DNA from: Moniliella sp. 'wahieum'
Taxonomy: Eukaryota
DNA length: 64,000 nt
Assembly: GCA_003971905.1 (NCBI GenBank)
Contig: RSEE01000009.1
Span: 868,001-932,000 of the forward strand
Direction of reading: 5' to 3'
This document shows positions 1 to 64,000 of the stretch, one piece after another. Position 1 is the stretch's first letter. Each line of letters starts with the position of its first letter. A program made the translations under genes and the position numbers. Under the pieces are notes generated by a model that searched no databases, was not told the DNA's origin, and saw only the letters and a program-made list of their open reading frames with translations.

Positions 1-479
1 CACTGCTGAAGCCTGCCGGGGGAGCGCTCAGCGCTGACTGATCGGAGCAGGGCCAGGCACGTCGCGGCACAGATCGGCGCCCCGCTGGCTACAGTGCGCT
101 GGTGGGAGGGGGTGGCACGCAGGGCGCCAGTGGAGTGTGGGCGTGGGCGGCGGCGGCTGCGTGGCACACGCCGTGCCGGCGCGCGGCATGCAGCTCCCGT
201 GGGACCAGTACCTGACATGCGCTGGGCGAGCGTTTGGCTGGGCAGCACCGCGCCACGGGGGCAGTGTGGAGCGGCAGCGGGACGCAAAGCTTCTGGTGCC
301 CAGAGGCTGCAGCCGCTGGCCACCGCCTCTGCAGTCTGCAGTGCGCCGCCGGCGCGCACCACCCGACGGGCAGCGGTACTCAGTACTCCGTCCTCTCTCG
401 ACTTGACTCAGTCCAGCTCCTCCACGCGCCCCCCGCCCCCACCCGCCGCTGCCCCCACACGCCCTTGCGCCCCCCCGCC

Positions 480-2335
480 ATGCCCCCGCCCCCCGCCCCC
501 GCCCCCTCGCCCCCTCCCCTCGCCCACCCCCAGGCGCCGCAGCCTCCTCGCCAACATCGTCCCCTCCGCCCACCGCCCCCACCCCGCCCCCTCGCCCGCG
601 CCCGACGCCACCTCCTCCACGCCCTCGGCCCCCCACAGCCCCCACTCCCTCAACCCCTTCAGGTCCGCCCCAAGCTGCCCCTCGACCCCGCTCCCCTCGC
701 CCCGCTGCCCCTGCCTCCACCGCCTCTGCCTCCACCGACGCGCTCCCCCCGATGAGTACCCCGCCGAGGCGCACACCCCCCACCGTCGGCGCTACACCGA
801 CACGCGCCAGATCGACCAGCTGGCCAGCGAGCTGGCCGCCGAGCAGTCCTGGGAGGCCCAGAACCTCCAGCGCCGCATGCTTTCCCCCGGCGCCTACGCC
901 TCGCCCCCGGGTGCCTCCCCGCCGCAAGCCAGAGCAGCCTGCATCTCGCCATCCCTTCGCCCTCCTCCCTGCCTCGCCCGGGCTCCTCCCGTCTGTCCCC
1001 GCTAGCACCCTACCACGCGTCTCCCCAGGCCGTCTTTACGCGCCCCCTCGGCTCTCCCGAAACACGCAGCTTGGACGCCCTCTCCTACCGAAGTGGCAGC
1101 TCTATCCCCCGCACCACCCGCTCTTCCCCTGCCCGCACGGGGTACGGAATGAGCCCCGACTTGATGGCCGGCCTCAGTGATGGGCCCTATCCCTCCCTTG
1201 GGCGGCGCTTGCCCCTCGACCCCATCTTCCCGGACGGCCTCGAGTTTGGTCTGCCAGTGGTACAGGAGAACGAGCCACAGGGCAAGGGCAAGGGCAAAGC
1301 CCGCACCAGCTCGGTCGGCCAATCCTCCCCGCTCCGTCCGAACGAATCGCGTCGCTCCTCGACCGACACGCGACATATTCGGCGGGCAGTGATGAGCATG
1401 TCGCTCCATGACCCCGTTCAAGAAGCGGCAGTGGCTGTGCCGCCCAAAAAATCCGGCTGGTCTTCCCCGTTTGGTGGGTCTCGCTCCGCCTCCCGCGCCG
1501 GCTCGCGGGCCGGCTCGCGTGCAGGAACGCCTTCGGCGAGCCAGGCCAATTTGCGCGACACACTGTCCATGTCGCCTGCTGCGTCGTCAGCCTCCGTTGC
1601 CGGGACCTGGTCTACCACGCTGCCCAATCGGTCCACCACCTCGGTTGCGACGTCTGGCCGACGGCGTGGGTCGTTATTTGGTCTGCGGAGGCATAAGGAT
1701 CAACCCTCGCCACTTCCCTCGCCCGTCCCCTCCAAGCCACCCTCACCTCAAGAGACGACCAAGGCGCCTTCCACAGGTCCGGCCTCGGCACCCCCCAGTG
1801 CCACTTTGTCCGGCTCAGCAGCCAATCGGCCGTCCCGCAAATGTTCTGCGCCAACGCAGCCGCCTACGCAAGCTGCGTCCCATGGTGGAGACTCGGCCAC
1901 CCTCGCCCTGATGATCCCTCCAGCCCGCCACCAACGGAGACCAAGAAGGGCCTCCGTGTGCCCAAGCTCGCCGCTGTGCTCTCTCCGCCCAGCAAGTCAC
2001 CCAGCAAGTCGCCCGTCCCGGAAGCCCAAGGCACACCCTCTGCCCCCGTTGCCCCCCGCTTGCCCCCGACAGGTGCGCAAGGCTCCAAAGTGCCCATGCC
2101 AGCGTCCTCGCCAGCCTTACCAAGTCCCACGCCTACTCCTAAGCGTGCTCCTCAGCATGCTCAGTTATCCCCGCCGCGCAGCCAGCCCCCTGCTGCTGCT
2201 TCGGGCCGCGATGCTCCACGAGGCCGGACCCATTCAACACCCAACCCAGTTTCGGGCACCAAGACGCCCGAACCCCCCCGCAGCCCCAAGGGGTCCACCA
2301 AACCGCCCCCTGCCCCGGCTTCCCAGGGGGGTTGA
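480..2335 (+). CDS. Hypothetical Pro/Ser-rich, largely disordered protein (frameshifted; start uncertain)
   Basis: Overlapping + ORFs 94-1005, 1071-2339 and 1841-2335 hand off protein-like segments (RRRYTDTRQIDQLASELAAEQSWEAQNLQRRMLSP; RHIRRAVMSMSLHDP; KKGLRVPKLAAVLSPP). ATG at 480 in gccATG context. No domain recognised. Confidence 0.5.
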
Positions 2336-3576
2336 GTAAGTTGTTCAAGCGCTTTGGCCGCTCGTCCCATTCCCATTCTCAACCCAAAACTAAACCGGCC
2401 GGCGGGGTGCAAGTAGGAGGCCTTTAAACCACGTATACACCTGCTCTGGTGATAACCCCTACCTCACACACTGCTCCCCCACCCTGCTCTCCCTATCCGC
2501 TCATTCCGACTGCCCCATGCGAAAGCTCACTTGGCTTTGCTTGATATACTTCCCCTTCGTTTCCCCGCTGCCGTTCCCGCTCGCTTCAATGGACAAACTG
2601 GTCTTGTGTTCCCTCCCCTATTCGCGTCAGAGTCCGAGTCTGATTTGCGCCCGTCGTGGTCCCCCCCAGGACACGCCCCGGACCGCTGACTGTAGGATGG
2701 GTCGATCACAAGGTGCTATTGGTTGGGGCGGAGGGAGAGGTTAATACCAGGCTAGGCGAGTGCTTGTAATTGGGTAGCCTTCTCTCCACCGTTCCAACAG
2801 TGGCTACGACGTTCATGTAGGGGAAGAGAAGGCACAAAAAAGTAGGTGCAAAAAGACGTATACAAGGGTGCTAGGGCCGGGGGGGGGGCAAGCCAACGAT
2901 TCTATAGCAACCTCGGGACGATCTCACTGCTACGTCGCTATCTCGTGCTCCACCGCTGTACTCGTTCTAATCCGCCGGTTGGGAGAAACGTGGAATCAAA
3001 AGAGAGAGAACAGAGGGGAAGAAGAGAAGCGGAGACCAACCAATTGGCACCATGTACTGCATCTGACCGATAGGTTTCGCATCAACATCGCTCCACTGGG
3101 AGGCCGTCGAACGAATCAAAAGAGCGTATTGGGACAGTACACAAAGGGGGAAAGGGGTCATAGCCCTAATGAGCGTGGGGACGAAACAACAGAAGTTTAA
3201 CCAGCATGTCTCATTGGACCGATTGGAACCAGCGACTGATCCGACGGGCCATGTGGGCTGCTGAATCTAATGAAAGCAACGGAGCGTGAGGGGAAGGAGG
3301 GAGGCCTGTGCGTCTCGTGAAGATAGGGAGAGAGCGAGTGCGAGTGCGTCGGTGCGCTGCCCCACCGTCACTCGATCCTCCCAATCAGGCACGGTGAGCA
3401 GGCACGCCGGGTCCCTGGCCAAGGGGAAAGAACAGACGTCCGTGCTGACCCGTCGTTGGCGAGGACGCCTGCGGTAGAAGAGGAGCGGATGGGAAGGTCG
3501 GGTGGGGTTACATTTTCGGCACCTTCAACGGCGGCAACTGCCAAACGCGAAATCTGCGACTCGGTCGGATCGTTAC

Positions 3577-6500
3577 TTACATCCTCCTTGCCAAGGTTGG
3601 CAGAGCCGTGCGTTCAACAACCGTAGTTGCATAGGGAAGGGTATGGTCCGCCCCCCCTATTTCAACTGCGCCCCGTATCGAGCCTTGCCTGGAATTCGGA
3701 TCCAGGGCAGGTGGCATGAGAAGCGTGCTTCTAACCCGAGGACCGCACGTAGCCAAAACGTCGGTCAACGACGTTGAAAATGAAGAGGAACGTTGGGGCG
3801 CAAGAGTGAGGGCAGATCCCGTACATGAAGGACCCGGTGGGCTCCAACCATCGCTATCGCACGGCTCCATCACCCTTTCGGGCAGCCTCATGACTCCCGT
3901 TGCGCGTCTAGGTCTCAAAGAGGACCGCCGAGCTGGCTTGTTTGCCACGAGTGCAGGGTCTAAACCATCACGAGACTCGTCGTCTCTTCTTTTGGCGCGC
4001 TGAAATGATAGTGAAGTCCCCTCACATTCCCGCGCGCCCAAAAACGATGACACAACAGGAAATGGCACCTCTGTTCGATGCTGAGAGCGAGGGGGTGAGA
4101 TGGCTGCGATGGAAACCCGTCGTACCGTGTGAGGAAGGCAAGGGGTACGATGGGCGGGGATGGAATAGGTACCACAGTTTCGGCGTTCAGGTCCTTCGTG
4201 GCTTTCTGTATATTGGGCTCTTGCTTGGTCCTCACAGCCCCTGTTGAGTCATGGTCGCCGTCGCGAAGGCCCTGTTGGCCAGCACTGCTTTCTTTGGGGG
4301 AGGGAGCAACAATGTCAGAATTGGATCGAAGCATACTTGGTTTTGCTACGCCTTGAACAGGGACGGTTGCGTTTGCAGGAGCAAAGGGAAGAAGGGAAGG
4401 CGTCGACGCAGCTGTGGTAAGGGGCACAGTTACTGCTTGCCTTTGCCTTGGTTATAAAGCGTGATAAGGGTCTGTTGAAGGGCAGCGAGACGAGGGGTGT
4501 AAGCGAGGTTTTCTTCTTACTACTACTCATCTGGTCGTCGGGGAACCGCGGTGTCATCGTGACCGAGCCAGCGTGCATGTCTGCGCGTGCGGCAGTCGCG
4601 TCAGTGATGATCCTAGCCTGGCGCAGCGCTTCGACAGCACGCTTCCCGTTGGGAAACGTGGTTCCGTGTGCACGCTCGATCATGTTGGCCAGCATGAGTG
4701 AGTACTGCACCACACGCTGATGCGGTCGCGCCAAGTAGTCGTCCAACCGCAACTTTTTGCGTCGGCTTAGCGCCATCATGCTGTCTGCCTGTGATGGAGA
4801 GGTGGCCAAAGTTGGAGAGCAGGTTGGATCAAAGGAGTCCCTTGTTGCTGACGATGTCGGGCAAGGCGAGGGATCTTGGCTGGTAGAGGTGAATGAGGGC
4901 ACAGGGGAAGAAAGGGGGGGCACCGGGCATCTTTCTTCAGTTGTGGATTCACAGCTAAACTCCAACGATGAGAGCGGTCGGTTGGCGAGGGGCAATCGGT
5001 CCTTGATTATCAATTGCGGCAAGCGCAGGAAGGAGCGCGGCCGTCCCACTGTCCGCTTTCGGTTGGGCAAGAAGGCGAGAATGTCAGAAGTGACCGAGCC
5101 GCGCTTAGAACTGCCAAATATGGGTTCCTCGGAGGCGGCGGTAGCATTGAATAGAGCGCCCACAGTATTGGGGGGGGGATTGGACCATCGCAAAGGCATC
5201 GTGCTCTTTCGGTGTTTGGCCCGGCCGATACAAGCAGCAAAATCATGCTGGTTTCCCTGACGACCGGACTCATCCGCTTCTTCTGTATCCCCACCCTCCA
5301 CCCCCGAAGAAGATGAAGCAAACGAAGATAAGTTGATACCAGTGAAAGTTGATGCAGCAACCACTGCTCGAGCGCACTGCCGCTCGTACCCCCACCACAA
5401 GTTTGGATCCCGTTCCCTTTCCACCTTGATAATGGACACAAGTGCCGGTTTGTACTGGCAAAATACGTCGTACACCGTCAAGTGGGGGCACTGAAGAGAA
5501 GTGGCAATCAACGTCAGTATTATTTCTTGCGGGTGCTGTTTTGTTGGCGTAATGCAGGTAGTAGAGATAAAAGAAACATACCAAAATGTCCGCAAAAAGA
5601 GAGGCAATGTCCACAGCAGCGGCTTCCAACTGAGCCATTACGGATGAACCGTGGGCGATTGAACCCCTTTTTTGTGTCGTAGCAATGTCTTCTCGTTGGA
5701 AGGAGGACGAAAATACTGGCGTAGAGGCCATTGAGGATGACCGGGACGATAAGGGGCCGTCATAATGTTCTTCACATTGGACGCCAAACGAAAATGAGGG
5801 TGAGCTCGGGGGGCATGTGAACGGGGGATGAAGCCGACCAGGGACGACGGGACGTCCAACCGCTCAAGAACTGTATCCAGTCGATGGAAATGCCACAGGT
5901 CATGCAGGTGCCTCGCAGCCGTCTTGTGGGTAATGAGCAGGTCTTCCAGTGCCCATTGAACCATATCCAACACGCGATGGTTCTCATTGGTTAGCCTGGA
6001 ATCGATTCTCTCGGTCATAGTTTCAGCGTTACTGGCAAGACTGCTGTCGACAGGCCAATTGGCATGCACCTTGCTGCTGATGGAGGTAGAGGGAAGGAAC
6101 TCGCCCGAGTTGCAGTTCTTGTCCACCGACTCGCCCTTCGAAGAGTCCAACACCTTGTCCATCTCATTTGTTGGAGCTCCAAGGCCCCCCTCGCTCCATT
6201 TGAATGGGTTATTCGGGACAGAGAGTCCAAATCTTAGAAAGGATGAAGGAGATGGAACATATTCTTCTGGGCTGGGAGTGGGAACCGAAAGCGACGTAAT
6301 GCCGAGGTTGGGATATGAAGTTTGAGTGGTGTTGGAAGTGAACAAAGTCTGATTAGCCAGACCCGGAAGGTAGATATGACCCAAAGCAATCAAGTCCCCC
6401 ACATATGTATGCTCCGTTTCGACCAACTCCCGAATCTGATACCATAGGTTAAGTGCCGCTGCCCGCGATTCATCATCTAGATGAAGTGGTGTAAACAATG

Positions 6501-7317
6501 GTTCGTCTTGGATGCAGCTGTTGGGATTCATGATTTGCCCCTGTTGTGAGCCGTGTGGATCTCGCGGGGAGGGATGCGATATGCTAGATACCTCGGGTAA
6601 GGCATCATGTTGGGAAGGTGACCGAGGTTCTAATGAGGAGGGTGGCAGCGGTGTTTTCTCGTCCAACCATTGCGTGCCAATGTTGGCTGATGGCAGCATC
6701 ATAGTCGGGGCAGCTTTTTGCACGCGAGACGGAACAGAATGTGCCAATGTGGAGTCAAGACTTTTACCAGCAGTTGATCCACTTGGACTAATGGACGCCG
6801 TGCTAGGGGACAACGGTGAGGGAGTGGTATTCGACGAAGCGACCTCATCTTGGAGGGTTATCGCGGCCAAGGAAGGACAGCGGGTAAAACAGAGAGGAGC
6901 GCAAGTAGGGATGAGAGACTTCGATGCTTGGTCACAAAGTGTCCTCCGCAAACCATTCCCAGCGGTCTCATCTTCCTGCACTGATTGAGAAGACCCCTTT
7001 CTTGGCTCATACAGGTCACCTGGCTCGTACTGTGAAATTGAAGGGGACGCTTCAGGTATGTTGGCTATTTTTTTGTCCCGGAGCTGGTCAGAAGAGTTGG
7101 GTCGGCTTGTTGTCTCCTGGCTGCCATCAAGTGAGGTGTGGCAGGTGATGCTGGAGCTGGGACTAGTGAAAGTGGAATGGGATGAGGAGGAGCAGGTGCT
7201 AGCCTTCGAAGCGGACCTGTTTGCAGGGCACGACGGAGGCATGGCCTTGGTGATTACGGTTGGGATGGGCACGGGCAAAAGCATGGGCGCTTCAGGCCCC
7301 GGGATGGCCCCCTCCAT
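3577..7317 (-). CDS. RhoGEF (Dbl-homology)-like protein with large low-complexity insertions; frameshifted, 3' end uncertain
   Basis: ORF 5638-7560 has DH CR1-like WYQIRELVETEHTYVGDLIALGHIYLPGL. ORF 4315-5607 has VYDVFCQY and DH CR3-like LRLDDYLARPHQRVVQYSLMLANM. Probable start MEGAIPGP at 7317. Confidence 0.65.
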
Positions 7318-7745
7318 AGTAGGCGAGGAGGGTAAAAGGTGGACAACAGCCACAAGCCGAACGGAGGGGCGGTGGTGGGGGCGATGGGATACGGGTAGCA
7401 AGATTGGCCAAAAAGAAAGCAGGAAAGAAGGCTGCGGAAGAATGGAGAACGGAGGTAGAGAGAAAGCCGAGGCAGGTGCAATATGACACACTGGGCTTCT
7501 GCCCTCTCCCACAAGCGCTCTATATATATGATGCGCTCTCTGTGTGTGGCTTGGCAACATTGTAGTAGACTCCTAGTTTCACCGGCTGCGGTCTTTCGGC
7601 TCTGTGGGCGGTGGCGGTATGGGGCCTGAGGCTTGTGAAGATGCCTGAACAAGGGCGTTTGGGGGTGCTGGCCAAGGAAGGGGAGGTTGCCCTCTACCGA
7701 GGATGCCTGGGGCCTTTTACCTTATTGTCCAAATATATGGCTTCT

Positions 7746-9143
7746 CTACTTTTGTGCTCCGCGCGCCGATCGGGGAGACATCGGCCACGTGGACCATGGA
7801 AGGGGACAGGGAAGGAATCGTTTGGCCATGCGTGGACGGATAGGGGATGCGTGCAGCAGCATCAGGGCTGAGGTTGCCACAGACCAGAGTTTGGTCACAC
7901 GGATCGAGGCGAGAAAGAGGAGGATTTGTTTCATGATGGATTGAATGTGTTCCGGGGGCAAGCGACGGCCTTGGAGGTGACACTTGAGAAAGTAGTCCAC
8001 AGGGCTGGCTTGGCGATGAAACGCAATGCACAGTCGGGTGCGCTTGTAGAGAAACACGTGGCGCACGCGCGTCCGCCCAATCACGTCATCCGCATTCATG
8101 GCGCCGACTGCACGTAGGCTCCTGGCGTGACGCAACGTCTCGGTGCGCCCGGCCTTGTCGGAGCCACTGATACTGCTCACCACTTGTTGGTTGGTGACCA
8201 TGATACGGCCTCCCCGTACTTGGTCTTGCCTCAGATTTTCGTAACCACCATGCAGCGGTAAGCCAGAATACTGTCGCGCATAGCCATGCTTGCGGCACCA
8301 AGAACTTGCGTGTCACCAATGCGGGCGAGATGTCCAACTCCACTGCATCCTCGTCATGTTCTTTTTTCGCCGAGCGAAGGGGCTGCACGTGCACATGGTC
8401 AAAAGGTTAGCGTACGCTACAGTGGTTTAATGGCACTGATGGGGATGGATCCTTACCTTGGCATTTTGAACGGGAGGAGGGATTGAATCTTGAACGAGAG
8501 GAGGAGTTGCATCTTGAACGGTGGGAGGAGGGGTCCGGGACGCCTTAGAATTCTGAGCGACCATTGTGGGCGCTGGGGAGGTGCTGTCACTGGGAATCGA
8601 GCATGGTTCAACTCTCGTCCTCATCCTCACCCTGGTGGGTGCGGTTGCGCTGCACGCCGGATCAGCTGGCGGTTTCTTGCTGATACAGTAGAGAGGGGAG
8701 CGGGCCCAGCTCAGGAGAAGGGCGGCGAAGGGCCGGTGCTGATGGAAGACGAGACGAACAACTCGACGAGAGCTGAAGACACTGTCGCCGTCGATGACGA
8801 GGTGGCAGCCTTTGCCGTGCAGGAGGGAGGAAATGCGTCGGCCCAGCTGCTGGCATAATGATGCTTGTTTCTACTTTGGGAGCATCGTCAAGGCTGTCGG
8901 GAGGGTTACATAACAGCTGGCCCAGCGGGTCGTTGTTTACATCCTTCCAGATTCGTAGATGGTCATGTAGGTTTTTGGGCACCACACTCCCTTCGGCGTC
9001 CGGTGCGGCAGCAGTTTCGTCAATAGATAGCTTGAGCGTCGGTTGCAGCGAGGCCCGGGCGGACCCATGCAGAGAAGCAGACAAGGCAGCAGGGAGGCGA
9101 GCAGCAGCAAATGAGGCGCGCAGGGTGGGCGCACCCAACGCAC
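7746..9143 (-). CDS. Possible orphan gene (fragmented), perhaps secreted or membrane-associated
   Basis: Chain of minus-strand ORFs (8937-9143 with hydrophobic HLLLLASLLPCLLLC, 8662-9138, 8086-8394, 7746-8201) with protein-like composition. No family recognised. Confidence 0.25.
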
Positions 9144-9880
9144 GTCACACGCGGAGCAGCGGAAAAAGGACGATCAACCCGAAGAGTTGAGTGAGATAAC
9201 ACGGTGAGAGGAGAAAGAAGCATGGTTGTTCGTTGCCACCGAGGAGAGAAGCAGAGCCACAGGAGGGTAAATACATATCTTCAGCTGATGATGATGCATG
9301 ATGCTATTGCGAGTTTGAGGGGGGGTCGACAGCCAGAATCGATCATTCAATATGCTCAACCGTTCCCAAGGGCAGAAGATGGCGCCAACCTGACTGGCCT
9401 GACTACTGCCACGCCTCGCCATTTTCAGCCACATCCGTTCTCGGCAGCGGCGGGATGTTGAACGGCGCGGACGATGCTAATGGGTTACCAGACGGGCTAT
9501 TCGATGGACTACGCAGGAGGTTAATGGGGTGCAAGTTGAATGCAGTACTACAAATGCTGGGTAGGGAGAGGGAGGGAAACAGAGGACAATGTGAGGGGAA
9601 GTGTGGACGTGCGTGCGTGGGTAAAGCGGTTGAAGCGAGAGCTGCGAAGATGACTAGTAGGGAACAAGGTCCGGGGTGAGCCGACATGGGTGATGAGACG
9701 TGGGACACGCAGGTGCAGAACTGTCGTTGAGACGGGCATCGAGCGGGAGGGTAGAGTGAAGAGGAGAGACTGGGTGGCAGAATGGTTGGATTGTGCCCAC
9801 TCAGGGACTTGGAGAAGCACCTGAGTTTTCATCCAGGGAAGAGGGGTCGAAGTACAACCGGCCTGTCAGCAGATCCTACC

Positions 9881-11140
9881 TTAAAATTCGAGCTTCTTGG
9901 GCTGCTCCCAGGTGAACTCAGGCCGGCCAAAGTGACCGTAGGCTGCCGTGGAGCGGTAGATGGGCTTTTGGAGCTCCAAGTGATGCACAATCACACCCGG
10001 CTTGAGGTTGAAGTTCTTGCGCACAATGTCGACCAGCTCCGCGTCGGTTTGGACGAGGTGCCATACGAATCGACACAACACCGAGAGTGGCTCGGCCACG
10101 CCAATCGCGTACGACAACTGCACAAGAGCGCGCCGCGCCAGGCCAGCTGCGACCAACGACTTGGCCACCCAACGAGCGGTGTAGGCTGCCGAACGGTCCA
10201 CCTTGGAAAAGTCCTTGCCCGAGAACGCACCGCCGCCGTGCGCGCCCCATCCACCGTACGTATCGACAATGATCTTGCGCCCAGTCAGACCCGCGTCGCC
10301 CTGGGGCCCACCAATCACAAAGCGGCCAGAGGGCTGGATGTGGTAAATGGTGTGCTCGTCAATCAGCTTGGTGGGGATGACCTCCTTGATGACCTTCTCA
10401 AGAAGTTCGGAGCGAAGGTGCTCGGTGGTGATGTCATCGGAATGTTGGGTGGAGACGACGACCGTGTCGACGCGGATGGGCACCAGGGCACCACCATCCT
10501 TCTTGTACTCCACCGTGACCTGGGTCTTAGTGTCCGGACGGAGCCAAGGCAGGGATCCCGTCTTGCGAGCCACCGTCAAGGCACGGTTCAGCTTGTGAGC
10601 AAGGGTGAGAGTAAGCGGCATGAGCTCGGGCGTCTCGTCGGTGGCGTATCCAAACATGATTCCCTGGTCACGCACCATGGTCCTCGAGGGAGCCGTGGTC
10701 AAGGCCCTGAGCAATGTCAGGACTCTGCTGCTCGATCGCAACAAGTACGTTGCACGTCTTGTAGTCAAATCCCTTGGCACTGTCGTCGTAGCCAATCTCC
10801 TTGATCGTGTCACGAATGACCTTCTGGTAGTCAATCACCGCCTTGGTGGTGATCTCACCAAAGACCATCACCATGCCCGTCTTGGTCGCCGTCTCACAAG
10901 CCACCTTGGAGTTGGGGTCCTGGGCCAGGCAGGCATCGAGAATAGCATCCGACACTTGGTCGCAGATCTTGTCAGGGTGACCCTCACCGACAGACTCGCT
11001 GACGAAGCAACGCAAACGCAGGCTCAGAAGGTCAGCACGATACGCCAGAGAAGCAATAGAGGGACGGGTACGCACGAGGTGAAGAGGAAGTGACCCTCGG
11101 GCAGCTGGTGGTTGTGGAAGGAAACACCGGTGGCGGCCAT
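9881..11140 (-). CDS. SAM1: S-adenosylmethionine synthetase (methionine adenosyltransferase); one intron 10999-11075
   Basis: MAT signatures [85 protein letters not shown]. Intron GTGCGT...GCTGAC...CAG. Frameshift near 10670 and probably a compensating pair near 10050-10080. Confidence 0.97.
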
Positions 11141-13169
11141 AGCGGGAGGGGGGTGGGGACGAGTGGGGTAGAAGAAGAGGTGGTGGTGGGAAAAAGAAGC
11201 ATTCGACTTCCGGGTGAGGGCGTTACCGCGTTCCGGGGGTTGACCGGACGCGTGACGGGTGACACTCGTCGGCTCCTGGAACATTTTTCGCCCACGTGCA
11301 CCAAAGTTTCAAATCACCTGGAAGCACTGCCCCAGTGGCTGGGGGATGAAGGTGGGGCTTACCGCTCTCTCGCCGATCTCGTTTATCGATTTCAACGATC
11401 GTTCACCGTTCTCACAGCCCTGACGGCATGGTACCAGTCACGAAGTCACTAGCTAGACACTTCAGGTTTGAAGCTTCAAGCTCTCAAGCTTCAAGCTGCT
11501 TCCGCTGGGGGTCGGTCATGCACGTGTGCTGACCATCGACGAACTCAGAACTCAGTATACTAAGTCGTGGCGGTCCCGGCCAGCCGCGGCCACCCGTTCA
11601 GCTCAGCCCGTGTTACCTGCTGTGGTTTGGAGGAGAAACGGGAGATCATGTCGGTCTGGGCAGAGAACAGCGCCAGTAGCTGGATCGTGTAAGGGGCATA
11701 TAGACAGTGATGTTGATGAGGTCCCATCCTGCTGCTCACCAAGTGGCAGACGAGGCCGATGAGGAGGATCCAGACTGAGACGCTAACGGAGGGGGGCGTG
11801 GCGACACCCGTGCGTCTACTATAGGATCAGAGTCACAAACGTGGAAAGGGTGTGTGGGGCATAATGCATAATGCCTATTGTTGGGATAATTGCGACACTG
11901 GGGACGGAAGTGCTTAAGTATCCATGGGCACACATCCGTCTCTCATTCTTTGTTAAAGAGGCAACATGGGAGGGAACGCACCGGAAGAAGCATGACGATA
12001 AGCGCCGGAGACGATGATGCAATAAAGTAGAGCAAGTCAGACGAAGGAAGCAACAGCAATGATAACTGTACATCTCACAGCTTCGCATATATAGAAGACC
12101 ATGGTAATACTGCAGGTCCAGGTGAGAATGGCTGGGGGACCACCAGTCCTGACGCCTAAGCAGTTATCTCTGGGGAGGGTACTGGGAACTAAGAAGAGAA
12201 ACCGTTCAATGACATGAAACGAATCAAGAAGTACGCATCCTGGGGTAGTACGGGGCTTGCTCAACAATCTGAGACCTAGATGAATCCAAGGCATATAATA
12301 AGAGGTCAGCGCCGCGCTATAAAGGGGGGTCTTCAGTGGATTCCATAGCAGTTTGAGTGCACTTCCAATCGTAGGGAAGAGGTCATGACCAAAGATGGCG
12401 AAGGCAAGGTGACAGCCTTGTGGAAGGCACAGTTCTAGGAAGTAGTAGAGCAAAGGAGACTGCGCCCTTCTGAGATGGTCTATCAATGGGCCAATACGGT
12501 GCGAATTCGCTGAGCCCGCTGGGAAAGCCACCTGTTGAACTGGAACGGTTCGCACTTCCCGAAATGATTGCAGGATCTGAATAGAGAGACTAGTGAACAC
12601 AAGGGATATAAACGCCGGCAGTTAGATATTGCAACTAGTGACACTCTCCCAGCGAGAATTGGTTCGAACAAGAGCTCGGATACATCATACACAACGCATG
12701 ATGAGGCGAAGAGAACGGTCCACAATGCGGACTCCCCGAGGCAAAAGAGAAATTGTCCTCCCTTGCTGTCGCCAGGAATAAAGGGAGACAGTTGACGATC
12801 TGGAATAATGGGCATATAGGGACCCGATCCAAGCAACCCGCACCCTCCGTAGCTCTTTAGAAAAGCAGGAGTATCAGTCGAACATAGTACGGTACAATAG
12901 AATATATACAGTTGCGTCTGCGCCTTATTTCAAACGGCGGATGGGGATCATGCATGTATCGATTATCCTTCTGCCCACACGACCAAGCCTATTTCCGCAT
13001 TCCAGCAGCGTGGGCTCCAGAGAAGTGAGCGTTAGAGACAAGCAGGAGGGGCTCAGTGCGTTCATTAAATCGTGCTATCTAGCCCACACCAATTCACACC
13101 AGTCGTCCCCGAGAGGACTCGTTTTACGTGCACAACTTAGACAGATGCGCTGAGGAAGATGGCGCTCGG

Positions 13170-13673
13170 TTAGAGCTTGGCCTTCTGGGCCTTGAGCACA
13201 GTGTCCAGCTTGGTTGCCAGCATAATGTTCTGTCCAGAGAAAAGCGTCAGCATACTCGAGGGCAGAGAAACGGGATGAGGGAAGCAAGTACGTACACCCT
13301 TGACCTTCAACTTGCCGCTCATGAATGCTTTCTGGCCATTGACCTGCCGTCCGCCATGTCTACAAAGGCTGAGTGGGTCGAGCAAGCGCACACGCATGGG
13401 TTAGTCATCGCATAAGCATACAACATGGCAGGGGTCCACATACTCTCGTCCGACGTGTTGATCGTCACGTCAGCCTTGCCCTTCGCCTTGCCCTCGTAGG
13501 CCTCGCCGACCTTCTTGAGGTCAATGGTATAGACCAGCTCCTTGGAGCCTTTCTTGATGTGCAGCTCAAAGACGCCATTGGTCTTCTTGATGATGTCCTT
13601 CTTGTCTTTCTCGCTGGCAGTCTTGAGACCTCCTGGATCTGGGTGAAGAGTGCTTGGGCTTGAACTCTGACAT
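13170..13673 (-). CDS. Peroxisomal sterol carrier protein 2 (SCP2 / POX18-like lipid transfer protein); introns 13369-13443 and 13230-13295
   Basis: IIKKTNGVFELHIK...YTIDLKKVGEAYEGKAKGKADVTI...NGQKAFMSGKLKVKG|NIMLATKLDTVLK. Ends in the PTS1 tripeptide AKL. Canonical GTATGT/GTACGT donors and CTAAC/CTGAC branch sites. Confidence 0.92.
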
Positions 13674-14559
13674 GGCGGGCAGCGAACACAAGGATGGAGG
13701 TGTTGAAAGTAGACCGAGCCGCAGTCGAGGGCCGGTGTGTGGCCCGTCAGCATTTTTTCAATGTTAACCTTCCCCGACGATTCTCGATTTGAGCTTCAAG
13801 CTTTCAAGCTCTCGGTCATTTCCAGCAGCGATCAATCGCCGCAGAAGGGGCGTCAGCGCATCAGTAACTCTGTGAAGCGGCCCAGAGCAGTCCGAGGCTT
13901 GTGGGGCCGTGGGGGCTGAGCACACCCAGGACAAGCACCCCATGGCGGCAGTGTCCCGCAGCCGCGCGCGATTCACTGCCGCAACAGCGCTTGGAGTTAC
14001 GGCCTTACCGGTTACCGGTTACCCGTTACCGTTACCGGCGTTACCTTGCGTTACTGGGTTAGCGGTTACCATTATTGCCAACGCGCAAATGTCGCGCCTC
14101 CAGTTGACTGAGTACTAGCTAGCTACTGGTTGACTCGCTCTGCCTATCGGTGCAAGCCCCTGCACGTCTCGGCAGAGCCCCATGGTATCATCACCGGTCA
14201 CTGGTCACCGGCCCAGCGCAAGTTCATAGGGAAAACTGTCTGAATATTTCAGGACGAATGGCGGTGGGAAAACGTACGCCGCGCCACTCACCGGTGAGAA
14301 CGCAGCGCTTATACGCCTCCGCTGAGCCTCGCCCTATCAAGAGGCAAATTTCTGTTAGGGGAGCTTACCGCCCAAGGCCGGCCTACTATAGTGCAACTAA
14401 AGAGCCATTATTCGAGGAGTAGAGCTACAGGCAGTAGCAGCTGACAACAAGACGGAGGGTTCGAGGATGGGAGTAGGTCACAGTCGTACGTATCATTGTA
14501 GGACACAAAATGAATAGACAACGAAAGTGGCCACAAAAGGGGTGGGAGGCAATAGAGTA

Positions 14560-14900
14560 AAGCCAACAAGAACGTCGAACATCTCCCAAACTCTGTCCAT
14601 CAGCCGCAAAACTCCAAGCAGGCATACCCTAGAGCCCTATTTGAACACAAAATGGTATTGGTGCTACTATCCGAGAGCTTCGGTCCGACAACACTTCTGC
14701 CACCCACGTAATATCTGCCCGAGAAGCATATGGTCGAGAGGGAAGGGCAACGCAGACTACTCTTATACTATATCGACTCGGATCATCGAGATCATCTTAG
14801 TTTCCACTTCATATTTTGGTGATTGCCATTACAATGAAAAAGCGGGCGGCATGATGCAACTGTGCATGCCTTTGACAGGTTCATTGCACCATACTTTGAG
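14560..14900 (+). mobile_element. Possible highly degenerate Ty1/copia RT-RNase H relic
   Basis: Faint motifs in the expected order: TRTSNISQTLSISR (cf. TRPDI..AV..LSR), YYIDSDH (cf. GYSDSDW), STSYF, AIT-*KS (cf. AISWKS). Confidence 0.25.
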
Positions 14901-15404
14901 GACATTTTTTGTCAAGCCAGCCACGGAAACAGCAGGGACAGAAAGAGGCAGCATGGAGGAAGAGACAACATCGAATTTCTCTTCGTGGGGTTGAAGCGCC
15001 CAGAGATGAAGAACATGAAGCGAAACCCGCGGGTACGCTCTCTTCTTCTGTATACTACAATAGTATCTGCAGAGAACAGGAGCCGCAAAAGGGAGGTGGG
15101 GGGATGGTATAGTGTTTGATCTCGGGCATATATATGCGAATATGGGCGGTTATTGACGGAGAAGAGAGGAGAAAATATAGCGGTTCATATAGTGTGATGT
15201 GTGCAGGGCACAAGCACCGCAGTAGGTGCATCGCAGGTGCGCATATAAAGAGAGATTGTTCGTGTGGAAAGCCGAAAAATGTGGATGAGGGAGATAGGGG
15301 GAAAAACAAACGTCGACAGCCAAGACGTCCCCAGTTTCCTAGGCCACTCTTGCTCACCCTCGCTGCTCCATGATAGTACTGAAGGAGAAACAGGTGGCAG
15401 TGTA

Positions 15405-17144
15405 TCATGGCTTGGGGTTGAAGGTAGGGTGAGTACGGGTGACCATTTGGAGCTGCTGTTCGGACAGGCCCTCGCGGGTATGCAGCTTGCGAATGTGCCG
15501 ATGCGCATCGTTTTTCCGGCTGAAGGCCTCGTTGCACAACGGACACTTGAATGGTCGTGGGCGGTTGGGATTGTGCACGTCCAAGTGTTGACGTAGATTA
15601 GATTTGCGCTCAAACCCGCGCCCGCATGTGGGACACACCCACGGCCTGCCGTATGGATTGGCACGTTCCCCCACCGAAAATGAACCCGTTGACCGAGCGC
15701 GGCAGATAGGTGGGGAGGGCACAAGAGAGGGGTCGGGTTGGCCAAGCGTTTCCATGCTACTCCGCCTCCGGATCAGATGCTCAACCACCTCGTACGAATT
15801 GGGAGGGTAGTGGAAGTACACGCCACCTCCCATCGATCCATCTTGCAAGCCATTGTCCAACTCGCGTCCTGCATTCAGGGCGGACGTAAAGCCAGACACC
15901 CCGTCTTCCCACTTGTTCACCCGGCCCAGGCCAAGAGAGGAAGAACAGGTGGGCACCGACAAGTTTCCTTGTTCTTCCAAGGGCGAGTGGCCTCTTCCAG
16001 TGTGTTGCTGCTCATGAGTGGGAGAGATAAGACCGGTATATGCGACGCGCATGGAGCGGGGTGTGCGGTGGGAAGCAGAGATGTAGAAGGATGGTGATCC
16101 AACAACAGCGCAGGCGCCCTGGGGTTGCCATCGAGTCCGCAACATAGACCGGTGCGGGCATGCCAGTTGGATCAGACCCGATCTGACCCGAAGAGGGTCC
16201 CGCGTCGGAGGAGAGGGCACCCAGAGTAGTGGGCGAAAGCAAGTCCCCCAAGTCGTAGGTGCTAAGCGGGGACGTGGAAGTGGGTGCCAAAGCGGGCCGA
16301 AAGATATCTGATTCGCCCCAGTATCTTCATTGTGCCCGAGGGAGATTGGGCGCAATGGAGTGCTCGGACGATCCATGCGGAAATCCACTTGATCCATAGT
16401 GCCAGTAACGCTTGGCTCTCCATAGGCCGAAATATGATGCTCCAACTGGCCCACTACCGGGGGTAGATGCAGCTGCACAGAGGAGGTATCTAAAGAGCTT
16501 GGGCTTCGGTCGGGTATGGTTGATGAAGGAGGCGGGGGGAGGGGTGGGAGGCTGGATACAAGCGACGTGTTGGGCCGGTCCATTCGATGAGGGGAGGAGA
16601 AAAGGTGGTTCATGCGCAAGGAAACAGACGATGAAGCTTGAAGATCAGATGCGGGAGCGGGAGATTCGTCGTGGTGGGGCACAGCGGTAACGTGCTGGAA
16701 GTTGTAAGGCGGCCAGCCGGTCGTCATACGAACAGTTGGTGGCGTCTGCAGCGGGTTGCGGTACTGGTCATCGGCATGGCGGGCCAGGCGCGGACCGACA
16801 TGGAGAGTCGTCGAGGGAGTAACACGTGCGCCAAAGATGGCAGAAGGAGTAGAAATGGGGAAAAAATTTGGTTCTTGGCTGGGGGCGGCACAGACTGCTC
16901 CCGAGGCGAATAGCGTGCTTTGTTGAGACGGACTCGGAAGGTCCTCCGACTGAGCAATAGACAGGAAGGATGAAGAGGAGGAGGAAGTCGTAGTGAGAGC
17001 TCCCAAGCTGGCCAACTCGACCCCACCGTCAATCGGCCCCGGTTGAGAAGTGATGGGCGTAGGAGGAGTGGCAATGGCGCTGGCCAACAGCAAGTCGACT
17101 AGGAGGTTGTCTTCCTCTACCCCGGGGAACATTTGCTCCGGCAT
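15405..17144 (-). CDS. C2H2 zinc-finger transcription factor (two C-terminal fingers, long Ser/Pro-rich N-terminus)
   Basis: ORF 15405-17771 ends RPWVCPTCGRGFERKSNLRQHLDVHNPNRPRPFKCPLCNEAFSRKNDAHRHIRKLH. Probable start MPEQMFPG at 17144. Confidence 0.85.
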   Translation of the reverse strand: MPEQMFPGVEEDNLLVDLLLASAIATPPTPITSQPGPIDGGVELASLGALTTTSSSSSSFLSIAQSEDLPSPSQQSTLFASGAVCAAPSQEPNFFPISTPSAIFGARVTPSTTLHVGPRLARHADDQYRNPLQTPPTVRMTTGWPPYNFQHVTAVPHHDESPAPASDLQASSSVSLRMNHLFSSPHRMDRPNTSLVSSLPPLPPPPSSTIPDRSPSSLDTSSVQLHLPPVVGQLEHHISAYGEPSVTGTMDQVDFRMDRPSTPLRPISLGHNEDTGANQISFGPLWHPLPRPRLAPTTWGTCFRPLLWVPSPPTRDPLRVRSGLIQLACPHRSMLRTRWQPQGACAVVGSPSFYISASHRTPRSMRVAYTGLISPTHEQQHTGRGHSPLEEQGNLSVPTCSSSLGLGRVNKWEDGVSGFTSALNAGRELDNGLQDGSMGGGVYFHYPPNSYEVVEHLIRRRSSMETLGQPDPSLVPSPPICRARSTGSFSVGERANPYGRPWVCPTCGRGFERKSNLRQHLDVHNPNRPRPFKCPLCNEAFSRKNDAHRHIRKLHTREGLSEQQLQMVTRTHPTFNPKP

Positions 17145-18400
17145 GAATTGTAGGGGCGGCGAAATGGAGATGCGAGGCCTGGAAGGAGGCGAATGATGAT
17201 GAAAAGGGCGGGGAAGCGCCAGCAACTGGAGCAGCAGCAACAGTCGTAGTAGTAGAAGAAGACGTGTTGTACATGGTGGTGTTGGCGGGAGAAGGGGCCA
17301 GGCGAGGCCCAGGAATAGGGGCCGATGGGCAAGGGGTAAGAGGGGTGTAGGCCGTTGGCGGATGTTCGGCCGTTGGCTGCGGCTGATTGTGTGGTCACGT
17401 CCGAGAAGTGTGTGTCGGGGTGAGAGAGAGAAGGGGGGCTGGATATTATTTGAGGTGGCAGCCCCCCTCCACCAGGGCAGCCCGACGTAGCAATAGCTGG
17501 GCTGGCAAGCGGCCCTGGCTGGATGACTGGCTGGAAGCTGAGAAGCGTGTCGCGGAGGCACACCAGCTCTCGTATCAGCCACATCTTCTGATCCCTGTGA
17601 TCCATCGCATCCATGTGCTGTCTCTCCAGTCCTGATGCCGGATACCTTCGACCTCATCGTACACAGCCCTACGCAGTGTCTGCCCTCTGGCGCCCCGGTA
17701 ACAGGAACGGGAACGGGGGCGCAATGTAGAAAGCCCAGATGCAGTATGGGAGAACGAGGGAGCGCATACATACAGACATGTTCTTGGACACTTGGATCTT
17801 AGAGCTTTCTGGGAGGGTCCCTTGGGCGTTTTGCAGTGGTCAGACAGAGCTGCTCAGGGCCCACTGTCGGAAGTGCTTGTCCTCTGGTGCCGCGGGGCGT
17901 CAGTGTCGCCAGTCCGTAGCATGCTGCATGCGTCACCGTCCAACTGGCTCCACCTGATGCCTGAAGCCTAGTGTCTATTCTGCGTTGTATTCTGTGCTGT
18001 GCCTGGCTGTCTACGACAAGTGACTCGATGCCCACGAATCACTGGTTCACCGTTTCACCGGCCACCAGGGTAATAGGCATTACATACTCGGCGTAAAGGA
18101 AGCGCCGGCGCCGTCACATGTCACACACTATGTCATCGGCCATCCGGCACAAGATCTGACATGTGAGACAACACCCCAGAGACTGTGGGGCCTACCCCGG
18201 CCCACCGCCTGGTCGCCCTCAGCCGGGTTCAGCGCACGTTCAGCTCTCTCTGAACATCCGAGGCGGTAGAGAGGCTGACCATTGCCCACACTGGCACGTT
18301 GAGAATACACTCGCAGTACATACTTCTTGCACGCCTGGATTTCGCAAGAAAGACCCGCGTGTCCAGCGCGAGCGTAACTAGAAGACCCCTTTCTAGGTCC

Positions 18401-18470
18401 CTTGAAGCTTCAAGCTTCAAGCTTCATCGTTGGATGCGTGGAACGTGAAGCTTGAAGCTTGAGTACTGAA
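18401..18470. repeat. CTT(G/C)AAG heptamer array (inverted plus direct duplications)
   Basis: CTTGAAG CTTCAAG CTTCAAG CTTCA at 18401-18426; GTGAAG CTTGAAG CTTGAG at 18445-18463. Confidence 0.85.
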
Positions 18471-20819
18471 AAACTGAGTGCGAATCCCAGCGCGATCTGA
18501 GACTTCTGATGTGGGATTGAGCTTGGGCTCGGGGGTTATCGAGTTATCGATTATCGACCGGTTAGCCGAGCACCTGTGATCGATGATCAGCGTCTCGGAG
18601 TGTGAATATGCATGCACAGAAGCCGAGCGGCTGCCCCTACTCATAGGCCTGCTGTCATGATCATCATGTCCATATGCGATAGTCCTCGGAGGGTGAGAGG
18701 AAGGCGCCTGAATGGGTTGACGCGTGACGGTAACATCTGTGACATTCATATGTGGGTTGTTGTTTTGGGAGTGCCCGCCAGCGTTGTTTGTGTACCGAAC
18801 AAACCGCATCTCTGGATACAAAGACATCGTACATACTCCCCCGTACTCGATCATGGTTACGCAATGCGCAATACCAGAGATGCGTTATCATATTCTGCAC
18901 AATCAAACGCCTCCATTCCCTCTATGCAAAGCAGCTCTTTTTGGTCCACACACCCTCTCTCTAGCAGCGGCCCTATCCCCTATGGCGTGGACGTCGAGCC
19001 GAAGCTGTGGACGGCAAGCAAGTAGCCTTTACTATGCCAAGCGTATTGGAAACGAGATGTCTCAAGCGGGCAGAAGCAATATTCGAGTCTCTACGTCATA
19101 ACAAAAAAGACGCCACCTATTAGGTTTGGCCGCCAAAAGGCTCTTCAAATTTCAAATGCGATACACCATGGGAGTCACAAGGGCTGTGTTTTTGAAATGT
19201 AGAACATCTTCGCTGGCTGCATAGCCTTTTGCCATTGGACAATTACCACGACGACAAACTCCGGCCTACTCCGGCTCCCCCCCACACACTCGACGTCATG
19301 ACGTCGTTAGTACTCCGCATCCCCGAACGATTCGCGGTGTTTTGGTGTCGTTGCTCGGGTCTCGGCGAATGACTCGATGACGCAGATTGCGCTTGGCGAG
19401 CCCGCCCCGCAGCGCCACACGCACACCCACAACACCCACCCACACACCTTTTCTTTTTTCGGCCCCCCGTATTCAGAGCAAAAGAGTATAGGCAGCAACC
19501 CTGTTTGGATGCACAATAACTCGCTACAGTTGATGCTGCAGCAGCCTCGGCCAAGAACAGTCGATCGCCATGGTTTTAGGTATCGAGTCATTGCAACCCA
19601 TACGTTCAGAGGCATGTTGCTGTGATTGAGACAATGTCCCCCCGCCTCGCTAGTTTGTGGAGATTGAAGCAAATTGACTTGAGCAAGTGCATTACAGCCT
19701 ACCCTCACAGGCCCATGGGAAGAAAGAGGACTGAAATGTCGGAATACTGATAACATAACCAAAACCTGTTCACGAGGCCCAAACCTCGATCGGTTCTTGT
19801 GGAGACTCAAAAAGCTGATGATGTATATATAGCCTTCCAAACCCACCCCGCGGATACTAGAGTTGTAATAGGTACTCCTCTCCTCCACACTTTTTGCAGT
19901 TTCTACTTCTCTTTTTCCCGCCACCAATTGTCCTTCCGTTCCACATTCTCACTTGATATGGCTTCCTCACATTGGCCCTGGAGGGATGCTTACGTCTGTA
20001 CTCTAGCCCTTTTTCGGTCTTTCTTTCCTCTTCGAACCCCAGCCATTGTTTGAGACGAGTGCGAGAGTGCATTAGCACTGCACTAGAGAGAGTTCTTTTT
20101 CATGTCAGAGGATTGTTGCTCGTGCGTTTGGCCAAGGTCTCTTCAGTCCCTCATCAGGTCTGGGAGCTCCTGTTTTCTCGCTTATCTTCACTGTTCGATA
20201 GTGACAATGTCCCGATGTGGCGAATGGCACGGAGGGGTGGGGGGCACACAAGTTAATAGTTAGGACCACAGCCTTAGCCTCGCGTGGTTTTGTTTTGTTG
20301 ATGACGTCGACATGGCCAATACATTTCCCCTTTCACAGCATATGCTTTTACTCGTCACGCTTATCCCGTTACCATTGCAGGATCTCGCTGCATCATAGTT
20401 TTGGACTTTGGTAGAAGAAACCAGCCGGACTAGATATCTGTGTGTGCTGTGGTGACGCCATTGACCTCTATCTGCTCTCTTCAGTGGGGGTGAGAGGCCG
20501 GCCGCGATGAGGATTTTTGTTCGCTATTTACAATAGTAAACGACGTTGAACGTTCAGTTGAACACCTGTACTCTGCCCGTTTCTACACTCCCGGCGGCGT
20601 ATCCAGCGCGCCCCCCTGAGTCTAAGCAGGTCTAAGTTCTGAAAAGCTTCAACTCGCAGGTTCGGCAAAACGCAACACTTGTCGACATGTGACGTAGCCA
20701 CTATAGTAGTGACCTGTAGCGAGTGACACTGAGTACTGAGTATACAGCCAATGGTTGTGCTGTGCACTCACACTACTGCTACTAAGTACCAAGTACTTCC
20801 TGAGTGCTGTGGCCAAGAG

Positions 20820-21320
20820 TGCTCCGCAGGCTCAGCCTGAGCCGCTGACTTGGACAGCTGACATGTGATGCATGTGATGCATGTGACATGTGACATGCGG
20901 CTTGATGCATGATGCATGATCGGTGATCCATGACACTGACGGATTGGCAAGGTGTCAGCTGCATGTCAGCAGTCAGTAACCGTGACTAGTGACTTGTGGT
21001 ACATAGTGGCATGTCACATGCGACGTGCAGCATATGCGTATGACATGAATGACAGGATGGATGATCGATGATGCCTGATGCATGACGATCGATGACATCG
21101 AAGACATGTGACATCAATGACGTGATGACATGTGCCATGCGACATGCGACATCTGCAAGCTGTCGGCGCTCAGGCGCTCAGGGCGCTCAGTTTCGGCGCC
21201 GCGCTCAGCACGCTCAGCACTCCGTTGCCCCTCCGACCGGAGACAGAGCACGTCGGAATCGAGAAAAAGCAGCAAGTATGTATATGACAGGTGTCGAATG
21301 TCGTCTACGTCATGCATCAT
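20820..21320. repeat. Dense low-complexity patch of palindromic micro-duplications (TGTGACA, CATGATG, GATGATC, GCTCAG units)
   Basis: TGTGACA x2 at 20882-20895, CATGATG CATGAT at 20908-20920, GCGCTCAG units at 21166-21190. Confidence 0.75.
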
Positions 21321-22029
21321 GCACATCCATCGTGCCATGTATGTACACAAAGTGGGTGTTCAAACGTTCCACTACGTTCACGTACGTTACACGTAACTGC
21401 AGCCCAGAATTGATGCAGCAGGATGCTGGATGTGGAGCATGATGTTTTTTCTCTCACACCAACAAATAATAAGAGGCAGCCCCAAACTATTGCGCAACAA
21501 AAAAGCCATCGCACCTCGCTAATGCTGATGCACTGATGGTCTTCACCACACCCGGCGGCGGAGAGACGTACACACACAGGGCTTAACAATACTTGGTACG
21601 TAGTGCGCTTGTTACTCTCCGCGTGGGCTTGCGCGACCCCCATCCGAGCCCCTGCGCCTCAGATCGCTCAGTCACTCAGGGGCCTCTTTCTTCCAAGGTC
21701 TCCTTGGTTTCATATGGCCTGTGGCCTCCATCCTGAGGTCACCGGTCAGGCCTGAGGGCCTGAGGGCCTGACGCGTTACGCGCCATGCCTAATGTATCAC
21801 GTATCACGCGCCACATATCACGCCCCTTCCTTGCGGCGTGTGTGGTAGCATCAGCGCAAAAAAGCTCTTCAAAAGCTTCATCGACCATCACTCTCTCCTT
21901 CATTAATGTTGATTCGCTCTGGACCTGACTGATATATTTTGACAGTGCCAGGTGGCATGATTTGTCAGAAACTGCAGCTGAGGTCAGGAAAAACGCCCCA
22001 ATTTTATGTAGTGGTATATATAGGCGAAC

Positions 22030-22200
22030 CCTTAAATGTTGTACAGCATCATGTGATTATGGGAATCCAGTAGGATAATCCGACCACTGTCTATTCTGAT
22101 ATACTATAGTTATTGGCTCTAGAATTAGGCGTATATTGTATGGATCTTGCCCGCGTAGGCCCTCATTTTAACTTTGGAGACCTGCTGCATTCTCTTCTGC
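22030..22200 (+). mobile_element. Possible degenerate Ty1/copia RNase H C-terminal relic
   Basis: 22059 onward reads MGIQ*DNPTTVYSD (cf. copia LGI.Q..PT.IY.DN) within a locally AT-richer patch. Confidence 0.3.
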
Positions 22201-22716
22201 TCTGCGTCCAGATCAATCTTTTGTTGCATAATGTATATACTTGACTGTGGTGCACTTTATTAACAACGCACAACAAGCAGTCGGAAAAGGTCCCACATAC
22301 TGCTGCATACACCCCGCGAGGGGCTATACCGAAAACTCAAGGGCATTATATCCTGAGGGCTTGGGCTCCGGATCATCGATCCCGATCAAGTCTGAGATTC
22401 TCAGCCGAGCCCGGTCTGCCGGGCCAGGCCCCAGGCCTTAGTAATTAGTACTGAGACTCAGTACAATACTCAGTCTTAAAGTTTAAGGCCTTAGGCCTTA
22501 TAGAGCCTCTCAGCCCCTCAGGCTGGGCGTCAGGCTGAGGACTCCGCCTCCATGCGACACAGCTGAGATGTGAAATGAGTTTCAGAATAGATCTATTCCA
22601 TAAATGAGTCGATACCGAGGTGGCTTTCTTGGCTTTTGAGATTTGAGAATACTACAGGTACGTACTTGAAGCTTGAAGCTTAATAAAGCTCGGATGTACG
22701 CTCCTAATATAAGCGC

Positions 22717-22771
22717 TGACTAGTGACTAGTGACTATAGTGACTATAGTGACTATAGTGACTATAGTGACT
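22717..22771. repeat. Tandem array of 7-bp (AGTGACT) then 9-bp (TAGTGACTA x4 plus partial) odd-palindromic units
   Basis: tgac tagtgac tagtgacta tagtgacta tagtgacta tagtgacta tagtgact read directly. Confidence 0.95.
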
Positions 22772-25515
22772 GGCTTGACTGCGCTGAGCGCTCAGGCTGA
22801 GCGCTGACTTAGTGAAGCTAGTGACTTCGTATTTTGTTGACATGGATGTTGACTAGCGTGGATAGTGGCTAGTGTGTACTGACTAGGACATGACGCATGA
22901 ACGTCATGAACGTTGAACTCAACCGCTGGGAGTACAAACAGGCCATACTGAAAATACACATGCGAAGACTTAACGGGGGGGGGGACCGTGTCACCGAGTG
23001 ACTAAGCTCGCTCCGATTTCCAATTCTGCATCCTGTGTCTCTCGCTCTTCTCTCCCTTTTGCTTCTGTTCTGCCTGATGCCTTCTGTTTCCTCCCACGAA
23101 CGATCTTGCCTTCCCCCCCCCCTCTGACAGGACCTTGGTCTCCCTCGTTAGTCCCGACTGTTACAGACCCTACACGTGTGGCACACACGTCTTCATTCCT
23201 CACACCTTCATCCCACAATGAGTCGCCATATGTTTTCCTTGTTTGAACGTTATTTTGCTTGTGAAAATCCTTCTCTCCGTTTCCTCAATTTAACATCAAC
23301 CCAATATTCCATGGGAACTAACGGATGCATCGCCAGCAGCTCAGGTATCTCCCTGACTCTCATATGGAATCGAAAAGCTTCCAAAAAGCTGCCGATCACT
23401 GGAGAGGAGCGCGAAGCTACAGCCTGTGACATGTGAATGTGAAGCTTGAAGCATAGGGGTGGTACCGGGTACTCACATGTACCCTGCATCCCTGAACTTT
23501 CTGCGAGACATCTTGTTCTTGCTCGATCTGAAGAAAACTAGTACACATCTCCTGAGAGGGGGAGCACTAACATGCTTCAGAACCACGCACCATGCACCGT
23601 GCCTACTCATGCTGTCCTGATGGATTGTGGGCGCGGGAACGAAAGCTTTCACAGTGAACGAACGCCCAGCGCTCACGCGCTCACGACAGATGTTCCAAGA
23701 AGTACGTTCAGAGAGGCGCCGAGAAAAGGAATGGTTTCCTACTGACGCGTGACGCGCCTCCTATCTGAGATCTGAGACGTCAAAGAGAAAAGAGTATGTT
23801 ATATTAATAGGGGAGTAAACGTTAAGCACTCCAGCTAAAGACTAAGCGCAGGCACTCCGTTACAATGCAAGAGCACAGTTGTTCAATGTGGCGCAACCTT
23901 TGCCGCTTTGGCAGTTTAAATATTAAGCAGTTCTTGGCGCGTGAGACAAACGTGAGACAAGCGAGACCCTGTGGGTCCCTTCCATCCGTGCCCAAGGAAC
24001 CCGATCGGAATAGGATCGGTTGCACGCCACTCCACCCCTCCCTTCCATTTACTCGGCCGTGTGGGGGACCCGACACGATGCATTATCCCGTGCATGATTT
24101 ACCGAGACGCGTGACGCGTGAAATTTGGTGGCGGGGAAGGGAAAAGAAGAAAGCCAAGTTCACAGTCGGGGCTAAAGCGAGGGTGACCAGAGTGGATACT
24201 ATGGGCCAAGGGGTGCAGCAATCCTTCGGGGAAGAAGCAAGCGCAAAGCGGAAGAAACAGAGGGAAAGAATGAGAAGCTCGCCGAACGAAAAGACTGCAA
24301 ATGGGAGTAAGATCAGCCGAACATGACACTGATGAGGCCTGGGGTCTATTGCCTACAATCGAGATGTGAACCTCACGCATCACGTCTCAACGATCTATCA
24401 CCCTCCTCAACGAATGTGAGACTAACCTTTTAAAATACTTTTCGCGCTTGACAACAAACCGAACGGAGGAGATCCATCTCTGTTCCCAGTGTGGTGAACG
24501 AGTCAACACGTAGAGTAACAAATGTAGGAACGAGAGAGTATAGCTTTTTTGGGAGAGAGAGAGGGTGTCTCCCCTCGCACCGTCCCTTTTGGTCTCGTCT
24601 CAAGCTCGCCTCGAGATGCGGATGTTCGTTCTCTCACGTGTTTCGATCTCGGGCGCGATGCTCTTCTGAATCCTATGACATGTGACCGTGACCCTACTGT
24701 GACAAGGCTGGGACCCTGAGGCTCCTGAGGTGTGAGGGACCTGAGGCCCTGAGACCTGATCATCGATCAGAGGGCCTTAGCAGCCTTATTTAGAGCATGC
24801 TTCACTGAACCTAGTTAGAATGTACCGTCCAGAATTGAGTGCGGCGGGCTGCGGTATACCCGATACAGCCGGTACTATATATCGTCCATCCCAATACTTG
24901 TATCATATCATGATCGATGATTCGATGACAGGAACAAACGATCCGTGACCGGCGTGACCGCGTATTCAGACCCCGAGACCGATTGAGCCGGGACCAGCGC
25001 AATGTATGTACCACTCGTATAGGTATCCCCTTCTGTATGCATCTCCGGCGAAAGTATCGCATCCGCCACAATACATTTGTTACATGTTATCCATGTTATT
25101 CACCGTGCACCGCTGGCCGCTTTGTACACACATGGTACAGCCATGCTTGATACATGATGCAAGACACGGCGCGAGGTCGGTGTGAGCCGCAGGCTGTCTA
25201 TCGATTCTTGAAGGAGATCCACATCATGCTCATGCATCATGCATCTCTCGTAGGCGTCTCCCAACGACTCTCCTCCCGCGTAGCTTGGCAAAGGTTGGCT
25301 GAGTGCCACAAAGTCATCCATCTCTTTGCAATCGGAATTACGGTTGAGACCGAGCGATAGTGCCCAATTCGCACCATTCCATACGAAGGGCGTCTGATAC
25401 CTGATCCGCGCCGACATAGTGGGGCATATAGTATGCACGGTGCATTACAAACTGCGTAGTGACAGAGGTTCCAGAAGCATCTCCTACCGGTATTGTGAGG
25501 AATTGGTAGCCATAC

Positions 25516-28500
25516 TTAGAGGACGCCCAGAGGATCAGAGTTGGCTTTGGAGCGGGAGGAGAAAGTAGGGTGGTGGTCATCAGCCAAGGGAGGCAGTACA
25601 GCCTCTTGGTCTCCCCAAGAACTCGACGAGTGGGACGCAACCATTTGTGTCGGAGCCGTCGAGCCGGGTGAAGCCGATGCAAGGGGATTTCTACTGGCGC
25701 TCGTTGCAGTAGACTCAAGGGCGCCATCACCCTTGCTTGATGACCAAGAGGCACCCAGGGGATCATCTGCGAGAGGCCGGTCGAGAGGGTGAACAGGAGG
25801 AGGGTGCAAGGAAAGCGAGGGGGCCTGGGGATTCGACGAGTTTCCCAAGGGGTGCATTGGTGAGTAGGGCGCAGCAGGTGCTTGCTTTTGCGATCCCATC
25901 GATGAGGTAGAAGCAGTCATCTGGAGGGGGGACGAGGCTGACACGGAGAGGCGCTTGAAGCTGGTGCCTAATGGGTCATTCGGTACCTCCGCCCACGCGT
26001 TTGCTTCCCACGAGGAGACGCTGTCATCAAGCTGACGGGGAGCCGAAGAGGAGGGAACGGGTGCGGACACGTTGGGAGCAGCCTCCAAATGACTTGACGA
26101 CGTATCCCACGGATTCGCTTCCTCACTATCGCCAACTTGATCCCCAAAGAGCCATCCTTTGCCTGCAGACCACAGAGCACGAACTTGGCGTTTGCCGACC
26201 GCTGCAGGGTCCCAGATTGGGTCATCCGAAGAAGAGGAGGGAACAGCCAGAGGTCCTGTGTCGTTGTCGTGACGCCTTTCAGAAAGGGTAGGGGCTCGAT
26301 TGGCGACTTTATGAACGCCAGTCTTGACCTTAGGCTGGTACGGGCGATATGCCAGTCCAGCATAGTCATCACGGCCAGATGAGCCAGTAAGAGAGATAGC
26401 CTCTTCCCATCGATCGGTGGAGGCAGTGATTTACCCTGCGCCACAGCTTCAAGCCTCTGCTCGAGCCTCTTGCGCCGTGCATCCCGTTGGGCAGCCACTT
26501 GAACCTGTGCAGCACGTTCCATATCGATAAATGCGTTCAAGTCTTGATCTGAGCGCCGGAACAGGGGGCCACAGTCGTACATCCTTGCCGTTGGGCATAA
26601 GCACACTCGCGTCCGTCCGCCTTTGGGTGGCCTCCAATTCGGGGTCGTACTTGGAGTTCCTAAAAACCTTCTTGGTTGCGGGTGATAGTAGTTCCCCCCA
26701 CACGCTTGTGAGCGCAGGGAATCGGCGGCGGAACTGGATTCGTTCGGCTTCCGTATTGAGAGAGGAAACTGCCTGTCGTGCACTCATGAAGGGCACATTG
26801 CAACTCAACCAGCCAACCCGTCTCAAACTCGAAGCGGGAGGGGAATTGGCGATGGATCTGATAGACACAGTCAAGGAACTGATGAAAGACAGGTGAAATC
26901 TCCTTGAGATGGGTTACCGACTCTTGGTCCTGAGGTCCCCGCAGATTGGCCGCAACCGACTTTGTGAATCCCACAAGGCCGAGGCAGCATTGGCGGGCTC
27001 GAATCCTCCGTTCCGAGAGTCGGTGTCCGACTCGGACTCGGGAGAGGCTTGGTATTTGTCGTCGAAAAAGCTCGTGTGCGAAAGGTGGCCAGTCCGGTGA
27101 AGAAATCGATGACCAAAAGACGCAAAGTCCTTTTCGATCAGAACCGCAAAGCCCTGGAATGTGCGATAAAAGGGATCCAAGCAGACCTGGGCCACTGCTG
27201 AGAGCTGAGAGGTGCGATCCCATCCATCAGAGCAGTGAATCAAAACGTGAGCACGATCCACATGGACTGAACGCACGATCTTGCTTGCACCTCAAGGAGG
27301 GTGATGATATGTCGTAACCAGCCCGACCGCTTAACCTGATTCGGGTCGAGATTGGGCAGGGTGTCTTGCCCCTCAGCACCGAAGCCTGGGGCAACGTCAG
27401 CGTCGGTTAAAGCCTCGGTAATAGCCTTTAGGGAGTCCCGCATGACGTGAATATTGTCAATCCCAAGGAATACCTTGGTACCACCCGGATAGTAGTCCAT
27501 CGTTTCACTCCCCGCACCCTTAGCATGATTGGCATACGCGTTGGTTTGGGCCGCGCATCGATAATCACATTGTTGGCCTTAGCGCCATACATGGGTTGGT
27601 TGCCCAATATGGTGGGCGCTTCCGACGAATCGATCGTATCAAACGCGCCCAACGAAGAGTTTGCTATTTTCCCACCTTCCTCATTCGACCCCGAGCCTGG
27701 AGCATGAGTGGGAAGACCACCAGAAAAGAGGTGGGAAGTAAAGATGGCGTCGACTAACTTCTCGTCCTGAACGCTGCGGCTGTATCGTAGTCCCACCAAA
27801 GGCTGAGATGAGCGAGTGATGCTGCCCAAATGAGCCCAGTGGAGGTAGGTCAAGGCGGGCAGACGAGACTTGGATCGGAATTTGGCCCATGTTGAAGTGT
27901 CGCGTCATTATCGCCGAAGGAACAACCAGGAAAGAGGGATAAGTGGAGCAAAACTAGACCAAGGTATGTCAGGAGGCATGCCGAGAAAGGCTGTGGAGGA
28001 TAAAGAAGAAAGGAGTAAACGTACAGTATGGTGGGAATTGGCGTAGTTACGCCCAGGCCTGGGTGCGAGACCACACCCGACGCTCAAACGCCCTCTTTGC
28101 ATCGTACACGTTCCAGCCCGATTCGCTCAACTCGCCATCGAGGGAAGCGTCTTGGGTGGCCACCGAGAGACTACGCGGGTGGAACGCAGCCAGCTGGTCG
28201 ACGCTCTGAAGCACAGTGTGGGTCCGAAGGAATTCGAACACTGCCTGGCTTGTCTGCTCGTCGGCAACGTACAGAGTGAGCGACTCGAAATTCTTGAGTT
28301 GCACCCAGACAGGGAAGGCCCGATAGGAGGGGAAATGCATCGCGGCCTGAGCCCTACCGACGGGGACGCTCGCAAGGCGGCTGACATGTCCAATAAGATG
28401 GAATGAAAGGGCAATGGTGACCGGGGCGGGCAGAAAAGAGCTGCGGCGTGGCTGTTGGCCTGGCTGGGGCTGGGCTCGCTGGCGTTGGCGATGGGCGCGG

Positions 28501-28620
28501 GATGGACGGAGGGGCGGGCGTGAGGGCCAGAATGGCGGAGTGTGTGGTCAGGTGAGCGCGGCGGCGTTGTAAGCGTGCCTGCGCTGCACCACAATGCCGG
28601 GGACGTCCATGGCAAGGCGG
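25516..28620 (-). CDS. YMR1: Myotubularin-family phosphoinositide 3-phosphatase (Ymr1-like); multiple frameshifts, start uncertain (28.4-28.8 kb)
   Basis: Catalytic HVLIHCSDGWDRTSQLSAVAQVCLDPFYRTFQGFAVLIEKDFASFGHRF. Also GWNVYDAKRAFER, LTYLHW...SITRSSQPLVGL, IIDARP, FLGIDNIHVMRDSL, SPVFHQFLDCVYQIHRQFPSRFEF. Confidence 0.92.
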
Positions 28621-29336
28621 AGGGGGGGCGGCGGAGCGGAGAGGCATCAGCACCAGCGGCGACCGGCAGACAGCCGAGCCCAGCCCGCACCAGCGCAACC
28701 GCAACCGCATCCGCACCCACGGCCGCATACCCAACCACAACCACAGCCACAACCCTGACACTGTCCTTGCGCCCCTCGGCTTGAACATTTCCATCCTGCA
28801 GATCGATTGCGTCGCTTCCATCGATGATCACCCATGACATGTGTCGGCCCGTCCAACCCCCTCTTCTGCGCCCTCTCCACACACCACAACAATAAGGAAC
28901 GCCTTGCTGGGCTACGGCCCTTTTGGACCCTTTTGACTTCCCTTTTCGCTCCCTACGCTGCGCTCTGAAATTTGCCCAGCTTCATATTGCCCTGGACTAC
29001 CTCCATCCACGAAAAGAAGAGGCCTGAATACTCGCATCTTTGCCACCAAAAGACAGGCTCCTTTCTCTCGGGTACCGACAATAGCTTAACATCGACCACT
29101 GCGGGGGCGAGAGACCTGGCTCTCTCTAAACTGTCCAACCAAGCCGCTTAGCCAGAAGAAGTATCCCGGCGGAATGCGAACATCCTCTGTTCCGCATCTC
29201 GGCCCCACACCCTCCCACGCCCCCTTGCTTGTCTTTCTAGTTCCGTTTTTGCTTCATCCTTCATCCATCATCTTACTCCTGTGCACGGATTCCTATCAAG
29301 ATGTAGCGTTGCTGTTGTACACGAAATCCCATTCCC

Positions 29337-30483
29337 TCACTGGGTACCAACCTTGGCGAATGTAGCAGCCACCAAAAGCGGGAACGCGAGTGTGGCATCG
29401 CACGAAACCTTGATGCTCACGCCTCCGCGCTCGGCCGATTTGATCTTGCCCCACGAGATGGCCTCGTCTGGCCGAGCGCGATCAGACCCGTCAAATTCTT
29501 GGCCCGTGTTGATGTAAACGGCATAGTCGGCACCATTGCGGAAGAGCATGGCATTGGCAATTTGGTGCTTGCACACACCGCCACCGAGGATAATGATGCC
29601 TGCCTTGGGCGATTGAACCGACAAATCGTTGAGCCGACGAATGTCGCGAACCAAGTCAACAACCAGGGGCGCAACGACTTGTACGAATGGAAGTAAACAT
29701 ATCCCCCAGGCTGCCGTCGGTCAGTGCAGGGCAAAGATTGGCACACCGTTCTTGGCGGCCCAGTAGAGGATGGATGATTCATCATTGATCTCACGGCCCA
29801 GGCGCTCGCACACCTTGCTAGGTGTCCAGACCATCAAGTCCCCCTCATCCTCCTCATGGGGTTTCTTGCCGCTCGACCCAGGAAGACGCTGTTCCGACGC
29901 CATTTTTTCAAGAATAGGCATGATCCAATCCTCGAAAGCAGTGTAGTTATCGTTGGGAACGACCAGGTTGCCAATGCGGTTCATGCCCTTCTTGCGCAAC
30001 TCGCCACCGTCGAGGTTGAACTTGGCAACATAGGTCGGTGCAAGACATTTGATCAAGTCTTCCTCAACGCCACCGGCCGTGGTTACCAGGACGTCGACAT
30101 GCCTGTGCTGGACGAGATAGCGAATGACTTCCCTTACACCCGAGGAAACGAGGTTGGACGTGTAGCCTAGGAAAATCTTGCACTTGGTTGCCTTGCGACG
30201 AGAATCCCGTTGCTCGCTGTCTCCTCACGGGCCTCCATGTCTGCTGCAATCTCTTCGGGCGACGCAGGTTCGTCCGACTGACGCCAGGTGAGCATTGAGT
30301 TGACAACATCGATGGCGTGACCAAGCTCGGTAGCCTGGAAGCCTGTGGTTCCTAGTGCGCCCAGCAGATCGTCGAGAGTAACCTTGCCCCGGCCAAAGTC
30401 GAGCCCCTTGACTGGGGAGTGTCCTCCGGGACGCTGACAGATTCTGCAAACACGGCAGCTTGAGCGGACTCGGGGGCGGACAT
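29337..30483 (-). CDS. DYS1: Deoxyhypusine synthase; frameshifted
   Basis: [126 protein letters not shown]. Confidence 0.96.
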
Positions 30484-30938
30484 GCCGGCACGGGAAACAG
30501 AAGAAGGTGGTGGTGGGGGGGGGGGGGGGCGGGCAGACGCTGGCAAAAAAAAATCACCCCATTGCGGCGCTGGCTGGGCGCGAGACAGGCAGAGCGCAGA
30601 GCGCAAACGACGATGAAGTTGAATGTTCAACCTGCGAGAAGAAACGAGTGGACAGCCGATGAGACTGCTGTGTGATGTGCGACGTGTGATACGCGATGCG
30701 TGGTGTTGCAGGTGATGGGTGCATTGATGGATGAAATTGAAATCAACTGGTCTGTGCGGCTGTGCTACGGCGTGCTATTGCCTGCGACGGCCTGCGACGA
30801 ATCACGGCTGGCGGCTGACGTGGCGCCCCGGCCACAAACCAGATGGACATCGCCGGCCGCCGCTTTTTCCTCACCACCTCCAGGCACTTCCTGGCCCCGC
30901 TCCCCCTGCTCCCCGCCGCGCCTGAGGTCTGCTTCGAG

Positions 30939-32722
30939 ATGCGCGCCAACACCGCCCTTCTTGCTGCCACGCTTGCAACTCTGGCCACGGCGCGCGACGT
31001 GACCGCCTCGGGCGCGGTGCCGCGCGGCGTGGCCCCTTCCGATGCCGCTCGCTACGAACCTCTGGACGAGACAGTTGCTGGCGCGCCAGGCTGGCGCTCT
31101 CTTTCTTCGGGCGAACTTATCCCCTTTGCGGCTGTCAATGACGACTACTGCGACTGTGCCGATGGGTCGGACGAGCCGGGCACAGCTGCCTGTGCTGGTA
31201 GCCACTTCTACTGTGCCAACGAGGGCCACACCCCCGCCTACATCCCTTCCTCCCGCGTTGGGGATGGTCTTTGCGAGCCAACTTGCTGCGACGGATCGGA
31301 CGAGGCTTTGAACCCGCTGGATGATGGTAGCACGAGATGCCCGAACACGTGTGCCGAGGTGGGCCGCAAAGCTCGTCTGGCCCAAGCTCAACGCGATGCC
31401 CTCCGCCGCTCGGGCGCCAAGATTCGAGCCGGGTACATTGCCAAGGCGACCAAGGCACTGGCCAACGAGAAGGCCAAAGTGAGCCGATTGACGCTTGAGA
31501 TTGGCCTGGCTCAAGAGAAGGTAGCCGCGCTGAAAGAGGCGTATGAGGCGGCGTCGGCCCGTCTAAAGGCTGACACGGCGGCCAAGAAGGAACTGCCGGC
31601 GTACAAGGCGCTTGTGGCGGCTCAGTACCAGCTGGCGGCTGACGAGGCAGTCAGGAAGGAGCTCCTGGACGAGTTGGAATACCTCACTGAGCTGCTCGAT
31701 GGTTTGGCGGGCGGGTACAACCCCAACTACCAAGATATGGCAGTCAAGGGGGCCGTGATGGAGTACCGCTCCTGGAAGGCTGCGCAAGACCCTTCTGACG
31801 AGGAGACCGAGGGTAACGCTGAACACGCCGACACGGGAGGCAGCGTAAACATTGCTCAGGAGCCGCCTGTGCGGATGGAGCAGCTGCGGAACCTGGTTGC
31901 TCACCCTCCCCTGGTGGGCAAGGAAAGCGGCGCCTCGGTGCCAAATGATGAGCCCATCCCATCCTCCAACGAGACGTTTGAGCTGCTTAGTCAGAACCCA
32001 TTGGACATCGTCGACACACCTGGATCGTCCCGTCACTCCAAGAGTGGGCTTCTGTTCCGCATCCATGAGTACCTTCCTGACAGTGTGGTGCCTTACTTTG
32101 AGGCCACCGTCGACACCCTTCTCGATCTCCTGGTCAAGGCCAATGTGGTCAGCCGGACGAGAGGAAGGTTCGGGAGAGCGCGACGAAGCTCGGAAGGAGC
32201 GCATTGCCCTGGAAGAGGCTGAAGCACACCTTCGCAAACTCGAAGGCGAACTCAATGATGCCCACATGGCTTCGCAGCTTGAGCCCGCGGTGTGGGGTCC
32301 CGAGGGGGAGTGGAAGGCCCTGGATGGGACCTGCGTCGAGTGGAAATCAGACTCGGGAGAGTATGTGTACGAGATTTGCTTTGGCCCGGGCGCGCAAGCC
32401 CTGCAAAAGCCGCAGCGGGGTGGAGCTGAAGTCTCGCTGGGCAGGTTTGACAAGTTCAACGTCCACAACCCCACTGATTTGAGCCCCGAAGAGGACCCAG
32501 CGCACTTCTTTGCCTCGGCGCTCTACAACAATGGACAGCGCTGCTGGAACGGGCCGGACCGTTCGGCCGTAGTGATGCTCGTGCGGGACGGAGAACGCGC
32601 TGACCAACGTGTTTGAGGCGGAGAAGTGCATCTACAACATGGCCGTCACGACGCCAGCGGTGTGCTACCCTCCGGAGGGTCAGAAGAAGACGCCGGTGGC
32701 GGGCGGACACCCCGACCTGTAA
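30939..32722 (+). CDS. GTB1: Glucosidase II beta subunit (PRKCSH/Gtb1-like); frameshifted
   Basis: Signal peptide MRANTALLAATLATLA, LDLa-like VNDDYCDCADGSDEPGTAAC...FYCANEGH...RVGDGLCEPTCCDGSDE, coiled coil, YNPNYQDMAVKGAV, MRH domain (GEWKALDGTC, YVYEICF, YNNGQRCWNGPDRS, EAEKCIYNMAVTTPAVC). C-terminus HPDL-stop. Confidence 0.93.
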
Positions 32723-33123
32723 CTTTTTTTTCTCATCCGCAGTGCTCTGCGCAACGAAGCCACAATCCAGTCAGGCCGTGGCGCTGGAGCCCAGATATGT
32801 AGAGAGTGACAAGGGTATGCGTAGAAGCAGAGTGGATGCAAGGTTGGAGCTTATGTATGCTTCTCTCTGCCGGACGTGCTCCGCTTGTGACGTGCGACTG
32901 GAGGTGCCTTTCTAGACATAAGATCTAAAGGATCGTCAACGCGTCAACCTTGACAGTCTACGGTCACCACGTCCCACTACTCTACCCGTCTCTACGTGAC
33001 TCTAGGGGCAACCCATCTGTTTGAAAATTGATCGATCGGTCACGGTAGAGCATGCAATACAACCTTCCATTTTGCAACAGGAAGACGAGGGGAAACATGA
33101 CAGGCAGCCCGGTCGGGCCAATT

Positions 33124-34915
33124 TTAGGCATCCGTCGTGGCTGCAATCCGGGCCCCCCACGCGCCGCGAGGCCTGAAAGCAGGCTTCTTGGCGGGGGCAG
33201 CCGCAGCGGCAGGCTCCTCAGCATTCTCCTCCTTTGTCTTGGGGGGCGCAATGGGCAGGGGCATGTTGCGCAAGTGTTGGGTCGAGTCCGCCATGCGCGT
33301 GCCGTTGCGCAAGAACCAGTCTCCGTACCGCCGCCCGGCGCGGTGCTCCGCCACATGGACCGTGTCGCCGTCGAGAACAAAGTCGAGGTCGGATGTGTTG
33401 ATCACCGTGCCCTCCAGCAGGTTGCCTGCTTGCCACTTGAATTGCCGTGTCGCCGCCTTGGCCACCATCATGCGCTCAATCACCTCTTCTTCATCGGTGT
33501 CGCAGAAGTCGGCGAGTTTGTCGATACCAAGCGACTTGTAAAGCTTGACAAAGCTCCGCACCGTTCCGTTCGAGAGTTGAGGGATAATGTCCGCCATGAA
33601 AAGCTGAGTTGATGCTGCACCGGGTCAGAAAGCTGGGCGTCATCCCACACCGCATCGCCTCCGGGTCATCGTACGCTGGGCCCGAGGTGGCAATGAATTT
33701 GGGCGCCGCGTAAAGGAACAGCTCCTCAAATGCCGAGGACTGGGCCTTGTGCATCCTGGCCAGCTGCTCGCCGTATTTGTCCTTGAGTGCTGACTGCAGG
33801 CCCTCGTCCAGACGAGTAGGGCAAAGAACGATGCTGATGGCCAACAACGCGTACATCCGGTCCGCCGTCTTGGTCAGCTGATCGTGTTGGTACGAACGGG
33901 TGAAGGACTTGAGACGCTGCATGAACGTGAGGATGCTAGTGAAGGAACGAATCGCGTCAGGGTAGCGACCGAGCATCAGGTAGGCAAAGCCGACATAGTA
34001 GTAGGTAGACACATGGCACGCCGTCACACGAGTCATCAGCGCATTCTTCTTGCCCAACTCAATGTGGTCAAGGTTTGAGAGCAAGGGTGTAGTCACCCAG
34101 GACATGCACGCGCAGCAAACCAATCAAGCTGAAGAAGCCCAAGGTCTTGTAGAGCTGCGTGCTGCCATACTCACCCGCCACCTCGTCCGGGTCCTCTCCA
34201 GCGCGGTGGCGGCGAGCTGCTGGACAATGTTGGCCTTCTGGATCAACGAGTATAGGACATTGAGCACCGAGTAGCTGCTCCACACCCCACCTTCACGGAG
34301 AAGCTCAAGATCCTCCTCGTTTTTACTGGAGAGCTTGTTGCGCCATTGGCTGAAGCTCTGGTACTGGTAGATAAACTCGTCGATAATGTCCCAGAGCCAC
34401 TGCGAGGGCAAGTTGATGGGCACGGGGCCGTGCTCATTGTTGAGAACGTAGTTGAAGAAGTCGCAGTAGTTGTCGTACGAGCTAAAACGGTCTTCCCCGG
34501 TCGGTTGCAGACGCGAGTAGACGTGGCGGTACCAAAGTTCCTTGTAGAGGATGAGGAATACCTGGTCATTCTCCACCAGCGGGGCGATCACCTCGGCATC
34601 GGGCCACTCGGATTTGGCATAGTGCTTGGCGGTCAAGCTGTTCCAGCCCCCTCGTACGCAGAGCTGATCTCGGGGAGAGAGTTGTTCTTGACAGCGGTGT
34701 AGAAGCCAATGAGGTACTTCTTGACAGGCGACGGCACCTGCTGCAGGGCAGCAGTCTGCTGGGCAGCCGCAGCCTTCTGGGCTTCGGCGACCAGGGCGGT
34801 GCGCGGCGTCGTCGGCAAAAGCATCGCCGGCAGCGGCATAGTCGACGCCGAGGTCGACCTCTCCTTCCAGGAGCTCCTCGTCTTCGACGTCTTGGGTGTA
34901 GTACGGGGCGGACAT
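33124..34915 (-). CDS. EIF3L: Eukaryotic translation initiation factor 3 subunit L; frameshifted
   Basis: [141 protein letters not shown]. Confidence 0.95.
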
Positions 34916-35558
34916 GGTGGTGGGGGTCGAGTCGATGTCCGAGCGAGCAGGCGAAGAGCGAGGGCGGCAGGGGAGGAGCAGCGAAACAGCCGCCGTGCGC
35001 CCGGATTTTTTTCCCCTCTGCTGCCCGCCGGCCACACTGCCCGCATGCGGCGGCGGCGCGTGGGCATGCTTCGGGGGCGGAATGGCCGACGACGCCCGGC
35101 GGAACAGGCGGCGTGGCCGAGCAGCGGGCGCATCGGGCAGGCTGCCCAAAGTGAAAGTTGTAGTCAGCGTGTGCACGGCGCGTGGTGTGTGATGTGCACG
35201 GTGTGATGTTGGGTGGCAGAAGGCGGGCGGCTGGTGGTGACCGGTGACGGTGACCGGTGAGGGTGCCAGTGAAGCTAGTGAAGCTAGTGACGGGTGGCAG
35301 GCACGGGAGGCGGGGCACGGGGGCGCTGTGCTCCACCTGAGGCGGCGCGGCGGCTCCCCGAGCAGGTGGGAAGGCGTGGCGGGCGCTGGCTGCCGTGCGG
35401 CGCCGTGGCACACGCGAGCGACACAGACCCTTCGCCCGCCTGGGCCACAGTCTGTCCCCAGCGGCGCGCAAGCTGGATTCGGTCGATTCAGGATTGCCGT
35501 TGCGATTGATACGCCGCCCCCGCTCCTCTGCCCTACCACCCGCTCCTCCTCCGCTGCC

Positions 35559-36934
<1,376 letters not shown>

Positions 36935-37562
36935 AGCCTTATGGCGCTGCCTCTGACCAAGTCCATCTACATCCCCTCCTTACCTCCGGCCAGTATGTTG
37001 GTCCAGATGATTGGCTTATCCCCGTGTTCTTTGCTGTATCTCCGTTCTTTTTCACTCTTCCATACACTCTCCCTTTCTCGCCTTTCGTCCTTGGGCATGG
37101 TGTGTACTGAGTCTGATGAACCCGCAACATTTTTTTGATAACAACTGGTGCCAATGGCCCCACTACGTTCCTCCTTCGTCTGGACCCGTTTCCCCGTCAT
37201 CTGTCACTAGCCTCGTCTCTCTTGTCTACCAGCCAGCTATGCCTTCAATCTGCATCACCTAATGCTGATTTGGAAGTACCCTGTGTCCCAACAACAGAGG
37301 GGATAACAACGCATTCCCCTTCCTGGCTCTCCCTCCTCCCCCCTTTTCATGTGAACTGTAGCATATTTGGAGGAGCAATCAGGAGAGGCATGGGTATTGT
37401 CGTATATGGAGGCAAGAGAAGCACGATGCCGTGAACGCATGAATACAAGTCATGCAGGACTACAACTCAAACGGGACTTGGCCGTCCCATACAGCTCTTG
37501 GTATAGCGCCCGCAGCTCATCCGACGCCTGCTTTGCCTTGGGTCCTTGCCCCATCTCATCGT

Positions 37563-39013
37563 TTATGGCAAGGAACTTGACCCATGAGCGATGCGATAGC
37601 GAATGTTGAGGCGAACCGACGCATTATCCTTGGCGAAGATGTCCACCGATGCAGCAATATGGTCTGTGTCGTCATTGACTGAGGCGCCACGGCAAAGGTC
37701 AAGGGCGACTTTTGATGGCCCAGAGGGCGAGTTCCATGCATCAAGCTCCCCTCGAGCGCTGTGTAGGCATGCACCAGTAGTGGTGTGATCACGTCCTCGT
37801 AATGCCGAAAGCGGTGCGAGAGGGTGGTGTTGATCTCGGCCGCAAACCTGCGTGTTGTGCCGAGCAAGGCGGTACGGGAATATACAAGGGTGCGTGGCGT
37901 ACAAAGCGAGGTGGAAAGGCAAGTTGCTGGCAGTACCATAGGCACGTTGAATCGCATCCAGCGTGTTGTAGGTACTAAACCGCCAAAGTGTTGGGCAGGA
38001 ACAAGTTCATGGTAGTTGGGTGGCTTGCGAATCTCTTTCGATTCCAGGTATTGCAACACGCCCCGCCCCGATCCACGTCCACGGTAGCCGTCCTGGATCC
38101 AGACGTCGTGGGGAAACATCGTCGCCCCCTCCCAAGGTGAAAAAGTCACTGGGGTGCAAGGGTGAAGGGAAGGTGTAGTCATCGTTGCAGTGGATAATCC
38201 ACTCGCTGTCCGGCAAATGGCTGCCGCGAGGGGGAGGGGGAAGCCGATGCAGGAAGGCTTCAATGACGTTGGAGCTAAAGGTAGGCTGAGCTGCCGGGGG
38301 AGCAAAACGTCTTGGTCCACCCACTCGATCCGCCCAAGAAGATCGGGGTGGCCGGTTTGCGCGGCAGGCGACGCATGGGGTACTGCTTGTCCCTTGGCGT
38401 TGAAGGGAGGGTGGGCGAGGCGGACAAAAGAAGGTGGCGAGGGGGACACGATCACAATTCGTCCCGTGTGCCAAGGCAAATGCATGGCTAACGTGCGCAA
38501 ACTGAACAGCAGATCATCATTGTCCCGATCCCGGTCGCCGCCAACGGCGACGCGCCCGCCATACTGTTCCCGCAATTGACGGTTGTCAGGGTCGCTGCCG
38601 TTGATCCATGTATAGACAATGGTCGCGTTGCGCGCCCACTCCCATTCGGGCTCGAGCGCTGCGGATGGCGCGACTGACGCCAGCCCCGCCTGGGGGTCCG
38701 GCCCGCCCATCTGCTGGTGTGATGAGGCGAACGAAGGGAGGGCAGCCTTTGCGGTGGACACGGAAGGGAAAAGGTAAGAGGAAAGGGAAGTGCGAGAGCG
38801 GAGAGGATCAGATTGGAGGTGGAGTGCCGACCGGATCGGTGCGGTGGTTGCAGCCATTACAAGGACCACCAGCACGGCGGCGACAATCACGGCAGTACAA
38901 GCGCGCGAGGTGCGGCGGGACGGATACGCAGCGCCAGGTCCATTGGATCGTCTGTGGCGAGGGGGGAAGGGGCGGATACCAAAAGGGGAGCGTGGCCGAG
39001 CACCCATTCCCAT
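37563..39013 (-). CDS. Stealth-family sugar-1-phosphate (hexose/xylose-phosphate) transferase, type II membrane protein; frameshifted
   Basis: TM helix AVIVAAVLVVLVMAA. CR1 IVYTWINGSDP. CR2 RDRDNDDLLFSLRT..PWHTGRIVIVSP...VDQDVLLP..PTFSSNVIEAFLHRLP...WIIHCNDDY..P..PSDFFT. HRFRH. CR4-like ASVNDD. Confidence 0.88.
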
Positions 39014-42000
39014 AGTCGGTGAGGCGCTGAGCAGTCCTGGTTTCACGCGTCTTCCGGAAGCGGTGGCCGTGGTGGTGAGCAAGAAGATGTGCGTTTGTTC
39101 TGAACCACCCTAGGGCTGTGTGTGGGTAGGCTTGGCCACTGCAGGGGTTGAATGTGCCTTGATCCGGCGCGACTGCCACGGTGAAGCTTGAAGACGAGAA
39201 GGCCCGAAAAGCTGATGCACTGAGGGTGTGCCAGCCGGCACACATCGTTTCATCACCCCCATCCCACCGCAGTCTCGCCTGGGTCCGCTCGAGTCTGATG
39301 CCGTCTTGCTCCGCTGCTTACGCGGGCCACAGGCACCTGCGAAATCATATCACACAGCCGGCAGCCTGCCGAACAAGGCCGGTGTTGGCAATGGTATCAA
39401 CGTCAACACAGCGTCAAGGTTCAAAGCGTTTAACGTGAACACATCGAACATGATTCTACTCCGCCGAGCAGGGCGTAATGCGCGTAATGGGAGGTGGAGC
39501 CTGGTGGAGCACACAGGAGTGAGAAGCTGCATCCCACCACTGCCACCAACATGTCCCAATCTCATTTTCTTTTACCTCGGGTTCAACGTATTCAAAACGT
39601 TCAGATGTCGTCAGAAGAGTATATAGCCACAGAGTGTGGAAACTAGAAGCCGATTGCTGGCCTCGATGGTCACCGTGTTCGTTGGGCCTGACTATGTCAT
39701 GGAAGTTGATCACAGACTTAATAATCACAACTTGCTCGAGGTTGTCCACATGTATATGTAAGCTAGTTAAACGTTAACCGTTAACAAGGCGCTCTAAGAT
39801 CTAAGCGCTATAATTATGGTACGAAACAGGAAGAGAGTCGGCGTATTAGCGCAGAGCGTAGCGGTACTACCACACAATACCTGACTAACTGACGGCAAAA
39901 CGTGATGCATGATTGCCCCAACAGAGTGGGAACGAGCGAGAGGCTTCTGACCACGAACGCAAAGGTGAACGAAATCTCCAGAGGAAGAGTATGTCGCCTG
40001 GTGTCGCTCGTGACGCGTGACGTCGAAACGCGTGAAGCTTGAAGAGAAGAAAACCAGAAGGAGAGGGAGAAGCGACAACAGAGAAGAGCACACAAATTGT
40101 GACCGTGTGTGATGGATCGAAACGGCGCACGATCGCGAGGACAACGCAATACTAGCGTAGTGCCGACGCATCATGGATGATCTAGATGATCGATGAGGCG
40201 ACCTGAGGAAGAGTCTGAGTATACTATAGTGCACAATCACTAATCATCGATATATCGATCATCTCCAAGTTAATTAAGTCACAGCAGTACGAGCTCCACA
40301 GTGTCAGAGCGAACCACGGTTCACTTGTGCGGATGCAGACGCAGATATCAGAAGGTGAAAACAGACGGATGATCAATGAAGAGAAGAAAAGGTGGAACCC
40401 ATTGGACAGGGAACGGATTCCGGGCGAAAGCCCGGACCCGTGCCGTCCACAAAAGCCCGGTACGAGTGTGAGAGATAGTGATACTTCGAAATACTACACA
40501 GCGTTACCTGATGTTACAGTCATGCAAGTCATGATACACAGCCTTTTACTGACAGTACTGACCGGTGACCGGTCACCTCTCTCTCATATCAAAACCATGT
40601 CAGTCCCATTAATAGACTAATGGGGAAAGGTTTCACTTCTAATAGTACTAGAGACTAATAGCACAGTAGGACTGTCACATGTCAGACCTCAGGACCTCAG
40701 GGGCAACTAATCCTCCATTTGCTGTTGCGGATAATACTATCATCCGCGAAAACAGGTGTGGATGTGCCGGAGCACCGCCGACGCTGAGTCACGTTTTGGT
40801 CGATTGACAAAGAGTGACTATAGAAGCTTTGATGACCTCCCCCGCAACAGGCAACCGTCGTCGATATAGTCACTCTGCAGTCATATATGGAAAAAAATCT
40901 TCTACTACCATACGAGGAGACCACCGGGCCTACGGCCCGGTCAGCTGGGGCCCGTAGCCAGCGTTCCCCCTTCGCCACCTTAGCCACCGTTCCCCCCTTC
41001 GCCACCGTAGTTATAATATCACCGATACGCGCTGGCTGCGGGTGGCTGGGAACGTGGCACCGGTCGGCACGTGCCTATGACGTAAAAGATGCACGGCGGA
41101 TACTTTTGCGTATGACATAGAGTGTCCCAGCCTTAAGCTCTGTCAATGGAATGCACACAACAGAGATGGCAGGAGGCAAAGAAATCCACCAACAACCCTA
41201 CTGCCCCCCGACCTGAACCCTACTGCTCCCCACCTGCACGTGACGGGGGGGGGCTGCGCCAACCATCGGCATATGACAGAGTCGCGTCGACGCGTCCCTC
41301 CACTCCCTTAAAATGCCCCTGCCCGTGCTCACCGCCGGTGCCCCATTGCCGCACCAACGACCACACGGCACACGGTGCCCCTTCAATCCACGCCCACGGT
41401 TGTGCCCCTACTGCCGTCGAGGGCTCGATCCATGTAACGTGAATTACGACGACCCTGTCGCAGGCGGGCCCTGCCAGGTGGGTCACTCAGGTTGGGGGGT
41501 ACAATCCCTTAGGTGAAGGACGACTCACGGTAGTTTCGGGCTTGGGCTACTTGGTGGATCCGAGCGAGGGGGAGAAGCCTTGGACGTGAAGCCGAGGCGG
41601 CTGCGCGCGTGGCAAGGCGTATACGCCGGCTGAAGGGTAGTAACGTGTCTGAAGCCTCCGGGGCTGAGACGGGTAGATGCAGTGGAGCGGACAGACACTG
41701 CCAGGGCTGAGGCAGGGCAGTGGCTGTGAAAGGAACCCACGCGACATGCTATGGTACGGGGAACCGACGCGGCTGAAGGAAAAGGCTCGCGCGATTGGGC
41801 ACATGGAAAAGCGTGGAGGACGAGTTGGATGATGAAAGATGATGCAGCTAAGTGGAGACGAGATGTTGCCTGTATTACTGAATCAGTTGGCTGGAAACAT
41901 GCAGGAGTTGGACAAGAAAGGTGGGAAACGACGAGAATGGAAGGTGGGATAAAGGATCCCCACTAATCGATGATGCTGACTGTTGGTTGGCCCCTTTTTG

Positions 42001-42449
42001 GTACCCCCTTCTGTCTAAGCCCCATCGCACTGGCATAGATGTTGACAGAGCGAATTAGACGAAGTTATAGAGTGCGACTTGGGAGCGTTCGCGATCCTAT
42101 GGATCAGCTGCAAAGCAGCCTTCAGACAAGGCGTGAAGGCAAAGTGGTGAGCCACAAGTCTTCAAGCAACAGCTGAATTGAAGGGAAGGAACAGGAGAGA
42201 GAGAAGGGAGATGAAGCGAGCAGGGCGTACGCGCCCTGCGAGCGGAATCTTCCGCCCGGCTAAGTGAGCGTCACCGATCCACGAGGGCCGTGCAGGGGAA
42301 ACCAGCACTGCCCTCCAATAGAAGCAAGCGAAGGCTGCGAAGGCACTAAGAGTGTCATCCGATAGCACTTCCTCGTATTATATGTTGGGGGGCAGGAAAG
42401 GTGTTAGACTTCCACGTGGGCAGTCCCATCAATAACTGCATCAATGCCT

Positions 42450-43800
42450 ATACAACCGATCGGATGGTCTATACGGCGAAGTGTTGTTCATCATGCCGAA
42501 AGGATTCGTCAAACAGTTCACAAAAACAAAAGGGAGAAGACACGCTGATTTGACTTGTTGGGCCGGGGCTCTCATCATATGCAGTATTCTCGAGTCCCCG
42601 TGTTCCGTGTGCCCGTACTATGCCCATATGCCCAAAAAGAGGAAGCCAAGTTCAAGTTGCCCTGAGGAGGAACAATGTGCGAAAAGGGAAACATTATATG
42701 AACCGACCACATAGGAGGATGCTGACTGCAGGGGGAGAAGAGTGTAAAGAACTTTGATGTGACCCTGTGAAAAGGCTCTCGCGCATCGTGTGGTATTATA
42801 TATACTACACGAGAGATGTCAAGTATGTCCCACGCCTTGCCGAGACCACCGAGTTCTGATGAGGACCTTGTTGCAGTGTTCTCGTCGATGAAGAGCTCAA
42901 ACGGACGATGATTGGTCTTACAGTCACTTTTGCTTAAGATTTTGAAGAAGGGGTTGCGTATGGCAAAAGAGGGCAGCATGAGAAAAAGACAAGCAGACAC
43001 TATCGGCTTGTTATCCCAAAAAAAGAAGAGCCTTACGATGACCAGTGGAAGTTGCTGCACAGTCGTCACCACCACAAGCAAGTGCCGCCACCTCAGGTGA
43101 TAATGAGGGCCACTAAAGTTGGCGTGTGTACTCGAGGGAAAGGGATATGCTCCATGGATTTTGTTGTGAGAGATGTAACGGTCACTGCGCAGTCCTCAAC
43201 AGCAGAGACGCAGACAACTCGCCCACACGCGACAGGTGAACTTCAGACGGTGTAGTCCTGAGGAGTGGCAACTCGCTAAGAGTCAGGTCCTTTTGGCCGT
43301 GAGGTGCGGTAACTGGGGCCATAACCGAGACGGGACAATGTAAGGATCGGTGTTCATTATACTACTAGTATGGACACATCCTGCTGTAAGCGAGAAACTC
43401 AACGATATCGCTGTAAGCGACGTGGGCTCAAAAGCCTAAGAAAATGGGAGGAGATGAGATGGCGCTATTTCAAGAGAAGAGAGCCCGACACAAGGCAGCC
43501 GAAGGGGCAAAATCACCCACAAGGTGTATCGGAGCGTTTGAATAGAAGTCGCATGGCGACTTGACAAAACGGAGCCCGTCACCTAATGACGGGGAGGATA
43601 TCCTTAGGTGAGCCGCGCTTGTTGGTGCGAACGTGTTGGGACTTTGGAGCCCCATAACAAAGGTATATTACAGCGATAAACGGCGAAGATACAAAAAAGA
43701 TGTACCTGTGTGAAGAAACCCCCACGAAGTGACAGGAGTTCCATCCCTACAGCGAGCGTGGCGTAAGGCATGATCTAAAACCAGACGTGCTTGCGATTAT
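42450..43800 (+). mobile_element. Decayed Ty1/copia LTR-retrotransposon gag-pol relic (protease to integrase)
   Basis: Motif remnants in copia order across frames: CSSCRK (zinc knuckle?), GA/SHHM (cf. LDSGASHHM, ~42570), RDVKYVPRLA (cf. DVLYVP.L, ~42815), LLHSRHHH (cf. LWHRRLGH, 43052), VCTRGK, HATGELQTV*S (cf. RAT.PLELVHSD), QGVSERLNRS (cf. QNGVSERLNRT, ~43520), LR*AALVGANV..WSP. Confidence 0.6.
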
Positions 43801-44993
43801 AGTAACCAGTAATCGATATTCCACAGTGCGTGCGTCAGTGGGCCGCAAACGGGACGTCAGAATCCGTGCCAGAAAAGTGGAGCATGCGTCTGGATAGCGA
43901 CATCCGTGCGCTCTGACTGCTGAGCTATCTCAGCGTTATGAGACCTGAAGTCCTGATGGTCCTCGACGGTGTTGCAATAACTGCATGGCGGTGGTAGTGG
44001 TCTAAGCAGCAATGCCTACAGAGAAACAACAAGCAGCTAGTCACCACCAGGGTGGCTACTAGGCTACGGAACAAGGAAAACAGAAGACAGAAAACAATGG
44101 AGTTTCTATTCTTATATTACGCCTGAGGAGGAACAGAAGGGACGTTGGCCAAAACACACGAGCTACCCGCGGTGGCTAAACACCGTGCGCTCGTCGTAGC
44201 CTAGCAGACTCCCTACATGATAGAGCAGTATAACCCTCGGTACTCGCCCCCTGCGGGGCCTCCCAGCGAGTGACAACACGCCTGCGATGTTCTTGCGCTT
44301 AGGACGCCTGAGAGAGGGGGAAGCTCTGATGATCGATGACTGTGATGACACGGTATAGATAGGCAAGTAGCGGGGCAGGGTATAGTTTAGGTAGAGTGTG
44401 AAATACCACATGGATCGCGAGTGTCTCGGCAATAAACTTTGTGGATTGTCTGAGATATCTGTTGAGACGTTATGGGGTCTTCCGTGGATACTGTCGTATT
44501 ATTAGTTGATGGAGCCGAACTGGATTCGCGCGCATGATAATTTATATTCGCCCCATAGCAAGACGTAATACCACAGTCATATGCTGTATTGCATCAACAA
44601 CATGCCCGCGGCCCGAGCCACACAGTGGCAACTGCGATTGCTGCTAGGGACACCTCCATGCTCATAGCGTCACCTCCATTTCGCATTCATAGTTTGCGTA
44701 ACTTAAAACGGGAAGAGAAAGAAACGCTGCCTATATCTCAGGATTGCTCTTATCTATGAGCGTACGTAGGCATTGCTCTATTACCAACAACAGGAATCCA
44801 CTTGCTCTTTACTAACGAGTTGGGGCTTAATATGAAGCTTTTAAGTGACCCTATATAGTGATCGAGAGATCAAGTTGGCAACTAGAGAAGAGACTCTTAT
44901 AGCATGTGTTGGCTATCTGATACACATTTTGTTCTGCCGAACACACTTCGGGTGGCAAGCGAGATTGTTATCGCGACATCGATGAAGAGAGTA

Positions 44994-45000
44994 ACTGAGT

Positions 45001-45032
<32 letters not shown>
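44994..45032. repeat. ACTGAG(T/C) heptamer tandem array (5 copies plus partial)
   Basis: ACTGAGT ACTGAGC ACTGAGC ACTGAGC ACTGAGC ACTG. Confidence 0.95.
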
Positions 45033-46064
45033 TATTTGAGTAGTGAGCTGTAGTAGTGACTCTAGCGACTAGTGACTAGTGAGGCATGATGATGCCGAAG
45101 AGACTTGAAGCTTTTGGAGCTTGAAGCTATTGAAGAAGACTGAAAACAGTTTTATGAGAGGCTCAACGTTTAAAGTGGTTGACATGTTGACACCTACGCC
45201 ATCAACCCCCGACGGACATTCATTTGCATTCTGCGATGCGAGGCCGAAGAAGAGATTTTCGATGGGCCTTATTTCCATCTCCTAAAAACATAGGTGAGCG
45301 TGAAAAGCATATGGCCACAGGTGGTTGGAGTGTATTTTATAACAAGATTCAATATTCAACGTATACATTTTGAGCACCTTCGTTGGTCTCACAGTCTCAA
45401 CAGTAACTCAATACAGGATTCATATTCACATGTGACAGTATGCTCTCTGTTCTCTCTTTGATCCAGCGTTCAACATGACGTGCTCGCACTTTGCTGCAAT
45501 GACTAGTATCTAACTCTATTCAAAACAAAACAAAACGTCCGCAGAAACTCACTGAGTACATCTACATCATGCATCAATAGTCACTAGAGCTAGTCACTAG
45601 TCACTTTCGGGCTAAAGCATGTTTGCATTTTTGATGCATGTCAGTTGGCGGCGGAACCACATGGGCCCGATGCAGTCGTCTGGTGGGAGACGGGCGGGGG
45701 GGGGAACATGAGATCTGAGACCTGAGACCTGGGATATGAGAACTCTCGGACTAGCCCGTAGCAGGGTACCACCAGATTTGCTTTATCGATACGCGTCCTC
45801 TCCCTCAGAGATGCAGATGGCTTGTTGAAACGTCTCGTCTTCATGATACGGAAGACATCCCGTTTGTTCAACGTTGTTCAGGCCCGCCTTAGGCCTCATG
45901 GCCTCAGCAGAAATAAAGCAGCAGAGTCGTTGGATCATTAATCATTGATAGAAGTGGTTTCTGGACTGGTGGTTATCGGTACCGAGAGATTATCGAGTAT
46001 CTAAAAGATTCCAAGAACCATGTCAACAATTAAATTAGGCGTGAGATCGATGTGAGAGAGATAG

Positions 46065-46192
46065 CATGGGGACATGAGGACATGGGGCATGGGGACATGG
46101 GGCATGGGGGCATGGCGACATGGACACATGGAGACGTGGGGACATGGGGACAGGTGACCCGGTGACATGGAGACATGGAGACGGGGACAGGG
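46065..46192 (+). repeat. Degenerate (GGGG/GGAG)ACAT 7-8-bp microsatellite
   Basis: catggggacatgaggacatggggcatggggacatggggcatgggggcatggcgacatggacacatggagacgtggggacatggggacagg... Confidence 0.9.
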
Positions 46193-46573
46193 TGTGATGG
46201 TGGTTTCACGGTTACCGGTTAGCCACTGCCGTGACGCGTGACGCGTGAATATCAATCTTCGTCCGACAAGTCACGCGGTCACCCGGTCACGCGTCGACGG
46301 CCCCATATGTCACATGTCACATCCGCCGATGCGCCCATGTCCCATCCTTCACATGTGATGCATGTGACTAGGAACTCACGCGGACACACGAGGTCTACAG
46401 GTCCCATGCATCACAGGGGTTACCGGTTAACGTTTAAAATTTAACGTTTAACGGGCAAGCCACGTCTGTGAAGCAAGCATATGCTCTCCAGAAATCCACA
46501 TACTCTCGAGGCTTTTTGTCCCACGCGTCTGTCCCCAGGGCCTGAGCAGTGCCTGAGCGCGCCCAGGCCTGTG

Positions 46574-46682
46574 CCTTGGGCCTCAGGCCCCTCAGGCAGC
46601 CGCGGTGCTGAGGCTCTGAGGGTCCTTGGGCCTTAGGCCCCTCCGGCAGCCGCGGTGCTGAGGCGCTGAGGGTCCTTGGGCC
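46574..46682. repeat. 50-bp tandem direct repeat (2 copies plus 9 bp)
   Basis: CCTTGGGCC recurs at 46574, 46624 and 46674. The two units differ at only about 3 positions. Confidence 0.95.
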
Positions 46683-48489
46683 TGGCCATCGAATCAGGGT
46701 CAGCTTCAGGGGGGCTGCAAATGTACGTAACGCGCAAGCACTAAGCTCTAAGCGCTAAGCGCTAAATACAGTAATGCGGCAAGCCGGCCTGCCCCGGAGT
46801 GCCGCTGTGTGCCTTCTTAGTGCCGTCCTGTGCCGCCTTGCCGCCTCAGGGCTGCCTCCGTGCCGCAACAGCCGCAACGCCGGCGCCCGGCCGGCGCCGC
46901 AACCAGTCTTGGCATTTGCCTCATTTGATTTCGCCCTGTCTCGCCTCCGATCAGACGGAGGCTTTAGTGCGCATCAGTCCGAGGCTCCAGTCCAGAGTCC
47001 AGTGGCGCTGTCCGCGTTTAGCGCTTCGCCTGCAGCATGAATCATGTGCACATGCGCCTGCGCCACAATCTACCCTGCTTCAAGCTTCAATGGAGCAACT
47101 GCCGAAAACTGATAGCGCCTATAGGAGCAGAGAGGCGCCAAGTTTGAGCGGCTGAGCCTCGAGATATCTTTAGAGCTTGAGAGCGTGAGCGCGCGAGCGT
47201 TCTGGCTGCACGGACTGCTTCCATGTGCTCTGCTAGTGCGTGCAAAGGTGGACGTTGAACGTTTGAGCTTGAATCGCCCTGCCGGGGCGGATGCCGATGA
47301 TCGAGGACTGGGACCGCATGAATAATCGAGGATGTCAAGGTCTGAGACCTATTTGCGTCTCGGAAAGCCGGTGCGCTTGGCAAACCCGCAGCGGAGCGAC
47401 CATCATGCATCGTACACACCAACCATCGATCATCTCGATCATCAGGCGGGCGGCGGGGGTGTTGCCATCATGTCATGCTCATGTGTGTGATTGCATGATG
47501 TTCGAGGATTAATGCGCGCATTAATGAGGCATCTTCCGCCGGTCAAATGCGCTATCGAGAGCGGGGACGGACGCACAACGAGAGCGGCAAGTGAGCGTCA
47601 GTTCACACTCAAGATGAACGAACGGAGGGGTGCTAAGTAACTAACTCAGTACAGAGTGAGTACGCAGTACAGAGTGTACTGATGTACTGTGTAGTCTCAC
47701 GACCGAGCGCGCGCTGAGCCAGCCTAAGCTTTTCACCAACCAGCCAAGTGTGGCGTTTCGTGGAAAAAACGAGGGCTTCGTCCGTTTATCAAGCTTCAAG
47801 CTAAGCGTCACTAGCGTCACCACGATGGAATGACGATTATCGATCATTGGTCAACTACTGACTGGCTAGTCACTAGTCACTGTCACCTGCAGCACTGCTA
47901 CCGCTGCTGTGTGAGGTGGATTAGGCGTTGGCCTGCGTTCAATTGCTGGGGGGAGGGAGATTCAGAATAAGAGGTGCTGCGGATAGATGCTCTGCCCCTT
48001 GCGAGACACTCGTATGGCGGCTGTTCGCAGTGCGCAAGCACTTGGTACCCTCAGTAATACTCAGCTGAGCGCCCTGTGGCTCCGCTCCGAGGCTCAGACC
48101 CAGTCTTGTGCCTTTCCGACAATGTGTGTAGGATACGACCCCCTGATAGTGTACGTACACCTCACCTCGCCAAACACCTTATCCCACCCACTATGCACTG
48201 TGCCACTGCAAAGGAGAAGAAGGACGCAGTGCGGCGTTCGAGTCTTGTGCCGCACACACAGCGCGCCCAGTATCAGAGACATCCAGTTTCTATAGTGCTA
48301 GTTCAGCGTAGGCATCGGCTTAAAGATGCCGCCACTCCCTCGTCCGCCACGGAGGTTCGTCTTTCGTCCCCGCCTCGCTCAACGCACACTCCCTTCTCTG
48401 TCCTTTCACCTCCTGGACCTTCCTCATCCTCATCGCTGCGCGCTCCCAATCCCACAGTGCGCACAATCCAACCAGTGTTGTTGGTCTAG

Positions 48490-48564
48490 GTGAGCAGACT
48501 GCGCTCAGGAGTGCCTTGGAGCTCCCCTGTGTACTAACACCCTCATGCTCTTCATCCTTTCTAG
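48490..48564 (+). other. Probable 5'-UTR intron ending immediately before the start codon
   Basis: AG|GTGAGC donor at 48490, ACTAAC branch at 48533-48538, pyrimidine tract, CTAG|ATG at 48565. Confidence 0.7.
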
Positions 48565-51500
48565 ATGCAGGTCTGGTCTGCCTTGTTCTTGGCGGGCGCC
48601 GCGGTGGCTACCCTGCCGGGTGTCCGCGCGCAATGCGCTTGTGGTTACCAAGACCCAACCACTCTTGCCTCTTCACCGATGCCGTCATCACGTACTTCAA
48701 CGAGACTGGAGCCGCCGACCAAGTCGTCTTTGTACCCGAAAAGTCGGCTGACCGGTACGGGCGGGACAGCGCCGGATACGCTGGCACGGGTCAGCAGCCC
48801 TGGATCAACAGTCAGCGCACGAATGAATGGGAAGACGATTTCTCAGCTACCTGGCGCAGCGCCGTCTCGTACAACAACACCTTTCTCATCGCCAACGAGA
48901 GTATGGGCATGATGGTTGCAGCTGCCGACATCAAAAACCGAATCGTTTATGGAAGTCAGTTCCAGACCCGTCGCCGTGACATTCTGTACGGATCCTTCCG
49001 GACTATGGTCTTGCCCCCTACCGACGCCAATGCTGGAACCGAGTTCGACATTGAGCTCGCGTACAACGAATCGTCCGTGGTTCAAACATCCTTTTTCAGT
49101 AACGACAATGCGACTGATGCCACGGTCGCCATGGGCTTCTCCTCCAAATCCAACGGTCTCAACCCCGTGTTTGTCAACCAGTCCAATATCAGTCCAGGCC
49201 AGGGAAAACGATGTTTGGCACGAATACCGATGGACTGGCTCCCCACTGTACTGAGCTGGAGCAACGACGGCACCAATGCGAGTCTCACTTCGATGGCCAA
49301 GCCTAAGAAGAAGGGAACCCAACTTCCTGTTCTTCCGGCTCCATTCAGTTTCAAGCACTGGTCCAACGGTTCTCCTACCGGATCCCACGGACCTCCCAAG
49401 CACACTCCCCTCTTGCTCAAATCCGCTACGCTCGTCTCTTCTTCAACTCGTCGCTCGCCACGCGTTCCTCGCAGTTTGATGAACAGTGCGCCGCTGCTGG
49501 TGGTGCCCAGGTGTGCTCGACGGAAGACTGGACCTTGCGCGGCTCGACCGAGCTGGACCTAGCCATGACTGTGAACCAACCCTTACCCCACAAACATTAC
49601 CACGCTCGTCCGTACGCTTGGATTGGGTTTACAGTCTCAATCGGAATCTTTACTGCCCTCTTTGTCCATGCGTTTGTTCGCCGTGTGATCACCTCCCGCA
49701 TCAAGCGCCGTGCCTTCTATGACGACTACAACCACAAACAAGAAGAGCTCCAGGCGGAACAGGCTTCCCAAACGGTTACGTCGTCGCCTGCCTCACCTAA
49801 CCCTCCCTCCAACAGTTTCCGCAAGAGTGACTACACCGACGTGGAACTGGCGACCGAGATGGCAGATCAGAAGGTATTTGACGAGGCGATGGCGACGTGG
49901 GACAACCCTGAGTTCTTGGCTGATCACCTGGATCAAGTCGATGACGACGATTCGGACATTGACGAAAAAGAAGAGGCGCTCGTTGAAGATCCGTTCTACC
50001 AGCACAACACTGATGCCAGTTCGCAGATCAGTTTGTCCCAAAGCCTCAAGTCAGGCTACCGCCTGCCCTCGGTTCATTATGTCCCTGGCACACCCCACAC
50101 CACTCGTCCTGCGTCCCTCTACAGCAACCCACCGATTGGCCGCTCGCATTCGCAGTGGAATTTCGACACCGACCGGACGAGGTACCGACAGGCGCGCTGA
50201 CCCCCAATTTGGGTCGTCACACCCCTATGTTGTCTTTCAATTCGCCTGCCATGACAACTAGCGACTCCTTGGGCATACTTCAACGTGCGGATCAACCTTC
50301 TACGTCGGGTGACCAAGGTTCCTCGGTGTACGAGCCATCAATTGTTTCAGGAGAGGATGGGTTGGGTGCACCGCCCGCAATGCCGCCTATGGTCACGTTG
50401 CACCCTCATCACAAATGCTTCTGGAGGATGGATCGGCGATGCCGGTACACTGGGTGAACCTATTGCTGAATGGAAGCCAGCGGCGCCGACGGACCAAAGT
50501 GAGGCGCAAGGCACGCTGGCCAAGCCGGCAGGGGCTGGGGCCGATAAAAAGGCGGACAAGGAAGATGAGGCGAAGGAGACGTTTTGGGAGAGCATCAAGT
50601 ACAAGATCTTTGTCCACAGGGCGAGGGGACGGGCAACGCGTCGGGGGCCGCCCGGGTCGAGAGTACTGGACGGTCTTCGGGGTTTGCTTGCTTGCTCGTC
50701 TCGTTGCACCACTGGACACTGATTTTCGAATATTCGTTCACAACGGCAGGCGTCACGTCGCACTATGGCTTTGACAAATGGATCTACCGCATCTTGGGCC
50801 CCATTATCTGCAATGGTGGTCTGAATGTCGGCATCTTTTTCGTTCTGCCGCCGTGTGATCGCGAACCGGTACTTGGTGCGTGGGAACCTGCAAGACCTGG
50901 CCCAGCAAATCTTTACGCGTGTCCCTCGTCTGGCTACGACCATCACAGCTGCCTTGCTCATCAACTACTTCCTCATTGAATCGGTACGTCTTCTGGATCG
51001 CTCTCTCTTTCCTCCACTAGTGGTGTGATGCTGACAGTTCCTCGTTTTCGCTTTTCAGGGTGCATTTTACTGGGTCTCTCGTCTACCTTCGCGGAGTACA
51101 GCGTCTGGTCATACTACCATGACTACTCCTCGGTGGGCGAGTTTATCGATTCATACCTCACGCTCTGGTTTATGCAACCACCTACCATCCCCCCTCACGC
51201 GGCACTATGCCACCGGCATTCTCTGGACTGTTCCCGTCATCGTTCAGTCGTCCTGGACAGTTTACATTTGCGCCCTGATCGCCGGGAGATCAAGAAACCA
51301 TGGAAGCGGTATGGATTCTACCTGGCTTGCTTGACGTTAGAATGGTGGTCGAACCGGTACGATTACTTCTTCATTGGTGGCCTGATGATTGCCGACTTGG
51401 ACAACCGTCTCAAATACCGCCAACTGTCGGCCAAGGAATAAGATTTTCAGAAAGTTCACGTCACCCTTGAACCCTTTGCTTGGATCCTCTTCTTCCTGGG

Positions 51501-51975
51501 TGCGGTCATTACCTGGCTGACCCAGAATGGCACGTTTGACGCCCCGGGGTGAGTTTTGGGATCAAGGCCAACTTCCAGCGGGCAGCCCGAACAAGTGGAC
51601 CGACACCCCTCTGCAGTACTACCTCCCCGCCATTCAGACTGCATCTGGGTTTTTCTCCTTCTTCCTCCTTTGCGACTTGAGCAAACTTTGTCCGCACCGT
51701 CTTTACGCTGCGCGTCTGGACCATCTTTGGTCGCAACGCGTTTTCGCTCTATTGCTTCACGGGACAGTCTTCTGGAGTGGGGTGCGGTCTCGACGTTGAA
51801 GATGCTCAGAGCCGCTTCCAGTACTGGGCTGCCATGATCATCAACTTCTTCTTGTGCTACGCGGTTCTTTTCGTCGCGTGTGAGCTCTTACACGTACCTT
51901 GACCGCTGGGGCATCATGGTCGCTCGCGCATGCTGGCGTGCTGCTTCCGGTGGTCTGGGACGTCGCATTCGTTAA
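48565..51975 (+). CDS. Secreted GH16-like (ConA-fold) domain + TM helix + cytosolic linker + acyltransferase-3 membrane domain, probably one fusion gene; intron 50984-51058; frameshifted
   Basis: Signal peptide MQVWSALFLAGAAVATLPGVRA|QCACGY. GH16-like GSQFQTRRRDILYGSFRT, WHEYRMDWLP, FKHWSNG.P..S.GPP, IRYARLFFNSS. TM AWIGFTVSIGIFTALFVHAFV. AT3 motifs LDGLRGFACLLVSLHH, VGIFFVL, FTRVPRL, GILWTVPVIVQSSW, FIGGLMIADL. Confidence 0.75.
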
Positions 51976-52699
51976 CCACCTGTGTGTACTGGGTTACTTT
52001 TGTCATCTCGTTTCCTCTGTGTCTCTCTCTTTCTGTCTTAATTTCTTCTCTTTTTGCTTTTAAACGGGGTCTATTGCCCACTAGCTTGCAACAGTTTATA
52101 TCTCCTTAGTCTACAGTTTCTCTCTCCTTGTTGTCGTGCCTTACTACTGCGCGCTCCGCAGGAGGCCCCGATCCTCTCCGGCTTTTGCGTTCGGCGGTAT
52201 CGATATAAGGACTGCTGTATATAGCACACTTCTTTGTCTCCTTTTTCCTATCCCCTTCTTTCTTCTTCAAGTGCATAACGAAAAGATCTGACGTGTCTAT
52301 ATGAATCATGATCTGCATCGTGGCTACGCTTTTGGGGACGACAAAAGAAACTGAGCTCTCGTCGGCAATTGAAAAGATGCTATTACGCTTCTGGTCAAGA
52401 ATGATGATGGAGAGAAATCACAAATGTACTGTATGCGCGGTATAGGTCCTCGTTCTCCTGGCGTCCCAAGGCGTCGCGCGGGCGCGAGTACGTTCGTGTA
52501 CCATCCTTTGGTACGCCAACATCGCCTCCCGCATTCCCGAGCCCCGCAGAGTGTGGCCGTCACCTCCATTCCTGATCTCCGAATGGTCTAGGTTCCATCA
52601 GTCGATCGGTTCGTCGTCTCAGTACACATTGCCATGATCCTCCCAAGCCCCGTCTCTACCTCCGCCACCGTCGGCTCGTTGTAGGTGTGTGGAGCGCAC

Positions 52700-52990
52700 T
52701 AGCTGGAGGATTGGCTCTTGCACCGCCTCATGCAATGCACCAGTCTTGGACGGTGCGGAGGTGTAAGCCAAAATATGCTCGAGCGAGGACATATGACATC
52801 ACGACACCCCACTTGCACACAACATTCTGTGTGTGGAACGACAAAGTGTACCGAGCTGAAGACTATTCTAAACCTTCTTGTCGGCGAGTATGAGGTATTG
52901 TGCTGGTGGGATAGTATTGAGGAAAGCCAAGTGCAGTTGAACGCATTAGTAAAAATTGCTGTGCTCATACTGTATGGATGCGTTATTTGT
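52700..52990 (+). mobile_element. Possible degenerate copia GAG-pre-integrase/integrase relic
   Basis: WLLHRLMQC (cf. LWHRRLGH), NMLERGH, VCGTTK, ESQVQLNALVKIAVL (cf. ETQ.G.KIK.LR). Weak. Confidence 0.25.
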
Positions 52991-53319
52991 CCTCATCACA
53001 TATAACGAAGTTGTATAGGAGAAGAGAGGAGATCATCGGACATGCATGCCCACATGGTGGCGGGCAGGTGCTAGATAACCGCCCAGTATGGTGAGTTGTG
53101 TACACTATTACTACAACATGCAAGTGATACTTACACCACGCCTCTCTCGTCGGGAACCACACTAATATATATGCAAAAAACGGTAAGCTTCTGTGTAGTG
53201 TTGTGTGTGTGTGGCTGCAGTGTATATAAAGATCATGCAGTATATATAAAGATCATCAGAGCCTGCTATTATCTCCATGTAATAAGATTCAGGGAAAAAA
53301 ACGGCCGTGCCACTACTGT

Positions 53320-53535
53320 CCAACAGTTAGGTCAGCATCGCGTAAACCACCGGGCATGCAGACACCAAGTTCAAACAGCATGTTGCGAATGAATAGAGCA
53401 TCTCGAAGGCCATCTCCCATGGCTAGGTATTCAGATGCTGTGTTGCTCACACCTTGATTTTGGGACTTGGAGCCCCAAGATACAGGCACACCGAAAACAA
53501 AAACAACATGGCCCGAAACGGAGTGGGAGTTGCTC
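53320..53535 (-). mobile_element. Ty1/copia RNase H fragment (relic)
   Basis: SHSVSGHVVFVFGVPVSWGSKSQNQGVSNTASEYLAMGDGLRDALFIRNMLFELG matches the copia RNase H consensus S.SGY.F...G..ISW.SKKQ..VA.ST.EAEY.A......EA.W.R..L.ELG. Confidence 0.85.
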
Positions 53536-54135
53536 TTGTAATAAATAGGAGGACGGACAAAAAAGGTAAGTCTAACGCTATGGATGTGTTTTTGGCTTTG
53601 ATAGACCGTGAGATGAGACATCCCATGATGATACTCCCGTTGCACTACTGATTATGTCGAAGAGGGCGTGTTGTTCGCGGGATGCAAGGCAAGACGAAGA
53701 CGGTGTGGGGGCTGATATATGTTCCGCAGCGACTATATAAATGAACTGTGGGTGTGGTGGGTGTGTGGTCACCGGCCAAGACTCTTCTCTCTATCATCGA
53801 GATGTGTATTAGCCTAAGAAGGCTACCTTTGCGTCTCCTGTGTCCTGCGTCGGGGGAGAGTAGCGGGTGGAGGCGCAGATGCGGGGAACTGGCTATATGC
53901 AAAGCTACCCTTTTAGTAGTATAAGTCGCGCTGAGGACATCAATCATGGGTTATTGTCGCGGAGAACGGAGTTTTGCCAACACAATCGTGTGTGCTTTCC
54001 TCCGCGGCAGGGGCACACAGCGGCGTGCAGCCACTCGCAGGGCACTCAGGAGGCGGAACGCTAACACAAAAGCATATTCTAATGGGCGCCCCCGCCACAC
54101 AGTATTAATGGTATACGTCAGCCCCCGTTTCTATT

Positions 54136-57100
54136 ATGGATCGCCCTCCCTCCCCTCCTCACTCCATTCGCAATACTGTCCCCACCTCCACCAACATCGA
54201 AACCCCGTTGAATGGGTACCCTGACTGATATTGCCCTTCTTCCGTCTCCCCTCTTCGGCCACCCAGCCGCCACCTATACTCAACTTGGGTCGGGGCGCCC
54301 CTGCATTCGTGGATGCCGACGTGAACACCAATTTTAACGCCGCTGATAGTCAGTCTCCTCCGGCCCGTTCTTCCCGTATACACAACCACCACAGTAGTAT
54401 GCCAGAACTACGCCACTGGTTTTCGCACACCAGCTCCCGCGCCCGCAGTCCTTTGCCGCTTGTTTCCGGCACCCGGCCCCACTCAATCGCATTGTTCTCA
54501 ACGACGGCAAAGAAGAGTTGCCCCTGGACGAGGAGGGTGCGATACCACATTCTCCAAGCCTGGCACCTTCACACTATTCTTCGGTTGTTAACGGCATTTC
54601 CCCTCCAATAAATGGGCAACATCTTCTTCGCCGCTCATTCATCCGCGTCGCTCCCATCAAGACAGTCAAGACCAGCTGCACTTTGACATGGACGATCCAT
54701 CCGTATCCCATCACTCGCGCCTTTCTCAGATTCTCGGCAATCGGGCTTCCAAGTCTTTGTTCCATCACCACCAGCGCAACGATTCCAATATGAACGATGA
54801 CATTCCCGAACCCCATCCAAACAAGGTTGCCGCAGCCTCAGATTCGGTCCTCAGGGTGCAGAATGATCTGCACTTGTCCCGGCCTTGCTCAACTGAAGAA
54901 CATGTAGGTCGGGGTGGTAAAAACGCGGGTGAACGAAGAGACGAAGAGTCTGGACTCTCTCCGCTCCCATCTGAGTTTGGAGTCCTCCGCCAATGGGCCA
55001 ACGCTGGCAGCGGACTGCTGGATCGTATCCGCTCCCACCACTCCCACAGCAGAAGCGTTGTTGTCTCTACCAATAATACCCCGGCTACTGTGAATGATGA
55101 CGAGTCCGTGGCCACCAAGAGGCGGGTGCCCTTCTTTCCGCCAAAGTCAAAACTTCGCGTGGGAAGAGTAGCGCAACCCCCCAATGCATGATTTATCGCT
55201 TTCGCCTCTTCCAGGCCCTAAAGGCACACCACCCGGCTCAATCGTGTTGAAAACAGCAGGCCAAGACCCAGCCATTCCGGTATTCAACTCTTAACAGAAG
55301 TTACATCCCCTACCCTCGTCCTACGAGTGGCACCATCTCCGGCCGACGGGCTAGCAGCGGGCTGGATACTTTGACTGGGGCGAACGCGGAAGACACGAGC
55401 AATACGGGTCTTCTATCGCCAAGGGAACCCACCATGTCGGAGTTGATCAAGGCCGCGGTTCCCTCAGGGGCGCCAAGCTCAACTGAAGGATTGCCCTTGG
55501 GAAACCGCACACCCAAGTCCAACTGGCTTCTTCGTACCCATCCAGTCCGCCCCCCTTCAGTCCAGATGGGACTTTTCAGTGTAGTGCAGATATGGAGCCC
55601 AACATGCTTCCCCGTCCAGTTGCTGATACATTTTCTCCCGGGACCTCCTACGAGGTTCAGGAAACGCTTAATCCAAATAAGGTCTTGAGCAGCCTCAAGG
55701 AAGAGCCGGATTCCCTTAAAGTTCCTCGAATGGCCATTCCGCCCTTGGAGGCTTTTCCGAGCCATTGGTGCATCCTCTTCCTCGGTCTGTTGCCACTGGA
55801 CGATCTAGCAATATCTTCTCAACCAGGGCAAGCTGAATTTGAGAAGACGATGAATTCGGCAAATTTGGCGCAGAGGACCCCAGAGGTTCGTAGCAAGATC
55901 CTCCCCCCGACTTCGTCGCTTGGCTGCAGAGCGTTCTCAAGTGCCGTTCCCGCATTCATCGCCTTCCAAACATGTAAGTGAGCAGGGAACAAAAGAAACG
56001 GGAAACAATTCAAAAGAAAAGATCTCGCTTCCGTTGCCAGAGGCACACACTCTAGAACCTCATCTGCGCTCCTCACACTCTCTCAATTCGCACTTCTCTT
56101 CATTGTCCCCACCCTCACTCCTCACAGCACAAGCAAGCCAACCAATCTGCATTTCAAACGGCTATCTTATCCCAAGAAGGAGCCGAGAATTTCCAATGGC
56201 AGCATAACCGACAGAAACAGCTCGATGGTGGAAACGGAGCTGGTTCCCAGTTCCATTCTCAATCCGGTCCTCTGTCGCACATCTCATCGCTCCGCAGGAC
56301 AAGCTACCAACTGGACCGCGTGGTACTAACCATTCAGACACTTCGGATATAATCACGTCTCCTCGCTTGCCCGGTGACTCGTCGAGAACCAATAAATCAG
56401 CTGCTTCATCCGGCTCGGACAAGAATCCGTTGGGATCACTTGCCAACACACCCTCATTCTCGAATCTCAAGAGGTCGATGGGTCGTCATTGGCATTGGTA
56501 CGTCTCTCTGCTCTTGCTTATTTCATGGTGCGCTGGCATGCTGATTATGAATCACCTCTTCTTTGTACGAACACATTTTGATGGATCTTGGGTGCATTGT
56601 CGTCTAGACCTTAGTCGGGACCCGATTGGCCGGGGACAATACGGTGAGGTGTACGTAGCGTTGGAGACCCGAACAGGCCAAACGCTGGCAGTAAAGATGA
56701 TCCCGTTCAAGGGAGGATCCGGAGGAGGCCCACACGCTCTTCAAGGAAGTGGATATGCTCAAACGTTTGAGTCATCCGAGCGTAGTGCGGTACTATGGCG
56801 CCGTTAAGTCCAGCACTGCCTGTACATCGTGACCGAGTATGTCGAGAATGGTTCGCTCCTCAAAACGCTCCGTTCTTTGGGCAGTTCCCAGGAGCCACTC
56901 GTCGCGGCCTACATTCAAGATCCTTGATGGTCTGTGTTACCTTCATGAAGCGGGGGTAATCCATTGCGACCTGAAGGCAGCCAACATTTTGACCACCAAG
57001 TCGGGGAACATTAGATCACCGATTTTGGTGTCTCCCGATGGTCGGTCAATTCACCTTCTCATGCCAATGATGTCATTGGAACCCCTTATTGGATGGCGCC

Positions 57101-58333
57101 CGAGATCGTTCGCTTCAAGGAGCGTCGAAAGCAAGCGACATTTGGTCGCTGGGGTGTCTGGTGATTGAACTGTTGACCGGCCATCCACCTTATGCAAAGC
57201 TCAACGCGATGGGAGTGTATAAGATCGTAATCGACCCCCATCCTCCCTTGCCCCTGACATAACGGAGGACCTGAACGAGTTCTTGCTGTCCTGCTTTGCC
57301 AAGCTGCCCACCCAGAGACCTACCGCCAGAGACCTGTTGAGCCATCGTTGGTTGAATCAGGTATGGACCAACGACCCATCTCTCGCCCAAAATTCGCTGC
57401 CCGCCTTGCACCGCATCTCAGCTGAAGCGCGCCGCTTGTCGCAAGTGTTGACCCCTGGACCCACAGCTACCCCACCCACCGCGGACTCTACACCTTCATT
57501 ACGGCCGCCGTCATCCCTCTCAGATCTCGGCAGGGGTCGTGATTCTGTAACGTCATCGGCTCATGTCCGTCTGAGGCCGAGCAACCCTCGCCTGCGCAGA
57601 CTTTCGGAGGCGTCGACAGGTGGATCTGCTCCGTTACTTCAACACACATTTATCCGCTCCGTCTTCAGTCAAGCGTTGGAGTGCAGCGTTTGTTTGGAGG
57701 CGATTATCCCCATGTCGGATGCATTGCTATGCAGTGCCAAATGTGGACTTGTGTGCCATCGACGTTGTCTTGCCCAGGCTCCACTGCCTTGCGTACCATT
57801 GCGTCTTTGCGTCAGCATGACACTTCTTATACGCCTCCACTGGACGCCTCGAACAACACCTCATCGTTGGTGGAGCCGGATCGCGACTTTGCTCCTGCTT
57901 AAGTCATCTCTCGTCGTCACTCCTGGAAGAAGAGCTATGGCTTCTCCACCTCAGCGAGGCTGCCACACCCAACCCGTCCGTATTCCGCAGATGGCCCTCT
58001 CACCCTCCCATCCCATTCGTCTTCATCTTTTCCAAACTGCATCTTCGTGGGCAGCGAAAGCACAAATTGCGCAAATGGGCTAGCACCCGTACAACTCATA
58101 AGGATGCGTCCGTGACATTTACCCCCTCCCACACGCTTTCTCTGATTCACCCAATCATCGCCTCCATCATGGCGTCTCTTCTCCCCATACAGGAATGGGG
58201 ACGCAGCAGGTTGGTGTGCATCGAGTCAGCAGCCCACAACTTGGACAGCGCCCCACCATCGCCACATCCACTTTCCCCGCAAGATGCTCAGCAAGGTGGA
58301 GGATCCATCAAGCACGCAGACAGAAGAACTTGA
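54136..58333 (+). CDS. STE-group Cdc15/SepH-like Ser/Thr kinase with long disordered N-terminus and C-terminal C1 zinc finger; intron ~56498-56614; frameshifted, ends approximate
   Basis: [12 protein letters not shown]...[121 protein letters not shown]1: [17 protein letters not shown]...[22 protein letters not shown]. Confidence 0.85.
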
Positions 58334-59490
58334 TGCAAGCCACTGCCTCATCATGTAATTCCTCTTTGTACGCGCGCCCATGCGATCTTCATATCTGCGC
58401 TGCCCAGGCCCTGTTCGTTTTTTTTCTGCATCACTCCTTTTGCCCCTCCCCATCCAATGAACCATCCCTCTTGCGCTCTGGACGTTTTTAGCTATACTTC
58501 CGTCCCCCTTTTGCCTGACAAAGATGTGCATTGTGCTCACTCAGACCCTTATTTTGGGCCGTCTATCCCCTTTTGGCATATTTGCTTCTTCCCATTCAAC
58601 AACTCCCCATTTTGGCGCTGGCATCTCTTTATTGGCTGTACCCACACCTCCGTTTGCCCATTCTAGCACTCTACGTTTCCTGCAATGCGCTTTTACTGTG
58701 GTTGTCTATGATACTCCACTTCCTTTCCTATGACTGTGCATGTGAGAAAAGACAATTGATGGTCGAAGGTGCCGAAGATGGTGCGCGTCGAGAGTGATGT
58801 TTCTATCTTCAGGTCTTTTTATCTTCACAGGCCTCAGTTTGGCACGCAATGGTCCCCCTCAAAGGCCTTTTGGGCTCATATAAACGGTGGATTGTCACAT
58901 GTCCATGTCATTGACGATCTTCGACGAATCACATGCATAACGGGAAGCTTTGATGGTCCCCATGCCATCTGGGAAGGCGTTGCGAAGATCCCCAACGGCA
59001 GGCCGAATGAATTAATGAGACGGGAAGGCGACCCTAACACACAGGCGCACTGGAGGCCCTCCTGCTGCCTCTCGCCAGTCCCCGCCGCCTGTGCCCACCC
59101 GTGTCGGTCGGCGTCCTGGTTGGTGCCTGTGTGCCTGCTGTGTGCCTGCAGGCCGGCGTGCCTGCTTCCCCCTGTCCCCGATCCGACAAGGGGCCGAAGC
59201 GGCGATCGGGGTCCAGCGTGGGGCAGCGCACAGAAGCCGGCATGGGGGCGGTGTGTCGGTGCTGACGCGCTCCGGCGCTAGGGTTGGGGGGTCTCCTGCG
59301 CTTGGGCGCGCCTGTGCGCGCCGACGCCCACCCGCCGCCCCGACGGGAACTGAATCGGGCGGTTCTAGTGCTGCGAGTCCTGTGCGTACGACAGCCGGCC
59401 GCGCACTGGCACGGGGCTGTGACGCGGACCTGGCGAGACATGGCGCTGCCGTCCAGTGCCGCGTGCGAGCGGCGGCGGCGGAGCGGGGGC

Positions 59491-59622
59491 CGCTGGGAGG
59501 CAGTGGGAGGCAGGGGAGGCAGTGGGGAGCAGCGGGGAGCAGGGGGGAGAGCACTGGGGAGCACTGGGGAGCAGGGGGAGCAGTGGGGAACCGCTGGGAG
59601 GCAGCTGGGCAGCAGTTGGGAC
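59491..59622 (+). repeat. G-rich degenerate minisatellite (GCAGTGGGAG / GCAGGGGGAG / GCACTGGGGA units of about 9-10 bp)
   Basis: cgctgggaggcagtgggaggcaggggaggcagtggggagcagcggggagcaggggggagagcactggggagcactggggagcagggggagcagtggggaa... Confidence 0.85.
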
Positions 59623-59910
59623 GCAGCGCTTGAGGAGCAGCCGCGGGCACGCCGGCCCACAGGTGGAGCAGGACAAATCATCCAGCCACTGCCGCTGTGC
59701 CTGCAGCCCCCGCTCGGGGCAGGCTGGGATCCGATCCGACTGACTGCGGGTTTTTTGGCGCGCCGCCTCCATCCCACCACACCCACGCCCGCCATCACCA
59801 TCGCCACCACCCCGGCCCTCCACCCCCACCCCCACCCTACACAGCCCCCCACTCCCAGCGCTGCGTCTTTTCTGCGTCGACAAGCACATCTGCGTCCGTG
59901 TGCCGCCGCC

Positions 59911-62900
59911 ATGTCGTTCGTGCCCGCCCCCTCGGCTGCCCAACCACCCGGCCCAGGCTCCAGCAACCCCGCCATGGCCCAGCCCCAGCCGCTTCCCGTC
60001 GACGTACCTGCTCATTGGCTCGGCCCCAATGCACCTACCGCCGTGGCTCTGGCTCAGGCTCAGATGCAAGCCCAAGCACACGCGCACGCCCAGGCACAAG
60101 CCCAGGCCCAGCCCAGGCTCAGGCTCAGCTCAGGCCCAGGCTCAGGCTCAGCGCTCAGGCTCAGACTCAGGCCAGGCTCAGGCTGGCCCTTCTCACCAAA
60201 TTCCAGGCCCTCCTCTTGATGCTTCTGTGGCATCATCACCTTGGGAAGCTGCTTCTCGCGCCGCTGGACTAATGACTGCCGTCCAATCTGACCTTGGTAC
60301 CCTGGCCAACCAAATGGCCACCGCACGCACTGCTCAGGGAACACTCTCTGGCCTTGACGTGGCCGCCATGGAGGCTGCCGTACGGAAGCTCATTGACGCC
60401 ATCAACCAGAGCGCCCATCAGTTTAGCTCCCTTCGTCTCGATGCTGGCCCGGCCCCGGCTGCCGCATCTACTTGCGATTGGATCAGCCCAGCCTTTGGCG
60501 CTAGACGCCTCCTCGGCCCATCAGCTCTCGGCCTTGTGGGGCCCGCGAGCCCCGTCACAGTCGCAACAGCCACCTGTTCCTCCACCCCTGCCCCACATGT
60601 CCAACTCAGGCGTAACCACCGACTCGTATGCTAGCTCGCCCAGTCTGTTGCCCGACTCACCTTCCGGCAGTGCAATCAACTCTTCGTCCGCTGTTCACAG
60701 TAGGTCAGGGAGTGTCGGCATGGTACCTGCCCTTCGGCGGGCGCAATGATGGCATCCATGACGTTGGCTGACAAGCCGCATTCACGCGCATCGGCCGCTG
60801 GTACCTCTACCAACCACCTTCCCCACCTCGGCAGCAACCCTGCTGGGTTCGCCTCTCCTCCTCCTCCGCCGCCGCACTCCCAACACCAGTTTCCTCAGAT
60901 TACTGCGCAACAGCCCCAACTTCGCGGCCAGCCGCCTTTCGATGCCTCTTCTGGAGGGCAGCCACCCCCGGCAGGTTCGCCCGGCCGCGATCCAGCCCCA
61001 TTTGCCTCACCTGTATCCCGTTCCCAGGTCCCGAACCAGTTCAGTAATAACCTGCACCTCCCCCCCCCATATAACCGCCTTGTCCAACTCGCTCAACTCC
61101 GGCTCGCTCCGGAGCCAATCAGCCTCAATCCTCCCTCCTTTCAATCACCCTTTGGCCGCATCCAATCGTCGATTAGCTCGGGCCAAGGTGAAGTGGCTCC
61201 TCCTATGCCATCATTAGCCGAAGCATCTGCACAGGGCAACAATCTGCCTGCAGATGCTACTCCAGTACCAACTGCAACGCTAGCTGCGAACCCGGTTGTC
61301 GGGGGCCCTTCTGCTCTACAAGGGTCCTCAGCGGGTATAGCTAGCTTGCATCCTAATTTGGCCGCCTGGCTCAACCAACCCTCGACTTCCTCTGACCAAG
61401 CGCAAAGCTCCCACCTCGTGCGAGATGCCCAGCCTGCACAGTCAACATCCCTTCCCCTATAAGACCACCCCCTCCCGATCAAACTGCTTGCACACACGCC
61501 TCGGTGCTCCAACCGGGCCCCTCGGTCTACAATGCCCCAATTATTGCCCCCAACTCAGGTCCCTACCCCTCTGCCGGCCCCAATGGAGAGCCTATTCCGT
61601 TTGCCCCAGGTTTTTGGCATGTCGACTATGCCTCCCTTCCCAGGGCGCCGGAGCCACAAGTCAGCATCAGTTCCCCAGCTTGACTCTGAGCTAGTGACAG
61701 AGATTGCTCCGAGTGACAAGCGCTATCGGAATCGCAAACTTTTGGTTCGTCCAGACTTCTGCTTCCCCTTCGTTCTGTTTCTTGTACTAACGCCTTGACT
61801 GGTTCAGCGTGACTTGCGGGAGTACCTCTATCGCTTCCTCAACACGACCGAGTTCCGCCTCCTCACCGACACGCACGATGTAGTGGAATGGGTCGAGCAT
61901 CCCAACGCCGATCCGGCCGCGCTCGCTAATCTGCCAGGGGGCGGAGGGGCTTTGGCAAATCGGCGTTGTCCCCGAGCAGCGACTATTTCACATTGACTTT
62001 CAAAGCAAAGATTACTACCGCACCAACTCAGCGCTGATGAACGAGCTCATTCGGGTTGGACATGCATTGACTCGCGTTCAACCCTTCGAGTATGGTGTGG
62101 CTGCTGGGGTGCTCCAGCCGAGTCATGTGGAGGACGTGGCAAAGGACCTCATGGACAGTGCCCGCTCTGGGTTTCGACAAGGCGTACGCTCCCAGCCTTC
62201 GCAACCAATGGACGAAACTGAAGAGCAGAAGGCACTCGTCAGCGTGCAATGGAACGGGCTAAAGCCAAGCAGCGGGACCGGGAACGCGGTGCGACTCGTC
62301 TGCGCAAGCCCATTCCGCGTCAGTTGCTCATACCTGGTGCCTACAGTGACGATGCAGCCAGCGATGATGATTTGCATGGCCTGTCAGTGGAATCATGGCG
62401 CGCCGAACGACAGCGCAAGCTCGCCCATCTCGACATACCCGAAGATGGATCGTCGCCCTCTTCCTCGGGTGGGAAGGACGACGGGCCAAGAAAGCTCTCT
62501 CCAAGGGAGTTGAGGCGGTCACACCTCGTTGGCGCAATCCAGCACTTACTCGGGCCTATGTGGCCGCGGACTTCCAGGCGCTGCGTACGCCTGGGTCCAG
62601 TACACGGCGGCGCAAAAGCGCCCCGGGTGGAGCCGATCCTGACCAAGCCGATGCCACGTTAGCCGGGCCCAGGCGATGGCGAAGAGATCGTCCATTGGAC
62701 ATAGACATTCCCCATTCGCTTCGCGGTCGGCGCTTACCGGCGGCTCTGTTTGACTCTGGCTGGTTAGCCCAACATCGGGAAGAGCTTTACAATGCGCCCT
62801 ATTACATCTCAGTAGACGATGACCCCGTACCTGGGTGGTCAGAAGGGGCCTACGGCGTATCCGAATCCGACGGCTCCTGTGCTGACTCTCCAGCCAAGGG

Positions 62901-63670
62901 GCCCCCCTGGCTCGGCGGTCAAGGGAAAGGGCGCAGTGCGTCCACTTCATTCTCCACCGCTAGCTCCGCTAGGTCAGTCGAGCCTTCACCTTCGCTTTCT
63001 CCCGGCAAGCAAGAGTTTCTGCACAACCGCCCTAACCGTGGGTCCATCTCTGGCTTCCACAAAGCTCGTCCCCGCATCGTCATTGATGAAAAGAATACCG
63101 AATGGGCGGTTGAGGATGACGATGAAGACGAGGGAGATGAGGTGGACGACTGGTGCCTACGCTGGAGCGACGACGGTCGTCTAAACGCCAACGTACCTCC
63201 GTTTCTCAGTCCCGTCCCTGCCTATCGCATGGAGTTCCCCCGCCTATGGCCCCATTGCCGCCCCCACCGTTGAAGAAGGCGCAGCACAGCGCATCGGCTG
63301 TGCTTCAATCTACGACCCAGTCCCCTCCTTTGGCCTCCGCCCCAGAGCAGACACCGGTCTTCTGGACGGTGCGTGTCTTTACCCGCACAGGAGGGCGATG
63401 CTGGCTCCACGACGAGTGTTTCGGCAGATATCAAGGTGGAAAAGCCTGGCACGCCGTCAGGCGGATGGCTGGATTGGGGGACTGGTCCCGCGAATTCCAC
63501 TTACCCCTTGGGGATTTACTGCCGATGGAGCTTTCTTCAGGATTGGGATTAGGTACTCCGATGGAAATCGTGCCCCAAACCCCAGGAACGGTGGCCCGAT
63601 TGATGTCCAATCTGGGGTCCGGCCTTCTCACACCCCAGTCTGGGTGCGTCAGCAGTCCCGGATGATGCAA
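59911..63670 (+). CDS. Large orphan protein with N-terminal (QA)n tract, Pro/Ser-rich middle and basic/acidic C-terminal region; intron 61745-61807; frameshifted, end uncertain
   Basis: gccATG at 59911. Chained ORFs 59284-60219, 59900-60634, 60746-61462, 61532-61798, 61814-, 62037-, 62249- and 62395-63273. Intron GTTCGT...ACTAAC...CAG joins KRYRNRKLL to RDLREYLYRFL. Confidence 0.6.
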
Positions 63671-64000
63671 GAGTGAGCACTGGCGCCAGCACCAAACCGA
63701 AACAACTTTGGCTGTGCGGGTACGACGTCAGTGAGCCCACCCAGTCCCTACTACCTCGGAAAGGCGATCGAAGAGCCCGGGCAACACCGAAGCGCAGTAT
63801 CACCATCAACTTCAGGCGCACCACCAGCAAATTGTTCACCGTCTCTCCCAAGCGAGCCCATCGCTTACTTCGCCCAGTACCGAGTAATGGGTTGTACTAG
63901 TACTTTGGTACCTTGCGACCTCATCCCTCTCTGTAACTTTCACGATATTTCCCCTTTGCGCGCGCGCGGCCTCTATCCCCCACCGCCTCTCATGATACCG

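Follow-up and report, generated by a model that had tools for sequence, protein, structure and literature searches.

TNA-anchored 7-bp units in the intergenic DNA of Moniliella sp. 'wahieum' and their possible origin in templated micro-insertion

Non-coding DNA of Moniliella sp. 'wahieum', a basidiomycete fungus and probably a member of Ustilaginomycotina, carries arrays of a short TNA-anchored unit in numbers far beyond what chance predicts, and the pattern is real. It was analysed in one stretch of 64,000 nucleotides (the window; contig RSEE01000009.1 of assembly GCA_003971905.1, positions 868,001 to 932,000). The commonest form is a 12-mer, xyTNA·y'x'·xyTNA, with five bases of direct copy and two of reverse-complement copy, a net gain of 7 bp. 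We put about even weight on the reading that these units are scars of recurrent, strand-asymmetric templated micro-insertion at TNA, through fold-back or template switching, and are neither functional motifs nor 7-bp target-site duplications.

Anatomy of the repeated unit

An earlier note on this DNA had described abutting 7-bp odd palindromes centred on T-N-A, and all 17 of the loci it cited (14 spans and three approximate positions) are present, with a largest offset of one base (22665). The window has 48-49 perfect tandem runs of two or more copies at period 7, 15 at period 8 and 10 at period 9, and period-7 runs of exactly 14 nt were observed 18 times versus ~2.9 in Markov-2 simulation. 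An odd-palindrome rotation was found in 32 of 48 period-7 runs, and 30 of these 32 have the T-N-A centre, as had been claimed (the other two lie at 328 and 39772). The centre was likewise T-N-A in 15 of 15 pairs of heptamers that abut in phase and share their arms, other centres giving none. Direct and inverted copies both exist, although the inverted ones form a small minority (2 versus 13 direct). The outer arms were said to vary freely; 15 of the 16 palindromic tetramers do occur, but arms made only of A and T are under-represented (4 of 73 events versus 19% of available sites).

The duplicated heptamer itself did not hold up as the unit. What recurs is TNA, a palindromic tetramer and TNA again with the same N, and the modal run is 12 nt rather than 14: among 73 same-N loci, runs of 12, 13 and 14 nt number 20, 12 and 10. 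Counted over both strands, there are 81 of these 12-mers versus 0.4 in Markov-3 simulations, and 13 per 622 kb in unrelated control DNA. The same geometry around ANT, CNG or GNC gives 2-3 cases each, which is chance level and bears out the proposal of one site-specific process acting on TNA. All four middle bases are used, and T and A are both needed (81 cases versus 12 without T and at most 6 with any other base for A). Where two same-N TNAs lie four bases apart, the spacer is palindromic in 80 of 153 cases, compared with 81 of 1677 for the remaining 60 triplets. For the general form F-TNA-rc(F)-F-TNA with F of 0, 1, 2 or 3 nt, the observed counts are 136, 9, 81 and 7, and the simulated ones 109, 4.4, 0.4 and 0.0.

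The source of the inner bases can be read directly from the product. In all 81 12-mers rc(xy) adjoins xy, as palindromic nucleotides copied from the flank, and across the 66 two-TNA loci the filler matches one flank in 45, both in 9 and neither in 12, so that 54 of 66 are flank-templated. Periodic extension beside the unit is bimodal, with 0 or 2 nt on either side. Extra bases, if any, sit after the first TNA and before rc(xy), and 17 of 34 3-nt spacers and 23 of 58 4-nt spacers end in rc(xy); thus one junction is exact and the other loose. Lone palindromic heptamers outside runs are enriched only 1.4-1.6-fold, which argues that the event itself creates the palindrome. The spacers of the 153 same-N pairs are perfect in 80, keep one pair in 47 and keep none in 26, and TGA/TCA is in 1.6-1.9-fold excess.

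Distribution along the window and individual loci

The restriction to non-coding DNA and the clustering are observed directly. Intergenic blocks totalling 19.9 kb contain 78 of 86 loci, at a density of ~3-4 events per kb of intergenic DNA, mostly upstream of genes, and the median nearest-neighbour distance is 43 versus 89 nt. The avoidance of coding sequence, earlier judged by eye, is confirmed by count, with 4 of 32 palindromic arrays in open frames of at least 150 aa versus 58% of window positions. The main segments (no strand assigned) are:

9145..25341, left signature-rich segment, with 45 of the 81 signature 12-mers
9145-9884, 11223-12040, 13796-15408 and 17799-25341, intergenic blocks of the left segment, containing its loci
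39110..48324, right signature-rich intergenic block, with 33 of the 81
52000..54300, ordinary intergenic DNA lacking the signature, the internal contrast

Since the intergenic DNA at 52.0-54.3 kb is without events, the process is not uniform. The side of the matching flank shifts along the window, from 1 right to 10 left at or below 21 kb to 17 right to 7 left at or above 35 kb. This gradient is only suggestive of strand asymmetry (Mann-Whitney p = 0.007 for a post hoc split, runs test not significant). Representative loci, from elementary events to altered arrays, are:

21737..21748, plus strand, elementary event GG-TCA-CC-GG-TCA with no further periodic extension, fold 0 kcal/mol alone
23425..23436, plus strand, elementary event TG-TGA-CA-TG-TGA
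40185..40196, plus strand, elementary event GA-TGA-TC-GA-TGA
18718..18729, minus strand, elementary event CG-TCA-CG-CG-TCA (sequence as on the minus strand)
46230..46248, plus strand, two successive events at one site, CG-TGA-CGCG-TGA-CGCG-TGA, hairpin of -5 kcal/mol
14005..14023, plus strand, array TTA-CCGG-TTA-CCGG-TTA-CC
18401..18469, plus strand, opposed arrays (CTTCAAG)n and (CTTGAAG)n, then GTAC-TGA, together a long hairpin
20859..20920, plus strand, TGA-CATG and TGA-TGCA units, periods 7 and 9
22710..22771, plus strand, array TAA-GCGC-TGA-CTAG..., where the 4-bp palindrome CTAG (period 7) passes into the 6-bp CTATAG (period 9)
35236..35290, plus strand, GGTGACC-type and AGTGAAGCT arrays between divergent eIF3L and protein kinase genes
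40564..40577, plus strand, GGTGACC.GGTCACC, a perfect 14-bp palindrome, one of the two inverted in-phase pairs
44994..45032, plus strand, ACTGAGT then ACTGAGC x4.5, no hairpin

No structure is predicted for the elementary 12-mers (0 kcal/mol). TNA-triloop hairpins, at -5 to -11 kcal/mol, are predicted for arrays of at least 2.5 units, and the predicted fold at 18401..18469 reaches -21.6 kcal/mol (z -7.2). The unit at 44994..45032 is one change off the palindrome and was clearly enlarged afterwards by ordinary slippage.

A proposed process and its rivals

Each event would turn ...xyTNA... into ...xyTNA y'x' xyTNA..., adding exactly 7 bp, so that two identical TNAs come to enclose the 4-bp palindrome y'x'xy. 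We infer both the direction, insertion, and the recency of the events from one sequence only. The process would be one-sided and would start at a 3' end in ...xyTNA, produced by a nick or a stall and possibly by an enzyme. In the order that we favour, this end would separate from its template, fold back about the self-complementary T..A, copy y and x of its own strand and, at the base of the frayed stretch, return to the original template and copy xyTNA again. The seven added bases would form a small hairpin loop-out that the next replication fixes. As every event supplies a new TNA, events could recur at one place and build arrays, which ordinary slippage and point changes would later alter.

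Fold-back is the simplest process that yields exactly this product, and of the candidates in the earlier note it is nick and snap-back templated repair that fits the anatomy of five direct and two inverted bases. Its hallmark, neighbouring sequence copied in inverted orientation and linked to a direct re-copy, is present, and the depletion of AT-only arms makes it seem that pairing matters. However, fold-back by itself would be expected at any short inverted repeat and with variable length, whereas here only TNA centres are used and two-base arms prevail over one- and three-base arms (81 versus 9 and 7). CNG, GNC and ANT should fold back equally well, so a further factor, perhaps an enzyme, has to specify the site. 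Other points against fold-back are the length of the inverted copy, exactly 2 nt in nearly every case and more stereotyped than in published template-switch events, the steric implausibility of turning on a one-base loop (T:A across N), and the lack of predicted structure in the elementary 12-mers. The lineage may, although we hold this doubtful, carry an undescribed T-N-A-specific nicking or hairpin-forming activity that writes 7-bp units, for example a domesticated PIF/Harbinger-type DDE nuclease.

Repeated cut-and-paste insertion and excision, the other process earlier put forward, appears improbable to us, whether it left 7-bp target-site duplications (TSDs), 3-bp TNA TSDs of PIF/Harbinger type plus leftover element ends, or hairpin footprints like those of hAT. 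Some groups in the PIF/Harbinger superfamily have T-N-A with any N as their exact target, identical TNAs surround the filler as a 3-bp duplication would, and the loci cluster mostly upstream of genes. A TSD, two bases, two bases of inverted ends and a TSD is moreover a known form of Stowaway footprint (PMC1925063), and hAT footprints are likewise palindromic copies of flanking DNA (PMC4561436). The heptamer nevertheless fails as a TSD, since the symmetric 14-mer (xyTNAy'x' twice) is found at just 1 of 66 two-TNA loci and the modal run is shorter. Nor does the filler come from element ends as in classical footprints, because it matches the flank at 54 of 66 loci and takes 15 of the 16 palindromic-tetramer forms. 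PIF/Harbinger excision is normally precise or else keeps both TSDs (PMC4561436), whereas TNATNA is near chance in the window (136 versus 109 simulated). As for hAT, flank-copied palindromic nucleotides are seen, but not P nucleotides from both flanks or an 8-bp duplication (5 nt here). Other products of transposon chemistry are also at or near chance in the window: the plain 5-bp duplication xyTNA-xyTNA, and the mirror-image (P-type) hairpin product, with seven cases. Three of those seven fall at strict loci with xy = NA (40185, 44328 and 45565), and we assume the same coincidence for the remaining four. The two-sided product and abutting heptamers with different arms occur twice each. Within the window we found no TIR element flanked by TNA (four raw matches were three arrays and one weak case), no dispersed repeat and, by Pfam, no transposase or RT domain among 253 ORFs (141 + 112).

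Microsatellite-type slippage, helped by nascent-strand hairpins of palindromic heptamers, is very unlikely as the origin of the pattern. It accounts for the enlargement at 44994-45032, and the predicted TNA-triloop hairpins of the longer arrays, certain of which attain 3-5 units, are in its favour. Slippage of a 7-mer should, however, give runs of at least 14 nt, and here runs under two units predominate with a mode of 12; acting on pre-existing palindromic heptamers it should produce symmetric 14-mers, and these are rare. Lone heptamers are scarcely enriched, the 12-mers are unstructured, hairpin stability does not explain T-N-A over A-N-T, C-N-G or G-N-C, and the non-palindromic array exceeds all other perfect arrays in length. 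Slippage of just any short unit does not describe the data either, as 30 of 49 period-7 runs of at least 14 nt are T-N-A palindromes. We give equally little credence to selected cis-elements, that is protein-binding sites or DNA/RNA hairpins in promoters or UTRs. The loci are intergenic and mostly upstream of genes, and we take certain tetramer-plus-flank hexamers, such as ACGCGT, to be known boxes. But 15 of the 16 tetramer types are in use, which leaves no base-specific protein contact conserved; no fold is predicted for the elementary unit, the spacer counts (80/47/26) resemble neutral decay, and the signature is missing from other intergenic DNA. A sequencing, amplification or assembly artefact is hardly credible: coding DNA is without scars while its frames are intact and its Pfam families matched end to end, the scars are site-specific and limited to certain blocks, and decayed copies, not expected of an artefact, are present.

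If the micro-insertion reading holds, one highly stereotyped mutational reaction explains a visible share of intergenic DNA. Simple collapse removes at least 66 events (462 bp), and decayed copies together with the TGA/TCA excess suggest many more than can be collapsed. The window would then hold a clean natural signature of fold-back/template-switch mutagenesis, otherwise encountered in repair mutants and tumours, where the events are rare and heterogeneous, and the source of the T-N-A specificity and of the fixed 2-nt turn would become the question. Scars upstream of genes would make the process a steady source of promoter variation. If a T-N-A-specific activity exists, the process would be self-propagating, because each event yields a new TNA target; intergenic DNA would be built and diversified in 7-bp quanta with no transposon left behind, and a unit of five direct and two inverted nucleotides would be written into gene-upstream DNA.

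Comparison with known systems

In open-access papers, taken without their supplements, we found no account of a TNA-anchored 7-bp pattern. PIF/Harbinger-superfamily (PHIS) transposases are the sole enzyme class that we found with an any-N T-N-A target, a 3-nt stagger and a palindromic context (PMC4482050, PMC4561436); the NuwaII group targets C|TNA|G and occurs in fungi (PMC4482050), and mPing accepts TTA, TAA, TCA and TGA (PMC4561436). Their excision is precise or leaves TNATNA (PMC4561436), whereas the window has flank-templated filler and no element, TIR or transposase. Excision footprints of hAT (Ac/Ds) resemble the fungal unit in short flank-copied palindromic additions between two direct copies, but their duplications are 8 bp, both flanks contribute and outcomes are heterogeneous (PMC4561436), while the fungal product is one-sided and uniform. 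Tc1/mariner and Stowaway footprints also place a few mutually complementary bases between two TSDs, e.g. TA-CT..AG-TA; unlike in the fungus, these inner bases come from the element ends and are constant within a family, and the TSD is TA (PMC1925063).

Fold-back inverted insertions at double-strand breaks, of 5-34 bp, arise when synthesis proceeds from one end and end joining captures the other (PMC11724301). They share with the fungal event a very short inverted templated insertion with one exact and one loose junction, but need longer inverted microhomology and a large loop and give no 5-nt direct repeat, and the parts of PMC11724301 drawn on report no site specificity. A further parallel is 'palindrome extension plus amplification' in rad27-delta yeast, where insertions consist of an inverted copy of just-made bases followed by re-copying of the same stretch after two template switches, explained by a stalled nascent strand that folds back and returns to its template (PMC5677150). 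Those events are rare, variable in length, seeded by pre-existing inverted repeats in arbitrary sequences and seen in a mutant (PMC5677150), whereas the event in the fungus has a fixed 5 + 2 nt, is tied to T-N-A and is found in a wild genome.

The elementary TNA unit

An earlier note had described duplicated 7-bp palindromes centred on TNA (T-N-A, N any base), and all of the loci it cited were found in the sequence. Measured against Markov-2 simulations, period 7 was over-represented whatever the run length.

Perfect tandem runs of at least two copies
Period 4: 242
Period 5: 73
Period 6: 56
Period 7: 48
Period 8: 15
Period 9: 10
Period 10: 3

Period-7 runs, observed and simulated (k, matched bases beyond one period)
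k = 5: 93 observed, 35.5 simulated
k = 6: 36 observed, 10.4 simulated
k = 7: 18 observed, 2.9 simulated
k = 8: 10 observed, 0.8 simulated

An odd-palindrome rotation was present in 32 of the 48 period-7 runs, with a T-N-A centre in 30 of those 32. The duplication of TNA-centred heptamers is thus confirmed, but inverted copies are only a small minority: all 15 in-phase abutting heptamer pairs with equal arms were T-N-A centred, 13 direct and 2 inverted. The impression that arrays avoid coding sequence also held, with 4/32 palindromic arrays inside open frames of at least 150 aa versus 58% of all positions. The pattern had been seen correctly but mis-phased, as the elementary event is 12 nt and not 14.

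Re-phased, the arrays read as TNA followed by a 4-bp palindrome, and the spacer-length peak is sharp at 4. Spacers between TNAs were palindromic in 80/153 pairs with the same N, 12/36 with complementary N and 9/49 with another N; for other triplets the count was 81/1677. Control DNA, used as a negative control only, consisted of 622 kb of unrelated metagenome contigs found via S-adenosylmethionine (SAM) synthetase (80 loci kept, mostly bacterial, best identity 75%), and 63 of its 744 such spacers were palindromic. None of these 80 loci was near enough for orthologous intergenic alignment.

Same-triplet pairs four bases apart
TGA-NNNN-TGA: 80 pairs, 42 with a palindromic spacer
TCA-NNNN-TCA: 39 pairs, 20 with a palindromic spacer
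TAA-NNNN-TAA: 16 pairs, 9 with a palindromic spacer
TTA-NNNN-TTA: 18 pairs, 9 with a palindromic spacer
Each of the other 60 triplets: pair number varies, at most 4 with a palindromic spacer

There were 101 hits of TNA-palindromic tetramer-TNA in 86 loci (one filler tetramer in 74, two in 9, three in 3), and the fillers draw on 15 of the 16 possible palindromic tetramers. At 73 same-N loci the longest period-7 runs included 20 of 12 nt, 12 of 13 nt, 10 of 14 nt and 11 of 10-11 nt. The lengths by which periodicity extended past the core, to left or right, were bimodal, at 0 or 2 nt.

Flank continuing the pattern for at least 2 nt (66 two-TNA loci)
One side only: 45
Both sides: 9
Neither side: 12

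The symmetric 14-mer, two abutting copies of xyTNAy'x' (xy, the two bases before TNA; y'x', their reverse complement), was seen at 1/66 of these loci. From the run lengths, the 0-or-2-nt extension and this single 14-mer, it follows that the basic product is xyTNA y'x' xyTNA, a 5-nt direct repeat whose two copies flank the reverse complement of xy. This 12-mer occurs 81 times on both strands, compared to 0.4 in Markov-3 simulations, and 13 times per 622 kb of unrelated DNA. Arms of 1 or 3 instead of 2 bases gave 9 and 7 cases. The proposed specificity for the TNA centre was borne out, as ANT, CNG and GNC centres gave 2, 3 and 2, and a T ahead of the first N is needed (81 cases vs 12). Spacers of 3 nt ended in rc(xy) in 17/34 cases and those of 4 nt in 23/58. 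Of the two junctions, the one between rc(xy) and xy is exact and the one following the first TNA loose.

Distribution, orientation and decay

The window is eukaryotic DNA. Genes were called from open-frame length and Pfam matches, a self-trained coding model having been dropped since it separated genes poorly. Matched frames include RhoGEF, SAM synthetase, SCP2, a C2H2 zinc-finger protein, myotubularin, deoxyhypusine synthase, glucosidase II beta, eIF3L (Paf67), a protein kinase, a Stealth protein and a C1-domain protein. Among named organisms, the best glucosidase II beta matches were Ustilaginomycotina (Tilletiaria, Meira, Violaceomyces, Ceraceosorus, Sporisorium) at 43-48% identity, with two other proteins at 81% and 76%; the SAM synthetase frame, at 79-80% identity across many Basidiomycota, is not discriminating. 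These matches make the source a basidiomycete, probably one of the Ustilaginomycotina, and none of the named organisms is a close relative.

Individual features of the window
400-740, 35719-35772, 59494-59626 and 60045-60184: C-rich, hexamer or decamer repeats (CCCAAG, TGGGAAGCAG, GGCTCA) in GC-rich open frames, probably coding low-complexity sequence with no relation to the TNA scars
10672-10718: ~46 nt between N-terminal and central domain matches of a SAM synthetase gene lying over two overlapping open frames, more consistent with a short intron than with an assembly frameshift
16632-16643, minus strand: strict 12-mer CT-TCA-AG-CT-TCA within the C2H2 zinc-finger open frame (15408-17798, minus)
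22728-22771: one array in which the filler changes from CTAG to CTATAG and the period from 7 to 9, the palindrome having gained two central bases and the new unit then being repeated 4.9 times
46065-46189 and 46574-46683: ~15-copy CATGGGGA array and a 50-bp unit x2.2 (95% identity) within a scar-rich block, the two 50-bp copies differing by substitutions only, with no 7-bp steps
52000-54300: TATA-like boxes in an intergenic stretch that, in contrast to the other long intergenic blocks, carries no TNA-tetramer-TNA scars

Because a +7 event at 16632-16643 would shift the frame, either that 12-mer is a chance occurrence or this stretch of the frame is non-coding.

Most of the loci (78/86) lie inside five intergenic blocks totalling 19.9 kb, and of the 12-mers 45 fall in 9145-25341 and 33 in 39110-48324, leaving 3 for the other 38.6 kb. 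No TNA-tetramer-TNA locus was found at 48.3-60 kb, which includes ordinary-looking intergenic DNA at 52.0-54.3 kb. The scar-making process is regionally patchy. Loci are clustered (median nearest-neighbour distance 43 nt vs 89 nt for random TNA sites), the density of TGA plus TCA in rich blocks is 1.6-1.9x the mononucleotide expectation, and AT-only arms are under-used (4/73 events vs 19% of available sites). Iterative removal of the 7-nt unit collapsed 66 events, or 462 bp.

Orientation of 49 loci, 9291-47789 (R, matching flank on the left; L, on the right)
Up to 21 kb: R 1, L 10
21-25.3 kb: R 8, L 6
From 35 kb: R 17, L 7

Orientation shifts along the window (Mann-Whitney p = 0.007; Fisher p = 0.0009 when the outer thirds, a post hoc split, are compared), with a runs test that was not significant. 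It parallels the direction of neighbouring genes, which run on the minus strand on the left and on the plus strand at the right-hand gene (48.3 kb). Such a change would be expected from a one-strand synthesis error and not from a symmetric double-strand cut.

Among same-N TNA-4-TNA pairs, both spacer pairs were complementary in 80, one in 47 and neither in 26, a split that would be expected if perfect scars decayed against a chance background. Single T-N-A-centred palindromic heptamers lying outside runs number 110 vs 69.8 expected, with other centres at expectation, and TNA plus tetramer singletons 87 vs 75. Palindromic heptamers are a consequence of the event and not its precursor. For elementary 12-mers no structure was predicted (0 kcal/mol), predicted folding being confined to arrays of at least 2.5 units (-5 to -11 kcal/mol). 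Upstream of the zinc-finger gene, a CTTCAAG array and an opposed CTTGAAG array separated by 20 nt (18401-18469) form a predicted stem of 17 bp plus (-21.6 kcal/mol, z -7.2). The longest perfect array (44994-45032) is built from a non-palindromic unit and does not fold, so expansion needs no hairpins.

Transposon footprints and break chemistries

The earlier note had proposed target-site duplication by a transposase as one source of the heptamers. A 7-bp duplication is not supported, the symmetric 14-mer being so rare (1/66) and the 12-nt run the commonest. Neither a terminal inverted repeat (TIR) element flanked by TNA nor a transposase was found in the 64-kb window: beyond low-complexity DNA there was no dispersed or inverted repeat family, and no TIR pair bounded by TNA, the 4 hits being 3 array-derived and 1 weak. 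The reversed-sequence control of this search is not valid, since a reversed TNA reads ANT. No transposase or reverse-transcriptase domain was detected in the 141 frames of at least 130 aa in the window (Pfam) or in 112 frames of 70-129 aa from intergenic blocks, and a scan of the window found no Rfam families or tRNAs. The only enzymes found with specificity for T-N-A with any N are PIF/Harbinger-superfamily transposases; NuwaII of this superfamily, present in fungi, targets C|TNA|G (PMC4482050) and mPing accepts all four middle bases (PMC4561436). With a T-N-A-specific class in existence, but its known excision precise and no element in the window, a candidate enzyme-made nick at TNA is only a live sub-hypothesis.

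Five break and fill-in chemistries were worked through by hand and rejected, since the products they predict were absent or at chance. TNATNA would come from a 3-nt stagger with fill-in and xyTNAxyTNA from a 5-nt stagger with fill-in; abutting heptamers with different arms would come from hairpins with a TNA loop in both flanks. The other two were two-sided hairpin opening and Tc1-like overhang pairing, the latter requiring direct and not inverted arms.

Products expected of rival chemistries
xyTNA-rc(xy)-TNA: 6 observed, 5.5 simulated
xyTNA-xyTNA: 8 observed, 5.2 simulated
Mirror type, xyTNA-rc(NA)-xyTNA: 7 observed, 0.3 simulated
Two-sided type: 2 observed, 0.03 simulated
Abutting TNA heptamers with different arms: 2 observed, ~1.6 estimated
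TNATNA: 136 observed, 109 simulated

Three of the seven mirror-type cases are strict loci where xy = NA, and the other four are taken to be the same coincidence. The predicted products are missing, being absent or at chance.

One-sided fold-back as a proposed mechanism

The pattern is real and far from random, a highly stereotyped mutational scar, with all inference, direction and recency included, drawn from one 64-kb sequence. No prior description was found in the main texts of the open-access literature. The anatomy of the scar requires, in one event, a 5-base direct re-copy ending in TNA and the two bases preceding TNA copied in inverted form, with nothing contributed by the other side and with one junction exact and one loose. 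Exactly this anatomy would result from one-sided fold-back or template switching, and snap-back templated repair, the other candidate of the earlier note, is supported by the 5-nt direct and 2-nt inverted copies. The 3' end ...xyTNA would unpair, turn around T..A and copy y and x, and synthesis would then resume on the original template at the base of the unpaired stretch. Three features remain outside this account: T-N-A exclusivity, a turn fixed at 2 nt and patchiness between regions.

The fold-back proposal shares its logic with insertions in rad27-delta yeast that combine palindrome extension with amplification (PMC5677150). It also resembles fold-back insertions of 5-34 bp at breaks, in which synthesis takes place at one end and end joining captures the other (PMC11724301).
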